In this document: piece by piece, positions 1-47,800 of the stretch
How the letters are laid out: the number at the start of each line of letters is the position of its first letter
Position numbering within the stretch: the first letter of the stretch is position 1
Virus record (IMG/VR): IMGVR_UViG_2563366820_000002
Location: 1 to 47,800 of that record
DNA length: 47,800 nucleotides
Reading direction: 5' to 3' (one strand)
DNA from: a virus
Lineage: Duplodnaviria; Heunggongvirae; Uroviricota; Caudoviricetes
Translations under genes and position numbers: made by a program
The notes under the pieces: generated by a model
What the model was told of the DNA's origin: nothing
Database searches by the model: none
The model's input: the letters and a program-made list of their open reading frames with translations, nothing else

Positions 1-1284
1 TTACTTCTTCGCCTCTGCAACCACTTTGCTACCCACGCCGCGGTTATTGTATTCCCACATGCGGTTGTAGTTAGTGTCATTCAGATTACGCTGTACTTCG
101 TCGTTATCATCAACGTTGCCAGTATTACCCGCAAACGGACGATTGGAAATCACCGCATCGGCCCACGGTTTAGCCGTGTTAAAACCTTCGTTGATGGCGC
201 TATCACGGATCACCACCTGACCGTTGGTATTGGCATCAACATCCAGCGAGCGGCCCAGTTGCGCCACGCCATCACCGGAAGCATTGAAACGGCTGTTTAC
301 GGCGAGGAAACCGTAGTAAATGTTGGACAGCGTAGCCGGTGCAAACACATACGCTTCTTGCTGAGTACGTGAGTTCACCACGCGGAATTCGGTATTATCG
401 AACACCACTGCGCCGCGACCAGAAACGATATCCACATCCCCTTCAATGTAACTGTTGGTCACCAGAGTACGCGGCTGACGGTTGGTTTCTAGACGGTTTT
501 GCACACCACTGTTGGTGACAAAGAAGGTATTCTGACGACCGAGAATGTTGACGTTATTGATCTGCACTTTGTCGCCATCAGTACGCAGTGCCACCGCCGG
601 ATGGTTACCCGCATCTACGCTATCGCCCAGCGTGTTTTCGATGGTCAGGTTTTGCAGTTGCAGGCCATTGTTTTGTGACCAGAAGACCGCAGAGCAGAGA
701 ACGCCGATACTGTCGCTGCGTTTGCTCTGGCAGCTATCGTACATATACCACGCTGGTTTACCTGGCATATATTTGCCGCGCGGGTTGACGTCGTGACGCC
801 AGTCGGCAGGGCTCATGCCCCCATCAAGGGAAAGCCCAATCTTCACATCAATCGGTTTTTCACCTGTACCGTACAGAGTAATTCCACCCGGAGCGGCAGG
901 GACATACACCGTTCCCTGATACTCACCAGGCATCACGGCAATATACTGGCGCTTGTTGGTACGCTTGATAATTGCCGCATCTACCGCCGCCTGAATCGTG
1001 GTATGCGTTACACCTTGAGTACCCGCCGGGCCGACAACAAAGTCAGGTTGCGCAGGCAGGGTAATCGGGGAAGGATTCCACGCTGCAGCACCTGGCGTCA
1101 GGGATGCAAAATAGTGTTGAGCATCGAAATTCTGCGCTTCTTTTGCCGACAGAATCGGGCGAGAAGAGGTACCAGGCGCGGTTTGATCAGAAGGACGTTG
1201 ATCGGGCGGTGTTGAGCTACAGGCGGTCAGCGTCACGCCAAAAGCCAATGCCAGCGCCAGACGGGAAACTGAAAATGTGTTCAC
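1..1284 (-). CDS. ybhC: Host outer-membrane lipoprotein YbhC (pectinesterase-fold putative thioesterase)
   Basis: 427-aa ORF with lipoprotein signal (LTAC) matching my recollection of E. coli YbhC, which flanks lambda attB. Confidence 0.85.
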   Translation of the reverse strand: MNTFSVSRLALALAFGVTLTACSSTPPDQRPSDQTAPGTSSRPILSAKEAQNFDAQHYFASLTPGAAAWNPSPITLPAQPDFVVGPAGTQGVTHTTIQAAVDAAIIKRTNKRQYIAVMPGEYQGTVYVPAAPGGITLYGTGEKPIDVKIGLSLDGGMSPADWRHDVNPRGKYMPGKPAWYMYDSCQSKRSDSIGVLCSAVFWSQNNGLQLQNLTIENTLGDSVDAGNHPAVALRTDGDKVQINNVNILGRQNTFFVTNSGVQNRLETNRQPRTLVTNSYIEGDVDIVSGRGAVVFDNTEFRVVNSRTQQEAYVFAPATLSNIYYGFLAVNSRFNASGDGVAQLGRSLDVDANTNGQVVIRDSAINEGFNTAKPWADAVISNRPFAGNTGNVDDNDEVQRNLNDTNYNRMWEYNNRGVGSKVVAEAKK

Positions 1285-1319
1285 AGGTTGCTCCGGGCTA
1301 TGAAATAGAAAAATGAATC

Positions 1320-1425
1320 CGTTGAAGCCTGCTTTTTTATACTAAGTTGGCATTATAAAAAAGCATTGCTTATCAATTTGTTGCAACGAACAGGTCACTA
1401 TCAGTCAAAATAAAATCATTATTTG
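1320..1425. other. attL (bacterial arm, 15-bp core 1331-1345, phage P' arm with Int arm-type sites)
   Basis: tgaagcctGCTTTTTTATACTAAgttggcattataaaaaagcattgcttatcaatttgttgcaacgaacaggtcactatcagtcaaaataaaatcatt matches the lambda attP core and P' arm as I recall them. Confidence 0.9.
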
Positions 1426-2489
1426 ATTTCAATTTTGTCCCACTCCCTGCCTCTGTCATCACGATACTGTGATGCCATGGTGTCCGACTTATGCCCGAGA
1501 AGATGTTGAGCAAACTTATCGCTTATCTGCTTCTCATAGAGTCTTGCAGACAAACTGCGCAACTCGTGAAAGGTAGGCGGATCCCCTTCGAAGGAAAGAC
1601 CTGATGCTTTTCGTGCGCGCATAAAATACCTTGATACTGTGCCGGATGAAAGCGGTTCACGACGAGTAGATGCAATTATGGTTTCTCCGCCAAGAATCTC
1701 TTTGCATTTATCAAGTGTTTCCTTCATTGATATCCCGAGGGCATCAACATGCAATGCTGTTGGGATGGCAATTTTTACGCCTGTTTTGCTTTGCTCGACA
1801 TAAAGATATCCATCTACGATATCAGACCACTTCATTTCGCATAAATCACCAACTCGCTGCCCGGTAACAACAGCCAGTTCCATTGCAAGTCTTAGCCAAC
1901 ATGGTGATGATTCTGCTGCTTGATAAATTTTCAGGTATTCGTCAGCCGTAAGTCTTGATCTCCTTACCTCTGATTTTGCTGCGCGAGTGGCAGCGACAGG
2001 GTTTGTTGTTATATGGCCTTCAGCTATTGCCTCTCGGAATGCATCGCTCAGTGTTGATCTGATTAACTTGGCTGACGCCGCCTTGCCCTCGTCTATGTAT
2101 CCATTGAGCATTGCCGCAATTTCTTTTGTGGTGATGTCTTCAAGTGGAGCATCAGGCAGACCCCTCCTTATTGCTTTAATTTTGCTCATGTAATTTATGA
2201 GTGTCTTCTGCTTGATTCCTCTGCTGGCCAGGATTTTTTCGTAGCGATCAAGCCATGAATGTAACGTAACGGAATTATCACTGTTGATTCTCGCTGTCAG
2301 AGGCTTGTGTTTGTGTCCTGAAAATAACTCAATGTTGGCCTGTATAGCTTCAGTGATTGCTATCCTCCTGTCTCGGCCTAATCCAAACTCTTTACCCGTC
2401 CTTGGGTCCCTGTAGCAGTAATATCCATTGTTTCTTATATAAAGGTTAGGGGGTAAATCCCGGCGCTCATGACTTCGCCTTCTTCCCAT
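1419..2489 (-). CDS. int: Integrase (tyrosine recombinase), lambda Int
   Basis: 356-aa translation matches lambda Int as I recall it (MGRRRSHERRDLPPNLYIRNNGYYCYRDPRTGKEFGLG...); ATG at 2489. Confidence 0.95.
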   Translation of the reverse strand: MGRRRSHERRDLPPNLYIRNNGYYCYRDPRTGKEFGLGRDRRIAITEAIQANIELFSGHKHKPLTARINSDNSVTLHSWLDRYEKILASRGIKQKTLINYMSKIKAIRRGLPDAPLEDITTKEIAAMLNGYIDEGKAASAKLIRSTLSDAFREAIAEGHITTNPVAATRAAKSEVRRSRLTADEYLKIYQAAESSPCWLRLAMELAVVTGQRVGDLCEMKWSDIVDGYLYVEQSKTGVKIAIPTALHVDALGISMKETLDKCKEILGGETIIASTRREPLSSGTVSRYFMRARKASGLSFEGDPPTFHELRSLSARLYEKQISDKFAQHLLGHKSDTMASQYRDDRGREWDKIEIK

Positions 2490-2685
2490 TTCTGATCCTC
2501 TTCAAAAGGCTACCTGTTACTGGTCGATTTAAGTCAACCTTTACCGCTGATTCGTGGAACAGATACTCTCTTCCATCCTTAACCGGAGGAGGGAATATCC
2601 TGCATTCGCGCACCCATCGACGAACTGTTTCAAGGCTTCTTGGGCGTCGCTGGCGAGCGTTCCACTCCTGAAGTGTCAAGTACAT
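2467..2685 (-). CDS. xis: Excisionase, lambda Xis
   Basis: 72-aa product MYLTLQEWNARQRRPRSLETVRRWVRE... from the internal ATG at 2685 (track ORF extends to 2724); overlaps int; GGAG RBS. Confidence 0.9.
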   Translation of the reverse strand: MYLTLQEWNARQRRPRSLETVRRWVRECRIFPPPVKDGREYLFHESAVKVDLNRPVTGSLLKRIRNGKKAKS

Positions 2686-2710
2686 CGCAAAGTCTCCGCA
2701 ATTACACGCA

Positions 2711-2733
2711 AGAAAAAGCCGCATTGATGCGGC
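2711..2733 (-). terminator. Intrinsic terminator upstream of xis (leftward operon)
   Basis: Hairpin GCCGCA-TTGA-TGCGGC followed on the minus strand by TTTTTCTT. Confidence 0.5.
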
Positions 2734-2789
2734 GATGGTAGGTCTGGATATCTTGAGAAATGAACAGGCCTCATCGAGTGTGAGGCGGG

Positions 2790-3134
2790 TTAGTCCTTGC
2801 GTAGCTCGATGATTCTTCTGTAAGTCTCTGGTGCTTTGTTCCCGTACGTCTTCATTTCAGACTTCAACAGAGCAACGAGTGAATCCCATTCGTTGAGGAT
2901 TCCTTTGAATGCCGGAACGCGCTTTGCAACCTTGTCGAATGAATCTCTGATTTCTGGAATCTGCTCAACAAGTGCAACGCATCGTCGGAAGTCTGCTACG
3001 TCATGTGGAGCGCCGAAGTGATGACCATAGATATTCTTTTTCAGTCCACATGCGATTGAGGCAAGAGTTGCGCTACTGATGCCAACATCGCCAGTCGATT
3101 GCCATTTCAAAACCTTCATAGCCAAATCTGACAT
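2790..3134 (-). CDS. Hypothetical early protein, 114 aa
   Basis: ATG at 3134 with GGAG RBS; no family recognised. Confidence 0.6.
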   Translation of the reverse strand: MSDLAMKVLKWQSTGDVGISSATLASIACGLKKNIYGHHFGAPHDVADFRRCVALVEQIPEIRDSFDKVAKRVPAFKGILNEWDSLVALLKSEMKTYGNKAPETYRRIIELRKD

Positions 3135-3206
3135 TTCTTGTCTCCATAAAACAAAACCCGCCGTAGCGAGTTCAGATAAAAGAAATCCCCGCGAGTGCGA
3201 GGATTG

Positions 3207-3491
3207 TTATTCATTGCCGATATTCACCTTTATCGCGAACACCTTTACCGGTTTATCGCCGAAGTGCGGATGTGTGATTGTCTTGATTTCATATCCGTCA
3301 TACGGGACGTCAATTCTTCGGCTGGAATCGTCGCGCTTCGGATATCCCTTTGTGATAATCAGGCGGTCATACTCCCGGAACATAATTCGCTTATTCCAGT
3401 AGTCATTACACAGGCGATACTCTTCCGTTTTCTCGCCTGACTTCATCTGGTCGAAATATTCACCGTTAACTGCCAGTTGAAGGTTAGCCAC
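3207..3491 (-). CDS. ASCH/PUA-like (DUF3850-type) protein, 94 aa
   Basis: GTG start at 3491 with strong AAGGAGG RBS, overlapping the stop of the upstream gene; composition resembles DUF3850 proteins. Confidence 0.6.
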   Translation of the reverse strand: MANLQLAVNGEYFDQMKSGEKTEEYRLCNDYWNKRIMFREYDRLIITKGYPKRDDSSRRIDVPYDGYEIKTITHPHFGDKPVKVFAIKVNIGNE

Positions 3492-3969
3492 GGTTAACCT
3501 CCTTCGGCGGTTCTGGTAGCGGCATCCAGTGGGTTACATTGCGGCTCTGCGTTTCGAAGAACTCCTCACCATTGCGGACGACATCAAAAAATTCACCGTC
3601 TCGATATTGCGCATAAAGAACGAATGCGCCATCACATAAAATAATTACGTGCTGACCATCATCAGGCATTCGCTCACTACAGCTTATCCAACCATCCGGA
3701 GTTACCGGCACTGGCTGGGCGGTGTAAAGTGGAACAACTCGCCCTCCCCATTGCTTAACACTACTCTCAGCGAACACTAAATGCTCAGTCCGATAATACC
3801 CAGGGGCATCAATATCTTTTCTTTCGCTATCCCACATGTAAACCACCGGTTCTGCTTCCAGTGATGCCAGTGCAATTCGTGCCAGTTCCATTTGTTCGCC
3901 ACGAGTAAGTCCGTTTTCAAGCGGATTTTTAATGAACAATTCAATACGTTCTTTGGTAATAGAATTCAT
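3484..3969 (-). CDS. DUF551-type phage protein, 161 aa
   Basis: C-terminal ...THWMPLPEPPK signature of DUF551; N-terminal module shared with ORF 4164-4613. Confidence 0.7.
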   Translation of the reverse strand: MNSITKERIELFIKNPLENGLTRGEQMELARIALASLEAEPVVYMWDSERKDIDAPGYYRTEHLVFAESSVKQWGGRVVPLYTAQPVPVTPDGWISCSERMPDDGQHVIILCDGAFVLYAQYRDGEFFDVVRNGEEFFETQSRNVTHWMPLPEPPKEVNRG

Positions 3970-3970
3970 G

Positions 3971-4162
3971 CTATTTCACCTTAATCTCAACATTTCGCAG
4001 CTTTAGCTCTACTGGCAGGTCTGACTTTCCGGTTAATGCCAATGCGAGATTTTCTGGAGTAATGAGAGCAGTTATTGTTTTCCCCCTCGCCAGACGAATA
4101 ATCATTCGTATATCGCAATCGTCACATACTCCCGGTCGAACAATTGATATTTGTCCATTCAT
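3971..4162 (-). CDS. Hypothetical small protein, 63 aa
   Basis: ATG at 4162 with AAGGAG RBS; the track start at 4183 is a TTG. Confidence 0.5.
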   Translation of the reverse strand: MNGQISIVRPGVCDDCDIRMIIRLARGKTITALITPENLALALTGKSDLPVELKLRNVEIKVK

Positions 4163-4163
4163 C

Positions 4164-4613
4164 TCACGCTCCTTTGATGCCAATGTTTACAGCCTGGCAA
4201 GCCTCTTTGAGCACCCAGTCAACAGCGTCTTTCCATGCTCCGGTTTCGACTGGCGGATTTTCACGCTTAACCTGTTCATAGAAGCGCACTGCTTTAACCA
4301 GTCCTTCTGATGTCACCGGGACTGGCGGGGCAGTGAATAAGGCCTGAATCTCATAGCTCGGCCTGTCGTTGCAATCCTCTTTTGTCGGTACATATTTCCA
4401 GTCACCAACCCACGAATCCCCCTGAGAGTCCGTAACACCTTTTTTCACGTAGCGATATCGCCACGCGACTGGCTCTGCTTCCAACGATGCCAGCGCGATA
4501 CGAAACACATCAGCAAGCAGACTGTTTGATGATTGGTTATCGTGCGCCGGGTCGCTCAGGAAGCCAGTGATGAATGATTTAATCTCCGCGCTTTCTCTGG
4601 TAATGGTGGTCAT
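4164..4613 (-). CDS. Hypothetical early protein, 150 aa, N-terminal module paralogous to 3484-3969
   Basis: ATG at 4613 (MTTITRES...); shares the ...RIALASLEAEPV... block with the DUF551 protein but has a different C-terminus. Confidence 0.65.
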   Translation of the reverse strand: MTTITRESAEIKSFITGFLSDPAHDNQSSNSLLADVFRIALASLEAEPVAWRYRYVKKGVTDSQGDSWVGDWKYVPTKEDCNDRPSYEIQALFTAPPVPVTSEGLVKAVRFYEQVKRENPPVETGAWKDAVDWVLKEACQAVNIGIKGA

Positions 4614-4699
4614 TTCAGTTTTCCTTATATGGATTAATTTTATTGTGCAGTGCGTTGAACGACGCCCATGCCACGTCGTTATACAATTCAATAACTGGT

Positions 4700-5026
4700 T
4701 CAATTATTTTTCCGATTATCCAGACAAAAATTAGCGGGGATATCGGTGTCATCAACACGATAAACAGAATGAGAAACAGAAATTCTACTACTCTGTTTTT
4801 TCGCGGATATTCTTTTCTGAATAATGTAGGCACACCACTCTCCTTTAGTGCGCAAGTGGTTTTTCCAGCGGTTTTGCGCTGCGCTGGGCTTATCTTTGAT
4901 TCCCTCTCTGGCAATTCCAGAATATAAGTACAACACCATACGGCGATTGCTAACTATCAACCACTGGCTGGGATAGCAACGGCTGTATACACGGGAAATA
5001 AGCATCTTTGCTTTACGGTTTTTCAT
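4700..5026 (-). CDS. Hypothetical protein, 108 aa (uncertain)
   Basis: ATG at 5026 with AGGAGA RBS and ATGA overlap with a 31-codon Arg-rich ORF upstream; low-complexity basic sequence, could be non-coding. Confidence 0.3.
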   Translation of the reverse strand: MKNRKAKMLISRVYSRCYPSQWLIVSNRRMVLYLYSGIAREGIKDKPSAAQNRWKNHLRTKGEWCAYIIQKRISAKKQSSRISVSHSVYRVDDTDIPANFCLDNRKNN

Positions 5027-5198
5027 CGTTTTGCTCTCCTGCGTCTCTTTGCTGCTCGTCGCGCCGCTGCAATACCGGTATGGCGGCGCTTTGGTGCCGG
5101 GATGATGTTGTCAGCCATCAGGACATGTGGCTTTGTAATTAGCGCAGAAGCCCAAAAACGAGTCTGGTACGGTAACAAGCCGATACATGCCACATGCA

Positions 5199-5726
5199 CT
5201 ACTCACCTCCTTTGATGCGAATGCCAGCGGCGCGCGGCACATTAACTTCCACGATGCGCACTGTTGGTTTGTACATCTCAATCGCTGTCAGCCAGTCAGC
5301 GCCGGTCATGCGCTTTTCTGCATCGCCATTAGTCCACTTAACCGGCACACCAATAGCCTTCATCGCGATTTCTATTTCCCCGGCAATGGCGCTTTTTCCG
5401 CAACCAGTAAAACCAGATACAACGACAAGAACTTCGCCTTTGGCTGGTTTTATTTCCCGTGCTTCCAGTTCTGCAATGCGCTTTTTTGCTGCTTCCAGTT
5501 CATCCAGTAATTCCAGTACGGTAGCCGGATTAGCCTTGGCAACAAAATCCCGGACTGGCTTACAATCAATCTCCGCAATGGGTTGATACGATGTGTAGCC
5601 ATGCTGTCTTGTATAACTACCGTGACGAATAACAAAAAAATCACCATTTATTTTTTTAGCCTGCCACTTATCTTCACCGGCTTTCTCTGCCGCTTCACGC
5701 AGTGCCTGATAATCAATCTTGCTCAC
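5199..5726 (-). CDS. Early protein with coiled-coil segment and Walker-A-like GFTGCGKS motif (possibly ead/Ea22-like)
   Basis: GTG start at 5726 with AAGGAGG RBS; 175 aa. Confidence 0.6.
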   Translation of the reverse strand: MSKIDYQALREAAEKAGEDKWQAKKINGDFFVIRHGSYTRQHGYTSYQPIAEIDCKPVRDFVAKANPATVLELLDELEAAKKRIAELEAREIKPAKGEVLVVVSGFTGCGKSAIAGEIEIAMKAIGVPVKWTNGDAEKRMTGADWLTAIEMYKPTVRIVEVNVPRAAGIRIKGGE

Positions 5727-5886
5727 TGGTTGCCTCCTTTACGCTACATCGCATTCAGATATTTGTTTTGATTCACTGACGGAAAAGAATTTCTCTTTAG
5801 CAATTCCTCTCTCGATGGCATTGGCTTTACGCGCTGGCGAATAATCATTTCTGCCGGAAGAATGCCGGGATTGTATGCAAGTCCTC

Positions 5887-6195
5887 TCATGATTTACTCT
5901 CCACGAACTGGTCAATAGCCATGCTAAGTGACACACCTAAAGTCTCGATATGTTGCTGAATATCCTGTAGCGTCTGCGCCTGAGATAACAGGATTTCACG
6001 GTTGCATAATTCTTTAACCAGATGCTCAAACTTGCTGTAATAACCGATACGGCTTAGTGTTTCTTTCCCTGCATTCTCGCCTTCTTTGATAATTCCTCTT
6101 TCGCTAAGAATCAGATCGTGTTTGGTTCCGGTAATAACGTATTTTCCGAGGTCGATGTTTAGCTTCATTGTTTTCATTGTTAATTCCTCAGTCAT
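5887..6195 (-). CDS. Hypothetical protein, 103 aa
   Basis: ATG at 6195 ([11 protein letters not shown]...) with AGGA RBS; the track ORF extends upstream without a credible start. Confidence 0.55.
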
Positions 6196-6484
6196 TACTG
6201 ATAGCGCCATAGCGTGAGCGGTAATTACGCAGGCGCGGGTCGATATATTCAGGGAAGTGGGTATATGTGGCTTTGCGGAATGGTCGGATTGATGTCTGGT
6301 AAATTCGCTCGCGTTCTTCTTTCTCTGCAAGCCATATACAGTGGCGAAATTCCTTTTCCTCTTTCGTTTCCTGCGGTAGAGACATTATTCGATCGTAGTT
6401 TTTTCTGAATTTATCCAGCACCTCCGATACGGAATTGCCGGAACAGCGGCGCGGGTCATCCGCACCATACAGAGGCGCTGGCAT
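6188..6484 (-). CDS. Hypothetical protein, 98 aa
   Basis: ATG at 6484 with AGGAG RBS. Confidence 0.6.
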   Translation of the reverse strand: MPAPLYGADDPRRCSGNSVSEVLDKFRKNYDRIMSLPQETKEEKEFRHCIWLAEKEERERIYQTSIRPFRKATYTHFPEYIDPRLRNYRSRYGAISND

Positions 6485-6497
6485 GATTTTCTCCTGA

Positions 6498-7004
6498 TTA
6501 AATTGCGTGAATAGCGTGACGAGGGAAGGGGAGAGTTACTGGTGCAAAGGGTATATCGTCGTCAAAATCCATCGGAGGTTCGTTGTGTTGTGCTGGTGAT
6601 GATTGCTGCTGTGGCTTCTGTGATTGCCTGCTGGCTGCTTGTTGTTTGCTGTCGCCAATGCCGCCAAGCATTTGCATCACGCCATTAATTCCGACATGAA
6701 CCTCGGTTGTGTAACGGTCTTGCCCTGACTGGTCTTTCCACTTTCTGGTTCTCAGCATTCCCTCGAAATAAATCTGATCACCTTTTTTCACATACTGCCC
6801 CACGACCTCAGCCAGTTTCCCGGATACAGCAACACGATGCCATTCAGTCAATTCCTTTTGCTCGCCAGTATTTTTATCTCGCCATTGTTCTGACGTGGCT
6901 ATTGTCAGGTTAGCGAACGCTGTTCCTGATGGTGAGTATCGAACTTCCGGGTCTTGTCCTACCCGACCAAGGATAATCACCTTATTTACGCCTCTGCTTG
7001 CCAT
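6498..7004 (-). CDS. ssb: Single-stranded DNA-binding protein with a 15-residue C-terminal extension
   Basis: OB-fold N-terminus [27 protein letters not shown]... and acidic tip ...MDFDDDIPF, followed by [15 protein letters not shown] before the stop. Confidence 0.9.
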
Positions 7005-7712
7005 TTATGCCGCCTGTTTTAGTTCGTTAACTCTGATGTTCATTACCTGAACGCATTTAGCCTGCGCCTCCTCGTTGCCAGCCATTAATTGCCAGTCACG
7101 CTGATAACGCTCGATGAGTTTTTTCTTGTCAGTTTCTGTTGACGCATAATCGCTGAAGTCTTTCAGGATTTGTTCGCAGTCAACCGATGGAGATTTCTGG
7201 TTGGTATTTTCTGGTGATGGTTTGTTATCTGATGCTGGGATTGCCCATCCCGGCAGCGATGGAGGGAGCCAGTAAAATCCTGTTCCATCCTTCAGTTTTG
7301 CCCTGTGCCACCCCTGCTTTTTATCGAGAGATGTTTGTGCGAAACCTTCCTCAAGGTTATACAGATACCGACCGATTCCCCACTGAACGGCAGCACGCTT
7401 CATTGCACCTGAACGACCACCTTTGACGGCTTCTACCTGCGTGTTTTCAGCAGCATCCCATTTGGTTACCCATTCGGAATCAATCTTGATTGATATGCCG
7501 CATTCAACTCCGCCGTTGTTGGGAATATCGCGGTATTCATTGCGCCATCCTGCTTTGCCGCAAACATCGTCCAGGCGTTTCATGATTGCCCGGTTCGTGA
7601 CATAAGCCAGCACCATAGCCCACACTTTTCCATCGCGTGTTTTACCGCTTTGCTGTATTCGCCATTCGATATCTTCAGGGCTGAATGGCTCATCGAATTT
7701 ATTCAAATCCAT
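7005..7712 (-). CDS. Single-strand annealing protein (Rad52/Sak-like recombinase)
   Basis: 235 aa, ATG at 7712 with GAGGTG RBS; sits directly upstream of ssb in the slot lambda uses for bet/exo. Confidence 0.6.
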   Translation of the reverse strand: MDLNKFDEPFSPEDIEWRIQQSGKTRDGKVWAMVLAYVTNRAIMKRLDDVCGKAGWRNEYRDIPNNGGVECGISIKIDSEWVTKWDAAENTQVEAVKGGRSGAMKRAAVQWGIGRYLYNLEEGFAQTSLDKKQGWHRAKLKDGTGFYWLPPSLPGWAIPASDNKPSPENTNQKSPSVDCEQILKDFSDYASTETDKKKLIERYQRDWQLMAGNEEAQAKCVQVMNIRVNELKQAA

Positions 7713-7811
7713 AATTCACCTCAGAATGGACATGGCCCAAGGAAATAACGCTGATTTAATACTTCGACTCGGGACAAATTAAGGCATACCCGCATTCCTT
7801 CGCGGTCACCA

Positions 7812-7970
7812 TTATGGCGATACCAGAGAGCTTTCTGCGTGTACATGCGTCTCTGTAACTTGCTCTCCTTCACTGTGGTTGCAAGTGACATGAATATCTC
7901 CTTCGTTACCGATTAATTCTTTCATCTGACGAATGAATTCTTCGTCTGACCAGTTATCTGTAAAACTCAT
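7812..7970 (-). CDS. Small acidic protein, 52 aa, in the slot lambda uses for gam
   Basis: ATG at 7970 overlaps the kil-like stop (ATGA); MSFTDNWSDEEFIRQMKELIGNEGDIHVTCNHSEGEQVTETHVHAESSLVSP. Confidence 0.45.
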   Translation of the reverse strand: MSFTDNWSDEEFIRQMKELIGNEGDIHVTCNHSEGEQVTETHVHAESSLVSP

Positions 7971-8119
7971 TTCCTGCGATACCACGGAAGGTTGATAGCT
8001 GATTTCATCGCTTTATTTGCTTCAAGCCACATTTTTGAATCACCAATAAATCTGGCTATTACTGCTTTGTTCTGTGCAGCACGAAGCATCTGGTGATTGA
8101 TGGCTATTTCATTGCGCAT
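7967..8119 (-). CDS. Kil-like small protein, 50 aa
   Basis: ATG at 8119 with GAGG RBS, overlapping cIII; position immediately downstream of cIII as in lambda, and an FIGD-K-M-EA block that I associate with lambda Kil. Confidence 0.5.
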   Translation of the reverse strand: MRNEIAINHQMLRAAQNKAVIARFIGDSKMWLEANKAMKSAINLPWYRRK

Positions 8120-8235
8120 AATAAGACCTCAACTCTTTTCCATCCGTCACGTAATTTACGGGTGATTCGTTCAAGTAAAGATTCATTTAGTTGGAAGGCA
8201 CCCATGCGAGCGCCTCCCGCGATTGCGTAAATCAT
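8104..8235 (-). CDS. cIII: CIII (FtsH inhibitor), 43 aa
   Basis: MIYAIAGGARMGAFQLNESLLERITRKLRDGWKR... shares YAIAG and ESLLERITRKLRDGWKR with lambda CIII as I recall it; AAGGAA RBS. Confidence 0.75.
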   Translation of the reverse strand: MIYAIAGGARMGAFQLNESLLERITRKLRDGWKRVEVLLCAMK

Positions 8236-8258
8236 GGGTGGTTCCTTATGTTGGTTTA

Positions 8259-9227
8259 TTAGTAGGTTATTTTTGTTGCGAATACTTCGCCTTTTACGAT
8301 GGCTGTTATGATATTTTTAGCAACATCTTCTGATGCGCCAACCTTGATAAGGTCAGCAAGTATTTTGTTATTTACTTCTTTCCGGTGAGCTTTATCCTTT
8401 GCTCTACGCTCTTCTTCGTCCTTGATTCTTTTTTCTTCTGCTATTCTGGCTTGCTCTTTTGCTTCAGCCTCGCGCCGGATTCGTTCAGCCTCCTCCTGTG
8501 CTTTTCGGCGTTCTGCTTCAATTGCCGCATGCTTTTCTCTTTCAGCTCGTTCTGCTGCCTCTTTTGCTTCGCGCTGTGCTCGTTGCTCGGCTTCAATGCG
8601 TTCACGCTCTGCACGTTCCGCTGCGGCCTTAGCTTCTGCTTCTCGCCTTGCTGCTGCTTCAATTTCGGCTTTTGCCTTTGCTTCGGCTTCTGCTCTGGCT
8701 TTCTCTTCAGCTTCTCTTTTTAAGCGTTCTTCATGCTCTCGCTTTTCCTGCTCCGCTTTGAGTCTTGCCTCTTCTCTTTGGCGGTCAAATTCGCGATCCA
8801 TCAAAATCGCTATTTCATGGTCAGACTCAATTTGCTTTGCGAGAGCTTCAGCTGCTGCCTTAGCTTCTTCTTCGGCTTTAATCCGCGCCTGTTCTTCCTC
8901 ATAATCAGTAAGAGGCTGGCGCGCCTTGGCTTTCAGTTCATCAAGGCGATCACGCACTGTCTTGCGGTTGGCATCAATTAGCTTTGGAATTTCCTTCAGT
9001 TCAGCAACAAGGTCTTTGCCAAGACCATCGAGATATGTTTTCGTCTGCGCAACTTTATACGCCAGAGAAGCGATCTCCTTTCTGCCCTTTGCCGTTGTGA
9101 TATCAGGCACAAAGGACATAACTTCACGTTCAACCTTTTGAAGGATTTCTTCAATCTGGTCGGCAGACTGAAATACAGTCATTGCATTTGCTTTTTCAAT
9201 AACAACTAAATCTGTTACTTCACTCAT
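8259..9227 (-). CDS. Hypothetical protein with long Glu/Ala/Lys/Arg-rich predicted coiled-coil, 322 aa
   Basis: ATG at 9227 with AAGGAGG RBS; globular N- and C-terminal parts flank ~130 residues of EAKAKAE/RREAE repeats. Confidence 0.75.
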   Translation of the reverse strand: MSEVTDLVVIEKANAMTVFQSADQIEEILQKVEREVMSFVPDITTAKGRKEIASLAYKVAQTKTYLDGLGKDLVAELKEIPKLIDANRKTVRDRLDELKAKARQPLTDYEEEQARIKAEEEAKAAAEALAKQIESDHEIAILMDREFDRQREEARLKAEQEKREHEERLKREAEEKARAEAEAKAKAEIEAAARREAEAKAAAERAERERIEAEQRAQREAKEAAERAEREKHAAIEAERRKAQEEAERIRREAEAKEQARIAEEKRIKDEEERRAKDKAHRKEVNNKILADLIKVGASEDVAKNIITAIVKGEVFATKITY

Positions 9228-9261
9228 ATATCCTCCTTCGTTGTATTCTTTAAAAACGCTC

Positions 9262-9630
9262 TCAGGCGGCTTTGATAGTCATATCATCTGAATCAAATAT
9301 TCCTGATGTGTCGATATCGGTAATTCTTATTCCTTCGCTACCATCCATTGGAGGCCATCCTTCCTGACCATTTCCATCATCCCAGTCGAACTCACAAACA
9401 ACACCATATGCATTTAAGTCTTTCGAAATTGCTATAAGCAGAGCATGTTGCGCCAGCATGATTAATACAGCATTTAATACAGCGCCGTGTTTATTGAGTC
9501 GGTATTCAGAGTCTGACCAGAAATTATTAATCTGGTGAAGTTTTTCCTCTGTCATTACGTCATGGTCGATTTCAATTTCTATTGATGCTTTCCAGTCGTA
9601 ATCAATGATGTATTTTTTGATGTTTGACAT
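9262..9630 (-). CDS. Hypothetical protein, 122 aa (same length and position as lambda Ea10, unverified)
   Basis: ATG at 9630 with GAGGA RBS. Confidence 0.6.
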   Translation of the reverse strand: MSNIKKYIIDYDWKASIEIEIDHDVMTEEKLHQINNFWSDSEYRLNKHGAVLNAVLIMLAQHALLIAISKDLNAYGVVCEFDWDDGNGQEGWPPMDGSEGIRITDIDTSGIFDSDDMTIKAA

Positions 9631-9646
9631 CTATTCATATCCTCAT

Positions 9647-9675
9647 AGATAAAAATCGCCCTCACATTAGAGGGC
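9647..9675 (-). terminator. Intrinsic terminator (leftward)
   Basis: Hairpin GCCCTC-N6-GAGGGC followed on the minus strand by GATTTTTAT. Confidence 0.6.
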
Positions 9676-9792
9676 AAAGAAGATTTCCAATAATCAGAAC
9701 AAGTCGGCTCCTGTTTAGTTACGAGCGACATTGCTCCGTGTATTCACTAGTTGGAATGAATACACAGTGCAGTGTTTATTCTGTTGTTTATG

Positions 9793-9820
9793 CCAAAAAT
9801 AAAGGCCGACTATGCGGCCT
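9793..9820 (-). terminator. Intrinsic terminator after the 149-aa membrane protein gene
   Basis: Hairpin AGGCCG-N5-CGGCCT followed on the minus strand by TTTATTTTT; gene stop at 9825. Confidence 0.65.
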
Positions 9821-9824
9821 GAAA

Positions 9825-10274
9825 TCACTTAACCAATGATGCTGCATATTCGATAAGGTAAAGCTTTGGGGCCAGCCAAATTTTTAACCAAGTCATATTG
9901 GTTACTACACCAATAATAAAAATCCCCCACAGAGTCAAAACTCCAACCAATGGCATGATAAGAAGGTTAATATCTCCTTTGCTATCCCAAACCATTGTCG
10001 GCCTGTATTTGGGATTTCCCCTCTCCCATGAGTATCCTTCATCACCGATTTTACCTGTCTCAACTCTTTGGCACTGCTTCTTCATAAACCAGAAAACCAG
10101 TGGGATTGTTAGAATGGCTATTAATGTTTTAATCAGACTGTCAACCATATTCCATAGCAGCAACTGATGAACAACATCAGGAATCTGCGCTTGGCTGAAT
10201 GAAACAGCCGCGTCTATTCCATTGCTGGCTTTTTGCAGTAGTTCTACGAGAATCTTGTTTGCTTGTTCTTCCAT
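9825..10274 (-). CDS. Membrane protein, 149 aa (possible superinfection-exclusion type)
   Basis: ATG at 10274 with AGGGGA RBS; hydrophobic helices (LIAILTIPLVFWF, LLIMPLVGVLTLWGIFIIGVV); own terminator downstream. Confidence 0.7.
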   Translation of the reverse strand: MEEQANKILVELLQKASNGIDAAVSFSQAQIPDVVHQLLLWNMVDSLIKTLIAILTIPLVFWFMKKQCQRVETGKIGDEGYSWERGNPKYRPTMVWDSKGDINLLIMPLVGVLTLWGIFIIGVVTNMTWLKIWLAPKLYLIEYAASLVK

Positions 10275-10333
10275 ATATCCCCTTGATTGTAATAAGCATG
10301 AAATTATTTACGGCCAAAAAATAAAGGCCACCA

Positions 10334-10534
10334 TCAGGCAGCCTTGTTATTCTGTTTACCAAGTTCTCTGGCAATCATTGCCGTTGTTCGTATTGCCCAT
10401 TTATCGACATATTTCCCATCCTCCATTACAGGAAACATTTCTTCAGGCTTAACCATGCATTCCGATTGCAGCTTGCATCCATTGCATCGCTTGAATTGTC
10501 CACACCATTGATTTTTATCAATAGTCGTAGTCAT
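10334..10534 (-). CDS. Ral-like restriction-alleviation protein, 66 aa
   Basis: Cys-rich CGQFKRCNGCKLQSEC; same length as lambda ral and adjacent to N; assignment from memory and position. Confidence 0.5.
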   Translation of the reverse strand: MTTTIDKNQWCGQFKRCNGCKLQSECMVKPEEMFPVMEDGKYVDKWAIRTTAMIARELGKQNNKAA

Positions 10535-10604
10535 ACGGATAGTCCTGGTATTGTTCCATCACATCCTGCGGATGCTCTTCGAACTCTTCAAATTCTTCTT
10601 CCAT
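10518..10604 (-). CDS. Highly acidic 28-aa peptide ORF (MEEEFEEFEEHPQDVMEQYQDYPYDYDY)
   Basis: ATG at 10604 with GAGGTG RBS 8 nt after the N stop; overlaps the Ral-like start. Confidence 0.4.
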   Translation of the reverse strand: MEEEFEEFEEHPQDVMEQYQDYPYDYDY

Positions 10605-10612
10605 ATCTCACC

Positions 10613-10912
10613 TCAAATAAGTGGTTTGCTGCCTAATTTCATTTTCTGGCGACCAACACAAGTCACACCCATTTCACTGCGTGGCTTGCGGTAGTAAATA
10701 CGGTTCTGTTTACGCTCGACTTCTTCTGCCTTCTTGCAGCGAAGGCCTCCGAGTGATGCTGCTTTATCTGCTCTTACGCAACCAGAGAGCTTTAGCGCAA
10801 TTTTTCGCGCCAGTCTCTGCTCTTGCATTGCCTGTTCACGTTGAGCCTGCCTGCGTGCTCTGCGGCGATTTCTGGTGTTATCGTCAGCCAGATATGTAAT
10901 GACTACTGTCAT
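10613..10912 (-). CDS. N: Antitermination protein N (phage 21-like)
   Basis: Arginine-rich motif NTRNRRRARRQAQREQ near the N-terminus and C-terminus ...GVTCVGRQKMKLGSKPLI resembling lambda N ...GITCSGRQKIKGKSIPLI; GGAGG RBS. Confidence 0.8.
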   Translation of the reverse strand: MTVVITYLADDNTRNRRRARRQAQREQAMQEQRLARKIALKLSGCVRADKAASLGGLRCKKAEEVERKQNRIYYRKPRSEMGVTCVGRQKMKLGSKPLI

Positions 10913-11019
10913 GTTGACCTCCGATGATTGACTTTGGCGGTGACGCGCCGGGTGCTTATCTTCCGGTTGCCGTCGGGCAGCTGCACTTCACGTCACCCCA
11001 AAGCCAACTACTCTTTGGT

Positions 11020-11060
11020 TCCCGCATTTCGGCGGGACAATCCCATCAATGTTAAAGAGC
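11020..11060 (-). promoter_or_regulatory. nutL (boxA GCTCTTTAAC, boxB hairpin)
   Basis: Minus-strand boxA 11051-11060 followed by boxB UCCCGC-CGAAAU-GCGGGA at 11020-11037; boxB is identical to the one at nutR. Confidence 0.75.
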
Positions 11061-11104
11061 CTGCCAATCTGTTCCGTTTGGCTACCAGCGTCCTGCTGAT
11101 GGCT

Positions 11105-11195
11105 AAAGAATACTGTAGGTATTTTATTGTGTAAATACCCAAGGTATTTATTTTTGATGAAATAATGATAAACAAATGAATACAAAGGATATTTA
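11105..11195 (-). promoter_or_regulatory. pL promoter with OL operators
   Basis: Minus-strand -35 TTTACA (11130-11135), 17-bp spacer, -10 TATTCT (11107-11112); 15-bp AATAC-N5-GTATT sites at 11109-11123 and 11134-11148, weaker at 11179-11193. Confidence 0.65.
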
Positions 11196-11279
11196 TTTTT
11201 TCGGTGTCTGCTTGTTCAGTGCTTTTTATGCGGGATATGTGAAGTGGATCCCGATAGCTATTGCTGCCGGGATTATGGG

Positions 11280-11648
11280 TTAGTCAGCGAAGGTTAAGAC
11301 GAGAATTACCTTAATGATGTCTGCTACAACAGACACGGCCATAGATAAACCAAAGACGATCCAAGCCATAGAGATGTCTTCACTACCATCGTATAGAGTT
11401 CCGTAATCACTGGTGTAAGGCGTAAATGTCGCGCCTTGATACAATAGGTATAAGCTTGATCCATAGAGGATAAATGCAGATATCCCTTGTATTGCTATGA
11501 TCACCAGAATCATGAAACGAGCTGATCTATGCGCCCAAGCCTGGCTTATTTTTTCTGATAGAGATTTCGCAATAAAAGCATGCGCTAAGCCGTAAATTGT
11601 CGATATTGCCAACATCCCCAAAAAGCTTGCTATAGCGGTTCCAACCAT
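11280..11648 (-). CDS. Membrane protein, 122 aa, downstream of cI in the lambda rexAB slot
   Basis: ATG at 11648 with AAGGGG RBS 17 nt after the cI stop (track start 11669 is TTG); three predicted transmembrane helices. Confidence 0.7.
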   Translation of the reverse strand: MVGTAIASFLGMLAISTIYGLAHAFIAKSLSEKISQAWAHRSARFMILVIIAIQGISAFILYGSSLYLLYQGATFTPYTSDYGTLYDGSEDISMAWIVFGLSMAVSVVADIIKVILVLTFAD

Positions 11649-11665
11649 ATTCGCCCCTTGCGTGA

Positions 11666-12382
11666 TCAAACCAGCCTTAGTTTTGTCTCAATTGCAACGC
11701 CTATAATCTTGCAGTTTCCATTGATTGGCACGAGAGGCCATGCAGGATTAAGTCCCTTGAGGTATTTATTCCCGCCGTCGATTATCAGCTTCTTGAATGT
11801 TGCTTCGTTAGAGTCAGAAAGTTTTGCTATGACCAAGCTGCCGTTGATCGCCTCCCTTCCGGTATCGAAAAGAACGAATGTTCCCTCTGGAATGCTTAAC
11901 CCAACCGGTGCCGTCATTGAATCACCTTCCACTTTAAGCCAGAACGCATTACCTTGAATATGCGCGTCAGACTCAAGCCAAACATCTATGTCTTTAATGG
12001 TGTATGGTTCGCATGCTTCACACCACGAGCCAGCCTGGATACTGCTTAACACCGGATACCTCTTTCCTGCTCTGTATTCCCCTGCATACCTTACGTTGGC
12101 ATCGCTCTTAAGGCTTTCTGCCTGTTCTGCAACCTTGGCAGCAATTGACTGGCTAAAATCAGCAATTGAGACTTGCAACAATCGTGCAAAACCAGATGCA
12201 ACCTCAACGTTTAGCGCGTTTCTGCCATTAAGATAATGCCCTACCGCTCCTTGGGTGATACCCAGTTCATCAGCAATTGAATATTGGGTTATTCCCAATT
12301 CTTTCTTTTTTGACTCATACAAAGCCTTAAGCCGCTTAGCGTCTTCGAGCTGTTCTGTCGTCAGTGATTTTTTATTTTCCAT
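11666..12382 (-). CDS. cI: CI repressor (HTH plus S24 LexA-like autopeptidase domain)
   Basis: 238 aa; N-terminus LTTEQLEDAKRLKALYESKKKELGITQ parallels lambda CI; C-terminal domain has GDSM and FKKL catalytic motifs; divergent from cro. Confidence 0.9.
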   Translation of the reverse strand: MENKKSLTTEQLEDAKRLKALYESKKKELGITQYSIADELGITQGAVGHYLNGRNALNVEVASGFARLLQVSIADFSQSIAAKVAEQAESLKSDANVRYAGEYRAGKRYPVLSSIQAGSWCEACEPYTIKDIDVWLESDAHIQGNAFWLKVEGDSMTAPVGLSIPEGTFVLFDTGREAINGSLVIAKLSDSNEATFKKLIIDGGNKYLKGLNPAWPLVPINGNCKIIGVAIETKLRLV

Positions 12383-12388
12383 AGCTTA

Positions 12389-12459
12389 ATTCTAATAGCT
12401 AAGGTACTTAAACTAAAAATACCCTGAGTATTGATTGCTTTGAATACCTGTAGTATTCT
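12389..12459. promoter_or_regulatory. OR operators with divergent pRM and pR
   Basis: AATAC-N5-GTATT sites at 12394-12408, 12418-12432 and 12443-12457 (centres 24-25 bp apart); pR -35 TTGATT 12431-12436 and -10 TATTCT 12454-12459; pRM -10 TAGAAT on the minus strand at 12389-12394. Confidence 0.7.
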
Positions 12460-12488
12460 TTGTTCATGGTTAATAACGGAGAGTGCAT

Positions 12489-12683
12489 ATGATTCGAATG
12501 ACACTTGCCGATTACGCCAAAATCCATGGACAGGCTAAAGCAGCCAGTGACTTTGGTGTAATCCAGTGCGCTATCAGCAAGGCCATTCTGGCAGGCCGTA
12601 ACATCATGGTTACGGTAAAGCCTGATGGCAGTGTGATTGGAGAGGAAGTTCGTCCTTTCCCAAGCAACAAGAAAAACAAATAG
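12489..12683 (+). CDS. cro: Cro repressor
   Basis: [64 protein letters not shown] parallels lambda Cro; ATG at 12489 with GGAGAG RBS (track start 12483 is GTG). Confidence 0.9.
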
Positions 12684-12689
12684 TAACAC

Positions 12690-12733
12690 CGCTCTTTAAC
12701 AGTCATGGTCCTCATTCCCGCCGAAATGCGGGA
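12690..12733 (+). promoter_or_regulatory. nutR (boxA CGCTCTTTAA, boxB hairpin)
   Basis: boxA 12690-12699; boxB TCCCGC-CGAAAT-GCGGGA 12716-12733. Confidence 0.8.
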
Positions 12734-12791
12734 ATACAACGCGCATAAGTTGATGCGCATAACTTCTTATTTGTTAAGGAAATACTTACAT

Positions 12792-13085
12792 ATGGAACTT
12801 ACAAGTACTCGCAAGAAAGCGAATGCAATTACAAGCAACATCCTGAATAGAATTGCTGTACGTGGTCAGCGAAAGGTTGCCGACGCGTTAGGGATTAATG
12901 AATCGCAAATTTCGCGATGGAAAGACAGCTTCATCCCAAAAATGGGAATGCTTCTGGCTGTTCTTGAATGGGGCGTCGTTGACGACGATATGGCTCGATT
13001 GGCACGACAAGTTGCTTCGATTCTCACCAATAAAAAACGCCCGGCGGCAACCGAGCGTTCTGATCAAATCCAGATGGAGTTCTGA
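12792..13085 (+). CDS. cII: CII transcriptional activator
   Basis: 97 aa from ATG 12792; ...ESQISRWKDSFIPKMGMLLAVLEWGVVDDDMARLARQVASILTNKKRPAATERSDQIQMEF nearly identical to lambda CII over the C-terminal two thirds. Confidence 0.9.
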   Translation: MELTSTRKKANAITSNILNRIAVRGQRKVADALGINESQISRWKDSFIPKMGMLLAVLEWGVVDDDMARLARQVASILTNKKRPAATERSDQIQMEF

Positions 13086-13117
13086 GGTCATTACTGGATC
13101 AATCCACAGGAGTCATT

Positions 13118-13963
13118 ATGACAAATACAGCAAAAATACTCAACTTCGGCAGAGGTAACTTTGCCGAACAGGAGCTAAGAGTGGCTGATATCGATGATGG
13201 TTACACCAGATTCGCTAACGAGCTGCTGGAAGCTATCGCAAGTGCCGATTTAACCGCTCGCCAGTTGAAAGTTATGCTGGCCTACGTCCGGAAAACATAT
13301 GGCTTCAATAAGAAAACAGATCGAATAGCCGATGAGCAAATTGCTCAGTTAACAGGACTGTCAAGGCAGAATGTTAACAAGGCTAAAAAAGAACTGATTT
13401 CAATGAATTGCCTGTTTATGGATGGAAATAAAATCGGTGTAAACAGGGAGGTATCTGCGTGGCAATTCAGCAAGTGTCTCCAAGTTAGCAACTTTGTCTC
13501 GAAGTTAGAGACAAAAAATGTCTCCAAATTAGAGACACTCAATGTCTCGAAGTTAGAGACACACAAAAGACATTCTTTAAAGACAAAAGAAAATATTAAT
13601 AAACCCCCTATATCCCCCAAAAAAGTTTCTCAGAAGTTCGACCCGCTAGAAACAGAGTTGCCTGATTGGTTATCAGCAGAAACATGGTTGTCGTGGGTTA
13701 CCTATCGCAAGGAGATAGGTAAGTCGATCAAGTCTAAGCAAAGTGTCACTCAGGCTATCAACGTTCTAAGCAGAAGTCTGGAGAAGGGATATACACCTGA
13801 AGAAATTATAAACCAGAGCATCGCCAGTGGTTGGCAGGGGATTTTTGAGCCCAAGACTCCAAAGGGGAAATCTCAACCGAGGCCGCAGCATCGAGCTATG
13901 CAGGAAAACTTTGCCACCAAAGATTACGGACAAACTGAAATGCCTTCATGGGCGCAGGAGTGA
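13118..13963 (+). CDS. O: Replication initiator O
   Basis: N-terminus MTNTAKILNFGRGNFAEQELRVADIDDGYTRFANELLEA... parallels lambda O; origin iterons lie inside the gene. Confidence 0.9.
   Translation: MTNTAKILNFGRGNFAEQELRVADIDDGYTRFANELLEAIASADLTARQLKVMLAYVRKTYGFNKKTDRIADEQIAQLTGLSRQNVNKAKKELISMNCLFMDGNKIGVNREVSAWQFSKCLQVSNFVSKLETKNVSKLETLNVSKLETHKRHSLKTKENINKPPISPKKVSQKFDPLETELPDWLSAETWLSWVTYRKEIGKSIKSKQSVTQAINVLSRSLEKGYTPEEIINQSIASGWQGIFEPKTPKGKSQPRPQHRAMQENFATKDYGQTEMPSWAQE
13471..13561. repeat. Replication origin iterons (four ~19-bp repeats, 24-bp period) followed by an AT-rich segment
   Basis: TGTCTCGAAGTTAGAGACA at 13495-13513 and 13543-13561, TGTCTCCAAATTAGAGACA at 13519-13537, degenerate copy near 13474-13492; AT-rich stretch to about 13610. 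Confidence 0.85.
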
Positions 13964-13965
13964 AC

Positions 13966-14811
13966 ATGACGCTGGATGAAAAGATCTCCCAACTGGAGAA
14001 AAAACTTGCAGAATTGAGTTCTCCGCCAATTGCTATCGAGCATACAGCTGTAGAAATTGGCACTGGCATCTGTGAAAAACATGGTGAGTTTGAGCAGCGT
14101 AACCGTTACTCGACTGGGCCAATTAAGTTTGCCTCAAGACCTAGCGAATGCCCGGAATGCATGAGAGATGAGCTTATTCGGCTACAGGCAGAGAAGATTA
14201 AAATCGACGAGGAATCACGTAAGCGCAATGTCGAGTTTCTGTTGAATAATCTTGATATTCCTGAACGATTCAAGGGTTGCACACTACAGAACTACGAGCC
14301 AGTTAACGACGATGCAAAGAGAGTGCTCAGGGTGTGTCAGGCATACGCCAGCAAATGGCCTGAGAGGTTACAGAAAGGCGGTGGGCTGGTTATGTGTGGA
14401 AAGCCTGGTACTGGAAAGAATCATCTTGCACTGGCTATCGCCCGGCACGCAATTACGGAACATCAAAGCTCAGCTATTTTCACAACGGCGCTGAAAATTG
14501 CCAGAGAATATAAATCAACATGGTCGAAAAACTCCACCCGCACAGAGGATGAAGTGATCAGACAGTTCACTAAACCTGACCTGCTAATTATCGATGAGGT
14601 TGGTGTGCAGTTTGGAAGCGAGGCGGAAAAGATGATCATGTTCGAAATCATCAACACCCGCTACGAGCGCATGAAGCCAACAATCCTGATTAGCAACCAG
14701 AGCAAAGATGAACTGTCTGCATTCATTGGTGAGCGTGTTATTGACAGGATGAATGATGGCGGCGGATGCACCCTTGCGTTTACATGGGATAGTTACAGGA
14801 GCAGATCGTGA
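13966..14811 (+). CDS. DnaC-like helicase loader (IstB-type AAA+ ATPase)
   Basis: Walker A GKPGTGKNHLA, Walker B LLIIDEVG; ATG at 13966 with AGGAG RBS just after the O stop. Confidence 0.85.
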   Translation: MTLDEKISQLEKKLAELSSPPIAIEHTAVEIGTGICEKHGEFEQRNRYSTGPIKFASRPSECPECMRDELIRLQAEKIKIDEESRKRNVEFLLNNLDIPERFKGCTLQNYEPVNDDAKRVLRVCQAYASKWPERLQKGGGLVMCGKPGTGKNHLALAIARHAITEHQSSAIFTTALKIAREYKSTWSKNSTRTEDEVIRQFTKPDLLIIDEVGVQFGSEAEKMIMFEIINTRYERMKPTILISNQSKDELSAFIGERVIDRMNDGGGCTLAFTWDSYRSRS

Positions 14812-15098
14812 CTGGAAAAGAAATCATCCTGGAATATCTGAAAACTCATGAACAATTCTCCCCACATGAATTAGCACTGATTACCGGAATACCAAATAAC
14901 AGAATCGCTCAAGCAGCAAGGCATATGGTGAAACAAGGGTATTTGAGTGTTGTTGAGCGTAAGTGGAAGACGGTTATTTATGCAAAACGCAAAGTGAAGA
15001 AGGAGCCAATTAAAAGAAATCCAGATGGTACGGGGTGGGGATGTGCAAATCCAATGACGGCGTTTATTAATAGGGTGCTTATGGAGGTAAGGCAATGA
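14808..15098 (+). CDS. Hypothetical protein, 96 aa, possible winged-helix
   Basis: GTG start overlapping the upstream stop; no family recognised. Confidence 0.55.
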   Translation: MTGKEIILEYLKTHEQFSPHELALITGIPNNRIAQAARHMVKQGYLSVVERKWKTVIYAKRKVKKEPIKRNPDGTGWGCANPMTAFINRVLMEVRQ

Positions 15099-15175
15099 CC
15101 ATCTACATCACTGAGCTAATAACAGGCCTGCTGGTAATCGCAGGCCTTTTTATTTGGGGGAGAGGGAAGTCATGA
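15095..15175 (+). CDS. 26-aa hydrophobic peptide ORF ([26 protein letters not shown])
   Basis: ATGA overlaps at both ends (upstream stop and ninB start); GGAGG RBS 7 nt upstream; encloses the tR2-like hairpin. Confidence 0.4.
   Translation: MTIYITELITGLLVIAGLFIWGRGKS
15124..15155 (+). terminator. tR2-like intrinsic terminator between the replication and nin regions
   Basis: 8-bp stem AGGCCTGC/GCAGGCCT, loop TGGTAATC, followed by TTTTTATTT. Confidence 0.8.
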
Positions 15176-15612
15176 AAAAACTAACCTTTGAAATTCGATC
15201 TCCAGCACATCAGCAAAACGCTATTCACGCAGTACAGCAAATTCTTCCAGACCCAACCAAACCAATCGTAGTAACCATTCAGGAACGCAACCGCAGCTTA
15301 GACCAAAACCGAAAGCTTTGGGCTTGCCTTGGTGACGTCTCTCGTCAGGTTGAATGGCATGGTCGCTGGCTGGATGCAGAAAGCTGGAAGTGTGTGTTTA
15401 CCGCAGCATTAAAGCAGCAGGACGTTGTTCCTAACCTTGCCGGGAATGGCTTTGTGGTAATAGGCCAGTCAACCAGCAGGATGCGTGTAAGCGAATTTGC
15501 GGAGCTATTAGAGCTTATACAGGCATTCGGTACAGAGCGTGGAGTTAAGTGGTCAGACGAAGCGAGACTGGCTATGGAATGGAAAGCGAGATGGGGAGAC
15601 AGGGCTGCATGA
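15172..15612 (+). CDS. ninB: NinB recombination protein
   Basis: [55 protein letters not shown]... matches lambda NinB as I recall it; ATG at 15172. Confidence 0.9.
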
Positions 15613-15785
15613 GGCGACAGCGACGAAGTATCACCGACATAATCTGTGAAAACTGCAAATACCTTCCAACGAAACGCTCCAGAAATAAACGCAAGCCAAT
15701 CCCAAAAGAATCTGACGTAAAAACCTTCAACTACACGGCTCACCTGTGGGATATCCGGTGGCTAAGACATCGTGCGAGGAAATGA
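15609..15785 (+). CDS. Nin-region small basic protein, 58 aa (NinD/NinE-like)
   Basis: ATGA overlap with the ninB stop; [23 protein letters not shown]... Confidence 0.6.
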
Positions 15786-16147
15786 CAATGAATTATTCAC
15801 AGTTAAGTGATTTTGAAATTAACAAGCGAGTGGCAATTTGCTGTGGATTTGCTCCCGAAGATTGCGAAATCGCAAAGTTGGGAACATCAATCGTTGGTGT
15901 TGAGTGGGATGACGAAACTGGTTATGCAATAAAAACGGTTGATTACTGTAAAAGCCCATCAGACGCAGAGCCGATTATCGTAGAGAACAGAATTGGCATT
16001 ATTCCAGCGCCAGAAAATGGATTATGGAAGGCAGCGCATAGAAAAGTTGGCAGTGATAGTACCCCATATCATATGACTCAAGATGAAAACCCACTCCGCG
16101 CTGCCATGATTGTCTTTCTCATGATGCAGGACGCCAATAATGCTTAG
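15782..16147 (+). CDS. Nin-region hypothetical protein, 121 aa
   Basis: ATG at 15782 overlapping the upstream stop; GAGGAA RBS. Confidence 0.6.
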
Positions 16148-16316
16148 CCCATCCCAATCCCTTCAATACCAGAAAGAAAGCGTCGAGCGGGCTTTAACGT
16201 GCGCTAACTGCGGCCAGAAGCTGCATGTGCTGGAAGTTCACGTGTGTGAGCACTGCTGCGCAGAACTGATGAGCGATCCGAATAGCTCAATGTACGAGGA
16301 AGAAGACGATGGCTAA
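16140..16316 (+). CDS. ninF: NinF, 58 aa
   Basis: [50 protein letters not shown]...; below the track cutoff. Confidence 0.75.
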
Positions 16317-16914
16317 ACCAGCGCGAAGGAAATGCAAAATATGCAAGGAATGGTTTCACCCGGCATTCTCAAATCAGTGGTGGTGCTGCCCGGAACACGG
16401 AACTCAGTTAGCACTCAAACTACAAAGTAAACAGCGAAAAAAAGCGGAAAAAGCAGCAGAGAAGAAACGACGACGAGAGGAGCAGAAACAGAAAGATAAA
16501 CTGAAGATTCGAAAACTCGCCTTAAAGCCCCGCAGTTACTGGATTAAACAAGCCCAACAAGCCGTAAACGCCTTCATCAGAGAAAGAGACCGCGACTTAC
16601 CATGTATCTCGTGCGGAACGCTCACGTCTGCTCAGTGGGATGCCGGGCATTACCGGACAACTGCTGCGGCACCTCAACTCCGATTTGATGAACGCAATAT
16701 TCACAAGCAATGCGTGGTGTGCAACCAGCACAAAAGCGGAAATCTCGTTCCGTATCGCGTCGAACTGATTAATCGCATCGGGCAGGAAGCAGTAGACGAA
16801 ATCGAATCAAACCATAACCGCCATCGCTGGACTGTCGAAGAGTGCAAGGCGATCAAGGCGGAGTATCAGCAGAAACTCAAAGACCTGCGAAATAGCAGAA
16901 GTGAGGCCGCATGA
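16309..16914 (+). CDS. ninG: NinG (Rap-like recombination-associated endonuclease)
   Basis: 201 aa with Cys/His-rich N-terminus and lysine-rich linker, as in lambda NinG. Confidence 0.85.
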
Positions 16915-17117
16915 CGTTCTCAGTAAAAACCATTCCAGACATGCTCGTTGAAGCATACGGAAACCAGACAGAAGTAGCACGCAGACTGAAATGTAGTCGC
17001 GGTACGGTCAGAAAATACGTTGATGATAAAGACGGGAAAATGCACGCCATCGTCAACGACGTTCTCATGGTTCATCGCGGATGGAGTGAAAGAGATGAGC
17101 CATTACGAAAAAATTGA
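16911..17117 (+). CDS. ninH: NinH, 68 aa
   Basis: ATGA overlap with the ninG stop; same length as lambda NinH. Confidence 0.75.
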
Positions 17118-17760
17118 TGGCAGCAAATACCGAAATATTTGGGTAGTTGGCGACCTGCACGGATGCTACACGAACCTGATGAAAAAACTGGAGACGATAG
17201 GATTCGACACCAAAAAAGATCTGCTTATCTCGGTTGGCGATTTGGTCGATCGCGGTACAGAGAACGTCGAATGCCTGGAATTAATCACATTCCCCTGGTT
17301 CAGAGCTGTACGTGGAAACCATGAGCAAATGATGATTGATGGCTTATCAGAGCGTGGAAACGTCAATCACTGGATGCTTAATGGCGGTGGCTGGTTCTTT
17401 AATCTCGATTACGACAAAGAAATTCTGGCTAAAGCTCTTGCCCATAAAGCAGATGAACTTCCGTTAATCATCGAACTGGTGAGCAAAGATAAAAAATATG
17501 TCATCTGCCACGCCGATTATCCTTGTGACGAATACGAGTTTGGAAAGCCAGTTGATCATCAGCAGGTAATCTGGAACCGCGAACGAATCAGCAACTCACA
17601 AGACGGGATCGTGAAAGAAATCAAAGGCGCGGACACGTTCATCTTTGGTCATACGCCAGCAGTGAAACCACTCAAGTTTGCCAACCAGATGTATATCGAT
17701 ACCGGCGCAGTGTTCTGCGGAAACCTCACATTGATTCAGGTACAGGGAGAAGGCGCATGA
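17095..17760 (+). CDS. Ser/Thr protein phosphatase (lambda PPase-type, NinI)
   Basis: Metallophosphatase motifs GDLHG, GDLVDRG, GNHE; from ATG 17095 matches the lambda phosphatase as I recall it. Confidence 0.9.
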
Positions 17761-18380
17761 GACTCGAAAGCGTAGCTAAATTTCATTCGCCAAAAAGCCC
17801 GATGATGAGCGACTCACCACGGGCCACGGCTTCTGACTCTCTTTCCGGTACTGATGTGATGGCTGCTATGGGGATGGCGCAATCACAAGCCGGATTCGGA
17901 ATGGCTGCATTCTGCGGTAAGCATGAACTCAGCCAGAACGACAAACAAAAGGCTATCAACTATCTGATGCAATTTGCACACAAGGTATCGGGGAAATACC
18001 GTGGTGTGGCAAAGCTCGAAGGAAATACTAAGGCAAAGGTGCTGCAAGTGCTCGCAACATTCGCTTATGCGGATTATTGCCGTAGTGCTGCGACGCCGGG
18101 AGCAAGATGCAGAGATTGCCACGGTACAGGCCGTGCGGTTGATATAGCAAAAACAGAGCAGTGGGGGAGAGTTGTTGAGAAAGAGTGCGGAAGATGCAAA
18201 GGTGTCGGCTATTCAAGAATGCCAGCAAGCGCCGCATATCGCGCTGTAACGATGCTAATCCCAAACCTTACTCAACCCACCTGGTCACGCACTGTTAAGC
18301 CGCTGTATGACGCTCTGGTGGTGCAATGCCACAAAGAAGAGTCAATCGCAGACAACATTTTGAATGCGGTCACACGTTAA
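17757..18380 (+). CDS. Q: Late-gene antiterminator Q
   Basis: 207 aa matching lambda Q as I recall it ([27 protein letters not shown]...). Confidence 0.95.
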
Positions 18381-18423
18381 CAGCATGATTGCCACGGATG
18401 GCAACATATTAACGGCATGATAT

Positions 18424-18451
18424 TGACTCTTTGAATAAAGTTGGGTAAATT
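18424..18451 (+). promoter_or_regulatory. Late promoter pR' (-35 TTGACT, -10 TAAATT) with qut region
   Basis: TTGACT 18424-18429, 16-bp spacer, TAAATT 18446-18451; context matches lambda pR'. Confidence 0.8.
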
Positions 18452-18590
18452 TGACACAACGATGGGTTAATTCGCTCGTTGTGGTAGTGAGATAAAAAGA
18501 GGCGGCGCTTACTACCGATTCCGCCTAGTTGGTCACTTCGACGTATCGTCTGGAACTCCAACCATCGCAGGCTGAGAGGTTTGTAAAATG

Positions 18591-18650
18591 CAATCCCGAA
18601 ACAGTTCGCAGGTAATATTAGAGCCTGCATAACGGTTTCGGGATTTTTTA
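18591..18650 (+). terminator. tR' terminator (end of the short 6S-type leader transcript from pR')
   Basis: Long hairpin AATCCCGAAAC...GTTTCGGGATT followed by TTTTTAT. Confidence 0.8.
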
Positions 18651-19047
18651 TATCTGTGCAACAGGTAAGAGCATTCTCCTTTATGTGGCTTGGCTTAAAT
18701 GCATTGAGTGCTCTTTCCGTTGTGCTGAATTAAGCGAATGCCGGAAGCAGAACCGGATCACCAAATGCGTACAGGCGTCATCGCCGCCCAGCAACAGCAC
18801 AACCCAAACTGAGCCGTAGCCACTGGCTATCCTGAATTCATCAGTGATAGTTACGCTGCGGCCTTCTACACATGACCTTCGTGAAAGCGGGTGGCAAGAG
18901 GCTGCGCTAACAACCTCCTGCCGTTTTGCCCGTGCATATCGGTCACGAACAAATCTGATTACTAAACACAGTAGCCTGGATTTGTTCTATCAGTAATCGA
19001 CCTTATTCCTAATTAAATAGAGCAAATCCCCTTATTGGGGGTAAGAC

Positions 19048-19371
19048 ATGAAGATGCCAGAAAAACATGACCTGTTAGCCGCCATTCTCGCGGCAAAGGA
19101 ACAAGGCATCGGGGCAATCCTTGCGTTTGCAATGGCGTACCTTCGCGGCAGATATAATGGCGGTGCGTTTACAAAAACAGTAATCGACGCAACGATGTGC
19201 GCCATTATCGCCTGGTTCATTCGTGACCTTCTCGACTTCGCCGGACTAAGTAGCAATCTCGCTTATATAACGAGCGTGTTCATCGGCTACATCGGTACTG
19301 ACTCGATTGGTTCGCTTATCAAACGCTTCGCTGCTAAAAAAGCCGGAGTAGAAGATGGTGGAAATCAATAA
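19048..19371 (+). CDS. S: Holin/antiholin S (dual start)
   Basis: [39 protein letters not shown]... matches lambda S; Met1-Lys2-Met3 dual-start motif. Confidence 0.95.
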
Positions 19372-19831
19372 TCAACGTAAGGCGTTCCTCGATATGCTGG
19401 CGTGGTCAGAGGGAACTGATAACGGACGACAGAAAACCAGAAATCATGGTTATGACGTCATTGTTGGCGGAGAGCTATTCACTGATTACTCCGATCACCC
19501 TCGCAAACTTGTCACGCTAAACCCCAAACTCAAATCAACAGCCGCCGGACGTTACCAGCTTCTTTCCCGTTGGTGGGATGCCTACCGTAAGCAGCTTGGC
19601 CTGAAAGACTTCTCTCCTAAAAGCCAGGATGCTGTTGCATTGCAGCAGATTAAGGAGCGTGGCGCTTTGCCGATGATTGATCGCGGTGATATCCGTCAGG
19701 CTATCGACCGTTGCAGCAATATATGGGCTTCACTGCCGGGCGCTGGTTATGGTCAGTTCGAGCATAAGGCTGACAGTCTGATTGCAAAATTCAAAGAAGC
19801 TGGCGGAACGGTCAGAGAGATTGAGGTATGA
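19355..19831 (+). CDS. R: Endolysin R (lytic transglycosylase)
   Basis: [49 protein letters not shown]... matches lambda R. Confidence 0.95.
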
Positions 19832-20265
19832 GCAGAGTAACCGCGATTATCTCCGCTCTGGTTATCTGCATCGTCGTCTGCCTGTCATGGGGTGTTAATC
19901 ATTACCGTGATAACGCCATCGCCTACAAAGAACAGCGCGATAAGGCCGCATTCATTATCGCTGACATGCAGAAACGTCAACGCAATGTAGCAGAACTCGA
20001 CGCCAGATATACAAAGGAGCTTGCTGATGCTAACGCGACTATCGAAAGTCTCCGTGCTGATGTTTCTGCTGGTCGTAAGCGCATGCAAGTCGCCGCCACC
20101 TGTGCAAAGTCAACGACCGGAGCCAGCAGCATGGGCGATGGAGAAAGCCCAAGACTTACAGCAGATGCTGAACTCAATTATTACCGTCTACGAAGTGGAA
20201 TCGACAGGATAACCGCGCAGGTTAACTACCTGCAGGAGTACATCAGGACGCAATGCCTGAAATAA
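19828..20265 (+). CDS. Rz: i-spanin Rz
   Basis: N-terminal TM segment [21 protein letters not shown] as in lambda Rz; C-terminal half diverges from lambda. Confidence 0.85.
20021..20212 (+). CDS. Rz1: o-spanin Rz1 lipoprotein, embedded in the +1 frame of Rz
   Basis: Lipobox LVVSAC followed by proline-rich [11 protein letters not shown]; exact start among the upstream Met codons is uncertain. Confidence 0.7.
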
Positions 20266-20295
20266 TTTTTTGCAAATCACAAAGTCAATTTAATG

Positions 20296-20320
20296 AGCCT
20301 CGCGATGCGGGGCTTTTTTA
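20296..20320 (+). terminator. Intrinsic terminator after the lysis cassette
   Basis: Hairpin AGCCTCGC-GAT-GCGGGGCT followed by TTTTTTAT. Confidence 0.65.
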
Positions 20321-20462
20321 TGTCCGCAGTAAACGCGCATCTCACGCGCATATTAACGAGAGCCTTTCAGTAAGCGGGCCTGAGAATTGCCGTTATAGGT
20401 GGCGACCTCTCTCGGGCGGCTTTTCTGTGAGACAGGCTCACTTTCTAAAAGGTAAAGACGCT

Positions 20463-20951
20463 ATGAACCAATTAGAAGAAAAGCTTCAAAGAATGATTTC
20501 CTTATACAAGGAAGATAGCTGCCAAAAAGTTCCTGAAAACATCGCAGAGTTAATGAAATTGGCAAGTGAATTTTCTGGCATGCTTAAGTCGTCAGGTGTT
20601 CGGTCAGCGTTCTTTGTTGAAATGCTGATGCACGGCGGACTTATGGCAACAATGAGACGTGTAATGGAAGACCAGAGAAAAGAACCTCCTCAGGTATACG
20701 TTTTGTCATCGAAGAAAACTGGGCTAACCAAAATTGGGTATTCATCCAACATTCCACAACGCATCAAATCGCTTGGCAACTCTGGACCAGACTGTTTGAA
20801 GCTTGAGTGCCTGATCCCTGGTGGAAGAGAAACTGAAAACATGCTTCATCGCAAATTTGCCGCAAAGAGAAAGCACGGTGAATGGTTCGCCCTGTCCAAG
20901 GATGACATTGAGGGGTTGAAATCTGTAGCGCTTACTTCTGATGGCTATTAA
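20463..20951 (+). CDS. GIY-YIG-like (T5orf172-type) domain protein with an unassigned N-terminal domain, 162 aa
   Basis: C-terminal VYVLSS-KTGLTKIGYSSNIPQRIKSL...ETENMLHRKF...GEWF pattern; ATG at 20463 preferred over the track start 20253, which spans the terminator hairpin. Confidence 0.65.
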   Translation: MNQLEEKLQRMISLYKEDSCQKVPENIAELMKLASEFSGMLKSSGVRSAFFVEMLMHGGLMATMRRVMEDQRKEPPQVYVLSSKKTGLTKIGYSSNIPQRIKSLGNSGPDCLKLECLIPGGRETENMLHRKFAAKRKHGEWFALSKDDIEGLKSVALTSDGY

Positions 20952-21278
20952 TGCTTGTTTAGAGCAATTTTCATAACAGCTCTTCATTACAAAGCCCATC
21001 TACGGGTGGGCTTGATAATGAAACCGGAGTTAATTTCTGGTCACTAATTAATGGCAGTACCGCGAAACAACCCAAGCCAGTAAGTGGGGAAATAACACTG
21101 GCAGCCACTGAAAGATGAACCTCCAGCCTTATGGCAAAAAAGATTCTTTGTGGTGGCGGACTGATGGAAAGACATCGGTTATTGCAGAGACCATTCAATG
21201 AGTGGTCTCGACAATGGCTTATACCCTACACGGGATAACTTAACTGATATCCCTTTTAACGGATAAACGGAGCCAACA

Positions 21279-21521
21279 ATGGCAGAGATTATTCCCATGA
21301 CTGAAGAACAGAAATTCCAGTTAGAGATTTACAAACTGGTCATGAACCAGAACGCAGCCGCAGAAGAAGCATTTCAATTTATTGGCACTGACGAACTGAA
21401 GCTTGAGCTATTCAAAATTCACTTCCAGTCAGGCGGCGCTAATTCAGATATCACGACCCGCACTATCGAAGCGGTGCGTAAATCGAAGGAAGCGTTAGAC
21501 CTGTTCACTACCGGAGCATGA
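21279..21521 (+). CDS. Hypothetical small protein, 80 aa
   Basis: ATG with GGAG RBS; upstream 6-bp inverted repeat GGGATA-N10-TATCCC at 21231-21252. Confidence 0.55.
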   Translation: MAEIIPMTEEQKFQLEIYKLVMNQNAAAEEAFQFIGTDELKLELFKIHFQSGGANSDITTRTIEAVRKSKEALDLFTTGA

Positions 21522-21522
21522 T

Positions 21523-21714
21523 GTGAGCCGCGTAATCAATTTGGGTAAGGAGAAGAAATTCCCAATTACTCAAGAGCTATACGAGCGGCTGGAAAGCGTC
21601 ATCCATGATTATGGTGAAATCAGTGTATGTGAGGCGATTGGCACACTCGAATTGCTGAAGCAGTCATTGATTGAAAGCATGAAGAGCCAACGACCAGAAA
21701 TGACAATTAAGTGA
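21523..21714 (+). CDS. Hypothetical small protein, 63 aa
   Basis: GTG start 2 nt after the upstream stop with GGAG RBS; followed by a terminator. Confidence 0.5.
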   Translation: MSRVINLGKEKKFPITQELYERLESVIHDYGEISVCEAIGTLELLKQSLIESMKSQRPEMTIK

Positions 21715-21723
21715 GATGAATAT

Positions 21724-21750
21724 GGCAGCACTCAACATGCTGCCTTTTAT
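21724..21750 (+). terminator. Intrinsic terminator between convergent small-gene pairs
   Basis: Hairpin GGCAGCA-CTCAACA-TGCTGCC followed by TTTTAT. Confidence 0.7.
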
Positions 21751-21761
21751 CGTTGATTAGT

Positions 21762-22001
21762 TTAACCGTGAGCTTCACGACCGTTTTCGTCTTCAGGCAC
21801 ACGGAAACGCCAGTACTTATCTGGCTTAACCCAAACAACACTTTCACCGCTATCAACCCTGAATTTATTAATCACTTTTGTTGATAGCGCTTGGTTGCCA
21901 TCCGCATTTTCTTTGAGGTGCTGCTCGTTATGTTGTTTAACGAGATAATCCACAACATCCTGCTGATAAAGGCAACCCTCTGTTGATAAAACGGACATCA
22001 T
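21762..22001 (-). CDS. Hypothetical protein, 79 aa
   Basis: ATG at 22001 without a clear RBS; protein-like composition. Confidence 0.4.
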   Translation of the reverse strand: MMSVLSTEGCLYQQDVVDYLVKQHNEQHLKENADGNQALSTKVINKFRVDSGESVVWVKPDKYWRFRVPEDENGREAHG

Positions 22002-22045
22002 CCATGATGAAATATCATCAAGAGTTAAGGTTGGTGTGTTTGGGG

Positions 22046-22228
22046 CTATGGCTTTGGGGTAACGCGCTCAAGAGATTCCGGTCTGAAATATCCTTGCTCA
22101 AGCTTCTTGCCGGCAAACCATTGACAAAGAAAAGAGTTACCTTGGGTAGATGAAAATAACCTGATAGTCATGTCAGGTCCGCCTGATTTCAGTTTAACAA
22201 TGTCACCTGTTTTAAACTCATCATTCAT
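22046..22228 (-). CDS. DUF2158-type (YodC-like) small protein, 60 aa
   Basis: ATG at 22228 with AAGGAG RBS (track start 22261 is GTG); MNDEFKTGDIVKLKSGGPDMTI... pattern typical of DUF2158. Confidence 0.6.
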   Translation of the reverse strand: MNDEFKTGDIVKLKSGGPDMTIRLFSSTQGNSFLCQWFAGKKLEQGYFRPESLERVTPKP

Positions 22229-22254
22229 AACAATCTCCTTATGGGAAGTAAAAA

Positions 22255-22842
22255 ATGGCACTCACCGACAAACAAGAAATGTTCTGTCGCGAGTACCTCA
22301 TCGATTTAAACGCCACGCAAGCGGCTATTCGGGCGGGGTACAGCGCAAAGACAGCTAACCGTACCGCATCCGAAAACCTGTCAAAACCTGACATCAAGTT
22401 AAGAATCGCCGAACTGAAAGCGCAACGCAATGATCTTGTTGGTATTAATGCAGAATATGTACTTAATCGCCTTATTGAAATCGACCAGATGGATGTGCTC
22501 GACATTCTCCTGCAAAACGGTGAGCTAAAGCCCATTAAAGACTGGCCTAAGGTATGGCGCACAACGCTATCAGGAATGGATGTCGTGGAGATGGCATCCG
22601 CAGATAGCGCCGCACTTCTGAAGAAAATCAAATGGCCTGATAAGGTCAAAAACCTCGAACTTCTTGGTAAGCATGTTTCTGTTCAGGCATTTAAAGAGCA
22701 AACATCTACAGAAATAACTGGCGCTGATGGTGGGCCTGTTCGTTATGCCGATATGTCAGAAGAGTTACTTGAAGAGAAACTGAAGGAGCTTGGTAATGGC
22801 AGGCGCTCCAATCAGCTTGAATCGAAACGCTCAGATTTATGA
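22255..22842 (+). CDS. Terminase small subunit
   Basis: 195 aa directly upstream of and overlapping the large subunit; N-terminus MALTDKQEMFCREYLIDLNATQAAIRAGYS typical of small terminase DNA-binding domains. Confidence 0.7.
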   Translation: MALTDKQEMFCREYLIDLNATQAAIRAGYSAKTANRTASENLSKPDIKLRIAELKAQRNDLVGINAEYVLNRLIEIDQMDVLDILLQNGELKPIKDWPKVWRTTLSGMDVVEMASADSAALLKKIKWPDKVKNLELLGKHVSVQAFKEQTSTEITGADGGPVRYADMSEELLEEKLKELGNGRRSNQLESKRSDL

Positions 22843-24316
22843 GTTGCACAAAGAGCTTGCTATCCGCTCAGCAAGGAAAAACCTTCTCGATTTCACTTTG
22901 TACACTAATCCGCAATACGAAACAGGTTGGTTTAACGAGCTGCTTTGTGCTGAGCTAGATCACTTTCTGGATGAAGTTAAAGCCGGAAACATGCCCAGGC
23001 TAATGGTGTTTGCCCCTCCGCGCTCAGGAAAGAGTGAGTTGTGCTCTCGCCGCTTCCCAGCGTATGTGTTAGGACAGCATCCATCATGGAACATTATCTC
23101 GTGCTCATATTCTTCTGACCTGTCAGACCGAATGAGCCGTGACGTTAAACGCATTATCACCTCTGATAAGTACGCTGATGTTTTCCCTGACGTGAAAATA
23201 CCCTCAGGACGCAGTTTGGCGGGAGGTATCAACAAAACCGAGCTATGGGAACCAGTTGATGCCAAAGGCGAACTACACGGCGGCTCATATCGTTCTGCTG
23301 GTGTTAACGGTGGCATCACCGGGCAGGGTATGAACATTGGGGTTATTGATGACCCCGCGAAAGATTACAAAACCGCATCGTCTCCAACTTACCAGGAAGC
23401 GGTGATGGACTGGTACGACACGACATTCTTCACGCGTGTTGACCCGAAGATAAACGGCATCGTCATCATTCTGACACGCTGGCATCAAAACGATCTCGCC
23501 GGACAGTTATTAAAACTGGCAGAAGAAGGCGGGGAACGCTGGCGCGTAGTTAGCTTCCCTATGGAGGCTGAAAAGGAGGAGATCCATGAACTCAACGGTA
23601 ACGTATATCGACTGCGCAATCCCGGTGAAATTCTGTTCCCTGAGCGCATGCCGAGAGAGTTCGTAGAGAAATGCAAACAGCGCGGTTCCCTTGTATGGAA
23701 TGCTCTTTATCAGCAACGACCAACCGCCAAAGGCGGGGGGCTTATTAAGTCTGAATGGTTTGGTGAATATTCGGTACTCCCTCCCATGCAATGGCGTGCC
23801 GTCTATGGAGACACCGCACAGAAAACAAAAGAGGTCAACGACTTCTCAGTATTCGAGCACTGGGGGCTTGGTACTGACGGGTACATCTATCTGATCGATA
23901 TGATTCGCGGTAAATGGGAGGCCGATGAATTACAACGCCGTGCTGTTGCATTCTGGGAAAAGTGCAAAACTCTGAAGAATGGGCCGCTTCGCCACATGGC
24001 GATAGAGGACAAGTCATCTGGCACAGGCCTGATACAGAACATCCGTAAAAAAGCGATATGCCCCATCAAAGCAATTCAGCGCGATAAGGATAAGTACACG
24101 CGACTGATGGACGTACAGGGTTATATCGAGTCCGGTTACATCAAGTTGCCCAGCAGCGCACCATTCATCAACGACTTCCTCGTTGAGATGGAAGCTATTA
24201 ATCCTGATTTCAATACGCACGACGACCAGCTTGATCCGATGATGGATGCCATCGATGAGATGAAAAATGGCAATGGTCCGTTACGTATATCTGAAGACCT
24301 TTTGAGGCTCGCATAG
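22796..24316 (+). CDS. Terminase large subunit
   Basis: ATPase Walker [10 protein letters not shown] and C-terminal nuclease region; ATG at 22796 with GAAGGAG RBS. Confidence 0.9.
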
Positions 24317-25851
24317 TGTTTAATTTTTTGAGAAAGAAAAAATCTGAGCCTCAGAAAGAAGAGGCGAAACAGCCAATGTCTCTGGCGAATGTTCTTGCGA
24401 TTATTAACGAACAGGAGCGAATTAAAAATGAAGGCGAGGCATTGCGTAGAATTGAGAGATACGTACCCCCGCCAGGCGTTATTCCTGAACATATTGGGGA
24501 GTCAGCTCTGGCGATGGACTCCACGCCGTACAGTTACCTTAACTCAGCAAACATCACCGCATATGGCTACGGTGGATTTCCTGGCTACCCATATCTGTCT
24601 CAACTTGCTCAGTTGCCGGAGTATCGCAAGATTACTGGCACGATAGCAGAAGAGATGACGCGAAAATGGATTGAGCTGAAGCATGTAGGTAAAGACGATG
24701 GTGACGACAAGGCCGATAAAATTCGCCAGCTTGACGAAGCATTAAAGCGTTTCAGAGTGCGAGAGAAGTTTCGCGAGGCAGCGGAACATGACGGTTACTT
24801 CGGGCGCGGACAGATTTATATCGACGTGAAGACGCCAAGCGGTAACTCAGCCTGGCTGGTACCCGACGAACTGGATAAGAAGCTCTATATCAGCCCGCGC
24901 AAGATTACCAAAGGAAGCCTGAATGGTTTCCGCGTTATCGAGGCCATGTGGACTTACCCGGGCGTGTATAACGCTGACAATCCTCTAAGCCCTGACTTCT
25001 TCAATCCATCTGAATGGTATGTCATGGGGCGCACGGTTCACGCCAGTCGCATGTTGACAATGATTTCTCGCCAGGTGCCAGACATTCTCAAAGCGGCGTA
25101 CAACTTCGGCGGCTTGTCGCTGAGTCAGATGGCAGAGCCATACGTGCAGAACTGGTTGAGAACACGTGACAGCGTTAGCGATCTGGTTCATTCGTTTGTG
25201 GTCTATGGGCTGAAGACGAACATGCAGAATGCCTTGTCTGGAATTGCAGACCCAAACCTGTTTATGCGTGCCGAGCTATTCAATAAGGTTCGCGACAATC
25301 GCGGAATGTTCCTTATTGATAAGGATGGAGAAGAATTCTTCCAGTTTGTGACAAGTCTGTCCGGAGTTGATGCTCTTCAGGCGCAAGCGCAGGAACAAAT
25401 GGCATCGGTATCAAGCATTCCTCTGGTTAAGCTCCTTGGCATCACTCCTAACGGGCTAAACGCTTCATCTGATGGCGAAATCCGCGTCTTCTATGACTCA
25501 ATACACGCCATGCAGGAGAATCTGTTCAGGGTGCCGCTGAAAACAGTGCTGGATGTTATCCAGTTGAATGAATTTGGCGAGATTGACCCTGACATTGATT
25601 TTGAATTCCTGCCGCTGTACGAGCTTACAGAAGCAGAGAAAGCCGAGATCATGAAACATCAGTCTGAGGCTGATAAGAACTATGCCGAAGCTGGCGTGTT
25701 CGACCTTGATGCAATAAGAAGCATGCGCCAGTCGGATAAGGCCAGCCCATACCACATGATGGAATCTGAATATGACGAAGAAGAGCACGAAAACGAGTCC
25801 GTCGAAGAAGGATTCGAAGACCCGGAAAACCCTTCGTCCAGTCAGAGCTAA
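24316..25851 (+). CDS. Portal protein
   Basis: 511-aa ORF following the terminase; GTG start at 24316 overlapping the terminase stop (alternative ATG at 24376). Confidence 0.75.
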
Positions 25852-26590
25852 TGCCGGAGTTCATGAGTGGTATCGCTCTGAGCTTCTCAAACTGGTTAGG
25901 GAGATGGATAAGTCATACCGATACTGGCTTGAGGGCGCATACAAAAACAACATGGCGATGGATTCCAGTCCCGCGAATGAGTTAAAGCGCAGATTGTCCA
26001 GACTAGGCAAGCAGTGGGAGCATAAATTCAATGAACTGGCTAAGAAACTGGCTGATCGCTTCGTTGATAAGACACTGCGCAACACCGACGTTTCGTTACA
26101 CTCAGCGTTAAAGGCTGGCGGATTTACCGTTAAGTTCACAATGAATGACGAGCTTAAGAACGTGATGCAGGCTGTCGTTAACGAGAACGTCAACCTGATT
26201 AAATCCATACCTGAACACTATCACACACAGGTTGAGACGATAGTCATGCAGTCTGTCAGCCGTGGTCGTGACCTTGGCTATCTCACTGATGAACTGGTTA
26301 AGCGATATGGCATTACACGCAGACGCGCTGAGACGATCGCACGCGATCAGAACAACAAAGCTACAGCGGTAATTCAGTCTGAACGGCAGAAGAAGTTAGG
26401 AATCACCAAAGGAATCTGGCGTCACTCACACGCCGGGAAGCAGCCAAGACCATCCCATGTGAAAGCTGACGGTAAAGAGTTCGACCTCGATAAAGGGCTG
26501 TATCTCGATGGTGAATGGGTGCTGCCGGGAGAGGCTATCAACTGCCGTTGTACGTGGTCTCCTGTTATCCCTGGGATAGATAGAAAATGA
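25772..26590 (+). CDS. Head morphogenesis protein (SPP1 gp7 / Mu F-like minor head protein)
   Basis: Position after portal; 80-nt overlap with the portal gene, so the true start may be a downstream ATG. Confidence 0.6.
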
Positions 26591-26681
26591 TTGAGGTTTT
26601 ATGGTCTCTGGGCTTAGTGTTGATTTTTGGTTGTTTAATGATTGCACTGCTGAAAATAGCTATGCCCAAGAGGAAATAATG

Positions 26682-26703
26682 GCCGCTACTGCGGCTTTTT
26701 TAT
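26682..26703 (+). terminator. Intrinsic terminator-like hairpin inside the virion operon
   Basis: GCCGC-TACT-GCGGC followed by TTTTTTATT. Confidence 0.5.
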
Positions 26704-26724
26704 TGCCTGCCGAAAGGTAAAAGC

Positions 26725-27951
26725 ATGCCATTACGCAAAGTTAAAGGCGACTGGCAATGGGGATATCACGGATTGGCATTCGACAAGGCAACGGTGCGTT
26801 CCTTTGATAAGGATGGGCGTTTGCATATCGAAGTGACGCCAATCAGTAAGGCTAACGTTTGCCCTTATTATGGACGTGAAATCCCTAATTACAGATCGCT
26901 AGGTTTACAGCCTGACAAAGTTTACCACCTGCTTCGCGACCCGAAAGAGTTAGCCAAAGCAGCATCTACATTCAACAACATCCCGCTCCTTAACGAACAC
27001 ATTCCGGTTACTGCTTCAGACCCTCAGAAAATGGCTGTGGTTGGTTCTACTGGTACTGATGCTGAGTTTGACGGGACTTATCTCAAGAACTCGCTTGTCG
27101 TATGGGACGCAGATTCTATCGCTGGAATCGAGACAGACGAGAAGAAAGAACTTTCGTCGGCCTACAGATATGTAGCTGACATGACCCCCGGCGTGCATGA
27201 AGGCCAGCCATACGATGGTGTAATGCGCGATATCGTCGGGAACCACGTTGCTCTCGTAACAGAGGGAAGAGCCGGATCCGACGTTGTTGTCGGGGATTCA
27301 ATACCAACAGGAATGAAATCAATGTCAGAACTTACTAAAAAGTTAATGGCAGTTATCACGCCGATGCTGGCCAGTGATGAGAAGCCAGAAGAAGTGGAAA
27401 AGAAAGTGCAAAAGGTTGTTGAAGACGAAGCCACTCAGGCCGAGAGAGATAATGAGTCAGAAGCAGAGCGTCTGAAACGTGAAGAGGATGAACTAAAAGA
27501 GCGTGAAGAACGTGAGCGAAAGGACCGCGATCGTGACCGCAAAGAAGCGGAAGACGAAGATGATGACGGCAAGGATAAAAAGACTGCCGAGGATGAAGAC
27601 GATGATGAGAATAAAGCAGCTATGGATGCCGCATTGATTCGAAAAGCTGAAGAGAATGTGATGGGGCGTATCCGTCAAGCCAATGAGGCTCGAGAATGCG
27701 TTCGTGCTTTGGTTGGTGATGTGAGTCTGGTCGCCATGGATTCCGCAGAGTCTATTTATCGCTTTGCTCTTGATTCAATCGGTGCCGAACATAAAGGCGT
27801 TCATCCTTCAGCACTTAAATCGATGGTTGAATTTGCTATCAGCCAGAAAGCGGTAGTTCGCAAACCATCTCATGGTATGGGTATGGATGCTGCCGCAACC
27901 AATTCTTTCGCCAAGGCATTTCCTGGCGCAACTAAACTGAAACGGAGCTAA
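26725..27951 (+). CDS. Head scaffolding/maturation-type protein (DUF2213-like) with a highly charged central region
   Basis: 408 aa; central Glu/Asp/Lys/Arg-rich coiled stretch; lies between portal and major capsid genes. Confidence 0.6.
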
Positions 27952-27954
27952 GAA

Positions 27955-28434
27955 ATGAGTGGCTTTCAAAGTGTAATTAATCAGCAACAGGCGCCAGGAG
28001 TTGAAGGGGATTTCGCTTCGGCTAACCCTAAAGCAAGTCTTCTTGCAGGTGAGGGAGCTCTTGTTGCCGGTGCAAATGGGGTTGTTGTTGGTCGCTTTGC
28101 ATGGGTAAGCAATGGTGTTGTCAATAACACTGGAACCGGTGCTCCTGCCGGTTTCGTTCATCGGGAAGGGCAGGCGTCTGTCACCACATGGCTTGGTGAA
28201 TCATCTATGACTATTCAGCCTGGAGTTCAGATGACATTGATGACTGCTGGTGACTACTGGGTGAAAACGGCCGGTGCGGCAACCGTAGGGCAGAAGATTT
28301 TCGCCAAACTGTCAGATGGAACCATTACCGCTGGCGATGCCGGGGCGTCAATCTCGGATTACGTTGAAACAAAATTTGTTGTTGGCAGTGCTGGCGAGGC
28401 TGGCGAATTGATTCAGATGGGCACCTGGAGCTAA
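27955..28434 (+). CDS. Virion structural protein, 159 aa (possible head decoration protein)
   Basis: Gly/Ala/Val-rich; immediately upstream of the major capsid gene. Confidence 0.5.
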   Translation: MSGFQSVINQQQAPGVEGDFASANPKASLLAGEGALVAGANGVVVGRFAWVSNGVVNNTGTGAPAGFVHREGQASVTTWLGESSMTIQPGVQMTLMTAGDYWVKTAGAATVGQKIFAKLSDGTITAGDAGASISDYVETKFVVGSAGEAGELIQMGTWS

Positions 28435-28437
28435 TAC

Positions 28438-29478
28438 ATGAATAACGCAGAATTTTTACAACATAAAGCTATGGCTGAGCGAGATTACGGTGTAATCCTT
28501 CCGGAAGCCAAAGCCTATCTGACGGATGCTGTTGCTAATAGCTATTCCTATGCAATGGACTCTCAGCCTTCACTGGTAACAACCAGCAACTCTGGCATTC
28601 CATGGTACTTCACTAATTACGTTGACCCGGAACTGATTCGCATCCTTGTCACTCCGATGAAAGCGGTGGAAATTCTGGGGGAAACGAAGAAGGGAGACTG
28701 GACCACCATGACCGCACAATTCCCGGTTGTGGAATCAACGGGTCAGGTTTCCAGTTATGGTGACTACAACAATAATGGGCAGGTAAATGCTAACGTCAAC
28801 TGGGTTGCTCGTGAGTCCTATCTGTACCAGACCATTACTCAGTGGGGTGAGCTGGAACTTGACCGTTACGGTGAAGGCCGCATTGCATGGGCTCAACAAC
28901 TGAATACGGCTTCTGCGCTGACCCTGAATAAGTTTCAGAACAAGTCCTACTTCTTCGGCGTTGCTGGCCTGAAGAACTACGGCATTCTGAATGACCCTAA
29001 CCTTCCGGCATCAATCACCCCGGGCGCAACGGGTACTGGCAGCGGAACTACCTGGGCAACCAAAGATGGTCAGGCGGTGTATGACGATATCCAGGCGCTT
29101 TACATGCAGTTAGTGAAGCAGACCAAGGGGTACGTTGAGCGAGACAGCAAGATGACGCTGACGATGAGTCCAGAGTCAGAAGCAAATCTGACCAAGACCA
29201 ACATGTACAACGTCAACGTGTCTGATCAGCTGAAGAAAAACTTCCCGAACCTGCGTGTTGTCACTGCTGTTGAGTACAAAACCGAATCCGGCGAACTGGT
29301 TCAGTTGATTGCCGACGATCTGGATGGTCAGGACACCGGCTACTGCGCATTTACCGAAAAAATGCGTGCACATCCGGTTGTGGTTGATCTGTCCGCGTAT
29401 AAACAAAAGAAAACAGGCGGCACCTGGGGCGCAATCATTCGCCAGCCGCTAGCATTTGCAAGCATGTTGGGGGTTTAA
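28438..29478 (+). CDS. Major capsid protein
   Basis: 346 aa, position and size in the head module. Confidence 0.7.
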
Positions 29479-29481
29479 TTC

Positions 29482-29829
29482 ATGGCAGAAATGGTAAGCG
29501 TTGGCTGCAAATTGCCAAATGGCCTTCAGGTCACTCTGGATGGAAAAACGGTAATTCTTAACGGGGCGGCAACAACTGCCCTCCGTGGTCTTGATGGTGC
29601 AATTCCTGAGGGGGCTTTCGGAGTTACCATGGTCGAGAAAGACTTCATGGATAAGTTCATCGAGACCTATAAGGATGCCGCGTATATTCAGAACAATGCA
29701 ATCTTCATTCAGAAAGATATTCGCAGTCTGAATGCGCAGGGTAAAGATCTGAAAGAATCAAAAACTGGCCTCGAAGGTCTTGACCCGGAAAATCCGGCTC
29801 CGGGCGTAAAAAAGGCTGACGAAAAATAG
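29482..29829 (+). CDS. Head-associated hypothetical protein, 115 aa
   Basis: ATG with coupling to the capsid gene. Confidence 0.55.
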   Translation: MAEMVSVGCKLPNGLQVTLDGKTVILNGAATTALRGLDGAIPEGAFGVTMVEKDFMDKFIETYKDAAYIQNNAIFIQKDIRSLNAQGKDLKESKTGLEGLDPENPAPGVKKADEK

Positions 29830-29841
29830 CGGGAGCAGCAA

Positions 29842-30273
29842 ATGGGCGTCGTAATATTTGACCCCTCCGCATTTAAGCTACGCTATCCTGAATTCTCATC
29901 TGTCGACGACGCACTTCTTCAGCAGTATTTCACGCAAGCAACCATTTATCTCGATAACACAGACTCAAGTCGTGTGTCGGATTTGGCTGTACGCTCAATG
30001 CTGCTGAATATGCTGGTTGCCCATATCGCCTGTTTGTATTCAGGAGCGAATGGGCAGTCTCCATCCGGATTGGTTGGAAGAATCGACAGTGCTTCAGAGG
30101 GTTCGGTTAGCGTTCATGCCGATATGCCAGGGGGAACAGCAAATTCAGCATGGTACATGCAAACAAAGTACGGGGCTGATTACTGGAATGCTACGGCGCC
30201 GTTTCGCACCTTCCAGTATATAAGCGGGCATTCTCCATCAAATTACCCGTATGGGTATTACCGGAGGTACTGA
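29842..30273 (+). CDS. Head-tail connector/completion-type protein, 143 aa
   Basis: Position between head and tail genes. Confidence 0.5.
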
Positions 30274-30839
30274 TGGATAAGGTGATGGAGTTCCTTGATT
30301 CAGTTGGTAGTGAGTTGTCCTCAAAGCAATTGAAGGTCGGGTTTCTTGAAGATGCCACCTATCCGGATGGTACTTCTATGCCAATGGTTGCAGCATCTAA
30401 CGAATTTGGTAACCCGGCAAGTGGAAGTCCGCCAAGGCCATTCTTCAGGAATGCTATAGCTTCTAAATCTGAAGAGTGGTCAGAAAAGGTCGAAAAGCTC
30501 ATGAAATCGCATGACGGAGATACGGATACTGTTCTGAATCTTATCGGCGAGATCATAAAAGCAGACATTCAGGAATCCATTCGAACTATTCAAGAGCCGC
30601 CATTAAGCCCGGTAACAGTACTTCTAAGAAGTCGATTCCCTAATAACAGGGCGGAAATGACTAAGTGGGATGTAGTGAAGGCCAGAGAAGATGTTTTTGG
30701 TGGTCCGGGCTATTTCGGTCCGGTGAAAAAGGTTGATGTTGATATGAGCAACAACAAGCCTCTCATATGGACCGAGGACATGTTAAGGGCTGTTGATTAT
30801 GAGGTAGGTGAAATTGAATCTTCGACAGATATCCAATAA
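30273..30839 (+). CDS. Virion structural protein, 188 aa (neck region)
   Basis: ATG overlapping the upstream stop. Confidence 0.5.
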   Translation: MDKVMEFLDSVGSELSSKQLKVGFLEDATYPDGTSMPMVAASNEFGNPASGSPPRPFFRNAIASKSEEWSEKVEKLMKSHDGDTDTVLNLIGEIIKADIQESIRTIQEPPLSPVTVLLRSRFPNNRAEMTKWDVVKAREDVFGGPGYFGPVKKVDVDMSNNKPLIWTEDMLRAVDYEVGEIESSTDIQ

Positions 30840-31185
30840 TGCGATCACAAGCATTAACCCCAACATCCCGGCAATCCTGAAAAAGTATGCAGGTGAAACT
30901 ATCGGCCCCGGTCGCAAGCCGATTCCGTCTTATCTCCCTGACCAGAACGTTACCATTCAACTACAGCCAATCAGTCGCGGCGACATGCAACACGTCGATG
31001 GATTGAATATTCAGGGGCTGGCAAAAGTGATTTACGTCAATGGTAATTACTTCAGTGTGCAGCGAGAACTGGAGCAGGGCGGAGATATCTTCGTGATTAA
31101 CGGGGAGCAATGGCTTGTTGTTGAGCCAATAGAATTGTGGCCTGACTGGTGCCGGCTGATTGCTGTATTGCAGGTAAGCCCATGA
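30808..31185 (+). CDS. Virion structural protein, 125 aa
   Basis: GTG start at 30808; exact start uncertain. Confidence 0.45.
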   Translation: MKLNLRQISNNAITSINPNIPAILKKYAGETIGPGRKPIPSYLPDQNVTIQLQPISRGDMQHVDGLNIQGLAKVIYVNGNYFSVQRELEQGGDIFVINGEQWLVVEPIELWPDWCRLIAVLQVSP

Positions 31186-31697
31186 ATGATTTCACTGTCG
31201 ATAATATTATCGATGTACTTGCTGGCTACATAGAACCTATCGCTGGTAAATGCCTGCAGGCTCAGGCTAACCGTGTACCAATGCCCAAAGATCAGTTCTG
31301 TATCCTGACCCCTTTGCGATTCACCAGACTATCCACTACGAGAGAGCTTAAACAAGATACCGGCTCTCCGGACACAAGCACCATGGGATATACGGAAGTT
31401 CGCCAGGCTGATATTCAGGTAGATATCTATGGTCAGGGGGCAGGGGATAGAGCTATTGCACTGGAAACAACATTCACCAGTGGATATGGCTACGACATCA
31501 TCAAGGCTATTGATGCACGGCTTGCGCCGCTTTACTCATCTCCTGCCATTCAGGCGCCGATGATCAACGCCGAGAGTCAGTGGCAGGAGCGTTACACGTT
31601 AACTCTTTCCCTGCAAGCACACATCACCGTGTCGTTCCAGCAGGACTATTTCGACAAAGCAGAAATTTCAACTGAACAGGTGGATAACCGCCCATGA
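31182..31697 (+). CDS. Virion structural protein, 171 aa
   Basis: ATG at 31182 overlapping the upstream stop (ATGA); track start 31149 is GTG. Confidence 0.5.
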   Translation: MNDFTVDNIIDVLAGYIEPIAGKCLQAQANRVPMPKDQFCILTPLRFTRLSTTRELKQDTGSPDTSTMGYTEVRQADIQVDIYGQGAGDRAIALETTFTSGYGYDIIKAIDARLAPLYSSPAIQAPMINAESQWQERYTLTLSLQAHITVSFQQDYFDKAEISTEQVDNRP

Positions 31698-33184
31698 GCA
31701 CAATCCCTTTATCTGTAGATTTTAATATCACGCCCAATGTCGTTACGCCTGCCGGTTCTGCGGTTGATGCTAACGGCCTGATGTTGACCGATAACGAGCT
31801 TATCCCGGTTGGCGCGGTACAATCTTATTACTCCTCATCTGATGTATCAGCTTTAATGGGGAGTGAATCGAAAGAATTCCTCGCCGCACAACAGTATTTT
31901 AACGGATACGAAAACTCATCCGTTATTCCTGGTGAACTGCTGATGTATCGTATTGTTACTTCACCAGTGGCTGGGTATCTTCTGTCCGGCAACCTGAAAG
32001 GTGTTACCCTGGCAACACTGAAAGCGATTCCAGCAGGAACAATCACCCTTTCCATTGACGGTGAGTCGACTACCAGCACATCAATTGATTTGTCCACAGC
32101 CACAAGTTTTAGTGATATTGCGTCCAAGTTGCAGGTTGGAATTGGTGCAAGCAAGGTGGTGGTTGAATGGTTGCCAATCGCTAACCGATTCATCATTCGC
32201 TCTGCCACTACTGGCGCAGAGAGTGAAGTGTCTTATGCTTCTGCTGGCGCTCTGGCTACCGGGTTGTTACTGACGCAGGATTCCGCAGCGATTGTATCAC
32301 CGGGTTCTGATGCGGTAACGCTGACAGACACGATGAACAACATCATCAACGTCAACCAGAACTGGATCCTGTTTAACTCGCTGGTCGAACTGACCGATGA
32401 CCAGAAAACAGAATTGTGCGCATGGGCAAGCAGCAGTAAAAACCGGTTTGGATATGTTGTTCACGACACCACTTCAGCAGGAACGGTAGCCAATAATGCA
32501 AATTGCTTTGTGCAGAAAGTGGTTGTGGCAAATGGCTACGAGAACATTTTTCCGGTGTACGGAACATACCTGTATAGCGTTACAGCACTGGCATATGCTG
32601 CATCCGTGGATTTTGCACGCACCAATGGGCGTATCTCGTTCAAGTTCCGTGGATTTTCAGGGTTAGCACCCAACGTAAGCGATCTGGCGACCGCTCAGGC
32701 ACTGAAGTCAAACGGTTACAACTTCTACGGCTCATACAGCCTGAACAAAACAATGGCGCAGTACGCATCTGATGGTGCCATTACTGGCAAGTTTGTATGG
32801 CTGGACAGTTTTATTAATCAGGCATGGATTAATGCCAATCTGGTTAGTGCTTTTGCCAACCTGTTCACCAATAATCAGTCTTACCCGTTCAATGAGACAG
32901 GATACGGCGCAGTTTCTGCTGCTGTTATTGATGTTGCTGAACAGGCTCTCAATTTCGGGGCTATTCAGCGTGGCGTGAAACTTGATAATGCGCAAACCAG
33001 AATTGTGAATAACACAGTTGGAAAAGATATCTCATCGACGCTGTATTCACAGGGCTGGTTCCTGTACATCCCGACACAGTCAGGCTCTGCACGCATTGAG
33101 CGCGACCTGAAAGGTGTCATTTTTTATTATGTCGATGGGCAACTTATTCAGTCCATCACAATGTCCTCAACCGCGATTTTATAA
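31694..33184 (+). CDS. Tail sheath-like protein
   Basis: 496 aa, first large gene of the tail module and immediately upstream of a tube-sized gene. Confidence 0.55.
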   Translation: MSTIPLSVDFNITPNVVTPAGSAVDANGLMLTDNELIPVGAVQSYYSSSDVSALMGSESKEFLAAQQYFNGYENSSVIPGELLMYRIVTSPVAGYLLSGNLKGVTLATLKAIPAGTITLSIDGESTTSTSIDLSTATSFSDIASKLQVGIGASKVVVEWLPIANRFIIRSATTGAESEVSYASAGALATGLLLTQDSAAIVSPGSDAVTLTDTMNNIINVNQNWILFNSLVELTDDQKTELCAWASSSKNRFGYVVHDTTSAGTVANNANCFVQKVVVANGYENIFPVYGTYLYSVTALAYAASVDFARTNGRISFKFRGFSGLAPNVSDLATAQALKSNGYNFYGSYSLNKTMAQYASDGAITGKFVWLDSFINQAWINANLVSAFANLFTNNQSYPFNETGYGAVSAAVIDVAEQALNFGAIQRGVKLDNAQTRIVNNTVGKDISSTLYSQGWFLYIPTQSGSARIERDLKGVIFYYVDGQLIQSITMSSTAIL

Positions 33185-33195
33185 GGGAATAAATC

Positions 33196-33630
33196 ATGCC
33201 TATCGATATTACCTCGGCAAACAGTAAGCTGCGAATCGTCGTACCCGCTTACTACCCTGGCGGTTTTGATGTTGACGACTACGCAGCTGATAACATGTTT
33301 GAAACTGGTGCGTTACAGAACAAAGAAGACATGATGTCAGCGGACGGTAAATACCATGCTGGTTTTATCTTTAACCCGACAGAGTTCACCATCAACCTGA
33401 TGCCCACATCCAATGCTGGCTCGCTGATTGATGACTGGTATGCAGCGGAGAGAACCGCAATTTCAGCGTTTCAGTGTAATGCGGTGCTTACAGTTCCGGC
33501 TCTCGGCGCGAAGTGGAATTTTGTGAACGGGGTTCTTTATACATGGACTCCAACCCCTCCGGGTCGGCGCGTACTGCAACCACGCCCGGCAGTATTTCAC
33601 TTTGAGTCTGTAACACGGAGCACTATCTGA
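33196..33630 (+). CDS. Tail tube-like protein
   Basis: 144 aa following the sheath-like gene. Confidence 0.5.
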   Translation: MPIDITSANSKLRIVVPAYYPGGFDVDDYAADNMFETGALQNKEDMMSADGKYHAGFIFNPTEFTINLMPTSNAGSLIDDWYAAERTAISAFQCNAVLTVPALGAKWNFVNGVLYTWTPTPPGRRVLQPRPAVFHFESVTRSTI

Positions 33631-34037
33631 TGGCACGTAAAGAAATCCCCTTTATCGTGGAAGACGATAATCGCGACAATGGGAAGGAGTTCATTATCAC
33701 AGAGATGTCGGCATGGGATGCCGACGAACTGGCACAGGATTTATTCCGCTCCATGGGGGAATCGGGATTCTCTGGCATTCCTGCTGATGTGATTGCCATG
33801 GGGTGTGCTGGCCTTGCCACCCTTGGTCTGAATGTTCTTTCTGCCGCATCGCCGGAAGTCGCCAGAAAACTTCGTGATCGCCTGATGTCAACTGTGCAAA
33901 TTGTGATTACACACGAAGGCAGCAGACAGGTGCGAACCGTGAAGCCTGTCGACTTTGAAGAGGTATCAACCATTCGTCAGGTAATGGATAAGGTATTTAA
34001 AGTTAATTTTGATTTTTTAACGATCGCCGGAGAGTGA
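33630..34037 (+). CDS. Tail assembly chaperone (zero-frame product)
   Basis: Acidic 135-aa protein immediately upstream of the tape measure gene; slippery heptamer near its 3' end. Confidence 0.7.
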   Translation: MARKEIPFIVEDDNRDNGKEFIITEMSAWDADELAQDLFRSMGESGFSGIPADVIAMGCAGLATLGLNVLSAASPEVARKLRDRLMSTVQIVITHEGSRQVRTVKPVDFEEVSTIRQVMDKVFKVNFDFLTIAGE

Positions 34038-34252
34038 AGTACCCGTTCATGGAAGAGGAGACTCTTCCGGCAAAACTCGTTCGCCCCGTAAACGTCACAC
34101 CATCAATGAACGCCATTATCTGTTCAGGAAAAGCCACTTATACCGATTTGCAGGAACGGTTATCTGTTCGTGATATGTATAACCTTCTGGAAATTATCTC
34201 GGTGGAATCATTTAACAAGCGGGTCTGGAATAAACATCAGGAGCAGCGATGA
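34013..34252 (+). other. Programmed -1 frameshift site and extension ORF of the tail assembly chaperone
   Basis: Zero-frame gaT TTT TTA at 34013-34019 is an X_XXY_YYZ slippery site; -1 frame stays open to 34252, overlapping the tape measure start. Confidence 0.65.
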
Positions 34253-36024
34253 TTATCAATGAGTTGGCCTACAAGGTCACAATTAAGGCCGATGAATTCC
34301 TGAATGGAAAACGGAAAGTAAAGCAGGAAGCACAAGACCTTAAAAACGAAATAGAGAGATCTTCATCTGCGATAGAAAGGTCAACAACCTCCTCAATGTC
34401 CAAAACGGCTAAGGAGACCGACAAAGCTGCTGTTGCAATGAAAGGGTTGACTGCTTCATTTAATGGATTTTTGGGGCTTTCGACACGCTTTGTGGCTGTT
34501 GGCGGTGTGTTGACAGCCGTAGCCATTGGCATTCACCGTGCATTTGAAAGTACTTCGGAGTCAATTGTAAGAGCCAGTAATATGGGGAGAATGCTTGGAA
34601 CAAGCGCCAGTAACGTTCTTGGTACTCAGTATGGATTCTCTCGAATTGGTCAGAACGGCGGCGCGTTCCTTGGGGCTCAGATGAGCGCCAGGATGGCGCT
34701 TTCCAATATAGAAGACCCAACAATTTTCGGCGGACTTACACCGGAGGCTCAGAATTTACTAACAACTGGAGCGAGAACAGGCATTGATATTAGTAAGCTT
34801 GGAGGTAAATCTGAAGATGCTCTGGCGGAATTTCAGAAATATGGGAAGAACCATAACGAGAAACAGTTAATGCAAGTGCTTTCTGCTTTTGGTTATGACC
34901 CTAATCTTGCCGGGGATATTAAAAGCGGAAAAGCTGTGCAGATGGTATCTGAGGAAGAGAAACGATGGCAGATGACCAAAGAGCAGGAAGAAGCACAGCG
35001 TAATATTCTTGCTACGACTAAAGCCCTTGACTCGCAATTTGCTCAGGTTAAACAAGAACTAATGGCTACATTTGGCCCTGAAGTGCTTAAAGCAGAACAG
35101 GAGTTTTTAGAGTGGCTGAAAAACAACAAGGGTGACATTGTTGGGTTCTTCAGGAACCTGAGTACAGGTATTGATGGTTTTGTTAAAGCCGTTGGTGGCG
35201 CTGGAAACGCATTGGGCATTCTTGCTGCCATGGCTCTTCTTAGCGGCAAGGGGTTAGGAAGCAAGCTGGGCTTAATCGGTACGATTGGTGTTTTGGGGCA
35301 GATGGTACAAGACCAGTATAAAGATGTTCCTGATGCACAAAGGCCTTGGTTTTTTCAGCAGCACTGGTTCGAAAGATTATTCAATATTGAATATGAAGAT
35401 CCAAATCAGGATATACCAACAAATCCATCAGGAAAAACAAGAGCGGATAGAAACTTCAACCCATTAAATCTTAGAACTAAAGGTAATGCAGGTAGGGATT
35501 CTGGAGGGTTTGCGAAGTACACTGATGATGAGTCAGGATGGGAAGCAGCAAGAAGGCAATTATCTCTGTATTACACAAGAGATAAACTTAACACTATAAA
35601 CGGTATTATTACGAAATGGGCTCCACCTTCAGAAAACGATACCGCCTCATACATAAAGCAAGTTTCTAAGGCAATGGGGGTTGATGCAAATGAAAAACTC
35701 GACCTTTCAGACCCGTCTGTTATGGCTAAATTAAGTTCCTACATGGCACGACATGAAGGTTATTCAAATTGGAAGCGGGGTCTTGATTATGGTAACCCAA
35801 CGAAAAATAGCAATGCCGCGTACTACCAAACCCAGCAAAGATTGGCTAATGGATCTGCAAACCAATCCTATGCCCAGAGCGTTGTTAACAATTACAACAG
35901 CCAGCACATAGGAGAGGTAAAGGTAATTGCCAAAACGGATCAATCCTCAAAACTAACAGAAGGATTTAAGGAGTTGAATCGCAGATCATCAGTAAACCAG
36001 GCATTTTCAAGTGGTGTTAGATAG
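34249..36024 (+). CDS. Tail tape measure protein
   Basis: 591 aa, Gly/Ala-rich with a hydrophobic segment, follows the frameshifted chaperone pair. Confidence 0.7.
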   Translation: MIINELAYKVTIKADEFLNGKRKVKQEAQDLKNEIERSSSAIERSTTSSMSKTAKETDKAAVAMKGLTASFNGFLGLSTRFVAVGGVLTAVAIGIHRAFESTSESIVRASNMGRMLGTSASNVLGTQYGFSRIGQNGGAFLGAQMSARMALSNIEDPTIFGGLTPEAQNLLTTGARTGIDISKLGGKSEDALAEFQKYGKNHNEKQLMQVLSAFGYDPNLAGDIKSGKAVQMVSEEEKRWQMTKEQEEAQRNILATTKALDSQFAQVKQELMATFGPEVLKAEQEFLEWLKNNKGDIVGFFRNLSTGIDGFVKAVGGAGNALGILAAMALLSGKGLGSKLGLIGTIGVLGQMVQDQYKDVPDAQRPWFFQQHWFERLFNIEYEDPNQDIPTNPSGKTRADRNFNPLNLRTKGNAGRDSGGFAKYTDDESGWEAARRQLSLYYTRDKLNTINGIITKWAPPSENDTASYIKQVSKAMGVDANEKLDLSDPSVMAKLSSYMARHEGYSNWKRGLDYGNPTKNSNAAYYQTQQRLANGSANQSYAQSVVNNYNSQHIGEVKVIAKTDQSSKLTEGFKELNRRSSVNQAFSSGVR

Positions 36025-36483
36025 TTAAAAGTTGCGATGGGATGGCGAAGCAATGGCAAAACCTCCAAGTGTTACCATTTCATCTCTAAAAGCCTTATCT
36101 TTAGCTGCTTTTTGTGCACCTGACATGATGTTCTTGTGAAAATAGTCTCTGAACTTGGCCTCTTCCTCGGATACATCTGGAGTAAAACGACCATAGTCAG
36201 ATTCAATCTTATCTAAAATTATGCTTGCAGTATTGGGCTTGAAGATTGAGTATGACAAAAAAACTCGACAATCATTCGCTTGTTCCATGACGAATTTTTT
36301 CATGTCATCAGGGTTAAATCTTCTTGATTCAGAAGCGTATTTTTGAGCCAACCCAATGCAAGCAATCTCAGCTTCCTTGGTGACATGATCTGGTGGAATA
36401 AGTCCTTCTTCTCCATGCGCCGAAGCTAAGAATAGCCAAGAGGAGATAATAGGAATGGCATAACGAATATATGATTTCTTCAT
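36025..36483 (-). CDS. Secreted/periplasmic protein with signal peptide, 152 aa
   Basis: N-terminal MKKSYIRYAIPIISSWLFLASAHG signal-like sequence; co-oriented with the upstream repressor gene. Confidence 0.65.
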   Translation of the reverse strand: MKKSYIRYAIPIISSWLFLASAHGEEGLIPPDHVTKEAEIACIGLAQKYASESRRFNPDDMKKFVMEQANDCRVFLSYSIFKPNTASIILDKIESDYGRFTPDVSEEEAKFRDYFHKNIMSGAQKAAKDKAFRDEMVTLGGFAIASPSHRNF

Positions 36484-36619
36484 ATTATAATCCTTGTGCT
36501 GTTTTTATGATTCTACCCATTAAATGAAGAAAAAACACGCAACACTCAGTTTTGTCCAGGATAGCATGTGACTCAAGGGAGCGCAGCCTACCTGGGTTGG
36601 TTAAGTGATTTCGTGCTTA

Positions 36620-37480
36620 TTACTTGTCTGGTGAGTGTTTATAACGGGCCTGTGAAAGGCTGTAGTTAGCTAACTTCTCAAGGCGCTCAGCAATTTCATC
36701 TAGTCGCTTAAGACGTTCGTCAAAGGGTGTATTCTTGTCAAATTTTGTATTTGACCAAAAATCTTGGCTAACCTTGTGTGCTTCCTCAACCAGTTTCTCT
36801 ACTTCGCTATGCGGCATTGGAGAGATAAGTTTTTCCCTCTTGATTCGAAACTGAGAATGAATAGCCACGCCAACAACCTCGATAAAATCAGGTTGGAACA
36901 TGGGGTATAAAGGGTTAAGTGACTTAAGGTAGATTTGGCGCTGATCCAGTATAAACTGCTTAAATACAGCCTCAGAATTATCATTTAGCACACACATCAC
37001 AAAGTCACCAGAAACAGCCTTTAGCGATGAATCGAAAGTTACGATTGTTCCAGGGGGAAAGCTAATCCCATCACCGGAAGACATGGATTCACCTTGTATT
37101 TCAACGGCAAAACAGTATTCATTGGCTTCAGGAGGGGCTGGAATAAAGTCCTTTATAGCAGCAGTCTTTAGTAAATCATCTAGCGATTCAAATCTTGCCT
37201 GTACGTGTGTTAGCACAGGAATCTCGCGCACAGTAACAGTTCTCTTGACACTGCTAACGTCAGGGCCATCTCCTTTCCCTTGCGTAAGCCATTCAGTGGT
37301 AGTTCCCAATGCAGCTGCAAGGTTTTGAAGTGCCTTTTCTCTTGGTTTAGCTTCCCCACCCTCGTAAGCAGCGATCTGTCTGGGTACCACGCCTACTTTC
37401 TTGGCAAGCTCGGATTGAGTCAAACCGATGGAGTTGCGCGCTATGGCAACTCGTTTAGAAAAAGAATCATCAAAACTCAT
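36620..37480 (-). CDS. LexA/CI-type repressor: HTH-XRE plus S24 autopeptidase domain with a ~70-aa C-terminal extension
   Basis: N-terminal IGLTQSELAKKVGVVPRQIAAYEGG helix-turn-helix; GESM serine motif and FKQF lysine motif; 286 aa. Confidence 0.8.
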   Translation of the reverse strand: MSFDDSFSKRVAIARNSIGLTQSELAKKVGVVPRQIAAYEGGEAKPREKALQNLAAALGTTTEWLTQGKGDGPDVSSVKRTVTVREIPVLTHVQARFESLDDLLKTAAIKDFIPAPPEANEYCFAVEIQGESMSSGDGISFPPGTIVTFDSSLKAVSGDFVMCVLNDNSEAVFKQFILDQRQIYLKSLNPLYPMFQPDFIEVVGVAIHSQFRIKREKLISPMPHSEVEKLVEEAHKVSQDFWSNTKFDKNTPFDERLKRLDEIAERLEKLANYSLSQARYKHSPDK

Positions 37481-37577
37481 ATTTGCACCTTAAAAAATCA
37501 TTGACTCAATATATGTCTGGTACTAACCTAATGTTGAAGATTGAGTAATTGAATAACAAAACTACATGAGGTGAATA

Positions 37578-37751
37578 ATGGAACAGAAGAAAAAAGATAT
37601 CAAGCCTATCTCCTACCGCCCAAGTGCTGAGGTGCGTGAGTTTTTGGAAGGCAACGCAGCTAAAAGCTACCGCTCAATTCAGGGAATGCTTGATTTCTTT
37701 ATGGCAAGAGTGATGGAGATGGAGAGGAAAGGTGAAATTGTCATTCATTAA
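37578..37751 (+). CDS. Small regulator, 57 aa, possible ribbon-helix-helix (Arc/Mnt-like)
   Basis: ATG with GAGGTG RBS, divergent from the repressor; an RHH fold is an inference from the pattern. Confidence 0.5.
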   Translation: MEQKKKDIKPISYRPSAEVREFLEGNAAKSYRSIQGMLDFFMARVMEMERKGEIVIH

Positions 37752-37823
37752 AAACGTTGAAGCCCAACGGTGGCTAGACCGTCTGGGCTTCGGTATCAAC
37801 AAATCGGCTTAGGAAATATTGAC

Positions 37824-38702
37824 ATGAAAAGTATAGCAAAGATACAAAACGATTTCACCATCTTCAAATTCGGCGACAGTGAAATCCGCGTCATCAACAA
37901 GTGCGGTGAGCCGTGGTTTGTAGCTAAAGATGTTTGTGATGCTTTAGCTTTGACTAACTCACGCAAGGCGCTTACTGCACTTGATGACGATGAAAAGGGA
38001 GTAACTTTAAGTTACACCCTTGGTGGTGAGCAGAATTTAAGCATTGTGAGCGAATCAGGTATGTATACATTGGTTTTGCGCTGCCGCGATGCCGTCAATA
38101 AAGGTTCAGTCCCGCACAAATTCCGCAAGTGGGTAACAGCAGAAGTTCTGCCTTCAATTCGCAAATATGGCGAGTATGTGAAAGGCAAGAAAACCACAGT
38201 TGAGGAAAGAACACCGCTACGCGATGCAGTAAACATGCTGGTAGGAAAGAAAGGACTTCGCTATGACGATGCATACAATATGGTTCATCAGCGTTTTGGT
38301 ATTGACAGCATTGATGAACTTTCAATTGAACAAATCCCGCTGGCCGTAGAGTACATCCACAGGGTGGTGCTTGAAGGTGAGTTCATTGGCAAGCAAGAGA
38401 AGAAAGCAAACGAGCTTTCTGCAAAAGAAGCAAACAGCCTTGTATGGTTATGGGATTATGCCAACCGCTCACAGGCATTATTCCGCGAACTGTATCCGGC
38501 ATTAAAACAAATTCAATCGAACTATTCCGGCAGATGCTACGACTACGGCCATGAGTTCTCGTATGTTATCGGAACGGCGAGAGACGTTTTAATCAACCAC
38601 ACACGAGATGTTGATATCAATGAGCCAGACGGACCAACAAATCTTTCTGCATGGATAAGGCTTAAGAATAAAGAATTGCCGCCTTCTGTTCATCTGTATT
38701 AA
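37824..38702 (+). CDS. Bro-N domain antirepressor-like protein
   Basis: N-terminus [43 protein letters not shown] typical of Bro-N; ATG at 37824 with AGGAAA RBS. Confidence 0.75.
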
Positions 38703-38718
38703 TGACGCATCTGGTGGT

Positions 38719-38748
38719 GAAAAAAAACCGCCAGTGTGCTGCTGGCGG
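38719..38748 (-). terminator. Hairpin with a flanking A-run (terminator geometry on the minus strand)
   Basis: CCGCCAG-TGTGCTG-CTGGCGG preceded on the plus strand by AAAAAAAA. Confidence 0.4.
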
Positions 38749-38786
38749 CCTATGTCACACCCTTACTACCACATAAGGAATGCCTA

Positions 38787-39515
38787 ATGACTTTTAAGAA
38801 TGTAGCAAACATCGGATCCGTTGTCACGGATAAAACCATTGATAGCCAGTACCTGTTAGAGATGGTCAATCATGCTCGTAGACAGTGCGGGGAAAAAGAA
38901 GTTCGAAATAACGACTTTATTGCACGCATTAAGGATGAACTTGAAGGTGAGCACTACGAAATTTTCGTAGTTCAAAAATCAAACAAGACAACTTCTGAAA
39001 AAGTTGTTATGTCAATTAAGCAAGCCCTTCGAGTGGCTGCTCGTGAATCTAAAGCTGTTCGCCGCTCACTTGTAGACCAACTTGAAAGTATGCAAGAAGC
39101 GCACATTAAAAGCGGTAAATCGTCGAGTGGACTTGTTGAGTATCGCCAGGCGCGAACATTGAAAATGACGGTTGAAGCTGTTACCAATCTGTTCGATTTG
39201 ATGCCAAATCTTGCGCCGGAAGCAAAGCAGACTGCGGCCGCAAGCATAATCAACCCGATCGTTGGTTTTAATGCAATACCCCTTCCGGCAATAGAAGAGC
39301 ATTACTACTCAGCAGGGGAGGTTGCAGAGCAGCTTGGAGTAACGGCCAACAAGATTGGTCGCATTGCTAACGCAAACAACCTCAAAACTGAGCAGTACGG
39401 GAAGTTCTTCCTGGATAAATCGGCGCATTCCAGCAAACAGGTGGAAGCATTCCGCTACAACTCAAAAGGAGTTGAAGTATTGAGAAATCTAGTTAATGTT
39501 TCTACCGCAGCCTAA
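38787..39515 (+). CDS. Antirepressor-like protein (Rha/Ant-type N-terminus, KilAC-type C-terminus)
   Basis: 242 aa from ATG 38787 with AAGGAA RBS; C-terminal YYSAGEVAEQLGVTANKIGRIANANNL resembles antirepressor C-terminal domains. Confidence 0.6.
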   Translation: MTFKNVANIGSVVTDKTIDSQYLLEMVNHARRQCGEKEVRNNDFIARIKDELEGEHYEIFVVQKSNKTTSEKVVMSIKQALRVAARESKAVRRSLVDQLESMQEAHIKSGKSSSGLVEYRQARTLKMTVEAVTNLFDLMPNLAPEAKQTAAASIINPIVGFNAIPLPAIEEHYYSAGEVAEQLGVTANKIGRIANANNLKTEQYGKFFLDKSAHSSKQVEAFRYNSKGVEVLRNLVNVSTAA

Positions 39516-39537
39516 TTAAATCTTTTTATAAAAACCA

Positions 39538-39562
39538 ACCCAGCTTCGGCTGGGTTTTTGTT
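39538..39562 (+). terminator. Intrinsic terminator closing the inserted island
   Basis: ACCCAGC-TTCG-GCTGGGT followed by TTTTTGTTT. Confidence 0.75.
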
Positions 39563-39575
39563 TAATGGAGAGTAG

Positions 39576-40391
39576 ATGGGCATAATCGATTTAAACACAG
39601 CAGACATATTCAATGCTATCGGTGGTGGCTCTCCGCTTTCGATCATCGACAGCGTTCTGCATCCTCAGTATGTGATTCGTGACAGGGAAACTGGCGAGGT
39701 TGCTCTTGAGTTCAGTGGTATGGCATCCGTACAGCCAAGTGGAAGGGCGCAAATAACAAACGCCCCGGTGGAGAAAGGGAAATACCAGTCCATCAACAAA
39801 GTTAAAGAACCCGCCAGAGTAAGATGTGCAATCATCGTAAATGGTCTTACTGGTTTTTCCGGCAATATCCCGAATATTTTCGATCTCACATTCACAAGCC
39901 AGAACAGCACGCTGAACACAATCAAAACGATGCTGTCCTCTGCAAAAACATACGATATTGAAACGCCAAAGGAAACTCTGGAGAGTTTCGACCTTGTTGA
40001 CCACTATTACGAAGTTAACTCTCAAAAGGGGGTGACTCTTCTGACGGTTTATCTTGATTTTCAGGAGGTCATTCAGCAAATGGAGGTTATCCTCTCTGGA
40101 TCTCAGTCAGAACAGAAGCCAACGGATAACAATAAGTCACAGGGAGATGTAGGAGTTGATCCGCAAATAACCAATGGCGGAGCCAGGGAATCTACTGTCG
40201 ATGAGCTAAGTAAATCATGGTCATCACTGAAGTCATCTGTTGGAGAAATCACTGGAAAAATCTCCGACACAATCAAGACTGAATTCCAGAGTGCTCTTGA
40301 TACGGTATCCAAACCAATACTCGAAGTCACAAACAGCGCAACAAAAAAAGCGGCAGATATTGCAAAAAATATAGTTAAGGCGAGTACATGA
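39576..40391 (+). CDS. Baseplate-associated protein, 271 aa
   Basis: First gene after the island; GGAG RBS. Confidence 0.5.
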   Translation: MGIIDLNTADIFNAIGGGSPLSIIDSVLHPQYVIRDRETGEVALEFSGMASVQPSGRAQITNAPVEKGKYQSINKVKEPARVRCAIIVNGLTGFSGNIPNIFDLTFTSQNSTLNTIKTMLSSAKTYDIETPKETLESFDLVDHYYEVNSQKGVTLLTVYLDFQEVIQQMEVILSGSQSEQKPTDNNKSQGDVGVDPQITNGGARESTVDELSKSWSSLKSSVGEITGKISDTIKTEFQSALDTVSKPILEVTNSATKKAADIAKNIVKAST

Positions 40392-40690
40392 TTACAGTAT
40401 CTGTTCTTCCCAGCAAATCTCAGTCCATTTCGGTAAGTCTGGCTGGTCAGCAATGTAATATAAAACTTGTTCAGCGACAGAGTTTTATGTACATGGATTT
40501 AACTGTTAATGGAGTCCCAATTATGCAGGGCGTTCCATGTCTGCATGGGAATAAGATGGTAAGATATTCCTACCTTGGATTTAAGGGAGACCTTATTTTC
40601 ATTGATAATGATGGGGAATCGGACCCGCGATGGGAAGGCTTGGGTAGCCGTTACTTGCTGTATTACATCGAGGAAAACGAGCTTGTATAA
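40388..40690 (+). CDS. Baseplate-associated small protein, 100 aa
   Basis: ATG overlapping the upstream stop. Confidence 0.5.
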   Translation: MITVSVLPSKSQSISVSLAGQQCNIKLVQRQSFMYMDLTVNGVPIMQGVPCLHGNKMVRYSYLGFKGDLIFIDNDGESDPRWEGLGSRYLLYYIEENELV

Positions 40691-41564
40691 AAATCACAGT
40701 CTTCGGTTTGACTTCACGAATGAATCATCAGCATTTGATAAAAATGGAAACAATAAAATCTCCATCAGAAATGTTAAGTCAACAGTATCCCTGAACTTTG
40801 TTACCGGTCGGGGAGGTGCTCAGGCTGATATATCTCTTTACGGGTTAGGAATCGAAAGACTTGCTGATATATCAGGGAAGGCTGATGGTATTGTTGGGGA
40901 AGGTCAGAAGTTAAATGTTGAGGTATTTGCTGATGATTCTCTTGTTTTCTCCGGCACGATGCTTTCATCAATAGCAAACATGAATTCTGCTCCTGAAAGC
41001 AGTCTGATGATAACAGCCTCTTCTAATGTTGATTTACAGAACATGCCAGCAAGCCCGTTTACAGCGCAGGGGGCGCAAAGTGTTGAAGATGTCATCTCAT
41101 CCATTTGTGCAAGTGCAGGTTATGAAGCTGTGTTTAATAATGTAAAAGGGATGACAACATCAGGAAGTCCGCATTTTGAAGGAAGTGTTTTTGAGCAACT
41201 TTATAGGGTCTGTTCAGATTATGGACTGGCGATGTCAGCTACGCCACCGACAAAAGTAGAGTTCTGGCCTTCAGAAAAAAACAGAGACGATGTAATTCCG
41301 TTTATATCCAGAGAATACGGACTTGTTGGATATCCTGTATTTTCAAATGGGGGACTGATGTTTCAGACGCAATATTCATCTCTCCTTTGCATTGGAAGAT
41401 ATGTGGATATCAAAACAGAACTACCACATGCAAGCGGAAGGTATAAGTTAACCTCCGTTCGGCATGAATTATCATCATGGATGCCAAATGGTTCATGGCA
41501 CTCAATATGTATTGCCGCCAGAACAGCGGAACAAAGAACAGAGGCGCAACAGAATAATGGATAA
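40683..41564 (+). CDS. Baseplate hub-like protein
   Basis: Track ORF 40575-41564 overlaps the upstream gene; a TTG at 40683 with GAGGAA RBS is the most plausible start (alternative ATG at 40608). Confidence 0.45.
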   Translation: MYKNHSLRFDFTNESSAFDKNGNNKISIRNVKSTVSLNFVTGRGGAQADISLYGLGIERLADISGKADGIVGEGQKLNVEVFADDSLVFSGTMLSSIANMNSAPESSLMITASSNVDLQNMPASPFTAQGAQSVEDVISSICASAGYEAVFNNVKGMTTSGSPHFEGSVFEQLYRVCSDYGLAMSATPPTKVEFWPSEKNRDDVIPFISREYGLVGYPVFSNGGLMFQTQYSSLLCIGRYVDIKTELPHASGRYKLTSVRHELSSWMPNGSWHSICIAARTAEQRTEAQQNNG

Positions 41565-42249
41565 GCAACTATTTACTCCAACGCCTGCTCAGGTAAGTGA
41601 GGCTCAATCTCAGGAATATATTTTTGAGATGCTGATGTCTGGATATTTCTTCATTGAGTTAGCGAGAGTTAAGGAAGTCAGGGGTGAGGCACCAGATTTA
41701 GTTGTTGATGCTCTTCCTTTGCTTACCAGAACAGACCGTACAGGAAAAATGATTTCTAACTCGGTTTTATATGATCTCCCCGTATGGCGGTTGCAGAGAG
41801 GAAACAGCGCTATAATTATGGACCCTGTGGCGGGTGATATTGGTCTGATTGCGGTATGCGACAAAGACACATCACTGGTAAGAAAAAATCGTAAAGAATC
41901 AGTACCTGGAAGCAAAAGGCGACACAGTAAATCTGATGCAATTTATCTTGGTGGGGTATTAAATATTGCACCTACTCAATTCATTGAATTTGCTGATGGT
42001 GCAATAAACATAACCACGCCTAATCCACTAAATATTAAATGTTCATCGTTAAATATTGATGCTCCTGATGGAGTCAACATGAATACTCCTTTACTTAAAG
42101 TAAGCGGTGATATTCAGGATAACGCAAGTTCACAGTCATCTACTGTTAAAAATTTAAGGGTCAACTATAACAATCACAAACATCCTGTTTCAGGTGTACA
42201 AAGTGGTGGGGCAACAATAAATTCCAATGCAACGGATAAACCGACATGA
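41557..42249 (+). CDS. Baseplate spike/assembly protein V-like
   Basis: ATG at 41557 (MDKQLFTPTPAQV...) overlapping the upstream stop. Confidence 0.5.
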   Translation: MDKQLFTPTPAQVSEAQSQEYIFEMLMSGYFFIELARVKEVRGEAPDLVVDALPLLTRTDRTGKMISNSVLYDLPVWRLQRGNSAIIMDPVAGDIGLIAVCDKDTSLVRKNRKESVPGSKRRHSKSDAIYLGGVLNIAPTQFIEFADGAINITTPNPLNIKCSSLNIDAPDGVNMNTPLLKVSGDIQDNASSQSSTVKNLRVNYNNHKHPVSGVQSGGATINSNATDKPT

Positions 42250-42605
42250 CATACAGAACTATGCAACTGGACACATCTACGTGGGACTTGACGCTTGACG
42301 GAAATGGCAATCTGGCGATCGCAGAAGAATCATATTCTGTTGCTCAGGATGTCGCCAGTGCATGCCTGGTGTTTTCAGGAGAGTGTTATTACGACAATAC
42401 ACTTGGGATCCCATGGAAGACAGAAGTTCTTGGCAGGCGACCATCTCCTGGTTTTATTGCTCAGAAAATGCAGGCTGAAGCACTCAAATTACCCGTTGTT
42501 GAGGATGCTCTGGCATCAGTTTTCTTTGACAAGAATACACGCACAACTCGCGGCACAATCCGCGTTACAGATATCAATGGTAATATTGCACAGGCCACCT
42601 TATGA
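42246..42605 (+). CDS. Baseplate wedge protein (gpW/gp25-like)
   Basis: 119 aa immediately upstream of the J-like gene; ATGA overlap. Confidence 0.5.
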   Translation: MTYRTMQLDTSTWDLTLDGNGNLAIAEESYSVAQDVASACLVFSGECYYDNTLGIPWKTEVLGRRPSPGFIAQKMQAEALKLPVVEDALASVFFDKNTRTTRGTIRVTDINGNIAQATL

Positions 42606-43831
42606 CGATATTAAATACGGCTGTTCCTGATGTAACCATCACTGAAAACGGTCTTTCAGTTCCCGACATAGCGGATGTTCTGGCGGGAAGACTTACAGAC
42701 ATGTCAACGGCTCTTGGTGGTGGTGCAAGTCAATCACTGAGTTCACCGCAAGGGCAGATCGCACAGTCTGATACTGAAATTATCGCTCAGGAATACGACA
42801 AGCTTCTTTGTTTGTTTAATCAAATTAATCCTGACTTTTCAACTGGCAGATTCCAGGACGGGATTGGCCGGATTTACTTTATGGAACGGATCGCTGCACA
42901 GGGGACCGTTGTTACAGCGACATGCATTGGTCAGGTTGGAACCACCATACCTGCGGGTAGTACTGCTGTTGATGCGAGTGGATATATATATCAGTCAATT
43001 GACAATGCCGTAATACCCTCATCAGGCTCTGTTGATGTGCAGTTTGTCAACACAACAACCGGGCCAATTCCGTGTGCAGCCGGCTCCCTGAATCAGATTT
43101 ATCGAGCCGTTTCCGGATGGGATGCTGTAAATAATATTAGCCCTGGGGTCGTTGGTGTTGATGTTGAATCACGGATCGCCTTTGAAACTCGCCGGAGGCA
43201 ATCAGTTGCCAGAAACAGCAGAAATCAGGATGCGTCTACATTAGCTGCGTTACTTGCGACAGATGGTGTGCTTGATGCTTACGTATGGTCAAACAGAACT
43301 GCAGAAACAGTAAATAAAGGAACAACGAATTTCCCGATTCTTGCGCATTCTGTTTATATTTGTGTTTATGGCGGGGCTGATACTGATGTTGCTGAGTCAA
43401 TATTCAATACTTATAACCCCGGCGCCAATATGAATGGTGATACAACGTTCACTGTTTACGATAACGTTAATTACATGCCGCCATATCCATCTTACGTAAT
43501 GCAATGGCAAAAGGCATCACCTACGCGGGTTTACTTTAAGGTAAATGTCGATGCTTCACTAAATCCCCCAAGTGATATTACTAAACAAGTAAAGGAAATG
43601 ATTGTCACTGTGTTCAATGGAGGGTATGAGGGTATTGGAAAGGCACGAATTGGTTCTACTATAAATGCTGGTAAATACTATGCCCCTGTTATTTCAATAT
43701 CTCCTGATACAGTTGGCATTTTGTCTCTTGAAGTTTCTCTCGATGGTTCACTATACGGACCTGCTGTAACTATGGGCATAGACCAGGTTCCAACTATTCA
43801 GGAATCAGATATCATTGTTACATTATCGTAG
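42602..43831 (+). CDS. Baseplate J-like protein
   Basis: 409 aa in the baseplate cluster. Confidence 0.65.
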   Translation: MTILNTAVPDVTITENGLSVPDIADVLAGRLTDMSTALGGGASQSLSSPQGQIAQSDTEIIAQEYDKLLCLFNQINPDFSTGRFQDGIGRIYFMERIAAQGTVVTATCIGQVGTTIPAGSTAVDASGYIYQSIDNAVIPSSGSVDVQFVNTTTGPIPCAAGSLNQIYRAVSGWDAVNNISPGVVGVDVESRIAFETRRRQSVARNSRNQDASTLAALLATDGVLDAYVWSNRTAETVNKGTTNFPILAHSVYICVYGGADTDVAESIFNTYNPGANMNGDTTFTVYDNVNYMPPYPSYVMQWQKASPTRVYFKVNVDASLNPPSDITKQVKEMIVTVFNGGYEGIGKARIGSTINAGKYYAPVISISPDTVGILSLEVSLDGSLYGPAVTMGIDQVPTIQESDIIVTLS

Positions 43832-43841
43832 GGGGAGCTGT

Positions 43842-44480
43842 ATGTGGGAAGACACAATTCTTACCCAATACTCGGCAAGTAAAAAATTATTGTCCATCAT
43901 AGACACATTTAACCAGGCAGTGAGCCTTGATGATTTCACTGAGGAATTCATTAAAAAGGTATGGGATTTAACTACCTGCGAAACATTCGGGCTTGATATG
44001 TGGGGGGGAATTGTTGGCATAAGCAGATATATTGTTGCGCCAATAGATAGCGATTCATTTGGATTTAGCGAAGCAGATGATGGGAGTACTGATTACCCGG
44101 CACCATTTAATAATTCTCCGTTTTACGGCGGCATTCAGGAAACAACGAATGTCAGGCTTGGGGATGATGCTTACAGAACATTAATACTCTGCAAGGCTTT
44201 TACTAACATCAGTGTGGCAACCATTCCTGATATAAATAAATTTCTAAAAATACTTTTTTATCAAAGAGGGAGAGCATATTGCGTAAATTATCGAGATATG
44301 ACAATAGGAATAACGTTTGAATTTGAGCTTGCGCCATACGAAGAATCTATTCTCACGAATTATGAGGTAATGCCCGTTCCGAGTGGTGTTCTGGTAAATA
44401 TACGTAAAATCATTAGCCCTTATTTTGGTTTTGCATCTGATGCCTATCCGTTTAATGATGGCACATTTTATAGGAATTAA
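43842..44480 (+). CDS. Baseplate/tail protein I-like
   Basis: ATG at 43842 with GGGGGAG RBS. Confidence 0.5.
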   Translation: MWEDTILTQYSASKKLLSIIDTFNQAVSLDDFTEEFIKKVWDLTTCETFGLDMWGGIVGISRYIVAPIDSDSFGFSEADDGSTDYPAPFNNSPFYGGIQETTNVRLGDDAYRTLILCKAFTNISVATIPDINKFLKILFYQRGRAYCVNYRDMTIGITFEFELAPYEESILTNYEVMPVPSGVLVNIRKIISPYFGFASDAYPFNDGTFYRN

Positions 44481-44482
44481 GC

Positions 44483-45382
44483 ATGAATCGTTCTGACTCA
44501 CCTAAAAAACAACCCAAGCCATTTGGGGTTAATGGACAGAGAGGGGCAATATTGCCAACCACCCCTGCAGGAGATAACTCAGCATCGTATGAACAGGGGT
44601 TTCCTCCAATAACAATGATCCTGAAATCTGCTGGCGGTTTGCCACCAAAAGGCCAGGATATGAACCAAATTTTATACGAACTTTCTGCTCTGGGTAGATG
44701 GTCGAGCACCGGGGCGCTGAATACTTTTGATTCTGAATTTGCTTCGGAGATTTCTGGATATCCGTCAGGGGCGATGCTCATCTCGAACGATGGGGAAAGA
44801 ATATTCATTAACACAACAGAAGGAAATCTATCTGATCCAAACAGCAATGGTGCCGGGTGGAAAGATGTTTTTTCATACCTTGGTTTAGGAGAAGCGGCGA
44901 AAAGGGATGTGGGCACGACAGTCGGAACCGTTGCCGCTGGTGATGATTTACGCATAACAGGAGCACTTCAAAAGGCAAATAATCTTTATGAGTTAACAAA
45001 TAAATCTGACGCAAGAGCTAATCTTGGGTTAGGAACCGTTGCAACAAAAAACGTGGGAAATAGTGCTGGGCAAATACCTGATATGTCTTACTGGTCTTCA
45101 CCGGCAGGCGGAATTAATTTCCCGAATGGGTTCCAGATGCGATTCGGGACTATCGCTGGTAATGGTGGAAAATTATTTTCTACGCCATTTACAAACCAGT
45201 GCTATGGAATTGTTTTCGGACAAACATATGCATCCAACTATTGGATATTCAGCCCAATGTACAGAGCGTCAGACCTCAGTAAAACAGGTTTTGCTTTTAT
45301 AAATAAGGCATGGTCTGGCGTTCCAGGGACAGCATCCCAGGATGCTGGTGAATCTGTTTTTTATCTTGCAGTAGGGTATTAA
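44483..45382 (+). CDS. Tail fibre protein
   Basis: 299 aa, Gly/Ser/Thr/Asn-rich, immediately upstream of a tail fibre assembly gene. Confidence 0.6.
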   Translation: MNRSDSPKKQPKPFGVNGQRGAILPTTPAGDNSASYEQGFPPITMILKSAGGLPPKGQDMNQILYELSALGRWSSTGALNTFDSEFASEISGYPSGAMLISNDGERIFINTTEGNLSDPNSNGAGWKDVFSYLGLGEAAKRDVGTTVGTVAAGDDLRITGALQKANNLYELTNKSDARANLGLGTVATKNVGNSAGQIPDMSYWSSPAGGINFPNGFQMRFGTIAGNGGKLFSTPFTNQCYGIVFGQTYASNYWIFSPMYRASDLSKTGFAFINKAWSGVPGTASQDAGESVFYLAVGY

Positions 45383-45383
45383 T

Positions 45384-45815
45384 ATGGAAATGGTTTATAG
45401 CGCCTCAAATAATAGTTTTTTCGCTAAAAATGATGTGGCGAAATATGAACAGGACGGATGGGAACTTGCTGATATTGTCGAAGTGACATATGACACTTAC
45501 CTGGAATTTATTGAAGACAGAACGTTGCAAGGGAAAGTACGCATCGCGGGTGATGATGGACATCCTGCCTGGGGGGATATGCCTCCACCGACACACGACG
45601 AACTTATTGCTGCCGCTGAACAAATTCGCCAGCAACTGCTGGCACATGCGGACGAAACTATGCTCGACTGGCGAACAGAACTGATGCTCGGTGAAATCAA
45701 CGACACCAACAAGGAGAAACTGTCGGCGTGGTTGGCATTTAAAAATGACGTTAAATCTATCAATGTCTCAACCGATCCAGAGCATGTGATATGGCCAACC
45801 TTTCCAGATGAATAG
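45384..45815 (+). CDS. Tail fibre assembly protein (Tfa chaperone)
   Basis: 143 aa following the fibre gene; Tfa-like sequence. Confidence 0.8.
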   Translation: MEMVYSASNNSFFAKNDVAKYEQDGWELADIVEVTYDTYLEFIEDRTLQGKVRIAGDDGHPAWGDMPPPTHDELIAAAEQIRQQLLAHADETMLDWRTELMLGEINDTNKEKLSAWLAFKNDVKSINVSTDPEHVIWPTFPDE

Positions 45816-45973
45816 CTAAATCAGGTTTGTCAAAAATACAATCATGCGATTGATATATGCACTAGGCAGTGGATGAATTATCCACTGCTATGGCCTCCTC
45901 AATAATGATTCTGCCGCAGGTATATTTATATTCAATGACAACGCAAATACTGTATAGTATACTTTTGTAAAGT

Positions 45974-46993
45974 ATGCAACATTCATTAGCAATGAAAAAC
46001 TGCGCAGGTAGTCATGAAATGAGAAAAATAAGTAATGTAATTTTTGATAGAGATCACACCATTGAACTAAAAGGCGTTGCTATTCTCCTTGTCATGCTTG
46101 GGCATGTAAATGTAATCCCGCACGCCGGGGCATATGGTGTTGCTCTATTCCTTATGCTGTCAGGCTTTGGCCTTGTGCAATCTTACATTAAATCAGGGTT
46201 GGATTCTTTTTTTTCAAAAAGGCTATCAAAAGTACTTGTTCCATACGCTATTATAACCATTGTTTGGATTATTGCTTTTGGACATCCAGCAATTACAAAT
46301 GATGACTTTTATCATTTAGCGATTACCATACTAGGCATTGATTTGAATGCCACTATAGATCCTAGTATGTGGTATATATCTTTTATAATAATATGGTATC
46401 TGGCTTTTTTTCTAATTTTTAGCGCTAATATCTCTATTAATATTAAAATAGCCTTCCTTTTCCTTTTTTCTGTATTGCTTTACAAAAACGCAGATATATT
46501 CCCTCCTCCAGCAGGTGCCGGACTATACGTTGCTGCATTTCCACTAGGTTCACTAATTGGAGTGGTGTATGAAAAAGTCAAAGGATATGCAATAGATAAA
46601 TGGATATTACTTTTGTTTGTCATAGTTTCTTTGGTGTCCTTAATTTTATCCCTTTATTTTTATAAAGGGATTGATGTTAGTTTTTTTGACTATGCAGCAA
46701 CAAATATAGCAAGCGCATTTCTTATAATTGGAATTACATCGATTCTTAGAGTTGCAAATATAAACATAACACCATTGAAATTTGTTGGCATACTATCTTA
46801 CGAGATGTATCTTATAGAATTCATGTTTTTGATGAAAGCATACCATTTATTATCGTTTATAAGTTCAGATGGGATAAAATCCGTCTTGTTTGTTGTAATT
46901 GTTTGTATTTTTGCATACGTATATAAATACGTACTTTCAATAGTTTTTAAAGCGCTCAGGAAGGCATTACCAAACTCAAAAATATATACTTAG
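45974..46993 (+). CDS. Acyltransferase-3 family integral membrane protein (putative surface-polysaccharide O-acetylase)
   Basis: Multi-pass hydrophobic protein with N-terminal ...RDHTIELKGVAILLVMLGH... motif; start among ATGs at 45974/45992/46019 uncertain. Confidence 0.75.
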   Translation: MQHSLAMKNCAGSHEMRKISNVIFDRDHTIELKGVAILLVMLGHVNVIPHAGAYGVALFLMLSGFGLVQSYIKSGLDSFFSKRLSKVLVPYAIITIVWIIAFGHPAITNDDFYHLAITILGIDLNATIDPSMWYISFIIIWYLAFFLIFSANISINIKIAFLFLFSVLLYKNADIFPPPAGAGLYVAAFPLGSLIGVVYEKVKGYAIDKWILLLFVIVSLVSLILSLYFYKGIDVSFFDYAATNIASAFLIIGITSILRVANINITPLKFVGILSYEMYLIEFMFLMKAYHLLSFISSDGIKSVLFVVIVCIFAYVYKYVLSIVFKALRKALPNSKIYT

Positions 46994-47371
46994 GTAGATC
47001 TATATATAGATAATGTCTACATACGGAGCAGGCTATCGTTGGATATTATGCTGGTAGCCTGTATCAATTCTACAACTCTACATGGCGAACTATCCTTAGC
47101 CAGGGATGTCATACGCATAGCGGATTATTCAAACACATCCTTAAGCACTCATGGCAGACCTTCTTTATCATCTTGTACTTGCACTGTTTCATGAATTTCA
47201 TTCATAGGAATTAACTTAACCTTTGCACCCAGAATGATTAGGAGGACACGTTTTGTTAGCTCATTAAAACCTAAGGTTTTTTCTGGTAAACCTGCAAAGG
47301 GTCTCATGATATAGACCGGTTCAGCAAAGATTCTTATCCTATTCCTTTGCTGATTTGATATAGAGCATTTA

Positions 47372-47391
47372 TACTGTGATTTTATCCAGTA
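47372..47391 (+). promoter_or_regulatory. SOS (LexA) box upstream of the UmuD'-like gene
   Basis: TACTGTGATTTTATCCAGTA: left half-site matches CTGT, right half-site CCAG deviates by one base from ACAG. Confidence 0.55.
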
Positions 47392-47410
47392 TTGATGACT
47401 GAGGTGCATC

Positions 47411-47800
47411 ATGGGATTCCCGAGTCCGGCTGCAGACTACGTTGAGCAACGCATATCGCTCGACGAGACGTTAATCAGCAAACCATCGGCAACGTACTTC
47501 ATGCGGTCAGGGAAAACGTACTGGCGAGAAGGCATCATGTACGGTGCTTTGCTCGTCGTTGACAGTTCACTGATGCCGTTTGATGGCTCGTTGCTGATTT
47601 GTTCAGTTGACAATGAGTTCAGAGTGAAGCGATACAAGCGCTCCCCTAAACCACATCTGATTAATCTTGAGACTGGAGCGGTAGAGGTGATACCAAAGCC
47701 GACCAGCCTGTTTGATGATGAGTCGCATTTTTTTGGGGTGATTACGTACATCATCAATGATGCGCGTTCCGGTGAGTTTGATGATTGCTCTGTGATGTAG
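47411..47800 (+). CDS. UmuD'-like protein (pre-truncated UmuD homologue, HumD-like)
   Basis: Begins MGFPSPAADYVEQRI, aligning to UmuD from the Cys24-Gly25 cleavage site onward; GAGGTG RBS; stop at the window end. Confidence 0.8.
   Translation: MGFPSPAADYVEQRISLDETLISKPSATYFMRSGKTYWREGIMYGALLVVDSSLMPFDGSLLICSVDNEFRVKRYKRSPKPHLINLETGAVEVIPKPTSLFDDESHFFGVITYIINDARSGEFDDCSVM

Follow-up and report, generated by a model that had tools for sequence, protein, structure and literature searches.

Does a stretch of DNA in which lambda-type regulation and lysis genes lead into the genes of a contractile tail belong to one phage or to two? The question is raised by the window analysed here, 47,800 nucleotides beginning in an E. 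coli host gene, for which the original prediction was a single mosaic prophage. Our results argue strongly for one temperate lambdoid phage, its 46.8-kb genome apparently complete, inserted at lambda attB between ybhC and ybhB and built by modular recombination.

Junctions and lambda-derived segments

The left flank of lambda attB is formed by the 5' part of ybhC (1-1284, minus strand; so named by PGAP in many E. coli genomes with matching DNA), with a GC content of 53% against 45.5% for the prophage. Directly after ybhC stands the attL core GCTTTTTTATACTAA (1331-1345, plus strand), where a 98.4% alignment to lambda 27724-29126 begins, followed at once by the lambda P' arm, which extends to about 1420 (plus strand). 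Extension of the sequence, which the original prediction had proposed as a check, used the source scaffold (GCA_000352685.1). Its first 6,390 bases coincide exactly with the tail of the window, and attR lies 301-315 bp beyond the last window position; attR has a lambda-like P arm and adjoins ybhB, and the scaffold continues into ybhB-bioA. The expectation that the window truncates the prophage and hides attR and any adjacent cargo therefore stands for about 315 bp, but no genes are missing and the cargo lies inside the window. At core position 1 attR has A in place of G, its one core mismatch, and its P arm shares only 84.8% identity with that of lambda, differences that could lower excision efficiency. 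The 7-bp overlap region of the core is intact.

attL and attR, with their lambda arms, enclose the whole 46.8 kb. A core search finds one att core in the window, a Pfam profile search of the ORFs finds one integrase in the element, and the same profiles detect no integrase or recombinase domain among the ORFs between Rz and terS. Neither a second att site nor an integrase between Rz and the terminase, named beforehand as the signs of a separate neighbouring prophage, was found, and the proposed union of lambda-type regulation and lysis with a contractile-tail module in one prophage is upheld by the single att core, the single int and the closing attR. ORF order is lambda-like, running from att-int-xis through the pL operon, N, cI-cro, cII, O-loader, nin, Q and lysis to the late virion operon.

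Only 7.6 kb of the 46.8 kb (16%) can be aligned to lambda, at 85-98% DNA identity. Blastn places these matches at 1331-2733 (98.4%; att, int and xis), 9243-9813 and 10304-10629 (96%; ea10 and ral), 15080-15612 (96.6%; ninB) and 16174-20076 (94.4%; from ninF to the first half of Rz, taking in Q, pR', S and R). The integrase (1419-2489, minus strand; Pfam Phage_integrase and Arm-DNA-bind_1) and excisionase (2467-2685, minus strand; Pfam Exc) are 99% and 98% identical in amino acids to lambda Int and Xis. The nin region and Q (15154-18380, plus strand) encode NinB (98%), a NinE fragment, NinX, NinF (89%), NinG (91%), NinH (97%), the NinI phosphatase (96%) and Q (100%). The late promoter pR' (18423-18451, plus strand; TTGACT-17-TAAATT) has hexamers identical to those of lambda and lies inside the 94.4% alignment, and the lysis cassette (19048-20265, plus strand) comprises S and R, both 99% identical, and Rz, 56% identical, with Rz1 embedded in Rz (20027-20212, plus strand). 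The predicted closeness to lambda of Int, Xis, attL, NinB/F/G/H, the phosphatase, Q, pR', S and R is thus borne out, at 89-100% amino acid identity for the proteins.

Early-left, immunity and replication modules

The early-left region is a P22-like operon into which lambda ea10 and ral are set. It opens with non-lambda accessory genes (2790-6177, minus strand), which include DUF551 and Ead/Ea22-like products, the others being PHROGs of unknown function, and which have no lambda match by blastn or protein comparison. These are followed, all on the minus strand, by the P22-type anti-RecBCD protein Abc2 (6188-6484; Pfam Anti-RecBCD_p2, E 3.5e-60), a phage SSB (6498-7004; Pfam SSB, E 4.8e-35), a Rad52/Rad22-family single-strand annealing protein in the bet/exo position (7005-7712; Pfam Rad52_Rad22, E 5.7e-24), Kil (7967-8119; Pfam Lambda_Kil) and a segment with ea10 (98% lambda), a 149-aa membrane ORF and ral (100% lambda; 9262-10534). 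The significant Pfam matches confirm that a Rad52-like protein and SSB replace exo/bet/gam, and add Abc2 of P22 to them. Replication differs likewise from that of lambda, as anticipated: an O-like initiator gene (13118-13963, plus strand), with an origin of three 24-bp iterons inside it (13495-13566), precedes a DnaC/IstB-like AAA+ helicase loader in the position of lambda P (13948-14811, plus strand), which matches Pfam IstB_IS21 significantly (1.1e-17) as well as Bac_DnaA and has no lambda counterpart by protein comparison.

N, boxB, the operators and CI/Cro had been assigned to a non-lambda immunity type, which can now be named: positions 10600-12760 are 98.9% identical in DNA to HK620/HK630/mEpX2, and the predicted immunity type, comprising N, nut sites, operators, cI and cro, is that of HK620. 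The N antiterminator (10613-10912, minus strand) matches lambda N in its C-terminal third only. As read from the sequence, nutL (11030-11075, minus strand) consists of boxA GCTCTTTAAC and boxB TCCCGCCGAAATGCGGGA, and nutR (12690-12738, plus strand) of boxA CGCTCTTTAAC and the same boxB. The OL (11109-11193) and OR (12418-12457) operators follow the pattern AATACC-N4-GTATT, which has nine matches against 0.65 expected, all nine in OL/OR. The CI repressor (11666-12382, minus strand; HTH_3 and Peptidase_S24, with QAG, GDSM and FKK motifs present) has an hkaS-like membrane ORF 3' of its gene at the rex position of lambda (11280-11669, minus strand), and is followed by Cro (12483-12683, plus strand), of the lambda-Cro fold family, and CII (12792-13085, plus strand). 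Amino acid identity to lambda is 43% for CI, 63% for Cro and 69% for CII.

Virion module and late-operon island

Between lysis and terS lie accessory ORFs (20253-22001) for T5orf172/MUG113, DUF2560, a 63-aa product and DUF6953 (minus strand), which are common to P22-like phages such as Sf6. Before terS stand terminator-like hairpins, at 20295 and 21724, and the one minus-strand ORF, so that late read-through would depend on Q.

The virion genes (22255-45815) are a myophage set of the E217/PB1-Pam3-XM1 structural class. Significant matches to Terminase_2, Terminase_6, DUF3383, E217_Gp32 and Baseplate_J agree with the earlier view that the terminase, the sheath/tube pair and baseplate J are not those of lambda, and blastn, Pfam and protein comparison find no homologues of lambda Nu1/A, E, V, H or J in the element. 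All on the plus strand, the operon begins with TerS (Terminase_2) and TerL (Terminase_6N/6C), at 22255-24316, a family that would suggest headful-type packaging. The head genes (24316-29478) encode the portal (Phage_portal_3/DUF1073), a Mu-F-like protein, a DUF2213 protease/scaffold, a cement protein of the E217 gp24/Pam3 gp6 type and the major capsid protein, with head matches in PDB 9b40 and 8frs, and are followed by connector genes (29482-31697) that include DUF4054 and the neck terminator. The tail sheath (31694-33184; DUF3383, Pfam E 2.5e-106) is homologous to the structurally proven contractile sheaths 8env/8fvg (E217 gp31) and 9b42 (phmmer E 7e-17 to 1e-18), while the tail tube (33196-33630; E217_Gp32 family), 72% identical to that of Edno5, has no direct match among PDB sequences. 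Tail chaperones and a tape-measure protein (by PHROGs) with a lytic-transglycosylase region occupy 33630-36024. Beyond the island described below, the baseplate genes (39576-44480) specify a Pam3 gp18-like plug, the hub, the spike, a sheath initiator (a 119-aa product matching PF10934 Sheath_initiator), Baseplate_J and a DUF2612 wedge, and the tail fibre and its assembly chaperone (Caudo_TAP) complete the module (44483-45815).

An immI-like island (36025-39515), which may have a regulatory role, lies inside the tail operon, so that a P22 Ant-type antirepressor gene sits among late genes. It comprises a secreted 152-aa ORF (first, minus strand), an HTH+S24 repressor (36620-37480, minus strand), a 57-aa RHH-like ORF (37578-37751) with zero Pfam or NCBIfam matches, Ant (37770-38702; Bro-N and P22_AR_C, E 8e-29) and a second antirepressor (38736-39515). 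The ant region is 96% identical in DNA to the P22-like phage Kapi1. While P22 immI has the ribbon-helix-helix repressors Arc/Mnt at Pant, the divergent regulator here is the HTH+S24 protein and not Mnt; a search for an inverted-repeat operator found none. The attR-side cargo consists of a membrane acyltransferase (46019-46993, plus strand; Acyl_transf_3), AT-rich at 32.6% GC, and, as the last gene before attR, a HumD-family UmuD' analogue (47411-47800, plus strand). The latter scores 212.8 bits over its full length (1-129) against NF051876.1, the curated equivalog model for HumD, the UmuD' analogue family of phage P1 (cut-off 120 bits), and starts MGFPSPAADYVEQRI, an N-terminus equivalent to that of processed UmuD'.

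These modules suggest a life cycle in which CI would occupy OL/OR in the lysogen, and pL/pR would be derepressed by RecA-stimulated CI cleavage or by an antirepressor from the island. N would then work at the HK620-type nut sites, and Q at lambda pR' would yield one long late transcript, crossing the hairpins at 20295 and 21724, of the lysis genes, accessory ORFs and roughly 23-kb virion operon. Excision would be carried out by lambda Int and Xis, and the particles, by analogy to the electron microscopy of Edno5, may be short-tailed myoviruses. The modules themselves are int-xis-attP and nin-Q-pR'-S-R of lambda, a P22-like early-left operon, HK620-type immunity, an O-like plus DnaC-like replication unit, and a virion module of the E217/PB1-Pam3-XM1 class.

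Alternative readings and known relatives

A lambda-like remnant (int to Rz) abutting an independent terS-to-fibre element, either a myovirus prophage or a tailocin-like cluster, would account for the two halves having their DNA relatives in different phage sets, and for the hairpins and reverse ORF in the 2-kb gap between them. This is very improbable given the one att core, the one integrase and the lambda-armed bracket around the whole, and because the late half lacks its own replication, immunity (immC) and lysis genes and the early half lacks virion genes; the full head genes show that the late half is no tailocin, and the isolated phages Edno5 and PA-1 carry the early plus late combination as single packaged genomes. 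An artificial join of the halves by assembly, to be considered since the source is a draft scaffold, is slightly less probable still, as independent complete genomes show both the order from lysis through accessory ORFs to terS and the ybhC...ybhB bracketing, and the late module runs gap-free into host ybhB-bioA. Related complete E. coli prophages share the combination as single elements, one of them at ybhC/ybhB with a single int.

A more substantial doubt, though the reading is still unlikely, is that the prophage, though built as described, is cryptic, having lost excision or the formation of infectious particles. Of 5,426 complete genomes only 20 carry this rare E. coli lineage, the phage collection contains no closely related isolate of it, and the attR core mismatch and diverged P arm point the same way. 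From int to humD, however, no ORF is truncated and neither an IS nor a frameshift is seen, other genomes contain full-length counterparts of each late gene at 90-100% identity, and the overlap region is intact. Moreover, the late module is 96-99% identical across genomes that differ in the integrase, immunity and replication module joined to it and in the insertion site, which argues for its recent horizontal movement as a phage. An apparently complete temperate phage genome, probably inducible, remains our preferred reading.

Lambda shares the insertion site and gene order of the prophage and differs in immunity, N/nut, recombination genes, helicase loader, half of Rz, Rz1 and the whole virion module, having a Nu1/A cos terminase and siphovirus tail that the prophage lacks. 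Genus Lambdavirus (ICTV) takes at least about 70% whole-genome nucleotide identity and a lambda-type siphovirus virion module, and with only 16% aligned to lambda the prophage falls outside it; its lambda-like gene order and high-identity DNA stretches (lambda, HK620), which would permit homologous recombination, place it in the lambdoid group. HK620/HK630/mEpX2 are the immunity donors, the segment from N through nutL, OL, hkaS, cI, OR and cro to nutR of HK620/HK630 being the one 98.9% identical to that of the prophage. Sf6 and other P22-like phages match piecewise over 3.1-21.7 kb, ending just before terS and covering 36% of the first 24 kb, and P22-like phages, Kapi1 among them, have the immI-type ant gene in common with it. 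The virion modules of HK620 and Sf6 (podovirus) and HK630 (siphovirus) are unlike its own.

The nearest genome plan is that of the temperate lambdoid myoviruses Edno5 and GF-2 of Edwardsiella (genus Gofduovirus). Edno5 is a myovirus by TEM, inducible and spontaneously induced, and carries a regulatory region additional to cI/cro/cII (PMC6372524); a listing of the lambdoid group includes GF-2 as a myovirus (PMC12541379). The Edno5 virion operon runs terS-terL-portal-MuF-DUF2213-MCP, then sheath-tube-chaperones-tape measure, Arc/Ant island, baseplate J and fibre, followed by int, recombination genes, cIII, cI/cro/cII, O, NinG, Q and lysis. The prophage and this genus share a lambdoid early region joined to a tail whose sheath is of the DUF3383 family, and an Ant island that separates tape measure from baseplate (Arc+Ant in Edno5). 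Identity is 60-78% for most tail and baseplate proteins (28-78% across the late genes), whereas head proteins reach only 30-50% and the terminases show no relationship at E 1e-4. Edno5 uses RecT/exo and P where the prophage has Rad52/SSB/Abc2 and a DnaC-like loader; Int/att, immunity, Q, lysis and host genus also differ, early-gene protein identity is mostly absent, megablast of the late half finds no match in Edno5/GF-2, and whole-genome nucleotide similarity lies below that of Gofduovirus.

The phage collection searched holds no isolated coliphage with a similar late module, its best matches being 75% for the sheath (Edno5) and 70% for the major capsid protein (Klebsiella phages). Pantoea phage PA-1 combines lambdoid early genes with this virion plan and places an acyltransferase gene between fibre and int; identity is 80% for TerL and 24-54% for its remaining virion proteins. 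The temperate Klebsiella phages RCIP0114, ST899-OXA48phi17.1 and ST15-VIM1phi2.1 have the closest capsid proteins (69-70%) with sheaths only 37% identical, so that the late region, whose nearest lineages differ (PA-1, Klebsiella, Edno5), is a mosaic of three sub-lineages in its own right. More distantly, the structurally solved simple myophages Pseudomonas phage E217/PB1-like phages, cyanophage Pam3 and Vibrio phage XM1, of which E217 and PB1-like phages are virulent, share homologous sheath, tube, cement, capsid, baseplate plug, baseplate J and wedge proteins at low sequence identity (sheath phmmer E 1e-17). The architecture is not new: a lambdoid early region with a contractile tail is an already known plan, and the prophage is a case of ordinary lambdoid mosaicism.

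A single prophage at the lambda attachment site

The window opens in the 5' part of the host gene ybhC (1-1284, minus strand), after which the lambda att core GCTTTTTTATACTAA forms attL (1331-1345) and leads into the lambda P' arm. It was originally predicted that the right junction lies outside the window, which holds, but the truncation is slight. The source scaffold (L006; GCA_000352685.1, KB733122.1) was recovered by searching with the exact protein of the last ORF, and its opening 6,390 bases repeat the end of the window without a difference. It carries the attR core aCTTTTTTATACTAA 301-315 bp past the window end (L006 6691-6705), and the last 315 bases of the prophage, which are non-coding, are all that the window lacks. 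Upstream of this core is a P arm with 84.8 % identity to that of lambda, and downstream the bacterial B' sequence CTTGAGCGAAACGGG is followed by ybhB and bioABFCD. An arrangement of two adjacent prophages, with the structural genes belonging to the second, would be expected to show a further att site, or an integrase, in the interval from Rz to the terminase. A search of the window allowing up to two mismatches returned the attL core alone, and Pfam searches of all window ORFs yielded one integrase. No recombinase is found between Rz and the terminase, where the gaps within 20.25-22.0 kb are too short to hide one. With a single att core and a single integrase, tandem prophages were rejected, as was a tRNA insertion site given that the window contains no tRNA genes. 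These searches, combined with the attR/ybhB junction on the scaffold, establish one 46,785-bp prophage occupying lambda attB.

The first base of the core is A in attR and G in attL, a mismatch that, together with the diverged P arm, may lower the efficiency of excision. While the P arm shares 84.8 % identity with lambda, Int and Xis share 98-99 %, and arm and recombinase are apparently of different histories.

Lambda-derived genes and HK620-type immunity

Alignment of the whole window to lambda by blastn covers 7,567 bases. The aligned segments are 1331-2733 (98.4 %; att, int and xis), 9243-9813 with 10304-10629 (96 %; ea10 and ral), 12947-13311 (85 %; the end of cII and the start of O), 15080-15612 (96.6 %; ninB), 15616-15782 (a ninE fragment) and 16174-20076 (94.4 %; ninF to mid-Rz). 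Amino acid identity to lambda is 100 % for Ral and Q, 99 % for Int, S and R, 98 % for Xis, Ea10 and NinB, 97 % for NinH, 96 % for the NinI phosphatase, 91 % for NinG, 89 % for NinF and 56 % for Rz; Rz1 (20027-20212) also differs from its lambda counterpart. A promoter scan of 18.3-22.4 kb found exactly one sigma-70-like site, namely lambda pR' (18423-18451, TTGACT-17-TAAATT). The close match to lambda expected for attL, pR', Int, Xis, NinB/F/G/H, the phosphatase, Q, S and R is therefore confirmed, with proteins at 89-100 % identity.

Immunity was predicted to be of another type, and this type can now be named as HK620 since the block at 10600-12760 has 98.9 % identity to HK620, HK630, HK140 and mEpX2. 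CI (11666-12382), with HTH_3 and Peptidase_S24 domains, has 43 % identity to lambda CI, Cro has 63 %, and N (10613-10912) is lambda-like in its C-terminal third only. Both nut sites combine boxA (C)GCTCTTTAAC with boxB TCCCGCCGAAATGCGGGA, the latter unlike that of lambda. Operators of the form AATACC-N4-GTATT occur nine times against 0.65 expected, all within OL (11109-11193) or OR (12418-12457). The predicted replacement of exo/bet/gam is likewise present in the pL operon as a Rad52/Rad22-family protein (7005-7712) and SSB (6498-7004), now joined by the P22 anti-RecBCD protein Abc2 (6188-6484); Kil is retained in the same operon. Replication genes comprise an O-family initiator, whose three 24-bp iterons lie at 13495-13566, and, in place of P as foreseen, an IstB/DnaC-like AAA+ protein (13948-14811) to which lambda P shows no similarity.

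Several smaller ORFs accompany these genes. Two small multi-pass membrane ORFs stand in classic exclusion-gene positions: the hkaS-like 11280-11669 (minus strand), directly downstream of cI at the site occupied by rex in lambda, and the 149-residue 9825-10274 (minus strand) between ea10 and ral. Each matched only a PHROG of unknown function, and neither had a PADLOC match. In the pL operon, a 322-residue ORF (8259-9227, minus strand) has a long coiled-coil segment rich in Glu, Ala, Lys and Arg; its homologues bear the PGAP label 'cell envelope biogenesis protein TolA', and the ORF itself matched only PHROGs of unknown function. In the Pfam scans neighbouring ORFs were joined by Gly/Ser linkers and matches mapped back by coordinates, such that E-values refer to concatenated chunks. 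The ORFs at 4700-5026, 5023-5199, 5739-5936, 18409-18630 and 47149-47412 are probably non-coding because they lack family matches and either overlap better candidates or are intergenic.

Between the lysis genes and the terminase, 20.25-22.0 kb encodes a T5orf172/MUG113-domain protein, DUF2560, a 63-residue ORF and DUF6953 (reverse strand). The first of these (20253-20951, plus strand) directly follows Rz, has its GIY-YIG-like T5orf172/MUG113 domain in the C-terminal half and probably starts at an internal ATG near 20463. Terminator-like hairpins occur at 20295-20315 and 21724-21744, ahead of terS.

By homology to lambda, HK620 and P22, CI bound at OL and OR would hold lysogeny. As the Ala-Gly, Ser and Lys cleavage motifs of CI are intact, it should be RecA-inducible. 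N acting at the HK620-type nut sites would then antiterminate pL and pR, replication would begin at the iterons through O and the DnaC-like loader, and Q acting on lambda pR' would drive a late transcript across the hairpins at 20295 and 21724 before terS is reached. Excision would be carried out by Int and Xis using the lambda-type arms, and membership of TerL in the Terminase_6 family, taken by itself, suggests headful packaging.

A contractile-tail virion module and its regulatory island

All genes of the region 22255-45815 are on the plus strand except within the island at 36025-37480. Virion genes were identified by Pfam, PHROGs and PDB sequence searches. The order begins with a Terminase_2 small subunit, a Terminase_6N/6C large subunit, a Phage_portal_3 (DUF1073) portal, a Mu-F-like protein, DUF2213 and a cement protein of the E217 gp24/Pam3 gp6/XM1 gp53 family. 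These are followed by the major capsid protein (PDB 9b40 and 8frs, E 1e-25), DUF4054, a neck terminator and the sheath, which matches DUF3383 (E 2.5e-106) and, in the PDB, the E217 gp31 sheath (8env/8fvg) and 9b42 (E 1e-17). Next are an E217_Gp32-family tube, two chaperones, a tape measure with a transglycosylase region, a Pam3 gp18-like plug, the hub, spike and sheath initiator (PF10934), Baseplate_J, a DUF2612 wedge and a fibre with its Caudo_TAP chaperone. The tube had no match in the PDB sequence search and is assigned by Pfam E217_Gp32 and synteny. NCBIfam gave no names for the major capsid, tube or baseplate proteins or for the acyltransferase discussed below; among baseplate proteins the 329-residue hub ORF had the sole match, which was weak and sub-threshold. 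None of the virion proteins resembles the Nu1/A-to-J set of lambda. Given these family and structural matches the description of the module as contractile-tailed is correct, and at the level of sequence it falls within the E217/PB1-Pam3-XM1 structural class. The companion claim, that it is not the siphovirus set of lambda, holds as well.

A complete prophage related to this one, in E. coli SC406 (LR778140.1), is also bounded by ybhC and ybhB, with an attR core just before ybhB and a left end running into ybhC with a tyrosine recombinase. Strain WS4437A-1 has the same late module beside a different integrase (IntS), near purK. Relative to these two prophages the module is 91-99 % conserved at 22475-36568 and 39537-44690, whereas exchange has affected the TerS N-terminus, the 36.6-39.5 kb island, the distal part of the fibre along with the cargo, and most of the early region. 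Sheath-tube DNA occurs in 20 of 5,426 complete E. coli genomes. In a megablast search of 50,697 phage records the late half had no closely related isolate; apart from matches to ant genes, it aligned only with Vibrio phage IKEMa6-1 (69.6 % over 3.2 kb). Among isolated phages, TerL is nearest to Pantoea phage PA-1 (80 %). The capsid protein is nearest to temperate phages of Klebsiella, among them RCIP0114 and ST899-OXA48phi17.1 (69-70 %), whose sheath has only 37 % identity, and sheath, tube and baseplate are nearest to the Edwardsiella phages Edno5/GF-2 (60-78 %), although the Edno5 major capsid protein has only 38 %. Judged by these identities, the late region (22255-45382) is itself a composite of three sub-lineages, for terminase, head and tail, relative to isolated phages. 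P22-like phages such as Sf6 match in pieces over 3.1-21.7 kb that reach their genome ends; these alignments cover 36 % of the initial 24 kb.

The island (36025-39515) splits the tail operon between tape measure and baseplate. On the minus strand it encodes a secreted 152-residue ORF, which has no PHROG or PADLOC match and is 99 % conserved in one of two related E. coli prophages sharing the late module (L001 or L002), and a divergently transcribed 286-residue HTH and S24 repressor. It also encodes a 57-residue RHH-like ORF, an Ant of P22 type and an antirepressor of a second family (phrog_1726). The Ser and Lys motifs are conserved in the repressor, but its presumed cleavage site reads QAR (Ala-Arg) rather than the QAG (Ala-Gly) of CI and LexA. 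The same slot holds a P63C-domain gene in L001, Arc and P22AR in L002, and Arc and Ant in Edno5. No operator-like inverted repeats were found in the divergent promoter region, and PADLOC found no defence systems among ten accessory ORFs, returning only generic HTH matches for the repressor. By analogy with P22 immI, the island may act as a second control point on CI. A broader proposal, which we consider less likely than not, is that the element is the first representative of an E. coli lambdoid-myovirus lineage. This would unite lambda Int/Xis/att, Q/pR' and S/R with a Gofduovirus/E217-class particle and a second lysogeny switch in the tail operon, in which the HTH-S24 repressor with its Ala-Arg site and the two antirepressors would give a route to induction that does not depend on CI cleavage or is tuned differently from it. 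On this reading the element, were it inducible, would serve as a genetic system, compatible with lambda, for a temperate phage with a contractile tail.

Cargo beside attR and comparison with known lambdoid myophages

Cargo next to attR had been thought to lie out of sight, yet both cargo genes are inside the window. An Acyl_transf_3 membrane acyltransferase (46019-46993, plus strand) stands between the tail-fibre chaperone and attR, with a GC content of 32.6 % against 45.5 % for the prophage. Megablast found no match for it among the 5,426 complete E. coli genomes, and NCBIfam and PADLOC gave none either; the window at 45.8-47.8 kb as a whole likewise had no megablast match in complete E. coli genomes. 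It is likely lysogenic-conversion cargo, and by analogy a role in O-antigen modification, possibly as an O-antigen acetylase, is plausible; its position presumably matches that of oac in Sf6. PA-1 has a non-homologous acyltransferase at the same position, between fibre and int. The last gene before attR (47411-47800, plus strand) encodes a UmuD' analogue of the HumD family (212.8 bits to the NCBIfam equivalog, whose cut-off is 120), HumD being the phage P1 analogue of processed UmuD'. The N-terminus of the protein (MGFPSPAADYVEQRI) coincides with that of the UmuD cleavage product, and the catalytic Ser motif, SGDSM in UmuD, is replaced by SGKTY. L001 has an S24 gene of 65 % identity in the same place. 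The product, by family a translesion-synthesis subunit, is likewise likely lysogenic-conversion cargo.

The original prediction of a mosaic prophage, joining lambda-type regulation and lysis to a contractile-tail module, is thus supported, with the immunity now named and the right junction resolved. At genus level the element falls outside Lambdavirus, with 16 % aligned, and outside Gofduovirus, to which megablast shows no similarity; gene order and shared high-identity segments place it in the lambdoid group. Specific to this case is the E. coli lineage, which is rare and has no deposited phage close at the DNA level. Practical interest in a rare lineage without a cultured representative is modest, with the island repressor and the cargo as minor leads.

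The plan itself has precedents. In Edno5 (genus Gofduovirus) the virion operon contains an Arc/Ant island between tape measure and baseplate, and after the operon come int, genes for recombination, cIII, cI, cro, cII, O, P, NinG, Q and the lysis genes. This phage has been described with lambda-like cI/cro/cII plus an additional lysis/lysogeny region, is spontaneously induced and was imaged as a myovirus with a tail of roughly 75 nm (PMC6372524). PA-1 joins N, cI, cro, cII, O, NinB/F/G and lysis to the same virion type, and GF-2 is explicitly listed as a myovirus within the lambdoid group in a proteome-clustering study (PMC12541379). As these phages share the plan, this kind of mosaic was already known. 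Lambda int/att, Q and lysis cassettes, familiar from a siphovirus, serve a myovirus here, meaning that lambdoid module exchange crosses tail morphotypes; such exchange is already established for lambdoids by Edno5/GF-2 and PA-1 (PMC12541379), and the present element extends it incrementally.

What the first reader, a model, noticed from the sequence alone, without database searches (positions are those of the whole stretch)
6498..6545. SSB homologue whose acidic C-terminal tip is capped by 15 extra residues
The prophage SSB keeps the canonical ...MDFDDDIPF motif, but translation continues for another 15 codons ([15 protein letters not shown]) before the stop. In bacterial SSBs the free C-terminal Phe of this tip is the docking element for partner proteins, so an internal tip would not be expected to bind them normally. 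This could be a regulatory variant, a decoy SSB or a partner-specificity switch used with the adjacent Rad52-like protein.
Basis: partly seen in the sequence, partly recalled or inferred. Interest (0 to 1): 0.5.

Follow-up and report, generated by a model that had tools for sequence, protein, structure and literature searches.

The report
Conserved cap peptide on phage SSB tails
The 15 extra residues after the acidic tip of this prophage single-stranded-DNA-binding protein are real: they form a conserved, selected peptide motif found on many phage and mobile-element SSBs and on some unrelated phage proteins, with a function that has not been studied.

Summary
ORF 6498-7004 (-) is a bacterial-type SSB of 168 aa ending ...[24 protein letters not shown]. 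It is not an assembly error. The identical protein occurs in phages HK75 and mEp235, and the cap DNA occurs in 401 of 5426 complete E. coli genomes.

The cap is a conserved motif, A-P-[IV]-[GT]-L-[PQ]-[FY]-P-R-H-x-I-[HY]-x-I-COOH. It is under purifying selection (dN/dS about 0.08) and occurs on mobile-element SSBs across Gammaproteobacteria. It also follows a DDDIPF-type tip on phage proteins of three further PHROG families that have no SSB domain match.

Capped SSBs sit next to ERF, RecT, Sak4-like, Rad52-like or RdgC genes, so a Rad52-specific switch is not supported. In relatives such as Sf6, Huey and Salmonella prophages, an HNH endonuclease gene is inserted directly after the IPF codon. 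This frees the SSB tip and moves the cap onto the endonuclease.

Published work shows that one extra glycine abolishes binding of SSB to chi and DnaG, so canonical docking is probably blocked. The best reading is a disordered short linear motif that insulates the tip and docks a shared, probably host, partner. That partner is unknown. I found no paper describing the cap.

The parts
6498..7004 (-). ssb gene: bacterial-type SSB of 168 aa with a capped tip
   Evidence: ORF. Pfam SSB PF00436 E=1.6e-36 over residues 6-104. TIGR00621 match ends at residue 153. AF2 model has a confident OB fold, pLDDT 77-91 over residues 11-110.
6693..6989 (-). OB-fold ssDNA-binding domain (residues 6-104)
   Evidence: Pfam match. 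Beta-strand-rich, confident AF2 model.
6573..6662 (-). Gln/Pro-rich disordered linker (about residues 115-144)
   Evidence: Sequence. pLDDT about 30-35.
6546..6572 (-). Acidic tip MDFDDDIPF (residues 145-153), here internal rather than C-terminal
   Evidence: Identical to the tip of E. coli SSB in PDB chains. Tip codons show pN/pS 0.04 among capped homologues.
6501..6545 (-). The cap: 15 codons, [15 protein letters not shown] (residues 154-168)
   Evidence: Motif conserved in 57 distinct 15-aa versions. dN/dS about 0.08 among nine Enterobacteriaceae. Disordered in AF2. The same 14-15 residues end HNH endonuclease ORFs in Sf6, Huey, IME10, N7 and Salmonella prophages.
6502..6519 (-). Tandem 9-nt direct repeat TCACGCTAT/TCACGCAAT inside the cap, encoding HAI-HAI
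   Evidence: Read directly from the sequence. 8 of 9 bases identical.
6498..6500 (-). TAA stop codon of ssb
6485..6497 (-). 13-nt spacer TCAGGAGAAAATC carrying the ribosome-binding site of abc2. No endonuclease or exonuclease gene is inserted here, unlike in relatives.
   Evidence: Relatives carry a DnaQ-like exonuclease gene here (mEp235, epsilon34). Others carry an HNH gene between the IPF codon and the cap (Sf6, Huey).
6188..6484 (-). abc2, anti-RecBCD protein 2
   Evidence: Pfam PF11043 E=4.3e-62.
7005..7712 (-). Rad52/Rad22-type single-strand annealing protein, immediately upstream of ssb
   Evidence: Pfam PF04098 E=5e-26.

Best explanation
Shown: the 15 residues after DDDIPF are a genuine, selected C-terminal peptide motif (a 'cap'), A-P-[IV]-[GT]-L-[PQ]-[FY]-P-R-H-x-I-[HY]-x-I-COOH. 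It is carried by a large family of SSBs from phages, prophages and other mobile elements. It is disordered in the model, so it looks like a short linear docking motif at the end of the flexible tail.

Inferred, step 1: burying the Phe carboxylate prevents the tip from entering the standard pocket of host SSB partners such as chi, DnaG, ExoI and RecQ. The element's SSB would then coat recombination or replication ssDNA without recruiting, or titrating away, the host SSB interactome.

Inferred, step 2: the strongly conserved tip plus cap together form a bipartite ligand for one partner common to many hosts and elements. That partner is most likely a host protein, not the neighbouring annealing protein.

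Shown: in this phage group the capped allele is the state without an endonuclease gene. Insertion of an HNH endonuclease gene directly after the IPF codon frees the SSB tip and transfers the cap to the endonuclease.
For: Real and common:
- Identical protein in HK75 and mEp235.
- Cap DNA in 401 of 5426 E. coli genomes.
- 112 of the 120 best SSB clusters are capped, although the ranking favours capped proteins because the query is capped.

Broad distribution:
- 55 loci in species-representative genomes carry post-IPF tails. They include Enterobacterales, Vibrio, Alteromonadales, Pasteurellaceae and Pseudomonas.
- 64 of 80 viral contigs carry a 15-aa cap.

Selection on the peptide:
- dN/dS is about 0.08. 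For example, L015 differs from the window by 7 synonymous and 0 non-synonymous changes.
- Eight of the 15 cap positions carry 3.5 bits of information or more.

Portable:
- Tip plus cap occurs on phrog_4477 (phi92 gp156, VIK251_00040), phrog_2544 and phrog_3284 proteins, none of which has a Pfam SSB hit.
- In each case the family profile ends at IPF.

Not specific to one annealing protein: neighbours include ERF, AAA_24, RecT, Rad52-like and RdgC genes.

Disordered: pLDDT is about 32 for residues 115-168.

Blocking of canonical docking: SSB+Gly loses chi and DnaG binding (PMC3045619, PMC3632105).

Endonuclease insertion.
Against: - No partner has been identified and nothing here measures binding.
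- Phages whose SSB is uncapped by the endonuclease insertion (Sf6, Huey, ES18) are viable, so the cap is dispensable at least there.
- The tip next to the cap is itself under very strong purifying selection. That is odd if the cap simply inactivates it, and fits equally well a pro-peptide that is removed or a composite motif.
- The always non-polar C-terminus fits a degradation tag as well as a docking motif.
- The E. coli lambdoid copies are nearly identical at DNA level, so they add little independent evidence.
Confidence: 0.5

Rival explanations
1. The cap is a C-terminal degradation or processing signal. The non-polar end (...H-A-I-COOH) would target the element's SSB to a cytoplasmic protease such as ClpXP, ClpAP, FtsH or Lon. 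Alternatively, the cap is a pro-peptide trimmed at F|A to unmask the tip. Either would give timed control of an otherwise toxic extra SSB.
For: - The last residue is I, L, F or V in all 57 distinct 15-aa caps, and position 14 is usually small.
- Shorter tails in other taxa also end non-polar, for example ...LLLAM...LAGA and ...LNII.
- The tip stays highly conserved, as expected if it is later exposed.
- The near-invariant A-P directly after IPF could define a processing site.
- Established knowledge, not tested here: non-polar C-terminal residues destabilise proteins in E. coli, as with the ssrA tag LAA and the MuA tail RRKKAI.
Against: - A tag would not need the conserved internal block A-P-[IV]-G-L-[PQ]-[FY]-P, unless that block binds an adaptor.
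- Virulent myophages carry the cap too, and a short-lived SSB-like protein seems less useful there.
- No protease or cleavage data exist.
Confidence: 0.2
2. The cap is a partner-specificity switch for the phage's own recombination proteins, namely the adjacent Rad52-like annealing protein or Abc2.
For: - In the window ssb lies between a Rad52-type gene and abc2.
- Other phage SSB tails do recruit their annealing protein. The free NDYPPF tail of the HK620 SSB is needed for Sak4 (PMC5928155).
Against: - Essentially the same cap sits next to four unrelated annealing-protein families and RdgC.
- It also occurs in phi92-like and rV5-like phages without such neighbours.
- abc2 is absent from most capped loci.
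Confidence: 0.08
3. The extension is an evolutionary accident. On this view it is the leftover 3' end of an HNH endonuclease gene fused to ssb by deletion, or a DNA-level 'boundary sequence', homing site or translational-coupling element that merely happens to be translated.
For: - The same 14-15 codons end the HNH ORFs of Sf6, Huey, IME10, N7 and Salmonella prophages.
- In E. coli phages the cap DNA is 96-100% identical and forms the edge of a conserved block running into abc2, while the ssb core is mosaic.
- In epsilon34 the cap is 48/48 identical amid 87-92% flanks.
Against: - HNH homologues 75-86% identical to Sf6 gp26 have other short tails after the conserved ...KPIYP[DE] end, and at least two of them (P0004, P0056) also sit just after ssb. 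The cap is therefore not native to the endonuclease.
- Capped SSBs are far more widespread and diverse than cap-bearing endonucleases.
- Synonymous changes greatly outnumber replacements.
- Downstream genes differ widely among capped loci.
Confidence: 0.05
4. Sequencing or assembly error, or read-through of a mutated stop codon specific to this genome.
For: None beyond the unusual protein end.
Against: Identical sequence in independent phage isolates and hundreds of complete genomes.
Confidence: 0.01

Closest known systems
E. coli-type homotetrameric SSB (PF00436 / TIGR00621) with the C-terminal acidic tip DDDIPF
   Same: It has the OB-fold domain, a Gln/Pro-rich disordered linker and an exact MDFDDDIPF tip.
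   Different: The tip is not at the C-terminus. Fifteen conserved residues follow it, so the Phe alpha-carboxylate that the partner pockets use is absent (PMC3045619).
Lambdoid Rec-module 'SSB-1' proteins of Sf6 and ES18 (Genome Res 2025, PMC12315714)
   Same: Same gene position between the annealing-protein gene and abc2, and 70-100% identical OB folds. That paper says these proteins have not been studied experimentally.
   Different: The Sf6 and ES18 SSBs end at a free IPF because an HNH endonuclease gene follows directly. In Sf6 that gene ends with the cap.
HK620 SSB (HkaK), whose last six residues NDYPPF recruit Sak4 (PMC5928155)
   Same: A phage SSB in a recombination module whose C-terminal tail mediates partner contact.
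   Different: It has an unrelated fold, its tip is free at the C-terminus, and it has no cap.
Engineered SSB+Gly and other C-terminally extended E. coli SSBs
   Same: The tip is made internal by added residues, with loss of chi and DnaG binding.
   Different: Those are laboratory constructs with impaired function. Here the extension is natural, conserved and selected.
Free-standing HNH endonuclease genes inserted beside conserved phage genes (homing-endonuclease-like cassettes)
   Same: The phrog_2340 endonuclease gene always lies about 10 nt after the ssb stop codon, whatever the surrounding module. Degraded and deleted copies also exist.
   Different: The window lacks the cassette. Homing activity has not been shown. 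The authors of PMC12315714 treat such nucleases as bona fide Rec-module members.

Membership tests
Bacterial SSB family (PF00436 / TIGR00621) | N-terminal OB-fold ssDNA-binding domain | tested here: met
   PF00436 E=1.6e-36 over residues 6-104. TIGR00621 scores 166.9 bits against a cutoff of 53.95. Confident OB-fold model.
Bacterial SSB family (PF00436 / TIGR00621) | Disordered linker followed by the acidic tip D-D-D-I-P-F | tested here: met
   MDFDDDIPF at residues 145-153. pLDDT below 50 from residue 115.
Bacterial SSB family (PF00436 / TIGR00621) | Tip at the extreme C-terminus, so that the Phe has a free alpha-carboxylate for partner pockets | tested here: not met
   Fifteen residues follow the Phe. 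The TIGR00621 profile ends at residue 153 of 168.
Capped-tip SSBs of mobile elements (grouping defined here) | IPF followed by A/S-P-[IVL]-[GT]-L-[PQ]-[FY]-P-x-H-x-I-[HY]-x-[IL]-COOH | tested here: met
   The window cap [15 protein letters not shown] matches the majority residue at 12 of 15 positions and the next most frequent residue at positions 3 (V), 4 (T) and 13 (H). The same cap is the commonest version in viral contigs.
Capped-tip SSBs of mobile elements (grouping defined here) | Located in a mobile element, usually in a recombination module | tested here: met
   Lambdoid prophage early-left operon, Rad52-like gene - ssb - abc2. Relatives are phages HK75, mEp235 and epsilon34.
ssb alleles interrupted by an HNH endonuclease gene (Sf6 / Huey type) | Stop codon directly after IPF, then an endonuclease ORF of about 155-160 codons whose end is the cap | tested here: not met
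   In the window the Ala codon and the cap follow IPF directly, and abc2 starts 13 nt after the stop. Compare Huey and Sf6.
Beta-clamp-binding motif (QL[SD]LF / QLxLxL) | Gln followed by the L-x-L-F/L pattern near a terminus | tested here: not met
   By inspection, the cap consensus has no Gln in the E. coli version. The Q-Y-P-x-x pattern of other versions does not fit the motif, as recalled from the literature.
C-terminal degradation tags (ssrA-like LAA, MuA-like RRKKAI) | Non-polar last residues recognised by ClpX, ClpA or FtsH | tested here: inconclusive
   The C-terminus is always non-polar, with a small residue often before it. The resemblance is generic only, and degradation cannot be tested with these tools.
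Partner peptide specific to a Rad52-type annealing protein | Co-occurrence of the cap with a Rad52-type neighbour | tested here: not met
   Among 44 upstream neighbours, 7 are ERF, 7 AAA_24, 2 RecT, 2 Rad52-like and 2 RdgC. Three more RecT genes lie downstream.

The most novel reading that the evidence does not exclude
Tip plus cap ([10 protein letters not shown]-x-G-L-[QP]-[YF]-P-x-H-x-I-[HY]-x-I) is a previously unrecognised, portable C-terminal short linear motif. Phage, prophage and ICE ssDNA-binding proteins of at least four unrelated PHROG families would use it to engage, or to evade and out-compete, one conserved host factor. That would be a second 'tail code' beside the classical SSB C-terminal tip.
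Probability: 0.4. Interest if true: 0.8.

Novelty: new variant of a known kind. Interest (0 to 1): 0.6.

Why it matters
The free C-terminal tip of SSB is the hub through which more than a dozen replication, repair and recombination enzymes are recruited. A natural, widespread and selected modification that internalises the tip on mobile-element SSBs implies a way to uncouple or redirect that hub during phage growth, prophage induction or element transfer. About 5% of complete E. coli genomes carry such a gene, estimated from the cap DNA in 7.4% of genomes and 41 of 60 sampled sites lying in ssb.

It also gives a ready-made experiment. Capped alleles and alleles uncapped by an endonuclease insertion exist in otherwise near-identical phages. 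For example, HK75 or the window can be compared with Huey, whose ssb DNA is 99-100% identical over the OB fold and linker.

The motif could matter for recombineering systems that co-express phage SSBs, and for annotation. It is currently invisible, because these proteins are all labelled plain 'single-stranded DNA-binding protein'.

Tried and rejected
- **Assembly error:** rejected.
- **Cap native to the HNH endonuclease, fused to ssb by deletion:** rejected. Close HNH homologues have other tails, and capped SSBs are older and more diverse.
- **DNA-level conservation as the main signal:** only epsilon34 shows the cap clearly more conserved than its flanks. In the other E. coli phages the cap is part of a generally conserved block. 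I therefore rest the case on protein-level selection.
- **Docking of the cap on the OB fold:** the AF2 monomer gives no confident structure for residues 115-168, so there is no support.
- **Profile search of the 50%-identity representative library with the 33-aa tip+cap profile:** only 35 hits, many of them fragments. It was of little use as a census but useful for finding other scaffolds.
- **Solved structures:** no PDB chain contains the cap.
- **Literature:** four of the five full-text searches addressed the cap, by sequence string or by SSB-extension terms, and none found a description of it. The fifth, on plasmid SSBs, gave only background. Subscription-only papers are not covered.
- **Conjugative-plasmid SSBs:** most align only up to the tip, so they appear canonical.
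- **Clamp-binding motif and metal-binding HxxH ideas:** considered by inspection and dropped, because Q and the second H are not conserved.
- **Rfam and tRNA scans of the window:** nothing found.

Full report
**1. The observation**

The minus-strand ORF at window 6498..7004 encodes a 168-aa protein that ends ...[28 protein letters not shown], followed by TAA. The Phe codon of IPF lies at 6546-6548. The 15 extra codons lie at 6501-6545 and the stop at 6498-6500, so the coordinates in the finding are exact.

The protein is a bacterial-type SSB. Pfam PF00436 matches with E=1.6e-36 over residues 6-104. The NCBIfam ssb model TIGR00621 aligns to its last profile position at residue 153, the Phe, so residues 154-168 lie outside the family model. 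The upstream gene (7005-7712) is a Rad52/Rad22-type annealing protein. The downstream gene (6188-6484) is the anti-RecBCD protein Abc2. This is the recombination module of a lambdoid prophage.

**2. Not an artefact**

- The identical 168-aa protein is encoded by phages HK75 and mEp235.
- Salmonella phage epsilon34 has 87-89% DNA identity across ssb and still carries the identical cap.
- The 45-nt cap DNA is found in 24 phage records at 99% identity or more, and in 401 of 5426 complete E. coli genomes.
- In an evenly spaced sample of 60 of those E. coli sites, 41 lie in an annotated ssb gene. The other 19 lie at the end of an endonuclease ORF described in section 5.

**3. The cap is a conserved, selected peptide**

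- A search of 5.8 billion proteins with the window SSB returned 120 best clusters, from Escherichia, Salmonella, Klebsiella, Citrobacter, Enterobacter, Kluyvera, Pluralibacter and Phytobacter. Of these, 112 have residues after the tip, with recognisable variation such as [45 protein letters not shown] and SPVGLQYGKHRVYAL. The ranking favours capped proteins because the query is capped.
- A scan of one genome per species for FDDDIPF[AS] gave 55 loci with post-tip tails of 9-17 residues. They came from many Enterobacterales, Vibrio, Oceanisphaera, Pseudoalteromonas, Glaciecola, Colwellia, Pasteurellaceae, Pseudomonas and Azoarcus.
- In 80 viral contigs, 64 carry a 15-residue cap.
- Across 57 distinct 15-residue caps the motif is A-P-[IV]-[GT]-L-[PQ]-[FY]-P-R-H-x-I-[HY]-x-I-COOH. 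Eight positions carry 3.5 bits or more, and the last residue is always non-polar.
- Among nine Enterobacteriaceae versions, synonymous differences dominate. L015 differs from the window by 7 synonymous and 0 non-synonymous changes, and L019 by 9 and 1. The pooled dN/dS is about 0.08.
- The adjacent nine tip codons are even more constrained, with pN/pS 0.04.

**4. The cap is a portable module and is not tied to one annealing protein**

Genes next to capped ssb genes include the following:

| Neighbour family | Count |
|---|---|
| ERF | 7 |
| AAA_24 / Sak4-like | 7 |
| RecT | 2 upstream, 3 downstream |
| Rad52-like | 2 |
| RdgC | 2 upstream, 1 downstream |
| YqaJ | 3 |

A tblastn of tip+cap against phage genomes also hit large virulent myophages:

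| Phage protein | Length | C-terminal end |
|---|---|---|
| phi92 gp156 | 315 aa | ...[23 protein letters not shown] |
| ECO340P2_00108 | 310 aa | ...[23 protein letters not shown] |
| Klebsiella phage VIK251_00040 | 406 aa | ...[23 protein letters not shown] |

phi92 gp156 and VIK251_00040 belong to phrog_4477 (unknown function) and have no Pfam hit. ECO340P2_00108 was not scanned, but its sequence closely resembles phi92 gp156. Further tip+cap carriers fall in phrog_2544 and phrog_3284 and also lack Pfam SSB hits. In each of these families the profile ends at IPF and the cap lies beyond it.

The cap is therefore an optional add-on to tip-bearing phage proteins of at least four PHROG families. 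This argues that its partner is shared across very different phages, most simply a host protein.

**5. The endonuclease insertion**

In Sf6, IME10, N7, CurroJimenez and Huey the SSB ends at a free tip (...MNFDD(S)DIPF* or ...MNFDDEIPF*). An HNH endonuclease gene of about 155-160 codons (phrog_2340) starts 9-15 nt later. That ORF ends ...[22 protein letters not shown], using the very same 45 nt as the window. In Salmonella prophages it ends ...[17 protein letters not shown], with four synonymous differences in one copy.

Huey is the closest comparison. Its ssb DNA is 99-100% identical to the window over the OB fold and linker, and it diverges only in the last nine tip codons. The Sf6 record itself notes 14 residues shared with an 'E. 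coli SSB'.

The cap is not native to the endonuclease:
- Homologues 75-86% identical have other short tails after the conserved ...KPIYP[DE] end.
- The two whose context I checked (P0004 and P0056) lie immediately after an uncapped ssb, beside ERF, AAA_24 or Rad52-type genes.

Related observations:
- ES18 has a different HNH gene at the same place.
- phiKp_30 has an internally deleted copy.
- Two Enterobacteriaceae loci have an uncapped ssb followed by only a 12-nt remnant of the endonuclease 3' end.
- mEp235 and epsilon34 keep the capped ssb and instead carry a DnaQ-like exonuclease gene inserted exactly after the stop codon.

The simplest history is that the capped allele is the endonuclease-free state. 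A mobile endonuclease cassette inserts right after the IPF codon, uncapping SSB and in some lineages capturing the cap. The cassette can later decay.

Two caveats apply. Homing has not been demonstrated, and a recent survey treats these nucleases as regular module members (PMC12315714). Most endonuclease-bearing examples were also found through the cap or the endonuclease itself, so the sampling is biased.

**6. DNA-level conservation**

In E. coli lambdoid phages the cap, the 13-nt spacer and abc2 form a 96-100% identical block. The ssb core between this block and the annealing-protein gene exists as two allele types about 70% identical. Only epsilon34 shows the cap (48/48) clearly better conserved than both flanks (87-92%). 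I therefore treat DNA-level conservation as a local overlay from recombination at a module boundary, not as the main signal.

**7. Structure**

AlphaFold2 with a 58-sequence alignment gives a confident OB fold. pLDDT is about 30-35 for residues 115-168, with no secondary structure. The cap behaves as a short linear motif on a disordered tail. No solved structure contains it.

**8. How it probably works**

Established experiments show that adding a single glycine after Phe177 of E. coli SSB abolishes detectable binding to chi and to DnaG and slows growth. This is because the Phe and its carboxylate must enter a closed pocket (PMC3045619, PMC3632105). The same paper describes the pockets of ExoI and RecQ as similar.

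By inference, the capped SSB cannot use the standard docking mode. It would coat ssDNA without recruiting host nucleases and helicases, and without sequestering them from host SSB.

The cap is far more conserved than a mere blocker needs to be. The tip beside it is also still under strong selection, and the pair travels together between scaffolds. This points to tip+cap acting as one bipartite ligand for a common partner.

I commit to that reading (insulation plus redirection to a shared, probably host, factor) at about 0.5. The main rival is a C-terminal degradation or processing signal, at about 0.2. It is suggested by the invariably non-polar end and the near-invariant Ala-Pro after IPF. 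The Rad52-specific switch (about 0.08), an evolutionary accident or DNA-only element (about 0.05) and sequencing error (about 0.01) are unlikely.

**9. Comparison with what is known**

The protein is a member of the bacterial SSB family by domain, linker and tip. It fails the defining feature that the tip be C-terminal.

Lambdoid 'SSB-1' proteins are stated not to have been studied experimentally (PMC12315714). The studied HK620 SSB is unrelated and uses a free tail (PMC5928155). Four full-text searches aimed at the cap, by sequence string or by SSB-extension terms, found no description of it.

I rate it a new variant of a known kind. It is ordinary as a gene, common in genomes and currently annotated as plain SSB. 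Its conserved, portable tail motif appears undescribed, and nature already provides capped and uncapped versions for testing.

Noticed in passing
Window 6485-6545 (junctions on either side of the cap); loci L002, L003, L004, L005, L006, L078: The ssb-abc2 interval is a hot spot for inserted nuclease genes in relatives. A phrog_2340 HNH gene sits directly after the IPF codon in Sf6, Huey, IME10 and N7. A different HNH gene (gp47) occupies the same place in ES18. A DnaQ-like 3'-5' exonuclease gene sits exactly after the stop codon in mEp235 and epsilon34. CurroJimenez has both an HNH gene and the exonuclease gene. The window has none.
   Followed up: yes
L074:658-1605 (phi92 gp156), L075:367-1587 (VIK251_00040), L076:670-1602; proteins P0213, P0215, P0227, P0228, P0232: Proteins of unknown function (phrog_4477, phrog_2544, phrog_3284; no Pfam hit) end with a DDDIPF-type tip plus a cap such as APIGLQYGRNFLHCF. 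They come from virulent myophages and metagenomes. They may be unrecognised ssDNA-binding proteins.
   Followed up: partly
Proteins P0011 and P0014 (E. coli, annotated as SSB): These are chimeric proteins in which the N-terminal part of the SSB OB fold runs directly into the C-terminal half of the HNH endonuclease and its cap (...TTEVIVGNFLRDGKLIRPP...[14 protein letters not shown]). They look like deletions fusing ssb to the inserted endonuclease gene.
   Followed up: no
L073:1577-2044: A second endonuclease gene (Pfam HNH_3) lies between the Rad52-type gene and ssb in a metagenomic relative. Both ends of ssb can therefore carry inserted endonuclease genes.
   Followed up: no
L077 (NZ_CP141750.1, 47,948 bp, circular): A record deposited as 'plasmid unnamed4' of E. 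coli 2023CK-01482 is a complete lambdoid phage genome with integrase, lysis, head and tail genes. Its ssb region is 99.9% identical to the window. The chromosome of the same strain also has a 99.9% match, so this is probably an excised or replicating prophage assembled as a plasmid.
   Followed up: partly
Window 6502-6519 (-): The last six cap residues (HAI-HAI) are encoded by a tandem 9-nt direct repeat, TCACGCTAT/TCACGCAAT. This suggests that part of the cap arose by a small duplication.
   Followed up: no
Window 8259-9227 (-): A 322-aa ORF in the early-left operon has a long, extremely charged Glu/Ala/Lys/Arg-rich central region. A 322-aa ORF at the equivalent operon position in the related record L077 is annotated 'cell envelope biogenesis protein TolA'. 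Its function in the phage is unclear.
   Followed up: no
L079:2460-2540 and L082:2460-2540: After an uncapped ssb stop codon lies a 12-nt remnant (CCTGATTTAACC) that matches the 3' end of the Cronobacter-type HNH gene. A hairpin-like sequence follows. This is consistent with loss of the endonuclease gene leaving SSB permanently uncapped.
   Followed up: partly
Whole window: No tRNA genes and no Rfam family matches at gathering thresholds were found in the 47.8-kb window.
   Followed up: yes

Follow-up and report, generated by a model that had tools for sequence, protein, structure and literature searches.

What, if anything, is encoded by the roughly 190 bp that separate an Ea10-like gene from a membrane-protein gene in a 47,800-nucleotide stretch of caudoviricete DNA (IMG/VR record IMGVR_UViG_2563366820_000002; hereafter, the window)? 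A preliminary description, made from the sequence alone, noted that this interval (9631-9824) has no ORF, is bounded on both sides by minus-strand intrinsic terminators and contains a perfect 9-bp inverted repeat, and suggested that it could encode a small RNA of about 100-130 nt or serve as a protein-binding or recombination site. The repeat was found as described, with arms GTGTATTCA (9738-9746) and TGAATACAC (9757-9765) spaced by 10 nt; both terminators were recovered by a terminator scan, which detected 8 terminator-like sites between 8500 and 11000 vs 2.2 expected from shuffles; and the flanking genes were correctly named, the one upstream being annotated as a TM-helix protein in Escherichia phage HF4s. 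The absence of ORFs holds for real genes, whereas mechanical ORFs of 50, 71 and 37 aa, without conservation, do overlap the interval. We consider it highly probable that the interval is the ral–ea10 region with the gene for the small RNA PreS; in this reading, PreS is probably released from the N-antiterminated pL transcript, a hairpin formed by the repeat most likely marks its 5' end, and these parts appear to be exchangeable modules.

The neighborhood is the leftward early (pL) operon of a lambdoid phage. On the minus strand, an N-like antiterminator gene is followed by Ral and its terminator, a phrog_3054 gene and its terminator, the PreS interval and Ea10 (Table 1). The order N-like, Ral, PreS, Ea10 is the same as in lambda, where ral is followed by a single terminator and then by the PreS block. 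Among complete phages, Escherichia phages HF4s and HZ41 are closest to the window over 8200-12400. The phrog_3054 gene, together with its own terminator, is flanked by GCCAAAAA(A)TAAAGGCC on both sides (9792-9807 and 10313-10329) and looks like an inserted cassette (9792-10329). Its terminator is a variant of the ral terminator, in which the 3' half GGCCTTTATTTTTGGC recurs at 10313-10329, and the block common to lambda begins in the 3' half of the terminator at 9793-9820; read as direct repeats, these terminator 3' halves are GCCAAAAATAAAGGCC (9792-9807) and GCCAAAAAATAAAGGCC (10313-10329). Elsewhere in the window, positions 18528-18562 exactly match the northern probe used for lambda 6S RNA in the preprint discussed below, the late-promoter 6S RNA region being lambda-like, and the probe for LPR2, a proposed PreS sponge, has no match anywhere in the window with up to 6 errors allowed.

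The interval is ~97% identical, almost base for base, to lambda 33905-34086, the ral–ea10 spacer, and at least 331 phage records contain it, mostly at 95-99% identity. Lambda PreS, as delimited by primers P1103/P1104 of Table S5 of the preprint, runs GAGCAATGTCGCTCGTAACT...GAGGGCGATTTTTTA over 88 nt (NC_001416 34011->33924). Judged by sequence, the minus strand of the window from 9736 to 9650 is a near-identical copy of this gene, which differs by two terminator-loop substitutions and one U fewer and in no other position; nt 1-66, including the seed and the stretches pairing with dnaN and alaS, are identical. At 87 vs 88 nt, the window copy falls within the limits (≥92% identity, ≤3 gaps) of the preprint's conservation survey. 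The tL2a terminator consists of an 8-bp stem with 5 GC pairs followed by UUUUUA, and the site homologous to 9656-9677 is annotated as tL2A in HK620. A covariance model built in this analysis (R1) has a single match in the window, at 9649-9774, with 143 bits. PreS is without an Rfam 15 family: against 9000-11200, the curated Rfam 15 covariance models, run at a permissive threshold, gave best scores of 15-18 bits vs gathering scores of 39.5-90.

Table 1. Features of the PreS region in the window, the P22-type element and the stem types of the 5'-boundary hairpin
Feature	Position	Strand	Remarks
N-like antiterminator gene	10613-10912	minus	
Ral	10334-10534	minus	own terminator 10345-10324
149-aa gene, phrog_3054	9825-10274	minus	function not assigned; TM-helix protein in HF4s annotation; absent from lambda
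Intrinsic terminator closing the upstream membrane-protein gene	9793-9820	minus	stem 9820-9803, tail TTATTTTTGG to 9793; terminator scan
Conserved RNA hairpin against PreS 5' end	9733-9770	minus	core is the repeat 9738-9765; lambda-subtype extension to 9728-9775
PreS (LPR1) sRNA, 87 nt (near-identical copy by sequence)	9650-9736	minus	5' end 9736 (GAGCAAUGUC...), 3' end in U-run ~9650
PreS internal stem-loop	9698-9715	minus	AACAGG (9715-9710) / CUUGUU (9703-9698); RNAalifold consensus and CM alignment
Seed UGUUCUGAUUAUUGGAAA	9684-9701	minus	18 nt deleted in lambda lpr1-delta-seed; identical to lambda
Intrinsic terminator tL2a (PreS 3' end)	9646-9677	minus	stem 9677-9656, tail TTTTTATCTA to 9646; terminator scan
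ea10 (DUF2528, phrog_646)	9262-9630	minus	downstream of PreS, as in lambda
P22-type PreS-like element	NC_002371 28726-28872		between gene 17 and orf87; not annotated
Lambda-type stem			GUGUAUUCAUU / AGUGAAUACAC
P22-type stem			UAUAGCAGAUU / AGUCUGCUAUG
Third stem type			AAUGCGGA / UCCGCAUU
Fourth stem type			AAUGACCA / UGGUCAUU

PreS is an already known element, described experimentally in 2024 (Silverman, Nashef, Bruner, Noy and Melamed, bioRxiv 10.1101/2024.10.31.621285; PMID 41418758 as cited in PMC12197685). According to the preprint text and supplementary files, this Hfq-bound sRNA, renamed from LPR1, lies between ea10 and ral with its 3' end at tL2a, was detected in lambda by northern blot and Hfq RIL-seq, gives bands of ~88 nt and of a stronger ~68-nt processed form, is expressed only in the lytic cycle and always occupies the sRNA position in RIL-seq chimeras (10.1101/2024.10.31.621285). 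By the same account, PreS pairs upstream of the dnaN ribosome-binding site at the dnaA-dnaN junction, opens the site and raises DnaN, represses alaS, and assists both the replication of lambda DNA and spontaneous induction, with a dependence on Hfq, favoring the switch to lytic growth; the M1 mutant alters the CUG of the seed (10.1101/2024.10.31.621285). Locus (the ral side to ea10), strand and terminator (tL2a) are the same in the window. The proposal of a small RNA was thus right in kind, a near-identical PreS ending at tL2a being established in lambda by northern blot and RIL-seq, and wrong in size, with ~87-88 nt and 68 nt in place of 100-130 nt. The preliminary description had also staked its reading on a transcript ending at the 9647-9675 terminator and on conservation of the repeat; such a transcript exists in lambda, and the hairpin is conserved in related phages.

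Two differences from lambda lie upstream of PreS, namely, the additional membrane-protein gene, which together with its terminator separates ral from the PreS block, and one loop base of the upstream hairpin (plus-strand A at 9749), which opens the loop-closing pair. The extra gene and terminator (9803-9820), as well as the shorter U-tail, could lower PreS yield or Hfq binding.

The target-pairing stretches are retained in the window copy. The dnaA-dnaN junction of E. coli was rebuilt from the Table S5 primers and searched for exact complementary stretches, given that RNAduplex on the full-length RNAs produced an over-extended, uninformative duplex; PreS nt 36-46 (9701-9691, 11 nt) and nt 51-62 (9686-9675, 12 nt) are perfect complements of this junction. 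The stretch used in alaS pairing corresponds to nt 42-56. The internal stem-loop carries a compensatory A-U to G-C change in 13 sequences and is paired in 99.4% of alignment cells. By homology, the window PreS would be expected to act as in lambda, its seed pairing, with the aid of Hfq, with the dnaN leader of the host and activating dnaN, and may pair with alaS, leading to repression; its Hfq binding, lytic expression, two RNA species and dnaN effect are all predictions carried over from lambda. From size alone, the start of the 68-nt form is estimated to lie near 9716, within the loop that belongs to the first stem of PreS.

The inverted repeat ends 2 nt upstream of PreS nt 1, that is, outside the mature RNA. 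A 9-bp perfect inverted repeat with a 3-20 nt loop arose in 29 of 3000 dinucleotide-preserving shuffles of 9631-9824, and the whole 47.8-kb window contains ~6 distinct repeats of this kind vs ~4 expected, so that such repeats are not rare and the significance of this one rests on its conservation rather than on the count. Further perfect inverted repeats, with short loops and at least 9 bp, that emerged when the chance expectation was estimated lie at 1330-1365 (12-bp arms), 13698-13722, 45866-45888, 46648-46671 and 47321-47353. A repeat finder extended the arms to 19 nt (9728-9746 / 9757-9775) with 84% complementarity. In the predicted fold, the stem is prolonged beyond the repeat, first by U·G and then by C:G, in which PreS nt 1 takes part; below a mismatched A·A, it is closed by two pairs of an invariant GC (of GCAC) with PreS nt 3-4. 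Folding, which the preliminary description had proposed as a check, gave -16.9 kcal/mol for the minus-strand RNA (z -5.0) vs -12.6 kcal/mol for the plus strand (z -2.0). The plus-strand A at 9749 (U in the RNA) replaces the loop-closing base and enlarges the loop from 4 to 6 nt at a cost of ~3 kcal/mol; in the other lambda-type (type A) sequences, where the loop retains CCAAC, C:G closes the hairpin loop.

Covariation across relatives had also been suggested as a check at the outset. Viral contigs were scanned for the conserved 5' core of PreS, which yielded more than 120 loci. At exactly the same position, these relatives carry four unrelated stem sequences (Table 1), and a wobble variant of the lambda-type stem is present as well. 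Stems of the lambda type comprise 19 pairs in a span of 21 positions, and the other three types have an 11-bp upper stem plus 3 closing pairs. In a covariance-model alignment of 79 distinct sequences, 8 of the 16 hairpin pairs were changed on both sides and 98.2% of cells were paired; for the whole structure, the observed covariation score was reached by none of 500 shuffles, with the reservation that the covariation rests on about four hairpin types, that is, on few independent events, and that this alignment is fitted to the structure. In register, pairing amounted to 94.5%, compared with 35-48% when the 3' partners were slid. A hand-corrected MAFFT alignment, used as an independent check, gave the same picture, whereas in plain MAFFT the P22-type hairpin and terminator were misaligned by one column and were therefore counted as broken by RNAalifold. 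In the stems, 162 cells are G·U and 2 are A·C, and each of the six stem variants gives the better fold in the PreS sense. Thus, the selected object is the minus-strand RNA rather than a DNA palindrome, and the repeat represents a conserved RNA hairpin that immediately adjoins the PreS 5' end. Two other roles for the hairpin were considered and rejected: for a boxB/nut-like element, the stems are far longer than boxB and the same stem type occurs in phages annotated with different N genes, and for an intrinsic terminator, a U-run after the hairpin is missing. In HK022 (NC_002166, ~26600), an annotated IS903 is inserted inside the hairpin, with loss of the 5' arm and with the PreS body and terminator intact, which amounts to a natural hairpin knock-out.

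The boundaries of homology among phages point to modular exchange. In many phages, BLAST homology breaks off where the U-run ends (9649-9651) and at the hairpin base (9770), and in P22, it ends at 9736, the PreS 5' end. Types of hairpin, body and terminator occur in mixed combinations, for example, a P22-type hairpin with the lambda body, or the lambda hairpin and seed with the P22 terminator. The gene downstream of the PreS block also varies (ea10, cIII or others), as does the ORF upstream, the stop codon of which often lies 0-3 nt before the hairpin, within CGAATAAGCAC; in lambda and in the window, the block is preceded by a terminator rather than by an ORF. Hairpin, sRNA body and terminator appear to behave as exchangeable modules among lambdoid and P22-like phages.

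P22-type phages carry what, from the order of its parts, is a diverged relative of PreS. As in PreS, a hairpin, the 5' core GAGCAAURUCGCUCGUAAC, a GUUCUGRUUA seed and a U-tailed terminator follow each other in the early-left operon. Unlike the window, the P22 element has another hairpin sequence, another terminator, two seed changes (P22 seed GACUCGUUCUGGUUAUUGG) and an 18-nt insertion, and is without the AAAUCUUCUUUG stretch. One of the seed changes, U to C, is compensated in the internal stem, which shifts from AACAGG/CUUGUU to AAUGAG/CUCGUU; this is the A-U to G-C change that 13 sequences show. Seed variants among the relatives are GUUCUGAUUAUUGG, GUUCUGGUUAUUGG, GUUCUGGUUAAUCG and CUGUUCUGGUUAGAUUG. 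Many Salmonella phages carry variants of the P22-type element at 80-87% identity. Furthermore, two viral contigs (L088 and L108) contain a PreS variant in which the seed is CUGUUCUGGUUAGAUUGAG and the lambda-type hairpin is altered by wobble changes (UGGAUACAC arm); the L088 copy is not followed by a recognizable terminator.

Beyond phages, a scan of species-representative genomes returned mostly the exact lambda sequence in unrelated taxa and chance 18-mer matches, with genuine matches in Escherichia and Shimwellia only. In a scan of genome contigs, sixteen loci at most one base from the lambda PreS region, 14 of them identical, were found in assemblies of unrelated organisms, including Pseudoxanthomonas, Shewanella, Neobacillus, Kitasatospora, Bradyrhizobium and Pseudomonas; three lie on contigs of ~48.4-48.5 kb and several others on short, low-coverage contigs. 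The lambda sequence in these unrelated assemblies looks like contamination with lambda control DNA.

How, then, is PreS made? The promoter scan detected no sigma70-like promoter on the minus strand between 8500 and 11000, and inspection by eye revealed no -10-like element shared upstream of +1 across the hairpin types, the upstream sequences being different. Given the lack of a promoter-like site and the lytic-only expression in lambda, PreS is most likely derived from the pL transcript. The independent, terminator-to-terminator transcript implied by the preliminary description gives way here to an RNA that is probably cut from the early-left transcript. We propose that PreS is released by processing from the N-antiterminated pL transcript, in which the hairpin, with PreS nt 1, 3 and 4 in its lower stem, most likely marks the 5' end of PreS or gives rise to it, and that, after the same cut, the upstream mRNA would retain a protective hairpin at its 3' end. 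The hairpin would thus probably serve in PreS 5'-end formation, in 3' protection of the upstream mRNA, or in both. The preprint text reports no end-mapping of PreS (10.1101/2024.10.31.621285), and a literature search on RNase III or processing sites in the pL operon, or with the literal sequences, returned nothing relevant.

Several known RNAs resemble this arrangement in part. CpxQ and SroC, both excised from the 3' portion of longer transcripts, and the prophage sRNA DicF of Qin are, like PreS, Hfq-type sRNAs that share the terminator of an operon transcript and are without a promoter of their own, and DicF is likewise cut from a prophage early operon. PreS differs from them in its location, with genes of an antiterminated operon on both sides instead of a place at the operon end, and, to our knowledge, a conserved hairpin abutting the 5' end is not a described feature of any of the three. 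The RNase III hairpins at sib and in the N leader of lambda are similar to the PreS hairpin in that they are conserved in pL transcripts and control RNA fate; the difference is that three of the four PreS stem types seem short for a canonical substrate of this enzyme, which would call for ~20 bp or more of largely uninterrupted double-stranded RNA.

A part for the hairpin in PreS biogenesis has to be weighed against several other explanations. The hairpin could serve the upstream gene only, as a 3' stability barrier or structured mRNA end after the stop codon, its contact with PreS being incidental. The stop codons of varying ORFs that lie immediately before the hairpin in many relatives fit such a role, but PreS nt 3-4 take part in the invariant closing pairs, the hairpin accompanies PreS irrespective of which gene lies upstream, and in lambda and the window it follows a terminator, not an ORF; we regard this explanation as rather unlikely, although worth keeping in mind. 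The hairpin might instead be an RNase III site, where a double-strand cut in the lower stem would create the PreS 5' end and destabilize or stabilize the upstream message, as at lambda sib or the N leader. The 19 pairs of the lambda-type stem approach two helical turns, the annotated PreS 5' end lies within the 3' arm of this stem, and the prophage sRNA DicF, which is released with the help of RNase III, provides a precedent; however, the P22-type and two other stems, at 11 bp plus 3 closing pairs, are short for a canonical substrate and yet occupy the same position. As a general explanation this is unlikely, and we retain RNase III as a candidate for the long lambda-type stem only.

It is also conceivable that the region is a mere spacer with tandem terminators, in which PreS is a silent relic with its transcription blocked by the added upstream terminator and gene. 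Two terminators (10324-10345 and 9803-9820) indeed precede PreS, compared with one in lambda, and the U-run is one shorter; nevertheless, the phage has the N-like antiterminator gene, the same read-through is required for Ea10 and for the early genes farther downstream, and the sequence, seed included, is kept essentially base for base in hundreds of phages with varied upstream genes, which makes a relic very improbable. The DNA-site proposal, in the form of a palindromic operator for a dimeric protein or of a recombination site, could draw on the perfect 9-bp palindrome with its 10-bp spacer and on the mosaic junctions between phages at the outer edge of the repeat. Yet four unrelated sequences interchange with pairing kept, stems are lengthened by G·U pairs, which only the minus-strand RNA can form, folding of the plus strand hardly surpasses that of shuffles, and no neighboring gene tracked the stem type in the alignments; a structure maintained while its sequence is replaced, with wobble pairs that work only in one RNA, leaves this proposal with hardly any probability. 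Finally, a small protein can be dismissed: the 50-aa mechanical ORF (9731->9579) has its AUG within PreS nt 6-8, but P22-type relatives have ATA in place of this ATG, the sequence before the ATG shows nothing like a Shine-Dalgarno motif, frame and length depend on the length of the T-run such that lambda stops after 31 codons, and the ORF crosses the terminator and overlaps ea10 out of frame.

Returning to biogenesis, a broader possibility, which we advance tentatively and at somewhat less than even confidence, is that the hairpin is a required, exchangeable biogenesis cassette, either for processing or for defining the 5' end, and that PreS is a member of a wider modular sRNA family of lambdoid and P22-like phages, in which seed variants may fit different hosts or targets.

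To conclude, the analysis of this locus rediscovered a known phage sRNA from sequence alone, which supports the ability of such a scan to flag real RNA genes, and adds no new kind of element. The preprint text and the supplementary files examined contain no mention of a hairpin, a stem-loop or phage P22 (10.1101/2024.10.31.621285), and the hairpin at the PreS boundary and the P22-type relatives therefore seem to be modest additions to that work. PreS lets lambda raise the host sliding clamp DnaN, resulting in better replication. The structure-conserved, sequence-variable hairpin at its 5' boundary offers a testable handle on the release of PreS from the antiterminated pL transcript, and the relatives in P22-like Salmonella phages, which fall below the 92% cut-off of the preprint, are natural seed and terminator variants for the study of target specificity and module exchange.

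What the first reader, a model, noticed from the sequence alone, without database searches (positions are those of the whole stretch)
9825..10274. Terminator-bracketed membrane protein gene in the N-proximal early region
A 149-aa protein with two or three hydrophobic helices has a good RBS and is followed directly by an intrinsic terminator. By my recollection of the lambda map this gene sits between the Ea10-like and Ral-like genes as an insertion. Membrane proteins in this region of lambdoid phages (for example sieB) mediate superinfection exclusion.
Basis: partly seen in the sequence, partly recalled or inferred. Interest (0 to 1): 0.45.

Follow-up and report, generated by a model that had tools for sequence, protein, structure and literature searches.

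The report
Orphan phage membrane-protein cassette after ral
A real 149-residue membrane-protein gene has been inserted as a self-contained cassette into the terminator downstream of ral in this lambda-like prophage; it belongs to a very large family of phage proteins with no known function, and is a reasonable but untested candidate for blocking competing phages.

Summary
A 149-aa ORF lies on the minus strand at 9825..10274. It has an AAGGGGA ribosome-binding site, two strong hydrophobic helices and a terminator-like hairpin on each side.

Compared with phage lambda, it is a 521-bp insertion inside lambda's post-ral terminator. The insertion is flanked by a 17-nt direct repeat.

The protein matches PHROG 3054 (function unknown) and nothing in Pfam, NCBIfam, PADLOC or the PDB. 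Profile comparisons with lambda SieB, P22 SieB and P22 SieA are null.

The family is large: 1,879 clusters at 50% identity. It occurs in lambdoid and P22-like prophages and also in virulent N4-like, phi92-like and jumbo phages. It always occurs as a single gene, at many different genome positions. Some copies are reversed inside late operons, and one such copy has its own promoter-like site and terminator hairpin.

The N- and C-terminal motifs are under strong purifying selection. The transmembrane hairpin and the loop between the helices vary.

Published RNA-seq of a 99%-identical orthologue shows background expression in LB, and N-independent expression in DMEM and in macrophages.

Superinfection exclusion at the inner membrane is the best guess (about 0.35). 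It is not demonstrated, and the SieB analogy is positional only.

The parts
9825..10274 (-). Coding sequence of the 149-aa small membrane protein (PHROG 3054), stop codon included
   Evidence: ORF list. phrog_3054 match at E=2.8e-64 over residues 1-149. 516 homologues. dN/dS 0.15-0.24. Two transmembrane segments.
10278..10284 (-). Shine-Dalgarno-like sequence AAGGGGA, 3-4 nt before the ATG
   Evidence: Read directly from the sequence.
10314..10345 (-). Upstream terminator-like hairpin (9-bp stem AAGGCTGCC/GGTGGCCTT) with a T-run, immediately after ral. It corresponds to lambda's post-ral terminator.
   Evidence: Terminator scan. Folding energy -14.2 kcal/mol, z-score -2.55. Alignment with lambda.
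9793..9820 (-). Downstream terminator-like hairpin (6-bp stem AGGCCG/CGGCCT) with a T-run, starting 5 nt after the stop codon. Its 3' half and T-run are the duplicated part of the lambda terminator.
   Evidence: Terminator scan. Folding energy -9.8 kcal/mol, z-score -1.1. Alignment A1.
9792..9808 (.). Left copy of the 17-nt direct repeat GCCAAAAATAAAGGCC(G) that flanks the insertion
   Evidence: the repeat finder family D1, start-to-start spacing 521. Alignment with lambda.
10313..10330 (.). Right copy of the direct repeat, GCCAAAAAATAAAGGCC(A)
   Evidence: the repeat finder family D1. Alignment with lambda.
9809..10329 (-). The 521-bp cassette that is absent from lambda. Its boundaries are ambiguous within the repeat.
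   Evidence: Alignment A1 of window, lambda, Sf6, Gally and HF4s. Lambda annotation shows only 182 bp between ea10 and ral.
9656..9677 (-). Second downstream terminator hairpin, annotated as tL2A-like in Sf6. It lies in the conserved non-coding stretch between the cassette and ea10.
   Evidence: Terminator scan. Folding energy -14.2 kcal/mol, z-score -4.8. Sf6 annotation.

Best explanation
The feature is a single-gene accessory cassette. It entered the leftward early (pL) operon by recombination within the terminator downstream of ral, and it duplicated the 3' half of that terminator. It encodes a 149-aa inner-membrane protein of the orphan family PHROG 3054. The protein has an N-terminal helical region of about 40 residues, a two-helix membrane hairpin with a 38-residue loop, and a conserved C-terminal helix.

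In this phage the gene is transcribed mainly by N-antiterminated pL transcription after infection or induction. It probably also has weak, condition-dependent, N-independent expression in the lysogen.

My best guess for function is inferred, not shown. The protein would act at the cytoplasmic membrane to exclude competing phages, in the manner of T4 Imm, P22 SieA or HK97 gp15. It would interfere with genome entry or with an early membrane step of a superinfecting phage. On this reading the conserved terminal motifs provide the common activity or assembly, and the variable hairpin and loop provide anchoring or specificity.

Shown here: the gene and its anatomy, the insertion, family membership, the conservation pattern and the mobility of the cassette. 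Inferred: the timing of expression in this phage. Speculative: the exclusion mechanism.
For: Anatomy and insertion.

Membrane protein.

Family size: phrog_3054 at E=2.8e-64; 516 and 1,425 hits; 1,879 clusters at 50% identity.

The family occurs as a stand-alone mobile unit at unrelated positions:
- after ral, or directly after N;
- after the lysis genes;
- inside head-tail modules;
- in reverse orientation inside late operons, one copy with a TTGACG-16-TATTGT (TG-extended) promoter-like site and, read by eye, a terminator hairpin that the automated scan did not call.
Reversed copies of this kind are the classic arrangement of morons. No partner gene is conserved.

The family is present in early regions of virulent phages, as T4 imm is. 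A Ralstonia jumbo phage has three tandem paralogues that keep the terminal motifs but differ in the core.

Selection: strong purifying selection on the termini (dN/dS 0.04-0.17 with saturated dS), TM2 near 1.0, and invariant motifs in 141 representatives.

Expression: RNA-seq of the 99%-identical orthologue GALLYPH_30 in the LF82 lysogen. It is at background in LB. In DMEM at 6 h it is at log2 about 7.0, while upstream N is about 4.0 and the downstream gene about 4.85 (PMC9928086 S1 Table).
Against: No experiment links any family member to exclusion. There is no sequence or fold similarity to SieA, SieB, T4 Imm or any PADLOC model. Fold searches return only generic helical hairpins.

No consensus sigma-70 promoter lies between the post-ral terminator and the start codon. 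The authors of the Gally study classed Gally as having no morons under their LB criterion.

The same slot and operon hold host-takeover and counter-defence genes: ral, kil, cIII, and gene 17 in P22.

The most conserved parts are the termini, not the loop or transmembrane region that an injection blocker might be expected to use for recognition. Membrane topology is ambiguous from charge bias.
Confidence: 0.35

Rival explanations
1. It is a host-takeover or counter-defence factor. On this reading it is an early membrane protein whose conserved N- and C-terminal motifs bind a conserved host inner-membrane component, such as a membrane-associated defence or abortive-infection effector, a protease, or a transport or division machine. 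This would benefit the phage's own lytic growth rather than exclude other phages.
For: It lies in the pL operon among ral, kil and cIII-type host modulators. P22 carries gene 17, which counteracts exclusion by a Fels-2 lysogen, at the equivalent position. Homologues are early or middle genes in virulent N4-like and phi92-like phages and look stably kept within those genera. The conserved motifs persist across phages of Escherichia, Salmonella, Klebsiella, Vibrio, Pseudomonas and Ralstonia, which suits a conserved host target. There is no consensus promoter in this window.
Against: Reverse-oriented copies inside late operons of temperate-looking phages and a Serratia prophage, one of them with its own promoter-like site, are not where early counter-defence genes usually sit. 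The orthologue is transcribed independently of N in a lysogen under some conditions. A screen of about 200 phage accessory genes has no matching sequence in its supplements, so there is no experimental hint either way.
Confidence: 0.3
2. It is a membrane-permeabilising or lysis-timing protein: holin-like, antiholin-like, or a RexB-type abortive-infection effector. It would alter membrane potential either to time lysis or to abort a secondary infection.
For: It is a small two-helix membrane protein with a polar start to TM1 (N42, D45, S46, K49) and an acidic N-terminal tail, reminiscent of holin architectures. The terminal helices are modelled at low confidence, which is compatible with oligomerisation. 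One allele sits just after the lysis cassette in PhiR46_1.
Against: None of 13 diverse members matched a Pfam holin family at E<=1. The gene lies in early operons in most phages, and an early holin would be harmful. The lambdoid relatives that carry the gene have annotated lysis genes of their own (Gally holin, lysin and Rz; PhiR46_1 lysozyme R and Rz). There is no partner sensor gene, as there is in Rex.
Confidence: 0.12
3. It is a spurious or decaying ORF with no function, and the terminators are just the tL2-region terminators of the pL operon.
For: There is no functional annotation anywhere. The hairpin after the ORF is not much more stable than shuffled sequence (z-score -1.1).
Against: dN/dS is 0.15-0.24 with saturated synonymous divergence in the conserved ends. 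There are full-length homologues in 1,879 clusters and in 238 of 5,426 complete E. coli genomes. Motifs are invariant. The transcript is detected.
Confidence: 0.02

Closest known systems
PHROG 3054 (phage orthologous group, function unknown)
   Same: Full-length HMM match at E=2.8e-64. Same length, same two-helix architecture and same conserved terminal motifs. The orthologue in phage HF4s is annotated 'TM helix-containing protein', Sf6 gp34 is a mosaic allele, and the Pseudomonas phage Lyrsu01 homologue is annotated 'gene 34 protein [Shigella phage Sf6]'.
   Different: Nothing differs. This is the family it belongs to, and the family has no assigned function.
P22 SieA (inner-membrane superinfection-exclusion protein encoded by a moron)
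   Same: Small inner-membrane protein (162-164 aa against 149 aa), encoded by an accessory insertion in a lambdoid/P22-like phage. SieA has a conserved motif predicted to lie on the cytoplasmic side, in a protein that is otherwise weakly conserved (PMC10883804).
   Different: No detectable homology (hhalign probability 0.35%). SieA has three predicted transmembrane helices and the motif FxRYPxEAxxFNK, which this protein lacks. SieA lies in the ant moron with its own annotated promoter. SieA is confined to P22-like phages, whereas this family also occurs in virulent phages.
Lambda / P22 SieB
   Same: Same general neighbourhood: the N-ral region of the early left arm.
   Different: No homology (hhalign probability 0.1-0.15%). 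SieB lies between N and ral on the opposite strand with its own promoter. This window has no sieB at all: only 78 bp separate ral and N. Oslo carries both genes side by side, so they are not alternatives.
T4 Imm (early two-helix membrane protein of a virulent phage that blocks DNA injection; from my own knowledge of the family)
   Same: Small two-helix inner-membrane protein expressed early. This family is likewise found in early regions of virulent phages.
   Different: None of 13 diverse members matched any Pfam family of this kind. Imm is about 83 aa and lacks the long conserved N- and C-terminal helices. No functional data exist for this family.
HK97 gp15 and other morons as defined by Juhala et al. 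(gene added between neighbours, with its own promoter and terminator)
   Same: The gene is absent from lambda at the same site, it is followed by its own terminator, and relatives sit at many moron sites, including reversed copies with promoter-like sites.
   Different: In this window no consensus promoter was found. GC content (40.3%) is like its immediate neighbours ea10 and ral (38.8% and 41.3%). Lysogen expression of the orthologue is weak and condition-dependent.

Membership tests
PHROG 3054 | Significant full-length match to the family HMM | tested here: met
   E=2.8e-64, residues 1-149 against profile positions 1-137 of 137.
PHROG 3054 / extended family | Conserved motifs F26-x5-P32-D-V-x2-Q37-L-L-x-W41 and W129-L-x-I-x2-A135-P-K-x2-L-x-E142-Y-A-A-x-L, with the second motif at the C-terminus | tested here: met
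   All of these residues are present in the window protein and are conserved in 82-100% of 141 representatives.
SieB (lambda / P22) | Sequence homology to SieB | tested here: not met
   hhalign probability 0.1% against lambda SieB and 0.15% against P22 SieB.
SieB (lambda / P22) | Location between N and ral, transcribed opposite to pL from its own promoter | tested here: not met
   The gene lies downstream of ral on the pL strand.
SieB (lambda / P22) | Abortive exclusion of superinfecting phages | not testable with these tools
   This needs a phage challenge experiment.
SieA (P22) | Sequence homology and the FxRYPxEAxxFNK motif | tested here: not met
   hhalign probability 0.35%. The motif described in PMC10883804 is absent from the sequence.
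T4 Imm-type superinfection immunity (Pfam) and Pfam holin families | Match to the Pfam models | tested here: not met
   hmmscan gave no family for the window protein and no Imm or holin family for any of 13 diverse members at E<=1.
Known anti-phage defence systems (PADLOC-DB 2.0) | Match to any defence-protein model | tested here: not met
   0 families at E<=1.
Moron (Juhala/Hendrix definition) | Present between genes that are adjacent in a related phage | tested here: met
   Lambda has ea10 and ral separated by 182 bp with one terminator. The window has an extra 521 bp.
Moron (Juhala/Hendrix definition) | Own terminator | tested here: met
   Hairpin 9820..9803 with a T-run directly after the stop codon. 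In the Gally RNA-seq the next gene downstream drops about 4.5-fold.
Moron (Juhala/Hendrix definition) | Own promoter / expression from the repressed prophage | tested here: inconclusive
   No consensus sigma-70 site in the 49 bp upstream; the best by-eye candidate, TTGGCC-17-TATTAC, matches 8 of 12 positions. The orthologue in the LF82 lysogen is at background in LB but about 8-fold above upstream N in DMEM at 6 h. Relatives elsewhere include one with a clear promoter-like site.
Moron (Juhala/Hendrix definition) | Base composition different from the surrounding genome | tested here: inconclusive
   The insertion is 40.3% GC against 45.7% for the window, but similar to neighbours ea10 (38.8%) and ral (41.3%).

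The most novel reading that the evidence does not exclude
PHROG 3054 could be a previously unrecognised, very widespread superinfection-exclusion or membrane-immunity family. It would be shared by temperate and virulent phages of Gamma- and Betaproteobacteria. Its conserved N- and C-terminal motifs would engage a universal step of phage genome entry or a universal inner-membrane partner, and its exchangeable hairpin and loop cassettes would tune specificity. It would then be a single-gene module that moves between moron sites and early operons.
Probability: 0.25. Interest if true: 0.65.

Novelty: new member of a known kind. Interest (0 to 1): 0.38.

Why it matters
Small membrane proteins make up a large, mostly unannotated share of phage accessory genes. 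This family has at least 1,879 clusters at 50% identity. It is present in about 4% of complete E. coli genomes and in virulent phage groups, including N4-like and phi92-like phages. It has no Pfam entry and no known function.

If it excludes other phages, it would affect phage cocktail design and prophage-mediated resistance. It would also give a compact new tool for blocking infection. If it is a host-takeover factor, its conserved motifs point to a conserved membrane target.

The locus also illustrates how a cassette can enter an operon by recombination within a terminator.

Tried and rejected
- Pfam, NCBIfam, PADLOC and PDB sequence searches, with the single protein and with 13 diverse members, gave no meaningful hit.
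- Two AlphaFold2 runs (44 and 62 sequences) gave only moderate confidence (pLDDT 68.7 and 67.6), and the conserved termini were poorly placed.
- Foldseek against BFVD found nothing at E<=0.001.
- The afdb50 library was unavailable.
- The second homologous-protein search, with a mixed profile, returned mostly the same close relatives. A third search with distant members added some diversity.
- Charge-bias topology analysis across 141 representatives was contradictory. The flank after TM1 is basic, and the flanks before TM1 and before TM2 are acidic. I therefore do not assert which side the conserved termini face.
- I looked for a conserved partner gene next to distant homologues and found none.
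- Rfam found nothing in the conserved non-coding flank.
- Literature searches for phrog_3054, Sf6 gene 34, and a screen of phage accessory genes found no functional data.
- The svsR prophage sRNA lies elsewhere, at the 3' end of cI, and is unrelated.
- A K+-channel-like reading of the loop sequence 'GYSW' was dropped, because the motif is not conserved across the family.

Full report
**What is there**

The finding's coordinates hold an ORF on the minus strand, 9825..10274, with an ATG start and 149 aa. AAGGGGA lies 3-4 nt upstream of the start.

Hydropathy gives two strong membrane segments at about residues 43-65 and 102-126, and a moderately hydrophobic C-terminal helix. AlphaFold2 predicts helices 3-29, 33-68, 106-125 and 128-148, with a short beta-hairpin in the 38-residue loop (pLDDT 68.7). 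A second run with a more diverse alignment gave the same layout at pLDDT 67.6.

On the same strand, terminator-like hairpins with T-runs lie directly after the stop codon (9820..9803), after ral and 50 nt before the start codon (10345..10324), and further downstream (9677..9656). The region holds 5 such sites against 1.6 expected. Their energies are -9.8, -14.2 and -14.2 kcal/mol, and the hairpin after the ORF is the weakest.

The neighbours are an ea10 homologue, ral, N and kil.

**It is an insertion**

Lambda has 182 bp between ea10 and ral. Alignment of the window with lambda, Sf6, Gally and HF4s shows that the window carries an extra 521 bp exactly within lambda's single post-ral terminator.

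The insertion is flanked by the direct repeat GCCAAAAA(A)TAAAGGCC, which is the descending arm plus T-run of that terminator. Each copy now pairs with a different upstream arm, and this is why the gene is 'bracketed' by terminators.

The GC content of the insertion (40.3%) is below the window average (45.7%) but similar to ea10 and ral.

**Family**

The protein matches phrog_3054 (function unknown) at E=2.8e-64. It matches nothing in Pfam, NCBIfam, PADLOC or PDB sequences, even when 13 diverse members are scanned.

Profile comparisons with lambda SieB, P22 SieB and P22 SieA give probabilities of 0.1-0.35%. Fold searches return nothing specific.

The family is large:
- 516 proteins from the single query, all labelled 'hypothetical';
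- 1,425 and 1,297 from profile queries;
- 1,879 clusters at 50% identity with E<=1e-3, nearly all 120-180 aa.

The gene is in 238 of 5,426 complete E. coli genomes.

**Distribution and context**

tblastn finds the family in 181 phage records. These include lambdoid and P22-like temperate phages (Gally, HF4s, Sf6, CUS-3, HK633, N7, Oslo). They also include virulent N4-like Schitoviridae, phi92-like Justusliebigvirus, Vibrio phages, Pseudomonas phage Lyrsu01 and a Ralstonia jumbo phage.

In the virulent phages the gene sits among early or middle genes. The jumbo phage has three tandem paralogues that keep the terminal motifs and differ in the core.

The gene always occurs alone, with no conserved partner. 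Its positions are unrelated:
- after ral (window, Gally, Sf6, CUS-3) or directly after N (HF4s, HK633);
- between the lysis genes and Nu1 in PhiR46_1;
- inside head-tail modules;
- in reverse orientation inside late operons. One such copy has a TTGACG-16-TATTGT promoter-like site with an extended -10. I also read a GC-rich hairpin with a T-run just after its stop codon, which the automated scan did not call. Another reversed copy lies between terL and portal in a Serratia prophage.

This is the behaviour of a mobile, self-sufficient accessory module.

**Conservation pattern**

Across 141 representatives, two blocks are conserved in 82-100% of sequences: F26-x5-P32-D-V-x2-Q37-L-L-x-W41, and W129-L-x-I-x2-A135-P-K-x2-L-x-E142-Y-A-A-x-L at the very C-terminus. 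In contrast, TM1, the loop (11-72 residues) and TM2 vary.

Lambdoid alleles are mosaic. The window, Sf6/CUS-3 and HK633/N7 types share the first 40 or so residues and the last 20 or so residues, but have different cores.

Within the window-type allele, dN/dS is 0.15-0.24 overall. It is 0.04-0.09 for the N-terminal block, about 0.17 for the C-terminal block against Oslo (synonymous sites are saturated against PhiR46_1), 0.2-0.3 for the loop, and about 1.0 for TM2. The terminal blocks therefore carry the constrained function.

Charge bias does not settle the topology. The flank before TM1 is acidic, the flank after TM1 is basic and the flank before TM2 is acidic, so each simple topology violates the positive-inside rule at one helix.

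**Expression**

No consensus sigma-70 promoter lies in the 49 bp between the post-ral terminator and the start codon. In this phage the main route should therefore be N-antiterminated pL transcription; this is an inference.

Published RNA-seq is available for E. coli LF82, whose Gally prophage carries a 99%-identical orthologue (GALLYPH_30) with the same upstream 60 bp. It shows:
- background expression in stationary LB (log2(fpkm+5) 4.5/3.9), which led the authors to call Gally devoid of morons;
- 7.1/7.0 in DMEM at 6 h, and about 7.0 in macrophages;
- in DMEM at 6 h, upstream N is 3.9/4.1 and the next gene downstream is 4.8/4.9 (PMC9928086 S1 Table).

This local peak, independent of N, suggests either weak conditional autonomous transcription or a stabilised, hairpin-bounded transcript. 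It also suggests that the downstream terminator works.

**Interpretation**

The part I am confident in is what the thing is: a real accessory gene for a small inner-membrane protein of an orphan pan-phage family, inserted as a cassette into a terminator.

The mechanism is inferred. Superinfection exclusion or another membrane-level block on competing phages is the most likely function (about 0.35). The reasons are the moron-like mobility, the reversed copies with a promoter-like site, the early position in virulent phages (as for T4 imm), the tandem diversified paralogues and the membrane location.

A host-takeover or counter-defence role is nearly as likely (about 0.3). The gene's neighbours in the pL operon are host modulators, P22 carries gene 17 at the equivalent slot, and the motifs are conserved across phages of distant hosts.

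A holin-like or abortive-infection pore role is less likely (about 0.12). A non-functional ORF is essentially excluded.

This window in fact lacks sieB, and phage Oslo carries both genes.

**Verdict**

The gene is a new member of a known kind: a phage accessory cassette that encodes a small membrane protein. Its interest is moderate. It comes mainly from the size and breadth of the uncharacterised family and from how easily its function could be tested.

Noticed in passing
window 11280..11669 (-): A 129-aa multi-helix membrane protein (phrog_6534, function unknown) whose start overlaps the stop of the cI-like repressor gene (11666..12382). It sits where lambda has rexA/rexB. It is probably co-transcribed with the repressor in the lysogen, so it is a stronger candidate than the finding for a lysogen-expressed exclusion function.
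   Followed up: partly
window 10535..10612: Only 78 bp separate ral and N, so this phage has no sieB gene. Lambda and P22 carry sieB in this position on the opposite strand.
   Followed up: partly
window 9631..9810: A non-coding stretch of about 180 bp between ea10 and the cassette is 95-99% identical in roughly 300 phage records, and is nearly invariant between lambda, Sf6, Gally and HF4s. Part of it is annotated in Sf6 as 'boundary sequence bsq4' with a tL2A-like terminator. It holds a 19-nt imperfect inverted repeat (9728-9746 / 9757-9775). There is no Rfam match. It may serve as a recombination linker, or it may hold an unrecognised regulatory RNA or site.
   Followed up: partly
window 8259..9227 (-): A 322-aa protein with a very long Glu/Ala/Lys/Arg-rich coiled-coil centre (phrog_1376 and phrog_21365, function unknown; Sf6 gp33-like). 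In HF4s it is annotated as an 'antitoxin / phi80 Agt-like' protein. Several long spurious ORFs on the opposite strand overlap its repetitive region.
   Followed up: no
L010 (Ralstonia phage RsoM2USA) 3169..4900: Three tandem paralogues of the family (genes 387, 390 and 392). They share the N- and C-terminal motifs, have extended N-termini and differ in the transmembrane and loop cores.
   Followed up: yes
L018 7946..8465 and L027 6802..7438: Family members lie in reverse orientation inside structural-gene operons. In L018 the copy has a TTGACG-16-TATTGT promoter-like site, and I read a GC-rich hairpin with a T-run after its stop codon that the automated scan did not call. In the Serratia prophage (L027) a 62-aa ORF precedes the gene on the same strand.
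   Followed up: partly
L016 (phage PhiR46_1) 2501..2950: A 76%-identical allele sits between the lysis genes (R, Rz) and terminase Nu1, the other classic lambdoid moron site. It is followed by a hairpin without a strong T-run.
   Followed up: partly
L002 (phage Gally) and PMC9928086 S1 Table: Several other small Gally genes of unknown function (GALLYPH_20-22, _52, _13, _14, _17) also rise strongly in DMEM or macrophages but not in LB. A moron definition based on LB alone therefore misses condition-dependent prophage genes.
   Followed up: no

Follow-up and report, generated by a model that had tools for sequence, protein, structure and literature searches.

Cross-genus conservation of lambda orf28, a hyper-acidic 28-codon reading frame that overlaps ral

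Does the very short and strongly acidic open reading frame that precedes the phage restriction alleviation gene ral, and runs into it, specify a peptide under selection, and if so, what might so small a product contribute beside Ral? Lambda is the best-studied phage. Its annotation has nonetheless listed this frame, orf28, as a 'hypothetical protein' for four decades, next to a gene, ral, whose product acts by a mechanism that is only partly understood. The frame was analysed in a window consisting of the whole 47,800-nucleotide stretch (positions 1 to 47,800) of the IMG/VR record IMGVR_UViG_2563366820_000002, a virus of the Caudoviricetes, and was then compared with its counterparts in lambda, in other phages and in bacterial prophages.

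The frame between N and ral

All elements of the locus lie on the minus strand of the window. The orf28 coding sequence occupies 10604..10518 (28 codons followed by TGA) and specifies the peptide MEEEFEEFEEHPQDVMEQYQDYPYDYDY. It is preceded by a gene for an N-like antiterminator of 99 aa (10912..10613; phrog_271, E 1e-35, and a weak match to PF25694), which in alignment with phage 21 is of the phage-21 type over its C-terminal two-thirds and differs in its arginine-rich N-terminus. Only 8 nt (10612-10605) separate the N stop codon (TGA, 10615-10613) from the ATG of orf28 (10604-10602), and a Shine-Dalgarno (SD) element, GAGGTG (10614-10609), takes in the final two bases of the N stop codon and lies 4 nt 5' of the ATG. 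Downstream, ral (10534..10334; Pfam PF11058, E 1.6e-48) codes for a restriction alleviation protein of 66 aa that is identical to lambda Ral. The two genes share 17 nt (10534-10518), with the ral ATG 14 nt upstream of the orf28 stop codon, and a weak SD element for ral, AGGA (10543..10546), is contained within orf28 codons Gln20-Asp21, 8 nt before the ral ATG. A terminator-like hairpin with a T-run (10324..10345), recognized by consensus match only, straddles the ral stop codon.

These coordinates bear out an earlier, sequence-only reading of the locus, which had placed the frame directly after N, assigned it a GAGGTG ribosome-binding site and let its 3' end overlap the start of a Ral-like gene. 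That reading also described the product as half acidic and a quarter aromatic; the second figure is correct (7/28 residues are Phe or Tyr, 25%) and the first is slightly generous (12/28 are acidic, 43%). The calculated charge of the peptide is about -12 and its pI about 4. As an open frame, orf28 could by itself have arisen by chance, the 3.5 kb between 9000 and 12500 being overlapped by 56 ORFs of 20 aa or more, and the case for orf28 above chance rests on a signature of purifying selection across genera that is specific to its frame.

Other genes in the vicinity, likewise on the minus strand, drew attention in their own right. A predicted membrane protein of 149 aa is encoded just after ral (9825-10274; phrog_3054, no assigned function), and a protein of 129 aa encoded between N and cI (11280-11669), by eye a multi-pass membrane protein, occupies the place of lambda rexAB; both may be products of exclusion or lysogenic-conversion genes. 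Downstream of ea10, a protein of 322 aa (8259-9227) has a very long, Glu/Lys/Ala/Arg-rich and coiled-coil-like central region.

By sequence identity, the frame corresponds to the lambda gene orf28, which is already known and still without an assigned function. The peptide is 100% identical to that of lambda orf28 (lambdap47, NP_040623.1; GenBank AAA96576.1), and the DNA differs by a single synonymous change (CCG/CCT at Pro12). The SD and start context is also the same, and in the lambda reference record orf28 (34271-34357) and ral (34087-34287) likewise overlap by 17 nt. The peptide matches PHROG 16060 (phrog_16060; E 7.1e-19, over 1-28 of 28 profile positions), to which no function is assigned, and it matched no Pfam or NCBIfam family and no PDB chain, even at E values up to 1-10. 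In a literature search, no paper found assigned a function to lambda orf28. The gene is mentioned as part of an engineered deletion (PMC2327257), and a genome-wide CRISPRi screen of lambda classed it as non-essential, its knock-down having no plaque phenotype (PMC10695390), a result to be expected of an accessory gene and one that gives no hint of function.

The exact orf28 sequence is present in public databases on 182 contigs (AAA96576.1 and other accessions), and a search with 137 nt that span it gave matches in 946 of 5,426 complete E. coli genomes (17%). In these genomes the NCBI PGAP pipeline does not call the frame, and the annotation at the site is limited to Ral, N and, in some cases, a hypothetical protein. 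A scan of bacterial genome contigs returned 24 matches, 21 of them carrying a lambda-type Ral (95-100% identical), and only the match in Kluyvera genomosp. 1 was informative. The lambda-type matches, in which Ral is for the most part 100% identical, lie mainly on short or low-coverage contigs of Pseudoxanthomonas, Nocardioides, Paenibacillus, Shewanella, Bradyrhizobium, Enterococcus and others; these occurrences on unrelated bacterial contigs are almost certainly lambda DNA contamination of species-representative assemblies.

Upstream of orf28 the window and lambda part company. In the window the gene directly follows a 21-type N, at a distance of 8 nt, whereas lambda and P22 have sieB between the two genes. 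Immediately upstream of orf28, the DNA of lambda and P22 (TTTACTACCGCAATCCAC then TATTTAAGGTG) resembles the 3' end of a 21-type N gene, with a match of 17/18 nt that was reached by 0/1000 shuffles (window 10613-10700, minus strand, against lambda extract ~959-1000, minus strand). This DNA is a relic of the 21-type N 3' end, intact in the window, that has undergone a deletion of ~60 nt, and the order N(21-type)-orf28-ral therefore looks ancestral and the sieB/N arrangement of lambda derived. Another upstream variant is seen in some Stx-type phages, in which TGG or some other sense codon replaces the in-frame TGA that lies two codons upstream of the orf28 ATG. This opens an N-terminally extended form of 50-60 aa (MNYLEFPDGSLFWQQTTYLRWDMEEEF...) that gene callers annotate (e.g. 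phage phi296, locus extract 1775-1864).

Selection on the orf28 frame

The close relatives in E. coli and Salmonella are too similar to judge coding status, and diverged ral loci were used instead. Homologues were located both via ral and via a back-translated DNA pattern of orf28; the pattern admits only synonymous variants in codons 4-15, and population counts based on it were used only outside these codons or were taken from the ral-anchored set. Diverged copies of orf28 sit upstream of ral genes that are 61-80% identical, in prophages of Salmonella, Cronobacter, Kluyvera, Pantoea, Erwinia, Providencia and Proteus. In P22 (Ral 74% identical) the orf28 peptide is the same as that of the window, in BTP1 it reads MEEEFEEFDEHPQDVMNQYQEYPYGYDY, and the Cronobacter peptide ends in YPYEYDY. 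The Kluyvera peptide, which begins at a GTG, is EDEFDEHPDDDMSRYQDYPYDH, and those of Pantoea and Erwinia are MDEEEFDEHPADDMSQYQDYPYEFDY and MEEFDQHPDDDMSQYQDYRYEY, respectively. Providencia carries MEDDIEEFDEHPDDDMSQYQDYPYEYDY, Proteus the same peptide except for H26 and with either ATG or GTG as start, and P. rettgeri MEKDIEEFDEHPDDDMRQYQDYPYECDY, terminated by TAA and not TGA.

Through all this divergence the organization of the frame is retained. Its length variants (22, 23, 26 and 28 codons) are all in frame, the start swaps between ATG and GTG, and the stop swaps between TGA and TAA at an unchanged position. An SD-like element (GAGGTG, AAGGGG or GAGGT) precedes every start despite unrelated sequence further upstream. 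At the other end, orf28 terminates 8-14 nt beyond the ral ATG in 13/13 loci, the overlap being 17 nt in 11 of the 13 and 11 nt in Kluyvera and Erwinia. The sequence-only reading had counted a lack of conservation of the frame in related phages among the things that would speak against its proposal; the frame proves to be kept across at least nine genera.

Substitutions among the diverged copies are distributed as in a coding sequence read in this frame. Over codons 2-23, the portion upstream of the ral ATG, 5 of 22 columns vary at codon position 1, 6 at position 2 and 19 at position 3. The pooled Nei-Gojobori pN/pS over the same codons is 0.18 in the orf28 frame, as opposed to 4.3 and 1.3 in the other forward frames, a noisy estimate that draws on ~6-7 independent diverged lineages with ~8-9 synonymous sites per comparison and some pS values >1. 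Antisense coding was considered and rejected, the two stop-free antisense frames having pN/pS of 1.7 and 2.6; the sole other frame with a low ratio (0.25) is antisense and contains 2-5 stop codons in every sequence. Residues E7, F8, H11, P12, D14, Y19 and Y22 never change while their wobble bases do, and M16 is likewise constant. Among the ~200 near-identical loci of E. coli and Salmonella (199, from IMG/VR and other sources), the common polymorphisms are synonymous (Pro12 CCT/CCG/CCC/CCA, Pro23 CCG/CCT/CCA, Tyr22 TAT/TAC) and replacements are rare. The last third of the peptide (QYQDYPY-x-x-DY) is encoded by bases that also carry the SD and start codon of ral and specify the N-terminus of Ral, which confounds its conservation.

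These patterns make it very probable that orf28 is a real, selected coding gene, and the cross-genus conservation of the frame supports the earlier proposal that a true small gene, equipped with a ribosome-binding site, lies here. Since residues remain invariant while their wobble bases change, there is also a strong case that the peptide sequence itself is selected and not merely the act of translating it. It could be argued instead that a purine-rich spacer happens to be open in this frame and is conserved by recent ancestry or on account of a cis-acting DNA or RNA element such as a terminator, a processing site or a leader of ral. Most copies in E. coli and Salmonella are indeed >95% identical in DNA, enough for descent alone to preserve a frame, the region is rich in ORFs of 20 codons or more (56 in 3.5 kb), and PGAP passes this one over. 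This explanation is already disfavoured, and we consider it highly improbable: synonymous change is close to saturation in the distant copies, where frame, SD, start and stop nonetheless persist despite in-frame indels, and the three-base periodicity (19 variable columns versus 5 and 6) and low pN/pS single out the orf28 frame alone among the stop-free frames. An RNA element in particular was set aside, as a search of 9800-11400 against Rfam gave no match (a meaningless scaRNA match arose elsewhere) and the fold of the alignment was of negligible energy and without covariation.

Linkage and possible coupling to ral

In each of the 116 pattern-found loci with enough downstream sequence, the gene following orf28 is ral or a ral remnant. 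The upstream contexts of the pair vary (21-type N, the lambda/P22 sieB side and others), and the break in mosaic homology falls ~15-25 nt upstream of the orf28 ATG, before its ribosome-binding site, and never between orf28 and ral. Judged by these breakpoints, the comparison shows orf28 and ral to form a single mobile module in the early-left (pL) operon. The possibility that the acidic peptide binds the Arg-rich motif of N was discarded, as sieB separates orf28 from N in lambda and P22 and orf28 travels with ral.

The translation signals of the two genes differ in strength. The anti-SD duplex predicted for orf28 is -6.9 kcal/mol in the window and between -6.9 and -11.8 kcal/mol in 12 of 13 loci, the exception being P22 (GAGATG, -3.2 kcal/mol), and that of ral is about -4 kcal/mol in every orf28-bearing locus (-4.0 in the window); orf28 has the stronger SD in 12/13. 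Within orf28, Gln20, whose codon supplies the AGGA, is CAG in 13/13 sequences, whereas Gln18 alternates between CAA and CAG, which indicates that the ral SD is under constraint at the nucleotide level.

The converse arrangement, ral without orf28, occurs in three lineages, and in these the start of ral differs. Phage GZMU_E2010 provides ral with its own stronger SD, GAGAGGA; in a Citrobacter-type prophage, ral overlaps another ORF, of 66 aa, by ATGA; and in Kluyvera georgiana the GTG start of ral sits exactly on the orf28 SD/start site of Kluyvera genomosp. 1 (GAGGTGAGAT-GTG). K. georgiana carries a clean natural deletion of orf28 that re-uses the orf28 translation start for Ral. From the three lineages it follows that Ral is not strictly dependent on orf28. 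The ral gene of Kluyvera genomosp. 1, for its part, appears frameshifted near its 3' end.

The sequence-only reading took the overlap of the two genes to suggest translational coupling. The conserved overlap and the stronger upstream SD both speak for this proposal, and the geometry fits coupling by termination and re-initiation or by local delivery of ribosomes. In a single-sequence fold, the region around the orf28 AUG is paired with that around the ral AUG (z = -2.15), but common variants break these pairs, and the alignment revealed no conserved RNA structure masking the ral start (alignment fold -4.5 kcal/mol, covariation term ~0), so that a form of coupling in which translation of orf28 opens such a structure finds no support in these folds. 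Weighing these points, we lean slightly towards translational coupling of orf28 to ral.

Natural inactivation of ral offers another view of the pair. A recurrent dead ral allele, present in ~10% of orf28 loci in IMG/VR, has lost ~100 nt internally between GGRCAAT repeats, a loss that shifts the frame and leaves a stub of 18 aa (MTTTIDKNQWCGQYERRQ and a stop). The orf28 frame is open in 26/26 ral-deleted loci, which were retrieved independently of orf28. Amino-acid changes in orf28, mostly in the overlap region, are nevertheless found in 10 of these 26 loci versus ~5 of 83 ral-intact loci, an excess that hints at relaxed rather than independent constraint, the loci being phylogenetically non-independent.

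What the peptide may do

The explanation that we favour, and hold to be probable on the whole, is that orf28 is a translated gene for a hyper-acidic micro-protein that forms a module with ral, is co-made with Ral and acts in trans. Ribosomes would enter at the orf28 site, the stronger of the two, stop 14 nt beyond the ral ATG and feed the weak ral start (AGGA, about -4 kcal/mol), such that both products are made together, and the peptide would then act within the Ral pathway, either by partnering or modulating Ral, which is a basic protein, or as a polyanionic decoy for a DNA-binding surface of the type IA restriction-modification complex. That the peptide has some function in trans is, taken alone, also rather probable; that this function is related to restriction is a tentative suggestion, and the occurrence of ral without orf28 in three lineages speaks against it. 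An AlphaFold2 (AF2) single-sequence model, built on a natural 32-aa variant of orf28 and of low confidence (mean pLDDT 73, pTM 0.29), places orf28 residues 1-10 and 12-20 in two helices, leaves the tail unstructured and suggests an acidic helix, a His-Pro hinge, a second helix and a disordered, acidic, Tyr-rich tail, DYPYDYDY. [quoted passage not shown] In one study, alleviation was slight or absent when a plasmid supplied Ral alone (PMC9410887), from a construct that may or may not carry orf28, an outcome that is compatible with a missing partner and far from proof of one.

One alternative is a purely cis-acting leader, in which translation of orf28 only sets the translation rate of ral and the product has no function in trans. 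In one variant, the N-terminal run of Glu and Asp might serve as an 'intrinsic ribosome destabilisation' (IRD) sequence, as in MgtL, and expression of ral would then depend on ribosome stability, that is, on Mg2+, the ABC-F factor EttA or the energy state. Stretches rich in D, E and P at the N-terminus abort or pause translation, EttA relieves such arrest within the first 30 residues, and translation of aceA depends on that of aceB upstream (bioRxiv 10.1101/2021.02.02.429294; PMC11282234). Like the MgtL leader and aceB-aceA, orf28 is a short ORF with an acidic N-terminus and a stronger SD of its own that ends by or over the next start. The stretch MEEEFEEFEE, with 7 acidic residues among positions 2-10, is D/E/P-rich within the first ~10 residues, and changes in the N-terminal half are mostly Glu/Asp exchanges that keep acidity rather than exact sequence. 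A leader acting by composition only would not explain the invariant non-acidic residues F8, H11, P12, M16, Y19 and Y22, however, and it is at these positions that orf28 departs from MgtL and aceB-aceA, its peptide itself being selected and any regulation by it hypothetical. In Erwinia and Kluyvera the acidic run is much shorter, bulky residues, which here include F5 and F8, reportedly work against IRD (bioRxiv 10.1101/2021.02.02.429294), and the ral start lacks a conserved masking structure. We therefore regard the leader as unlikely, the coupling-type geometry and upstream SD strength notwithstanding.

The remaining contender takes up the suggestion of a DNA mimic made in the sequence-only reading, a guess from charge and neighbourhood, and casts orf28 as a stand-alone mimic whose carboxylates would imitate the DNA backbone and block the DNA-binding site of type I or other restriction or defence enzymes independently of Ral. 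The low pI and net charge of the peptide, its constant place beside ral in an early operon and the weak effect of plasmid-borne Ral alone are in keeping with it, and the open orf28 frames of the ral-deleted loci are compatible with a ral-independent role. T7 Ocr, plasmid ArdA and T7 gp5.9 are, like orf28, very acidic, early-expressed and encoded beside or among anti-restriction functions. Known DNA mimics are folded domains of at least ~50 residues, and the smallest established one is, to our knowledge, T7 gp5.9, at 52 aa; orf28 is about half that size and, with 28 residues, far below the known mimics. Compared with Ocr, ArdA and gp5.9 it is two to six times smaller, is without sequence or profile similarity to them and has a model (two short helices and a floppy tail) of too low a confidence, for so small a peptide, to reveal a fold that presents charges with B-DNA-like spacing. 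The excess of replacements in ral-deleted loci, as counted among non-independent loci, also hints against independence from Ral. For these reasons a DNA mimic seems quite unlikely.

A more ambitious reading, which we put forward only as a long shot, would make orf28 the smallest known anti-defence effector, an acidic Tyr-rich peptide that works with Ral or independently of it. Ral might depend on it as an obligatory cofactor on HsdM/HsdS, or it might be a decoy for DNA or ssDNA surfaces in the manner of the acidic tails of SSB-type proteins. There is a precedent for so small a product in T4 Stp, a peptide of 26 residues that modulates the type IC enzyme EcoprrI. As a phage peptide of <30 residues acting on a type I complex, Stp illustrates that this size class can do the job, although it is not known to be acidic or related to orf28 in sequence. 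If the effector reading were true, it would explain both the selection on the peptide across the Enterobacterales and the constant position of orf28 beside ral.

The existence of orf28 in lambda was already known; what the present comparison adds is that the gene is very probably selected and stays with ral across at least nine genera. It is a gene easily overlooked. PGAP leaves it uncalled although 17% of complete E. coli genomes carry it, and tryptic proteomics would probably miss it because the peptide is without Lys or Arg. Depending on which of the above possibilities holds, orf28 could serve Ral as a cofactor, regulate its synthesis or represent a new class of very small peptides directed against defences, and the comparative evidence turns it from annotation noise into a concrete and cheap experimental target.

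Follow-up and report, generated by a model that had tools for sequence, protein, structure and literature searches.

hkaS, a gene for a predicted three-helix membrane protein behind the cI repressor of a lambdoid prophage, and its possible roles in the lysogen

RexAB, BstA, Stk and Hex are all encoded in the slot between the cI repressor gene and the left operators, which is transcribed in lysogens. The region from cI to N is a hotspot of mosaic diversity, occupied by rexAB in phage lambda and by bstA in BTP1 (Owen et al., PMC8585504), and RexAB, Stk of phage 933W and Hex of phage 434 are accessory proteins of the pRM transcript (Shkilnyj et al., PMC3564112). What, then, fills this slot when cI is followed by a single small open reading frame, and what might its product do for the lysogen? 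The window analysed here is the whole stretch of 47,800 nucleotides covered by IMG/VR virus record IMGVR_UViG_2563366820_000002. Its first-pass annotation had placed at this locus a membrane protein standing in for both rexA and rexB and had called it a strong candidate for an exclusion or abortive-infection effector.

The longest reading frame, on the minus strand at positions 11280..11669, begins with TTG and encodes 129 amino acids; its first ATG, at 11648, yields a coding sequence of 122 amino acids plus stop (11280..11648, minus strand, from the reading frame and its translation). Judged by its sequence, this is hkaS of coliphage HK620 (AAK28867.1; product "unknown"): both proteins have 122 residues and they are 96.7% identical across 120 of the 122. 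The TGA stop of cI occupies 11668-11666 and the ATG of hkaS follows 17 nt further on (gap 11665-11649), from which the length and the spacing given by the first-pass annotation prove exact. The ribosome-binding site, said there to overlap the end of cI, is located elsewhere, since the Shine-Dalgarno motif AAGGGG that can be read at 11654..11659 of the minus strand, 5 nt upstream of the ATG, lies entirely inside the gap. Homologous loci keep a cI-hkaS gap of 17-20 nt, with AAGGA or AAAGGA. In the Salmonella homologue the ATG is immediately preceded by an in-frame TAA; because this excludes an upstream start, ATG 11648 can be taken as the true start.

The surrounding immunity region was mapped from the sequence and by transferring the HK620 annotation onto the window with an offset of +9220. 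The first gene of the immunity operon is cI (11666..12382, minus strand), whose 238-residue product carries the Pfam domains HTH_3 and Peptidase_S24 and is 43% identical to lambda cI and 99.6-100% identical to the cI proteins of HK620, mEpX2, HK140 and HK630. Divergently from it runs cro (12489-12683, plus strand), and between the two lie OR3 (12393-12409), OR2 (12417-12433) and OR1 (12442-12458), found by an operator-consensus search and present in the HK620 annotation. That search returned eight matches, against 2.35 expected by chance, and six of the eight fall in the immunity region. The segment 12393..12458 also holds pR and an inferred pRM, the latter absent from the HK620 annotation; a -10-like TAGAAT only 6 nt upstream of the cI start codon points to a message without a leader, like that of lambda cI. 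On its left side the operon is bounded by pL with OL1 (11108-11124) and OL2 (11133-11149) at 11100..11149 on the minus strand, supported by operator matches and the HK620 annotation, and a consensus scan places a promoter-like TTTACA-17-TATTCT at 11135..11107. Beyond it come nutL (11020-11061, from the sequence and the HK620 annotation) and the N antiterminator gene (10613..10912, minus strand; PHROG 271, E 1e-35, and HK620 annotation), which opens the pL operon. The gene hkaS thus sits between cI and OL/pL, and its assignment to the rexAB position holds.

Directly 3' of the hkaS stop, RNA folding predicts a stable hairpin, CCCGGCAGCAAUAGCUAUCGGG (11248..11273, minus strand), which is no canonical intrinsic terminator because it has no U-tract. 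The Hafnia locus carries a hairpin with an identical stem at the equivalent place, and in the Salmonella loci a hairpin of different sequence can be made out by eye in the alignment. The terminator of the cI transcript according to the HK620 record, tIMM, maps to 11168..11198 (minus strand), a block that is invariant across diverged modules and within which an operator-like 17-mer (11178-11194) differs from the operator consensus at three positions. A search of 10500-13200 against Rfam gave nothing credible. A plus-strand frame of 35 amino acids at 11176-11283 was considered as a partner or antitoxin gene and rejected, because in the modules from Salmonella and Hafnia it is broken after 10-12 codons. 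Elsewhere in the window, an O-acetyltransferase-like gene at 45974-46993 represents conversion-type cargo.

This layout bears on when the protein would be made. The 17-nt gap is too short for a promoter or a terminator, and a consensus scan of the minus strand from OR to pL found no promoter-like or terminator-like site besides pL. With nothing of the kind intervening and with tIMM placed downstream of hkaS in the HK620 record, HkaS should be made whenever cI is. On this operon structure and the tIMM annotation, hkaS is probably co-transcribed with cI and made in lysogens; transcription would start from pRM in the established lysogen and from pRE during establishment, and translation would proceed from the gene's own Shine-Dalgarno sequence.

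As a sequence, hkaS is already catalogued, in the HK620 annotation of 2001 and as PHROG 6534 ("unknown function"), a profile that the window protein matches end to end (E 1.1e-78, residues 1-122 against profile positions 1-122). No functional study of it was found in the literature on HK620, on mEpX2 or on the slot and defence topics. A word-indexed search of 5.8 billion proteins returned 11 HkaS clusters, all enterobacterial, and an exhaustive profile HMM search of 1.84 billion representative proteins added one cluster, one fragment and P0014, a 5,949-residue repeat protein that was discarded as spurious because a 7-bit motif had been counted nine times in identical repeats. Scans against Pfam, NCBIfam and PADLOC assigned HkaS to no significant family. 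A sub-threshold Pfam match to Cation_ATPase_C (19 bits) was attributed to transmembrane composition, and a second one, to TssN, was weaker. Three fold searches with the HkaS model retrieved generic helical bundles and no known relative outside its own family, and hhalign gave probabilities below 1% against RexB, SieA, the holin gp13 and Hex. By all these searches HkaS is an orphan, confined to a small enterobacterial family.

The length of the hkaS frame is by itself not above chance, because antisense frames of about 100 amino acids also occur nearby. That hkaS is a genuine protein-coding gene follows instead from substitution rates, from the full-length PHROG match and from conserved synteny. 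Its dN/dS is 0.14-0.20 in comparisons with homologues at which synonymous sites approach saturation but are not yet saturated. Among homologues 55-82% identical, both the reading frame and the length of 122 residues are kept, together with 43-56 invariant residues, the number depending on the alignment. The dS of hkaS equals that of the adjoining cI, which indicates joint divergence of the two genes, and its dN amounts to about four times the cI value.

Within E. coli the two genes part company more sharply. Across the window and six E. coli genomes, with HK620 compared, pN/pS is 0.37 for hkaS against 0.02 for cI, and 10 of 122 positions vary in HkaS against one of 238 in cI. The cI protein is identical in the window and all six genomes and differs by one residue in HK620; HkaS, unlike cI, is different in nearly every one of them. 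The replacements, mainly conservative, affect helix residues or the junction of the loop with helix 3, and the core of the periplasmic loop shows no variation. Phage HF4s has lost one base of an A6 run, which cuts HkaS off after residue 33; since this phage is viable, hkaS is dispensable for plaque formation. Further frameshifted copies are found in variants P0005, P0008, P0009 and P0013. The pattern is that of a moderately constrained accessory gene, which to judge from its variation is neither a core regulatory component nor an obvious arms-race interface.

The predicted protein is almost entirely built of membrane helices. Its three hydrophobic segments (residues ~1-27, 45-70 and 94-122) agree with the helices of an AlphaFold2 model (2-29, 31-38, 41-74 and 89-121, with a beta-hairpin at 78-86), which bears out the three predicted transmembrane helices of the first-pass annotation; the model has a mean pLDDT of 91.6 and a pTM of 0.78 and was obtained from only six sequences. 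The loop formed by residues 28-44 is net positive (K28, K33, R41, R44) and contains a short amphipathic helix, whereas loop 71-93 has a net charge of -4 (D81, D87, E90, D91) and is devoid of basic residues. The topology prediction that the first-pass annotation had proposed as a check therefore gives, from these loop charges and the positive-inside rule, an N-out/C-in arrangement, in which the hairpin loop would be periplasmic and only some 17 residues would be cytoplasmic. HkaS is accordingly modelled as a three-helix protein whose location in the inner membrane is predicted. The family signature YLLYQGATFxPYxSxYG lies within loop 71-93 and is modelled as the beta-hairpin, polar residues inside the helices (Q54, S106, D110 and K113) are invariant, and the C-terminus coincides with the end of helix 3 (...LVLTFAD). 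Mean pairwise identity is 0.73 in the cytoplasmic loop against 0.64 in the periplasmic one, so that a cytoplasmic partner is conceivable, the cytoplasmic loop being at least as conserved as the other.

The distribution of hkaS follows that of its repressor. It is present in 16 phage records at 92-100% amino-acid identity, among them HK620, HK630, HK140, mEpX2, HZ41, HF4s, phi296, phi367, 611R6 and two Stx2c-converting phages, and all 16 of the 16 phage records with this cI also carry hkaS. Of 5,426 complete E. coli genomes, 146 (~2.7%) contain hkaS and 146 contain this cI, each at 147 places, totals that were compared as such and not genome by genome. A single genome among 185,579 species representatives, a Buttiauxella, carries the gene, and hosts beyond E. 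coli comprise Salmonella, Hafnia, Enterobacter and Buttiauxella. At the loci examined for gene order, from E. coli, Salmonella, Hafnia, Buttiauxella and an unassigned metagenome contig (L020), the arrangement is constant: cro, the divergent cI, hkaS, a spacer of ~350 nt (655 nt in L020) and N. This order is kept although the replication and N modules on either side are not the same. The prophage of E. coli EC3 (NZ_CP060979) is a different, P22-like element that has only the immunity module in common with the window.

The linkage can be narrowed further. In the Buttiauxella locus the C-terminal domain of cI is ~90% identical to that of the window, the DNA-binding domain is unrelated, cro is different and HkaS is 55% identical; because both are kept there next to a replaced N-terminal domain, the travelling unit consists of the 3' half of cI plus hkaS. 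Phage CharmingMan, with a cI C-terminal domain 77% identical to that of the window, nevertheless has no hkaS. In Serratia phage OS31 (cI 71% identical) the slot is empty, and in Erwinia phage 49 (cI 65% identical) it holds an unrelated soluble protein of 200 amino acids; elsewhere the interval between cI and N is empty in P22 and contains hex in 434 and rexAB in lambda. The gene thus lies on the cI strand, directly 3' of cI, is dispensable and varies among related repressors, as an accessory gene of the pRM operon does.

From position and architecture together, we tentatively read HkaS as a lysogen-expressed membrane defence of some kind, a reading to which we give somewhat less than even confidence, and a specific block of entry must be held with less confidence again. 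HkaS would act at the inner membrane and shield the lysogen against other phages, by hindering either genome entry or a membrane component on which infecting phages depend, in the manner of P22 SieA, T4 Imm and HK97 gp15. Its N-terminus and its conserved acidic, Tyr/Gly-rich beta-hairpin loop of 23 residues would face the periplasm, and the basic loop of 17 residues the cytoplasm. Exclusion at the inner membrane is favoured because no RexA-like partner is found in the window and because nearly all of HkaS is predicted to be membrane-buried or periplasm-facing; a RexB-type channel with a cytoplasmic sensor is less likely than an action resembling that of SieA or Imm. Several observations run against this reading: neither the PADLOC, Pfam and NCBIfam scans nor hhalign and the fold searches tie HkaS to an anti-phage family, its cytoplasmic loop is no less conserved than the periplasmic one, the slot also houses non-defence cargo, namely 434 Hex, and polymorphism of HkaS in E. 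coli is not concentrated in the exposed loop, as an arms race might give. Because the slot holds such cargo, the phrase "strong candidate" overstates the case, and an exclusion or abortive-infection role is better regarded as a reasonable prior. The broader proposal, that HkaS founds a new family, orphan in sequence and fold, of single-protein, three-helix inner-membrane prophage defence factors acting through entry block by the periplasmic hairpin against a range of phages or as a sensor-less abortive-infection effector, is possible and more doubtful than a defence role in general.

The other explanations draw on the same evidence. HkaS could be a lysogenic-conversion factor unrelated to phage, conferring colicin or microcin immunity or envelope-stress tolerance, or modulating a host transporter. 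Pore-forming colicins and microcins are typically countered by small three-helix inner-membrane immunity proteins, which have the predicted shape of HkaS. Its spread over many E. coli lineages and hosts, Stx2c phages included, and the other conversion-type cargo of the prophage, the O-acetyltransferase-like gene, would suit such a role, which we nevertheless consider unlikely, given that Pfam offers no match to colicin-immunity or any other family and that no toxin gene adjoins hkaS. Distinctly less probable is a stand-alone abortive-infection effector of RexB or holin type that would oligomerise upon infection, depolarise the membrane and kill the cell. Occupation of the rexAB slot and a topology like that of class I holins speak for it, and Q54, S106, D110 and K113 might line a pore. 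Against these stand the lack of a RexA-like sensor in the window and of more than 17 cytoplasmic HkaS residues for sensing, the lack of homology to RexB or class I holins, and the missing charged C-terminal tail of holin type. Moreover, a constitutive pore-former in lysogens needs tight control, and none is evident.

We regard as equally improbable that HkaS stabilises lysogeny as a Hex-like modulator of RecA-stimulated cI cleavage or of induction. The precedent is 434 Hex, encoded in the same slot and on the pRM transcript, which guards its repressor (PMC3564112); hkaS, moreover, stays with the C-terminal domain of cI, responsible for cleavage and oligomerisation, in Buttiauxella, and the cytoplasmic loop is its most conserved segment. 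Yet adjacency to the 3' end of cI accounts for the linkage without functional coupling, and CharmingMan has the related cI C-terminal domain but no hkaS. HkaS also has no homology to Hex, and a polytopic protein with a cytoplasmic loop of 17 residues is unlikely to bind RecA or cI. There is, finally, very little room for the view that the frame is a decaying or functionless remnant hitch-hiking with cI. The frameshifted copies in HF4s and the four variants would fit such a remnant, as would a pN/pS in E. coli far above that of cI, but the frame, its length and its invariant residues are maintained at a low dN/dS, the Shine-Dalgarno sequence and the gap are conserved, and AlphaFold2 reaches a confident model from only six sequences.

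To a specialist of lambdoid phages the existence and position of hkaS are unsurprising. The gene nonetheless provides a compact and widespread cargo of the cI-to-OL slot and a good experimental candidate. If one membrane protein of 122 amino acids suffices for exclusion, it would add a new family to the catalogues of defence and superinfection-exclusion systems, and exclusion by HkaS, if true, would matter for phage therapy and for how Stx phages spread; should HkaS affect prophage induction instead, it would have a bearing on how stable Stx lysogens are.

How HkaS stands relative to known systems can be seen from lambda rexB, which like hkaS lies in the pRM operon between cI and OL/pL; RexB has 144 amino acids and four transmembrane helices against the 122 amino acids and three predicted helices of HkaS. 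RexB is a small polytopic inner-membrane protein made in lambda lysogens (PMC8585504). The comparison with RexB that the first-pass annotation had suggested reveals no detectable homology: hhalign assigns a probability of 0.28%, and a tblastn search of the window with RexB has no match at E<1. No homologue of RexA, RexB, SieA, SieB or Hex was found anywhere in the window. The idea that HkaS replaces rexA-rexB is consequently sound as a statement of position and fails as one of kinship, given the lack of RexB homology, the three rather than four helices and the absence of RexA from the window.

In predicted architecture the closest analogue of HkaS is SieA of P22, a predicted three-helix inner-membrane protein expressed from the prophage, which acts alone and blocks DNA injection (PMC10883804). 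SieA is longer (162-164 amino acids) and has a conserved cytoplasmic motif, FxRYPxEAxxFNK (PMC10883804), that is absent from HkaS, and hhalign gives a probability of 0.25% between the two. The genes are also placed differently, sieA having its own promoter in the immI/late region and hkaS following the repressor gene. Class I holins (lambda S, P22 gp13) share with HkaS three helices and an N-out/C-in topology, in HkaS predicted from loop charges; they possess a charged cytoplasmic C-terminal tail and are encoded in lysis cassettes, whereas HkaS has no such tail and its gene belongs to the immunity operon, the lysis genes of the window being presumably, by position alone, the frames near 19048-20265. 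The hhalign probability against P22 gp13 is 0.31%.

Phage 434 offers a nearer likeness in gene organisation. Its hex, like hkaS, is a single accessory gene directly 3' of cI and is co-transcribed from pRM (PMC3564112). The demonstrated role of Hex is to shield the repressor from RecA-stimulated cleavage (PMC3564112). The proteins themselves differ, Hex consisting of an N-terminal signal-like segment and a hydrophilic body and HkaS of three predicted transmembrane helices, and their hhalign probability is 0.05%. BstA of BTP1 is likened to HkaS by position, as a defence cargo downstream of the repressor gene and presumably under a common promoter (PMC8585504). The direct counterpart is HK620, where hkaS lies between cI and OL, as in the window, with tIMM downstream; the module belongs there to a P22-like podophage and in the window to a prophage with a contractile-tail late region. 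Among these systems HkaS, an orphan by sequence, fits the known class of pRM-operon accessory genes.

An indication of how hkaS, the gene of a 122-aa three-helix membrane protein directly downstream of cI, travels between genomes comes from a Buttiauxella sp. contig (CBCPKK010000004.1; locus L027, positions 1833-2869). The repressor encoded there carries an HTH N-terminal domain unrelated to that of the window cI and is accompanied by a different cro, whereas the C-terminal domains of the two repressors share about 90% identity, and the gene downstream encodes an HkaS protein with 55% identity. This pattern places a recombination joint within the repressor gene, with hkaS and the part of cI that encodes the C-terminal domain travelling together.

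The hkaS reading frame is disrupted in some records. In phage HF4s (MT833387; locus L026, 1183-1570), an A6 run in the gene (window 11547-11552) is one A shorter, which shifts the frame, and several database variants (P0005, P0008, P0009 and P0013) display either a scrambled N-terminus or a truncation at the position of this run. The homopolymer looks like a site of recurrent inactivation or of phase-variation-like switching, or else a hotspot of sequencing errors. A profile search also brought up P0014, a metagenomic repeat protein of 5,949 aa in which SATFQTYSSGYTTLYEWKGANQIDVRW lies within nine identical internal repeats (residues ~2378-4481). Each copy weakly resembles the periplasmic loop of HkaS, at about 7 bits, and P0014 was rejected as a relative of HkaS, the match being judged due to chance or composition and its score inflated by the repeat copies.

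Convergent with hkaS, a hydrophobic ORF of 35 aa (MNTKDIYFFGVCLFSAFYAGYVKWIPIAIAAGIMG; window 11176-11283, + strand) is annotated in some phage records, for example as HF4s_0039. Because the corresponding frame of the Salmonella and Hafnia modules ends at 10-12 codons, this ORF is probably not a gene. The conservation of its start is explained by overlap with an operator-like site, the 17-mer GAATACAAAGGATATTT (11178-11194), which matches the operator consensus AAATACCNNNGGTATTT, does not vary among diverged modules and overlaps the annotated terminator of the cI transcript, tIMM. The OL3 site named in the HK620 record (TTATCATTATTTCATCA, window 11155-11171) has no operator resemblance. The HK620 annotation may therefore have assigned the third left operator to the wrong site.

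Beyond N, the pL operon encodes, on the minus strand, a 149-aa protein of PHROG 3054 (9825-10274; function unknown) with predicted transmembrane segments, named "TM helix-containing protein" in HF4s, and an uncharacterised DUF2528 protein (9262-9630). Towards the right-hand end of the window, an O-acetyltransferase-like gene (45974-46993, + strand; PHROG 3333, E 6.5e-14) is likely to be an O-antigen-modifying lysogenic-conversion gene. Within the tail-gene region and reversed in orientation, a second cI-like repressor of 286 aa (HTH_3 and Peptidase_S24 domains, PHROG 4) is followed after 136 nt by an ORF of 152 aa that matches no family. Like cI-hkaS, this segment (36025-37480, - strand) pairs a repressor gene with an unknown gene downstream, and it may be a moron or defence cassette.

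The late region (22000-46900) carries contractile-tail genes (sheath, PHROG 205; baseplate wedge, PHROG 6). Among 50,697 phage records it finds nearly no nucleotide match, the best covering 13% of it with 70% identity. In the early-left region, by contrast, segments of P22-like, Sf6-like and Stx phages match at 91-98% identity, no single record covering more than 43%. The prophage is a mosaic of a lambdoid early region and a myovirus late region.
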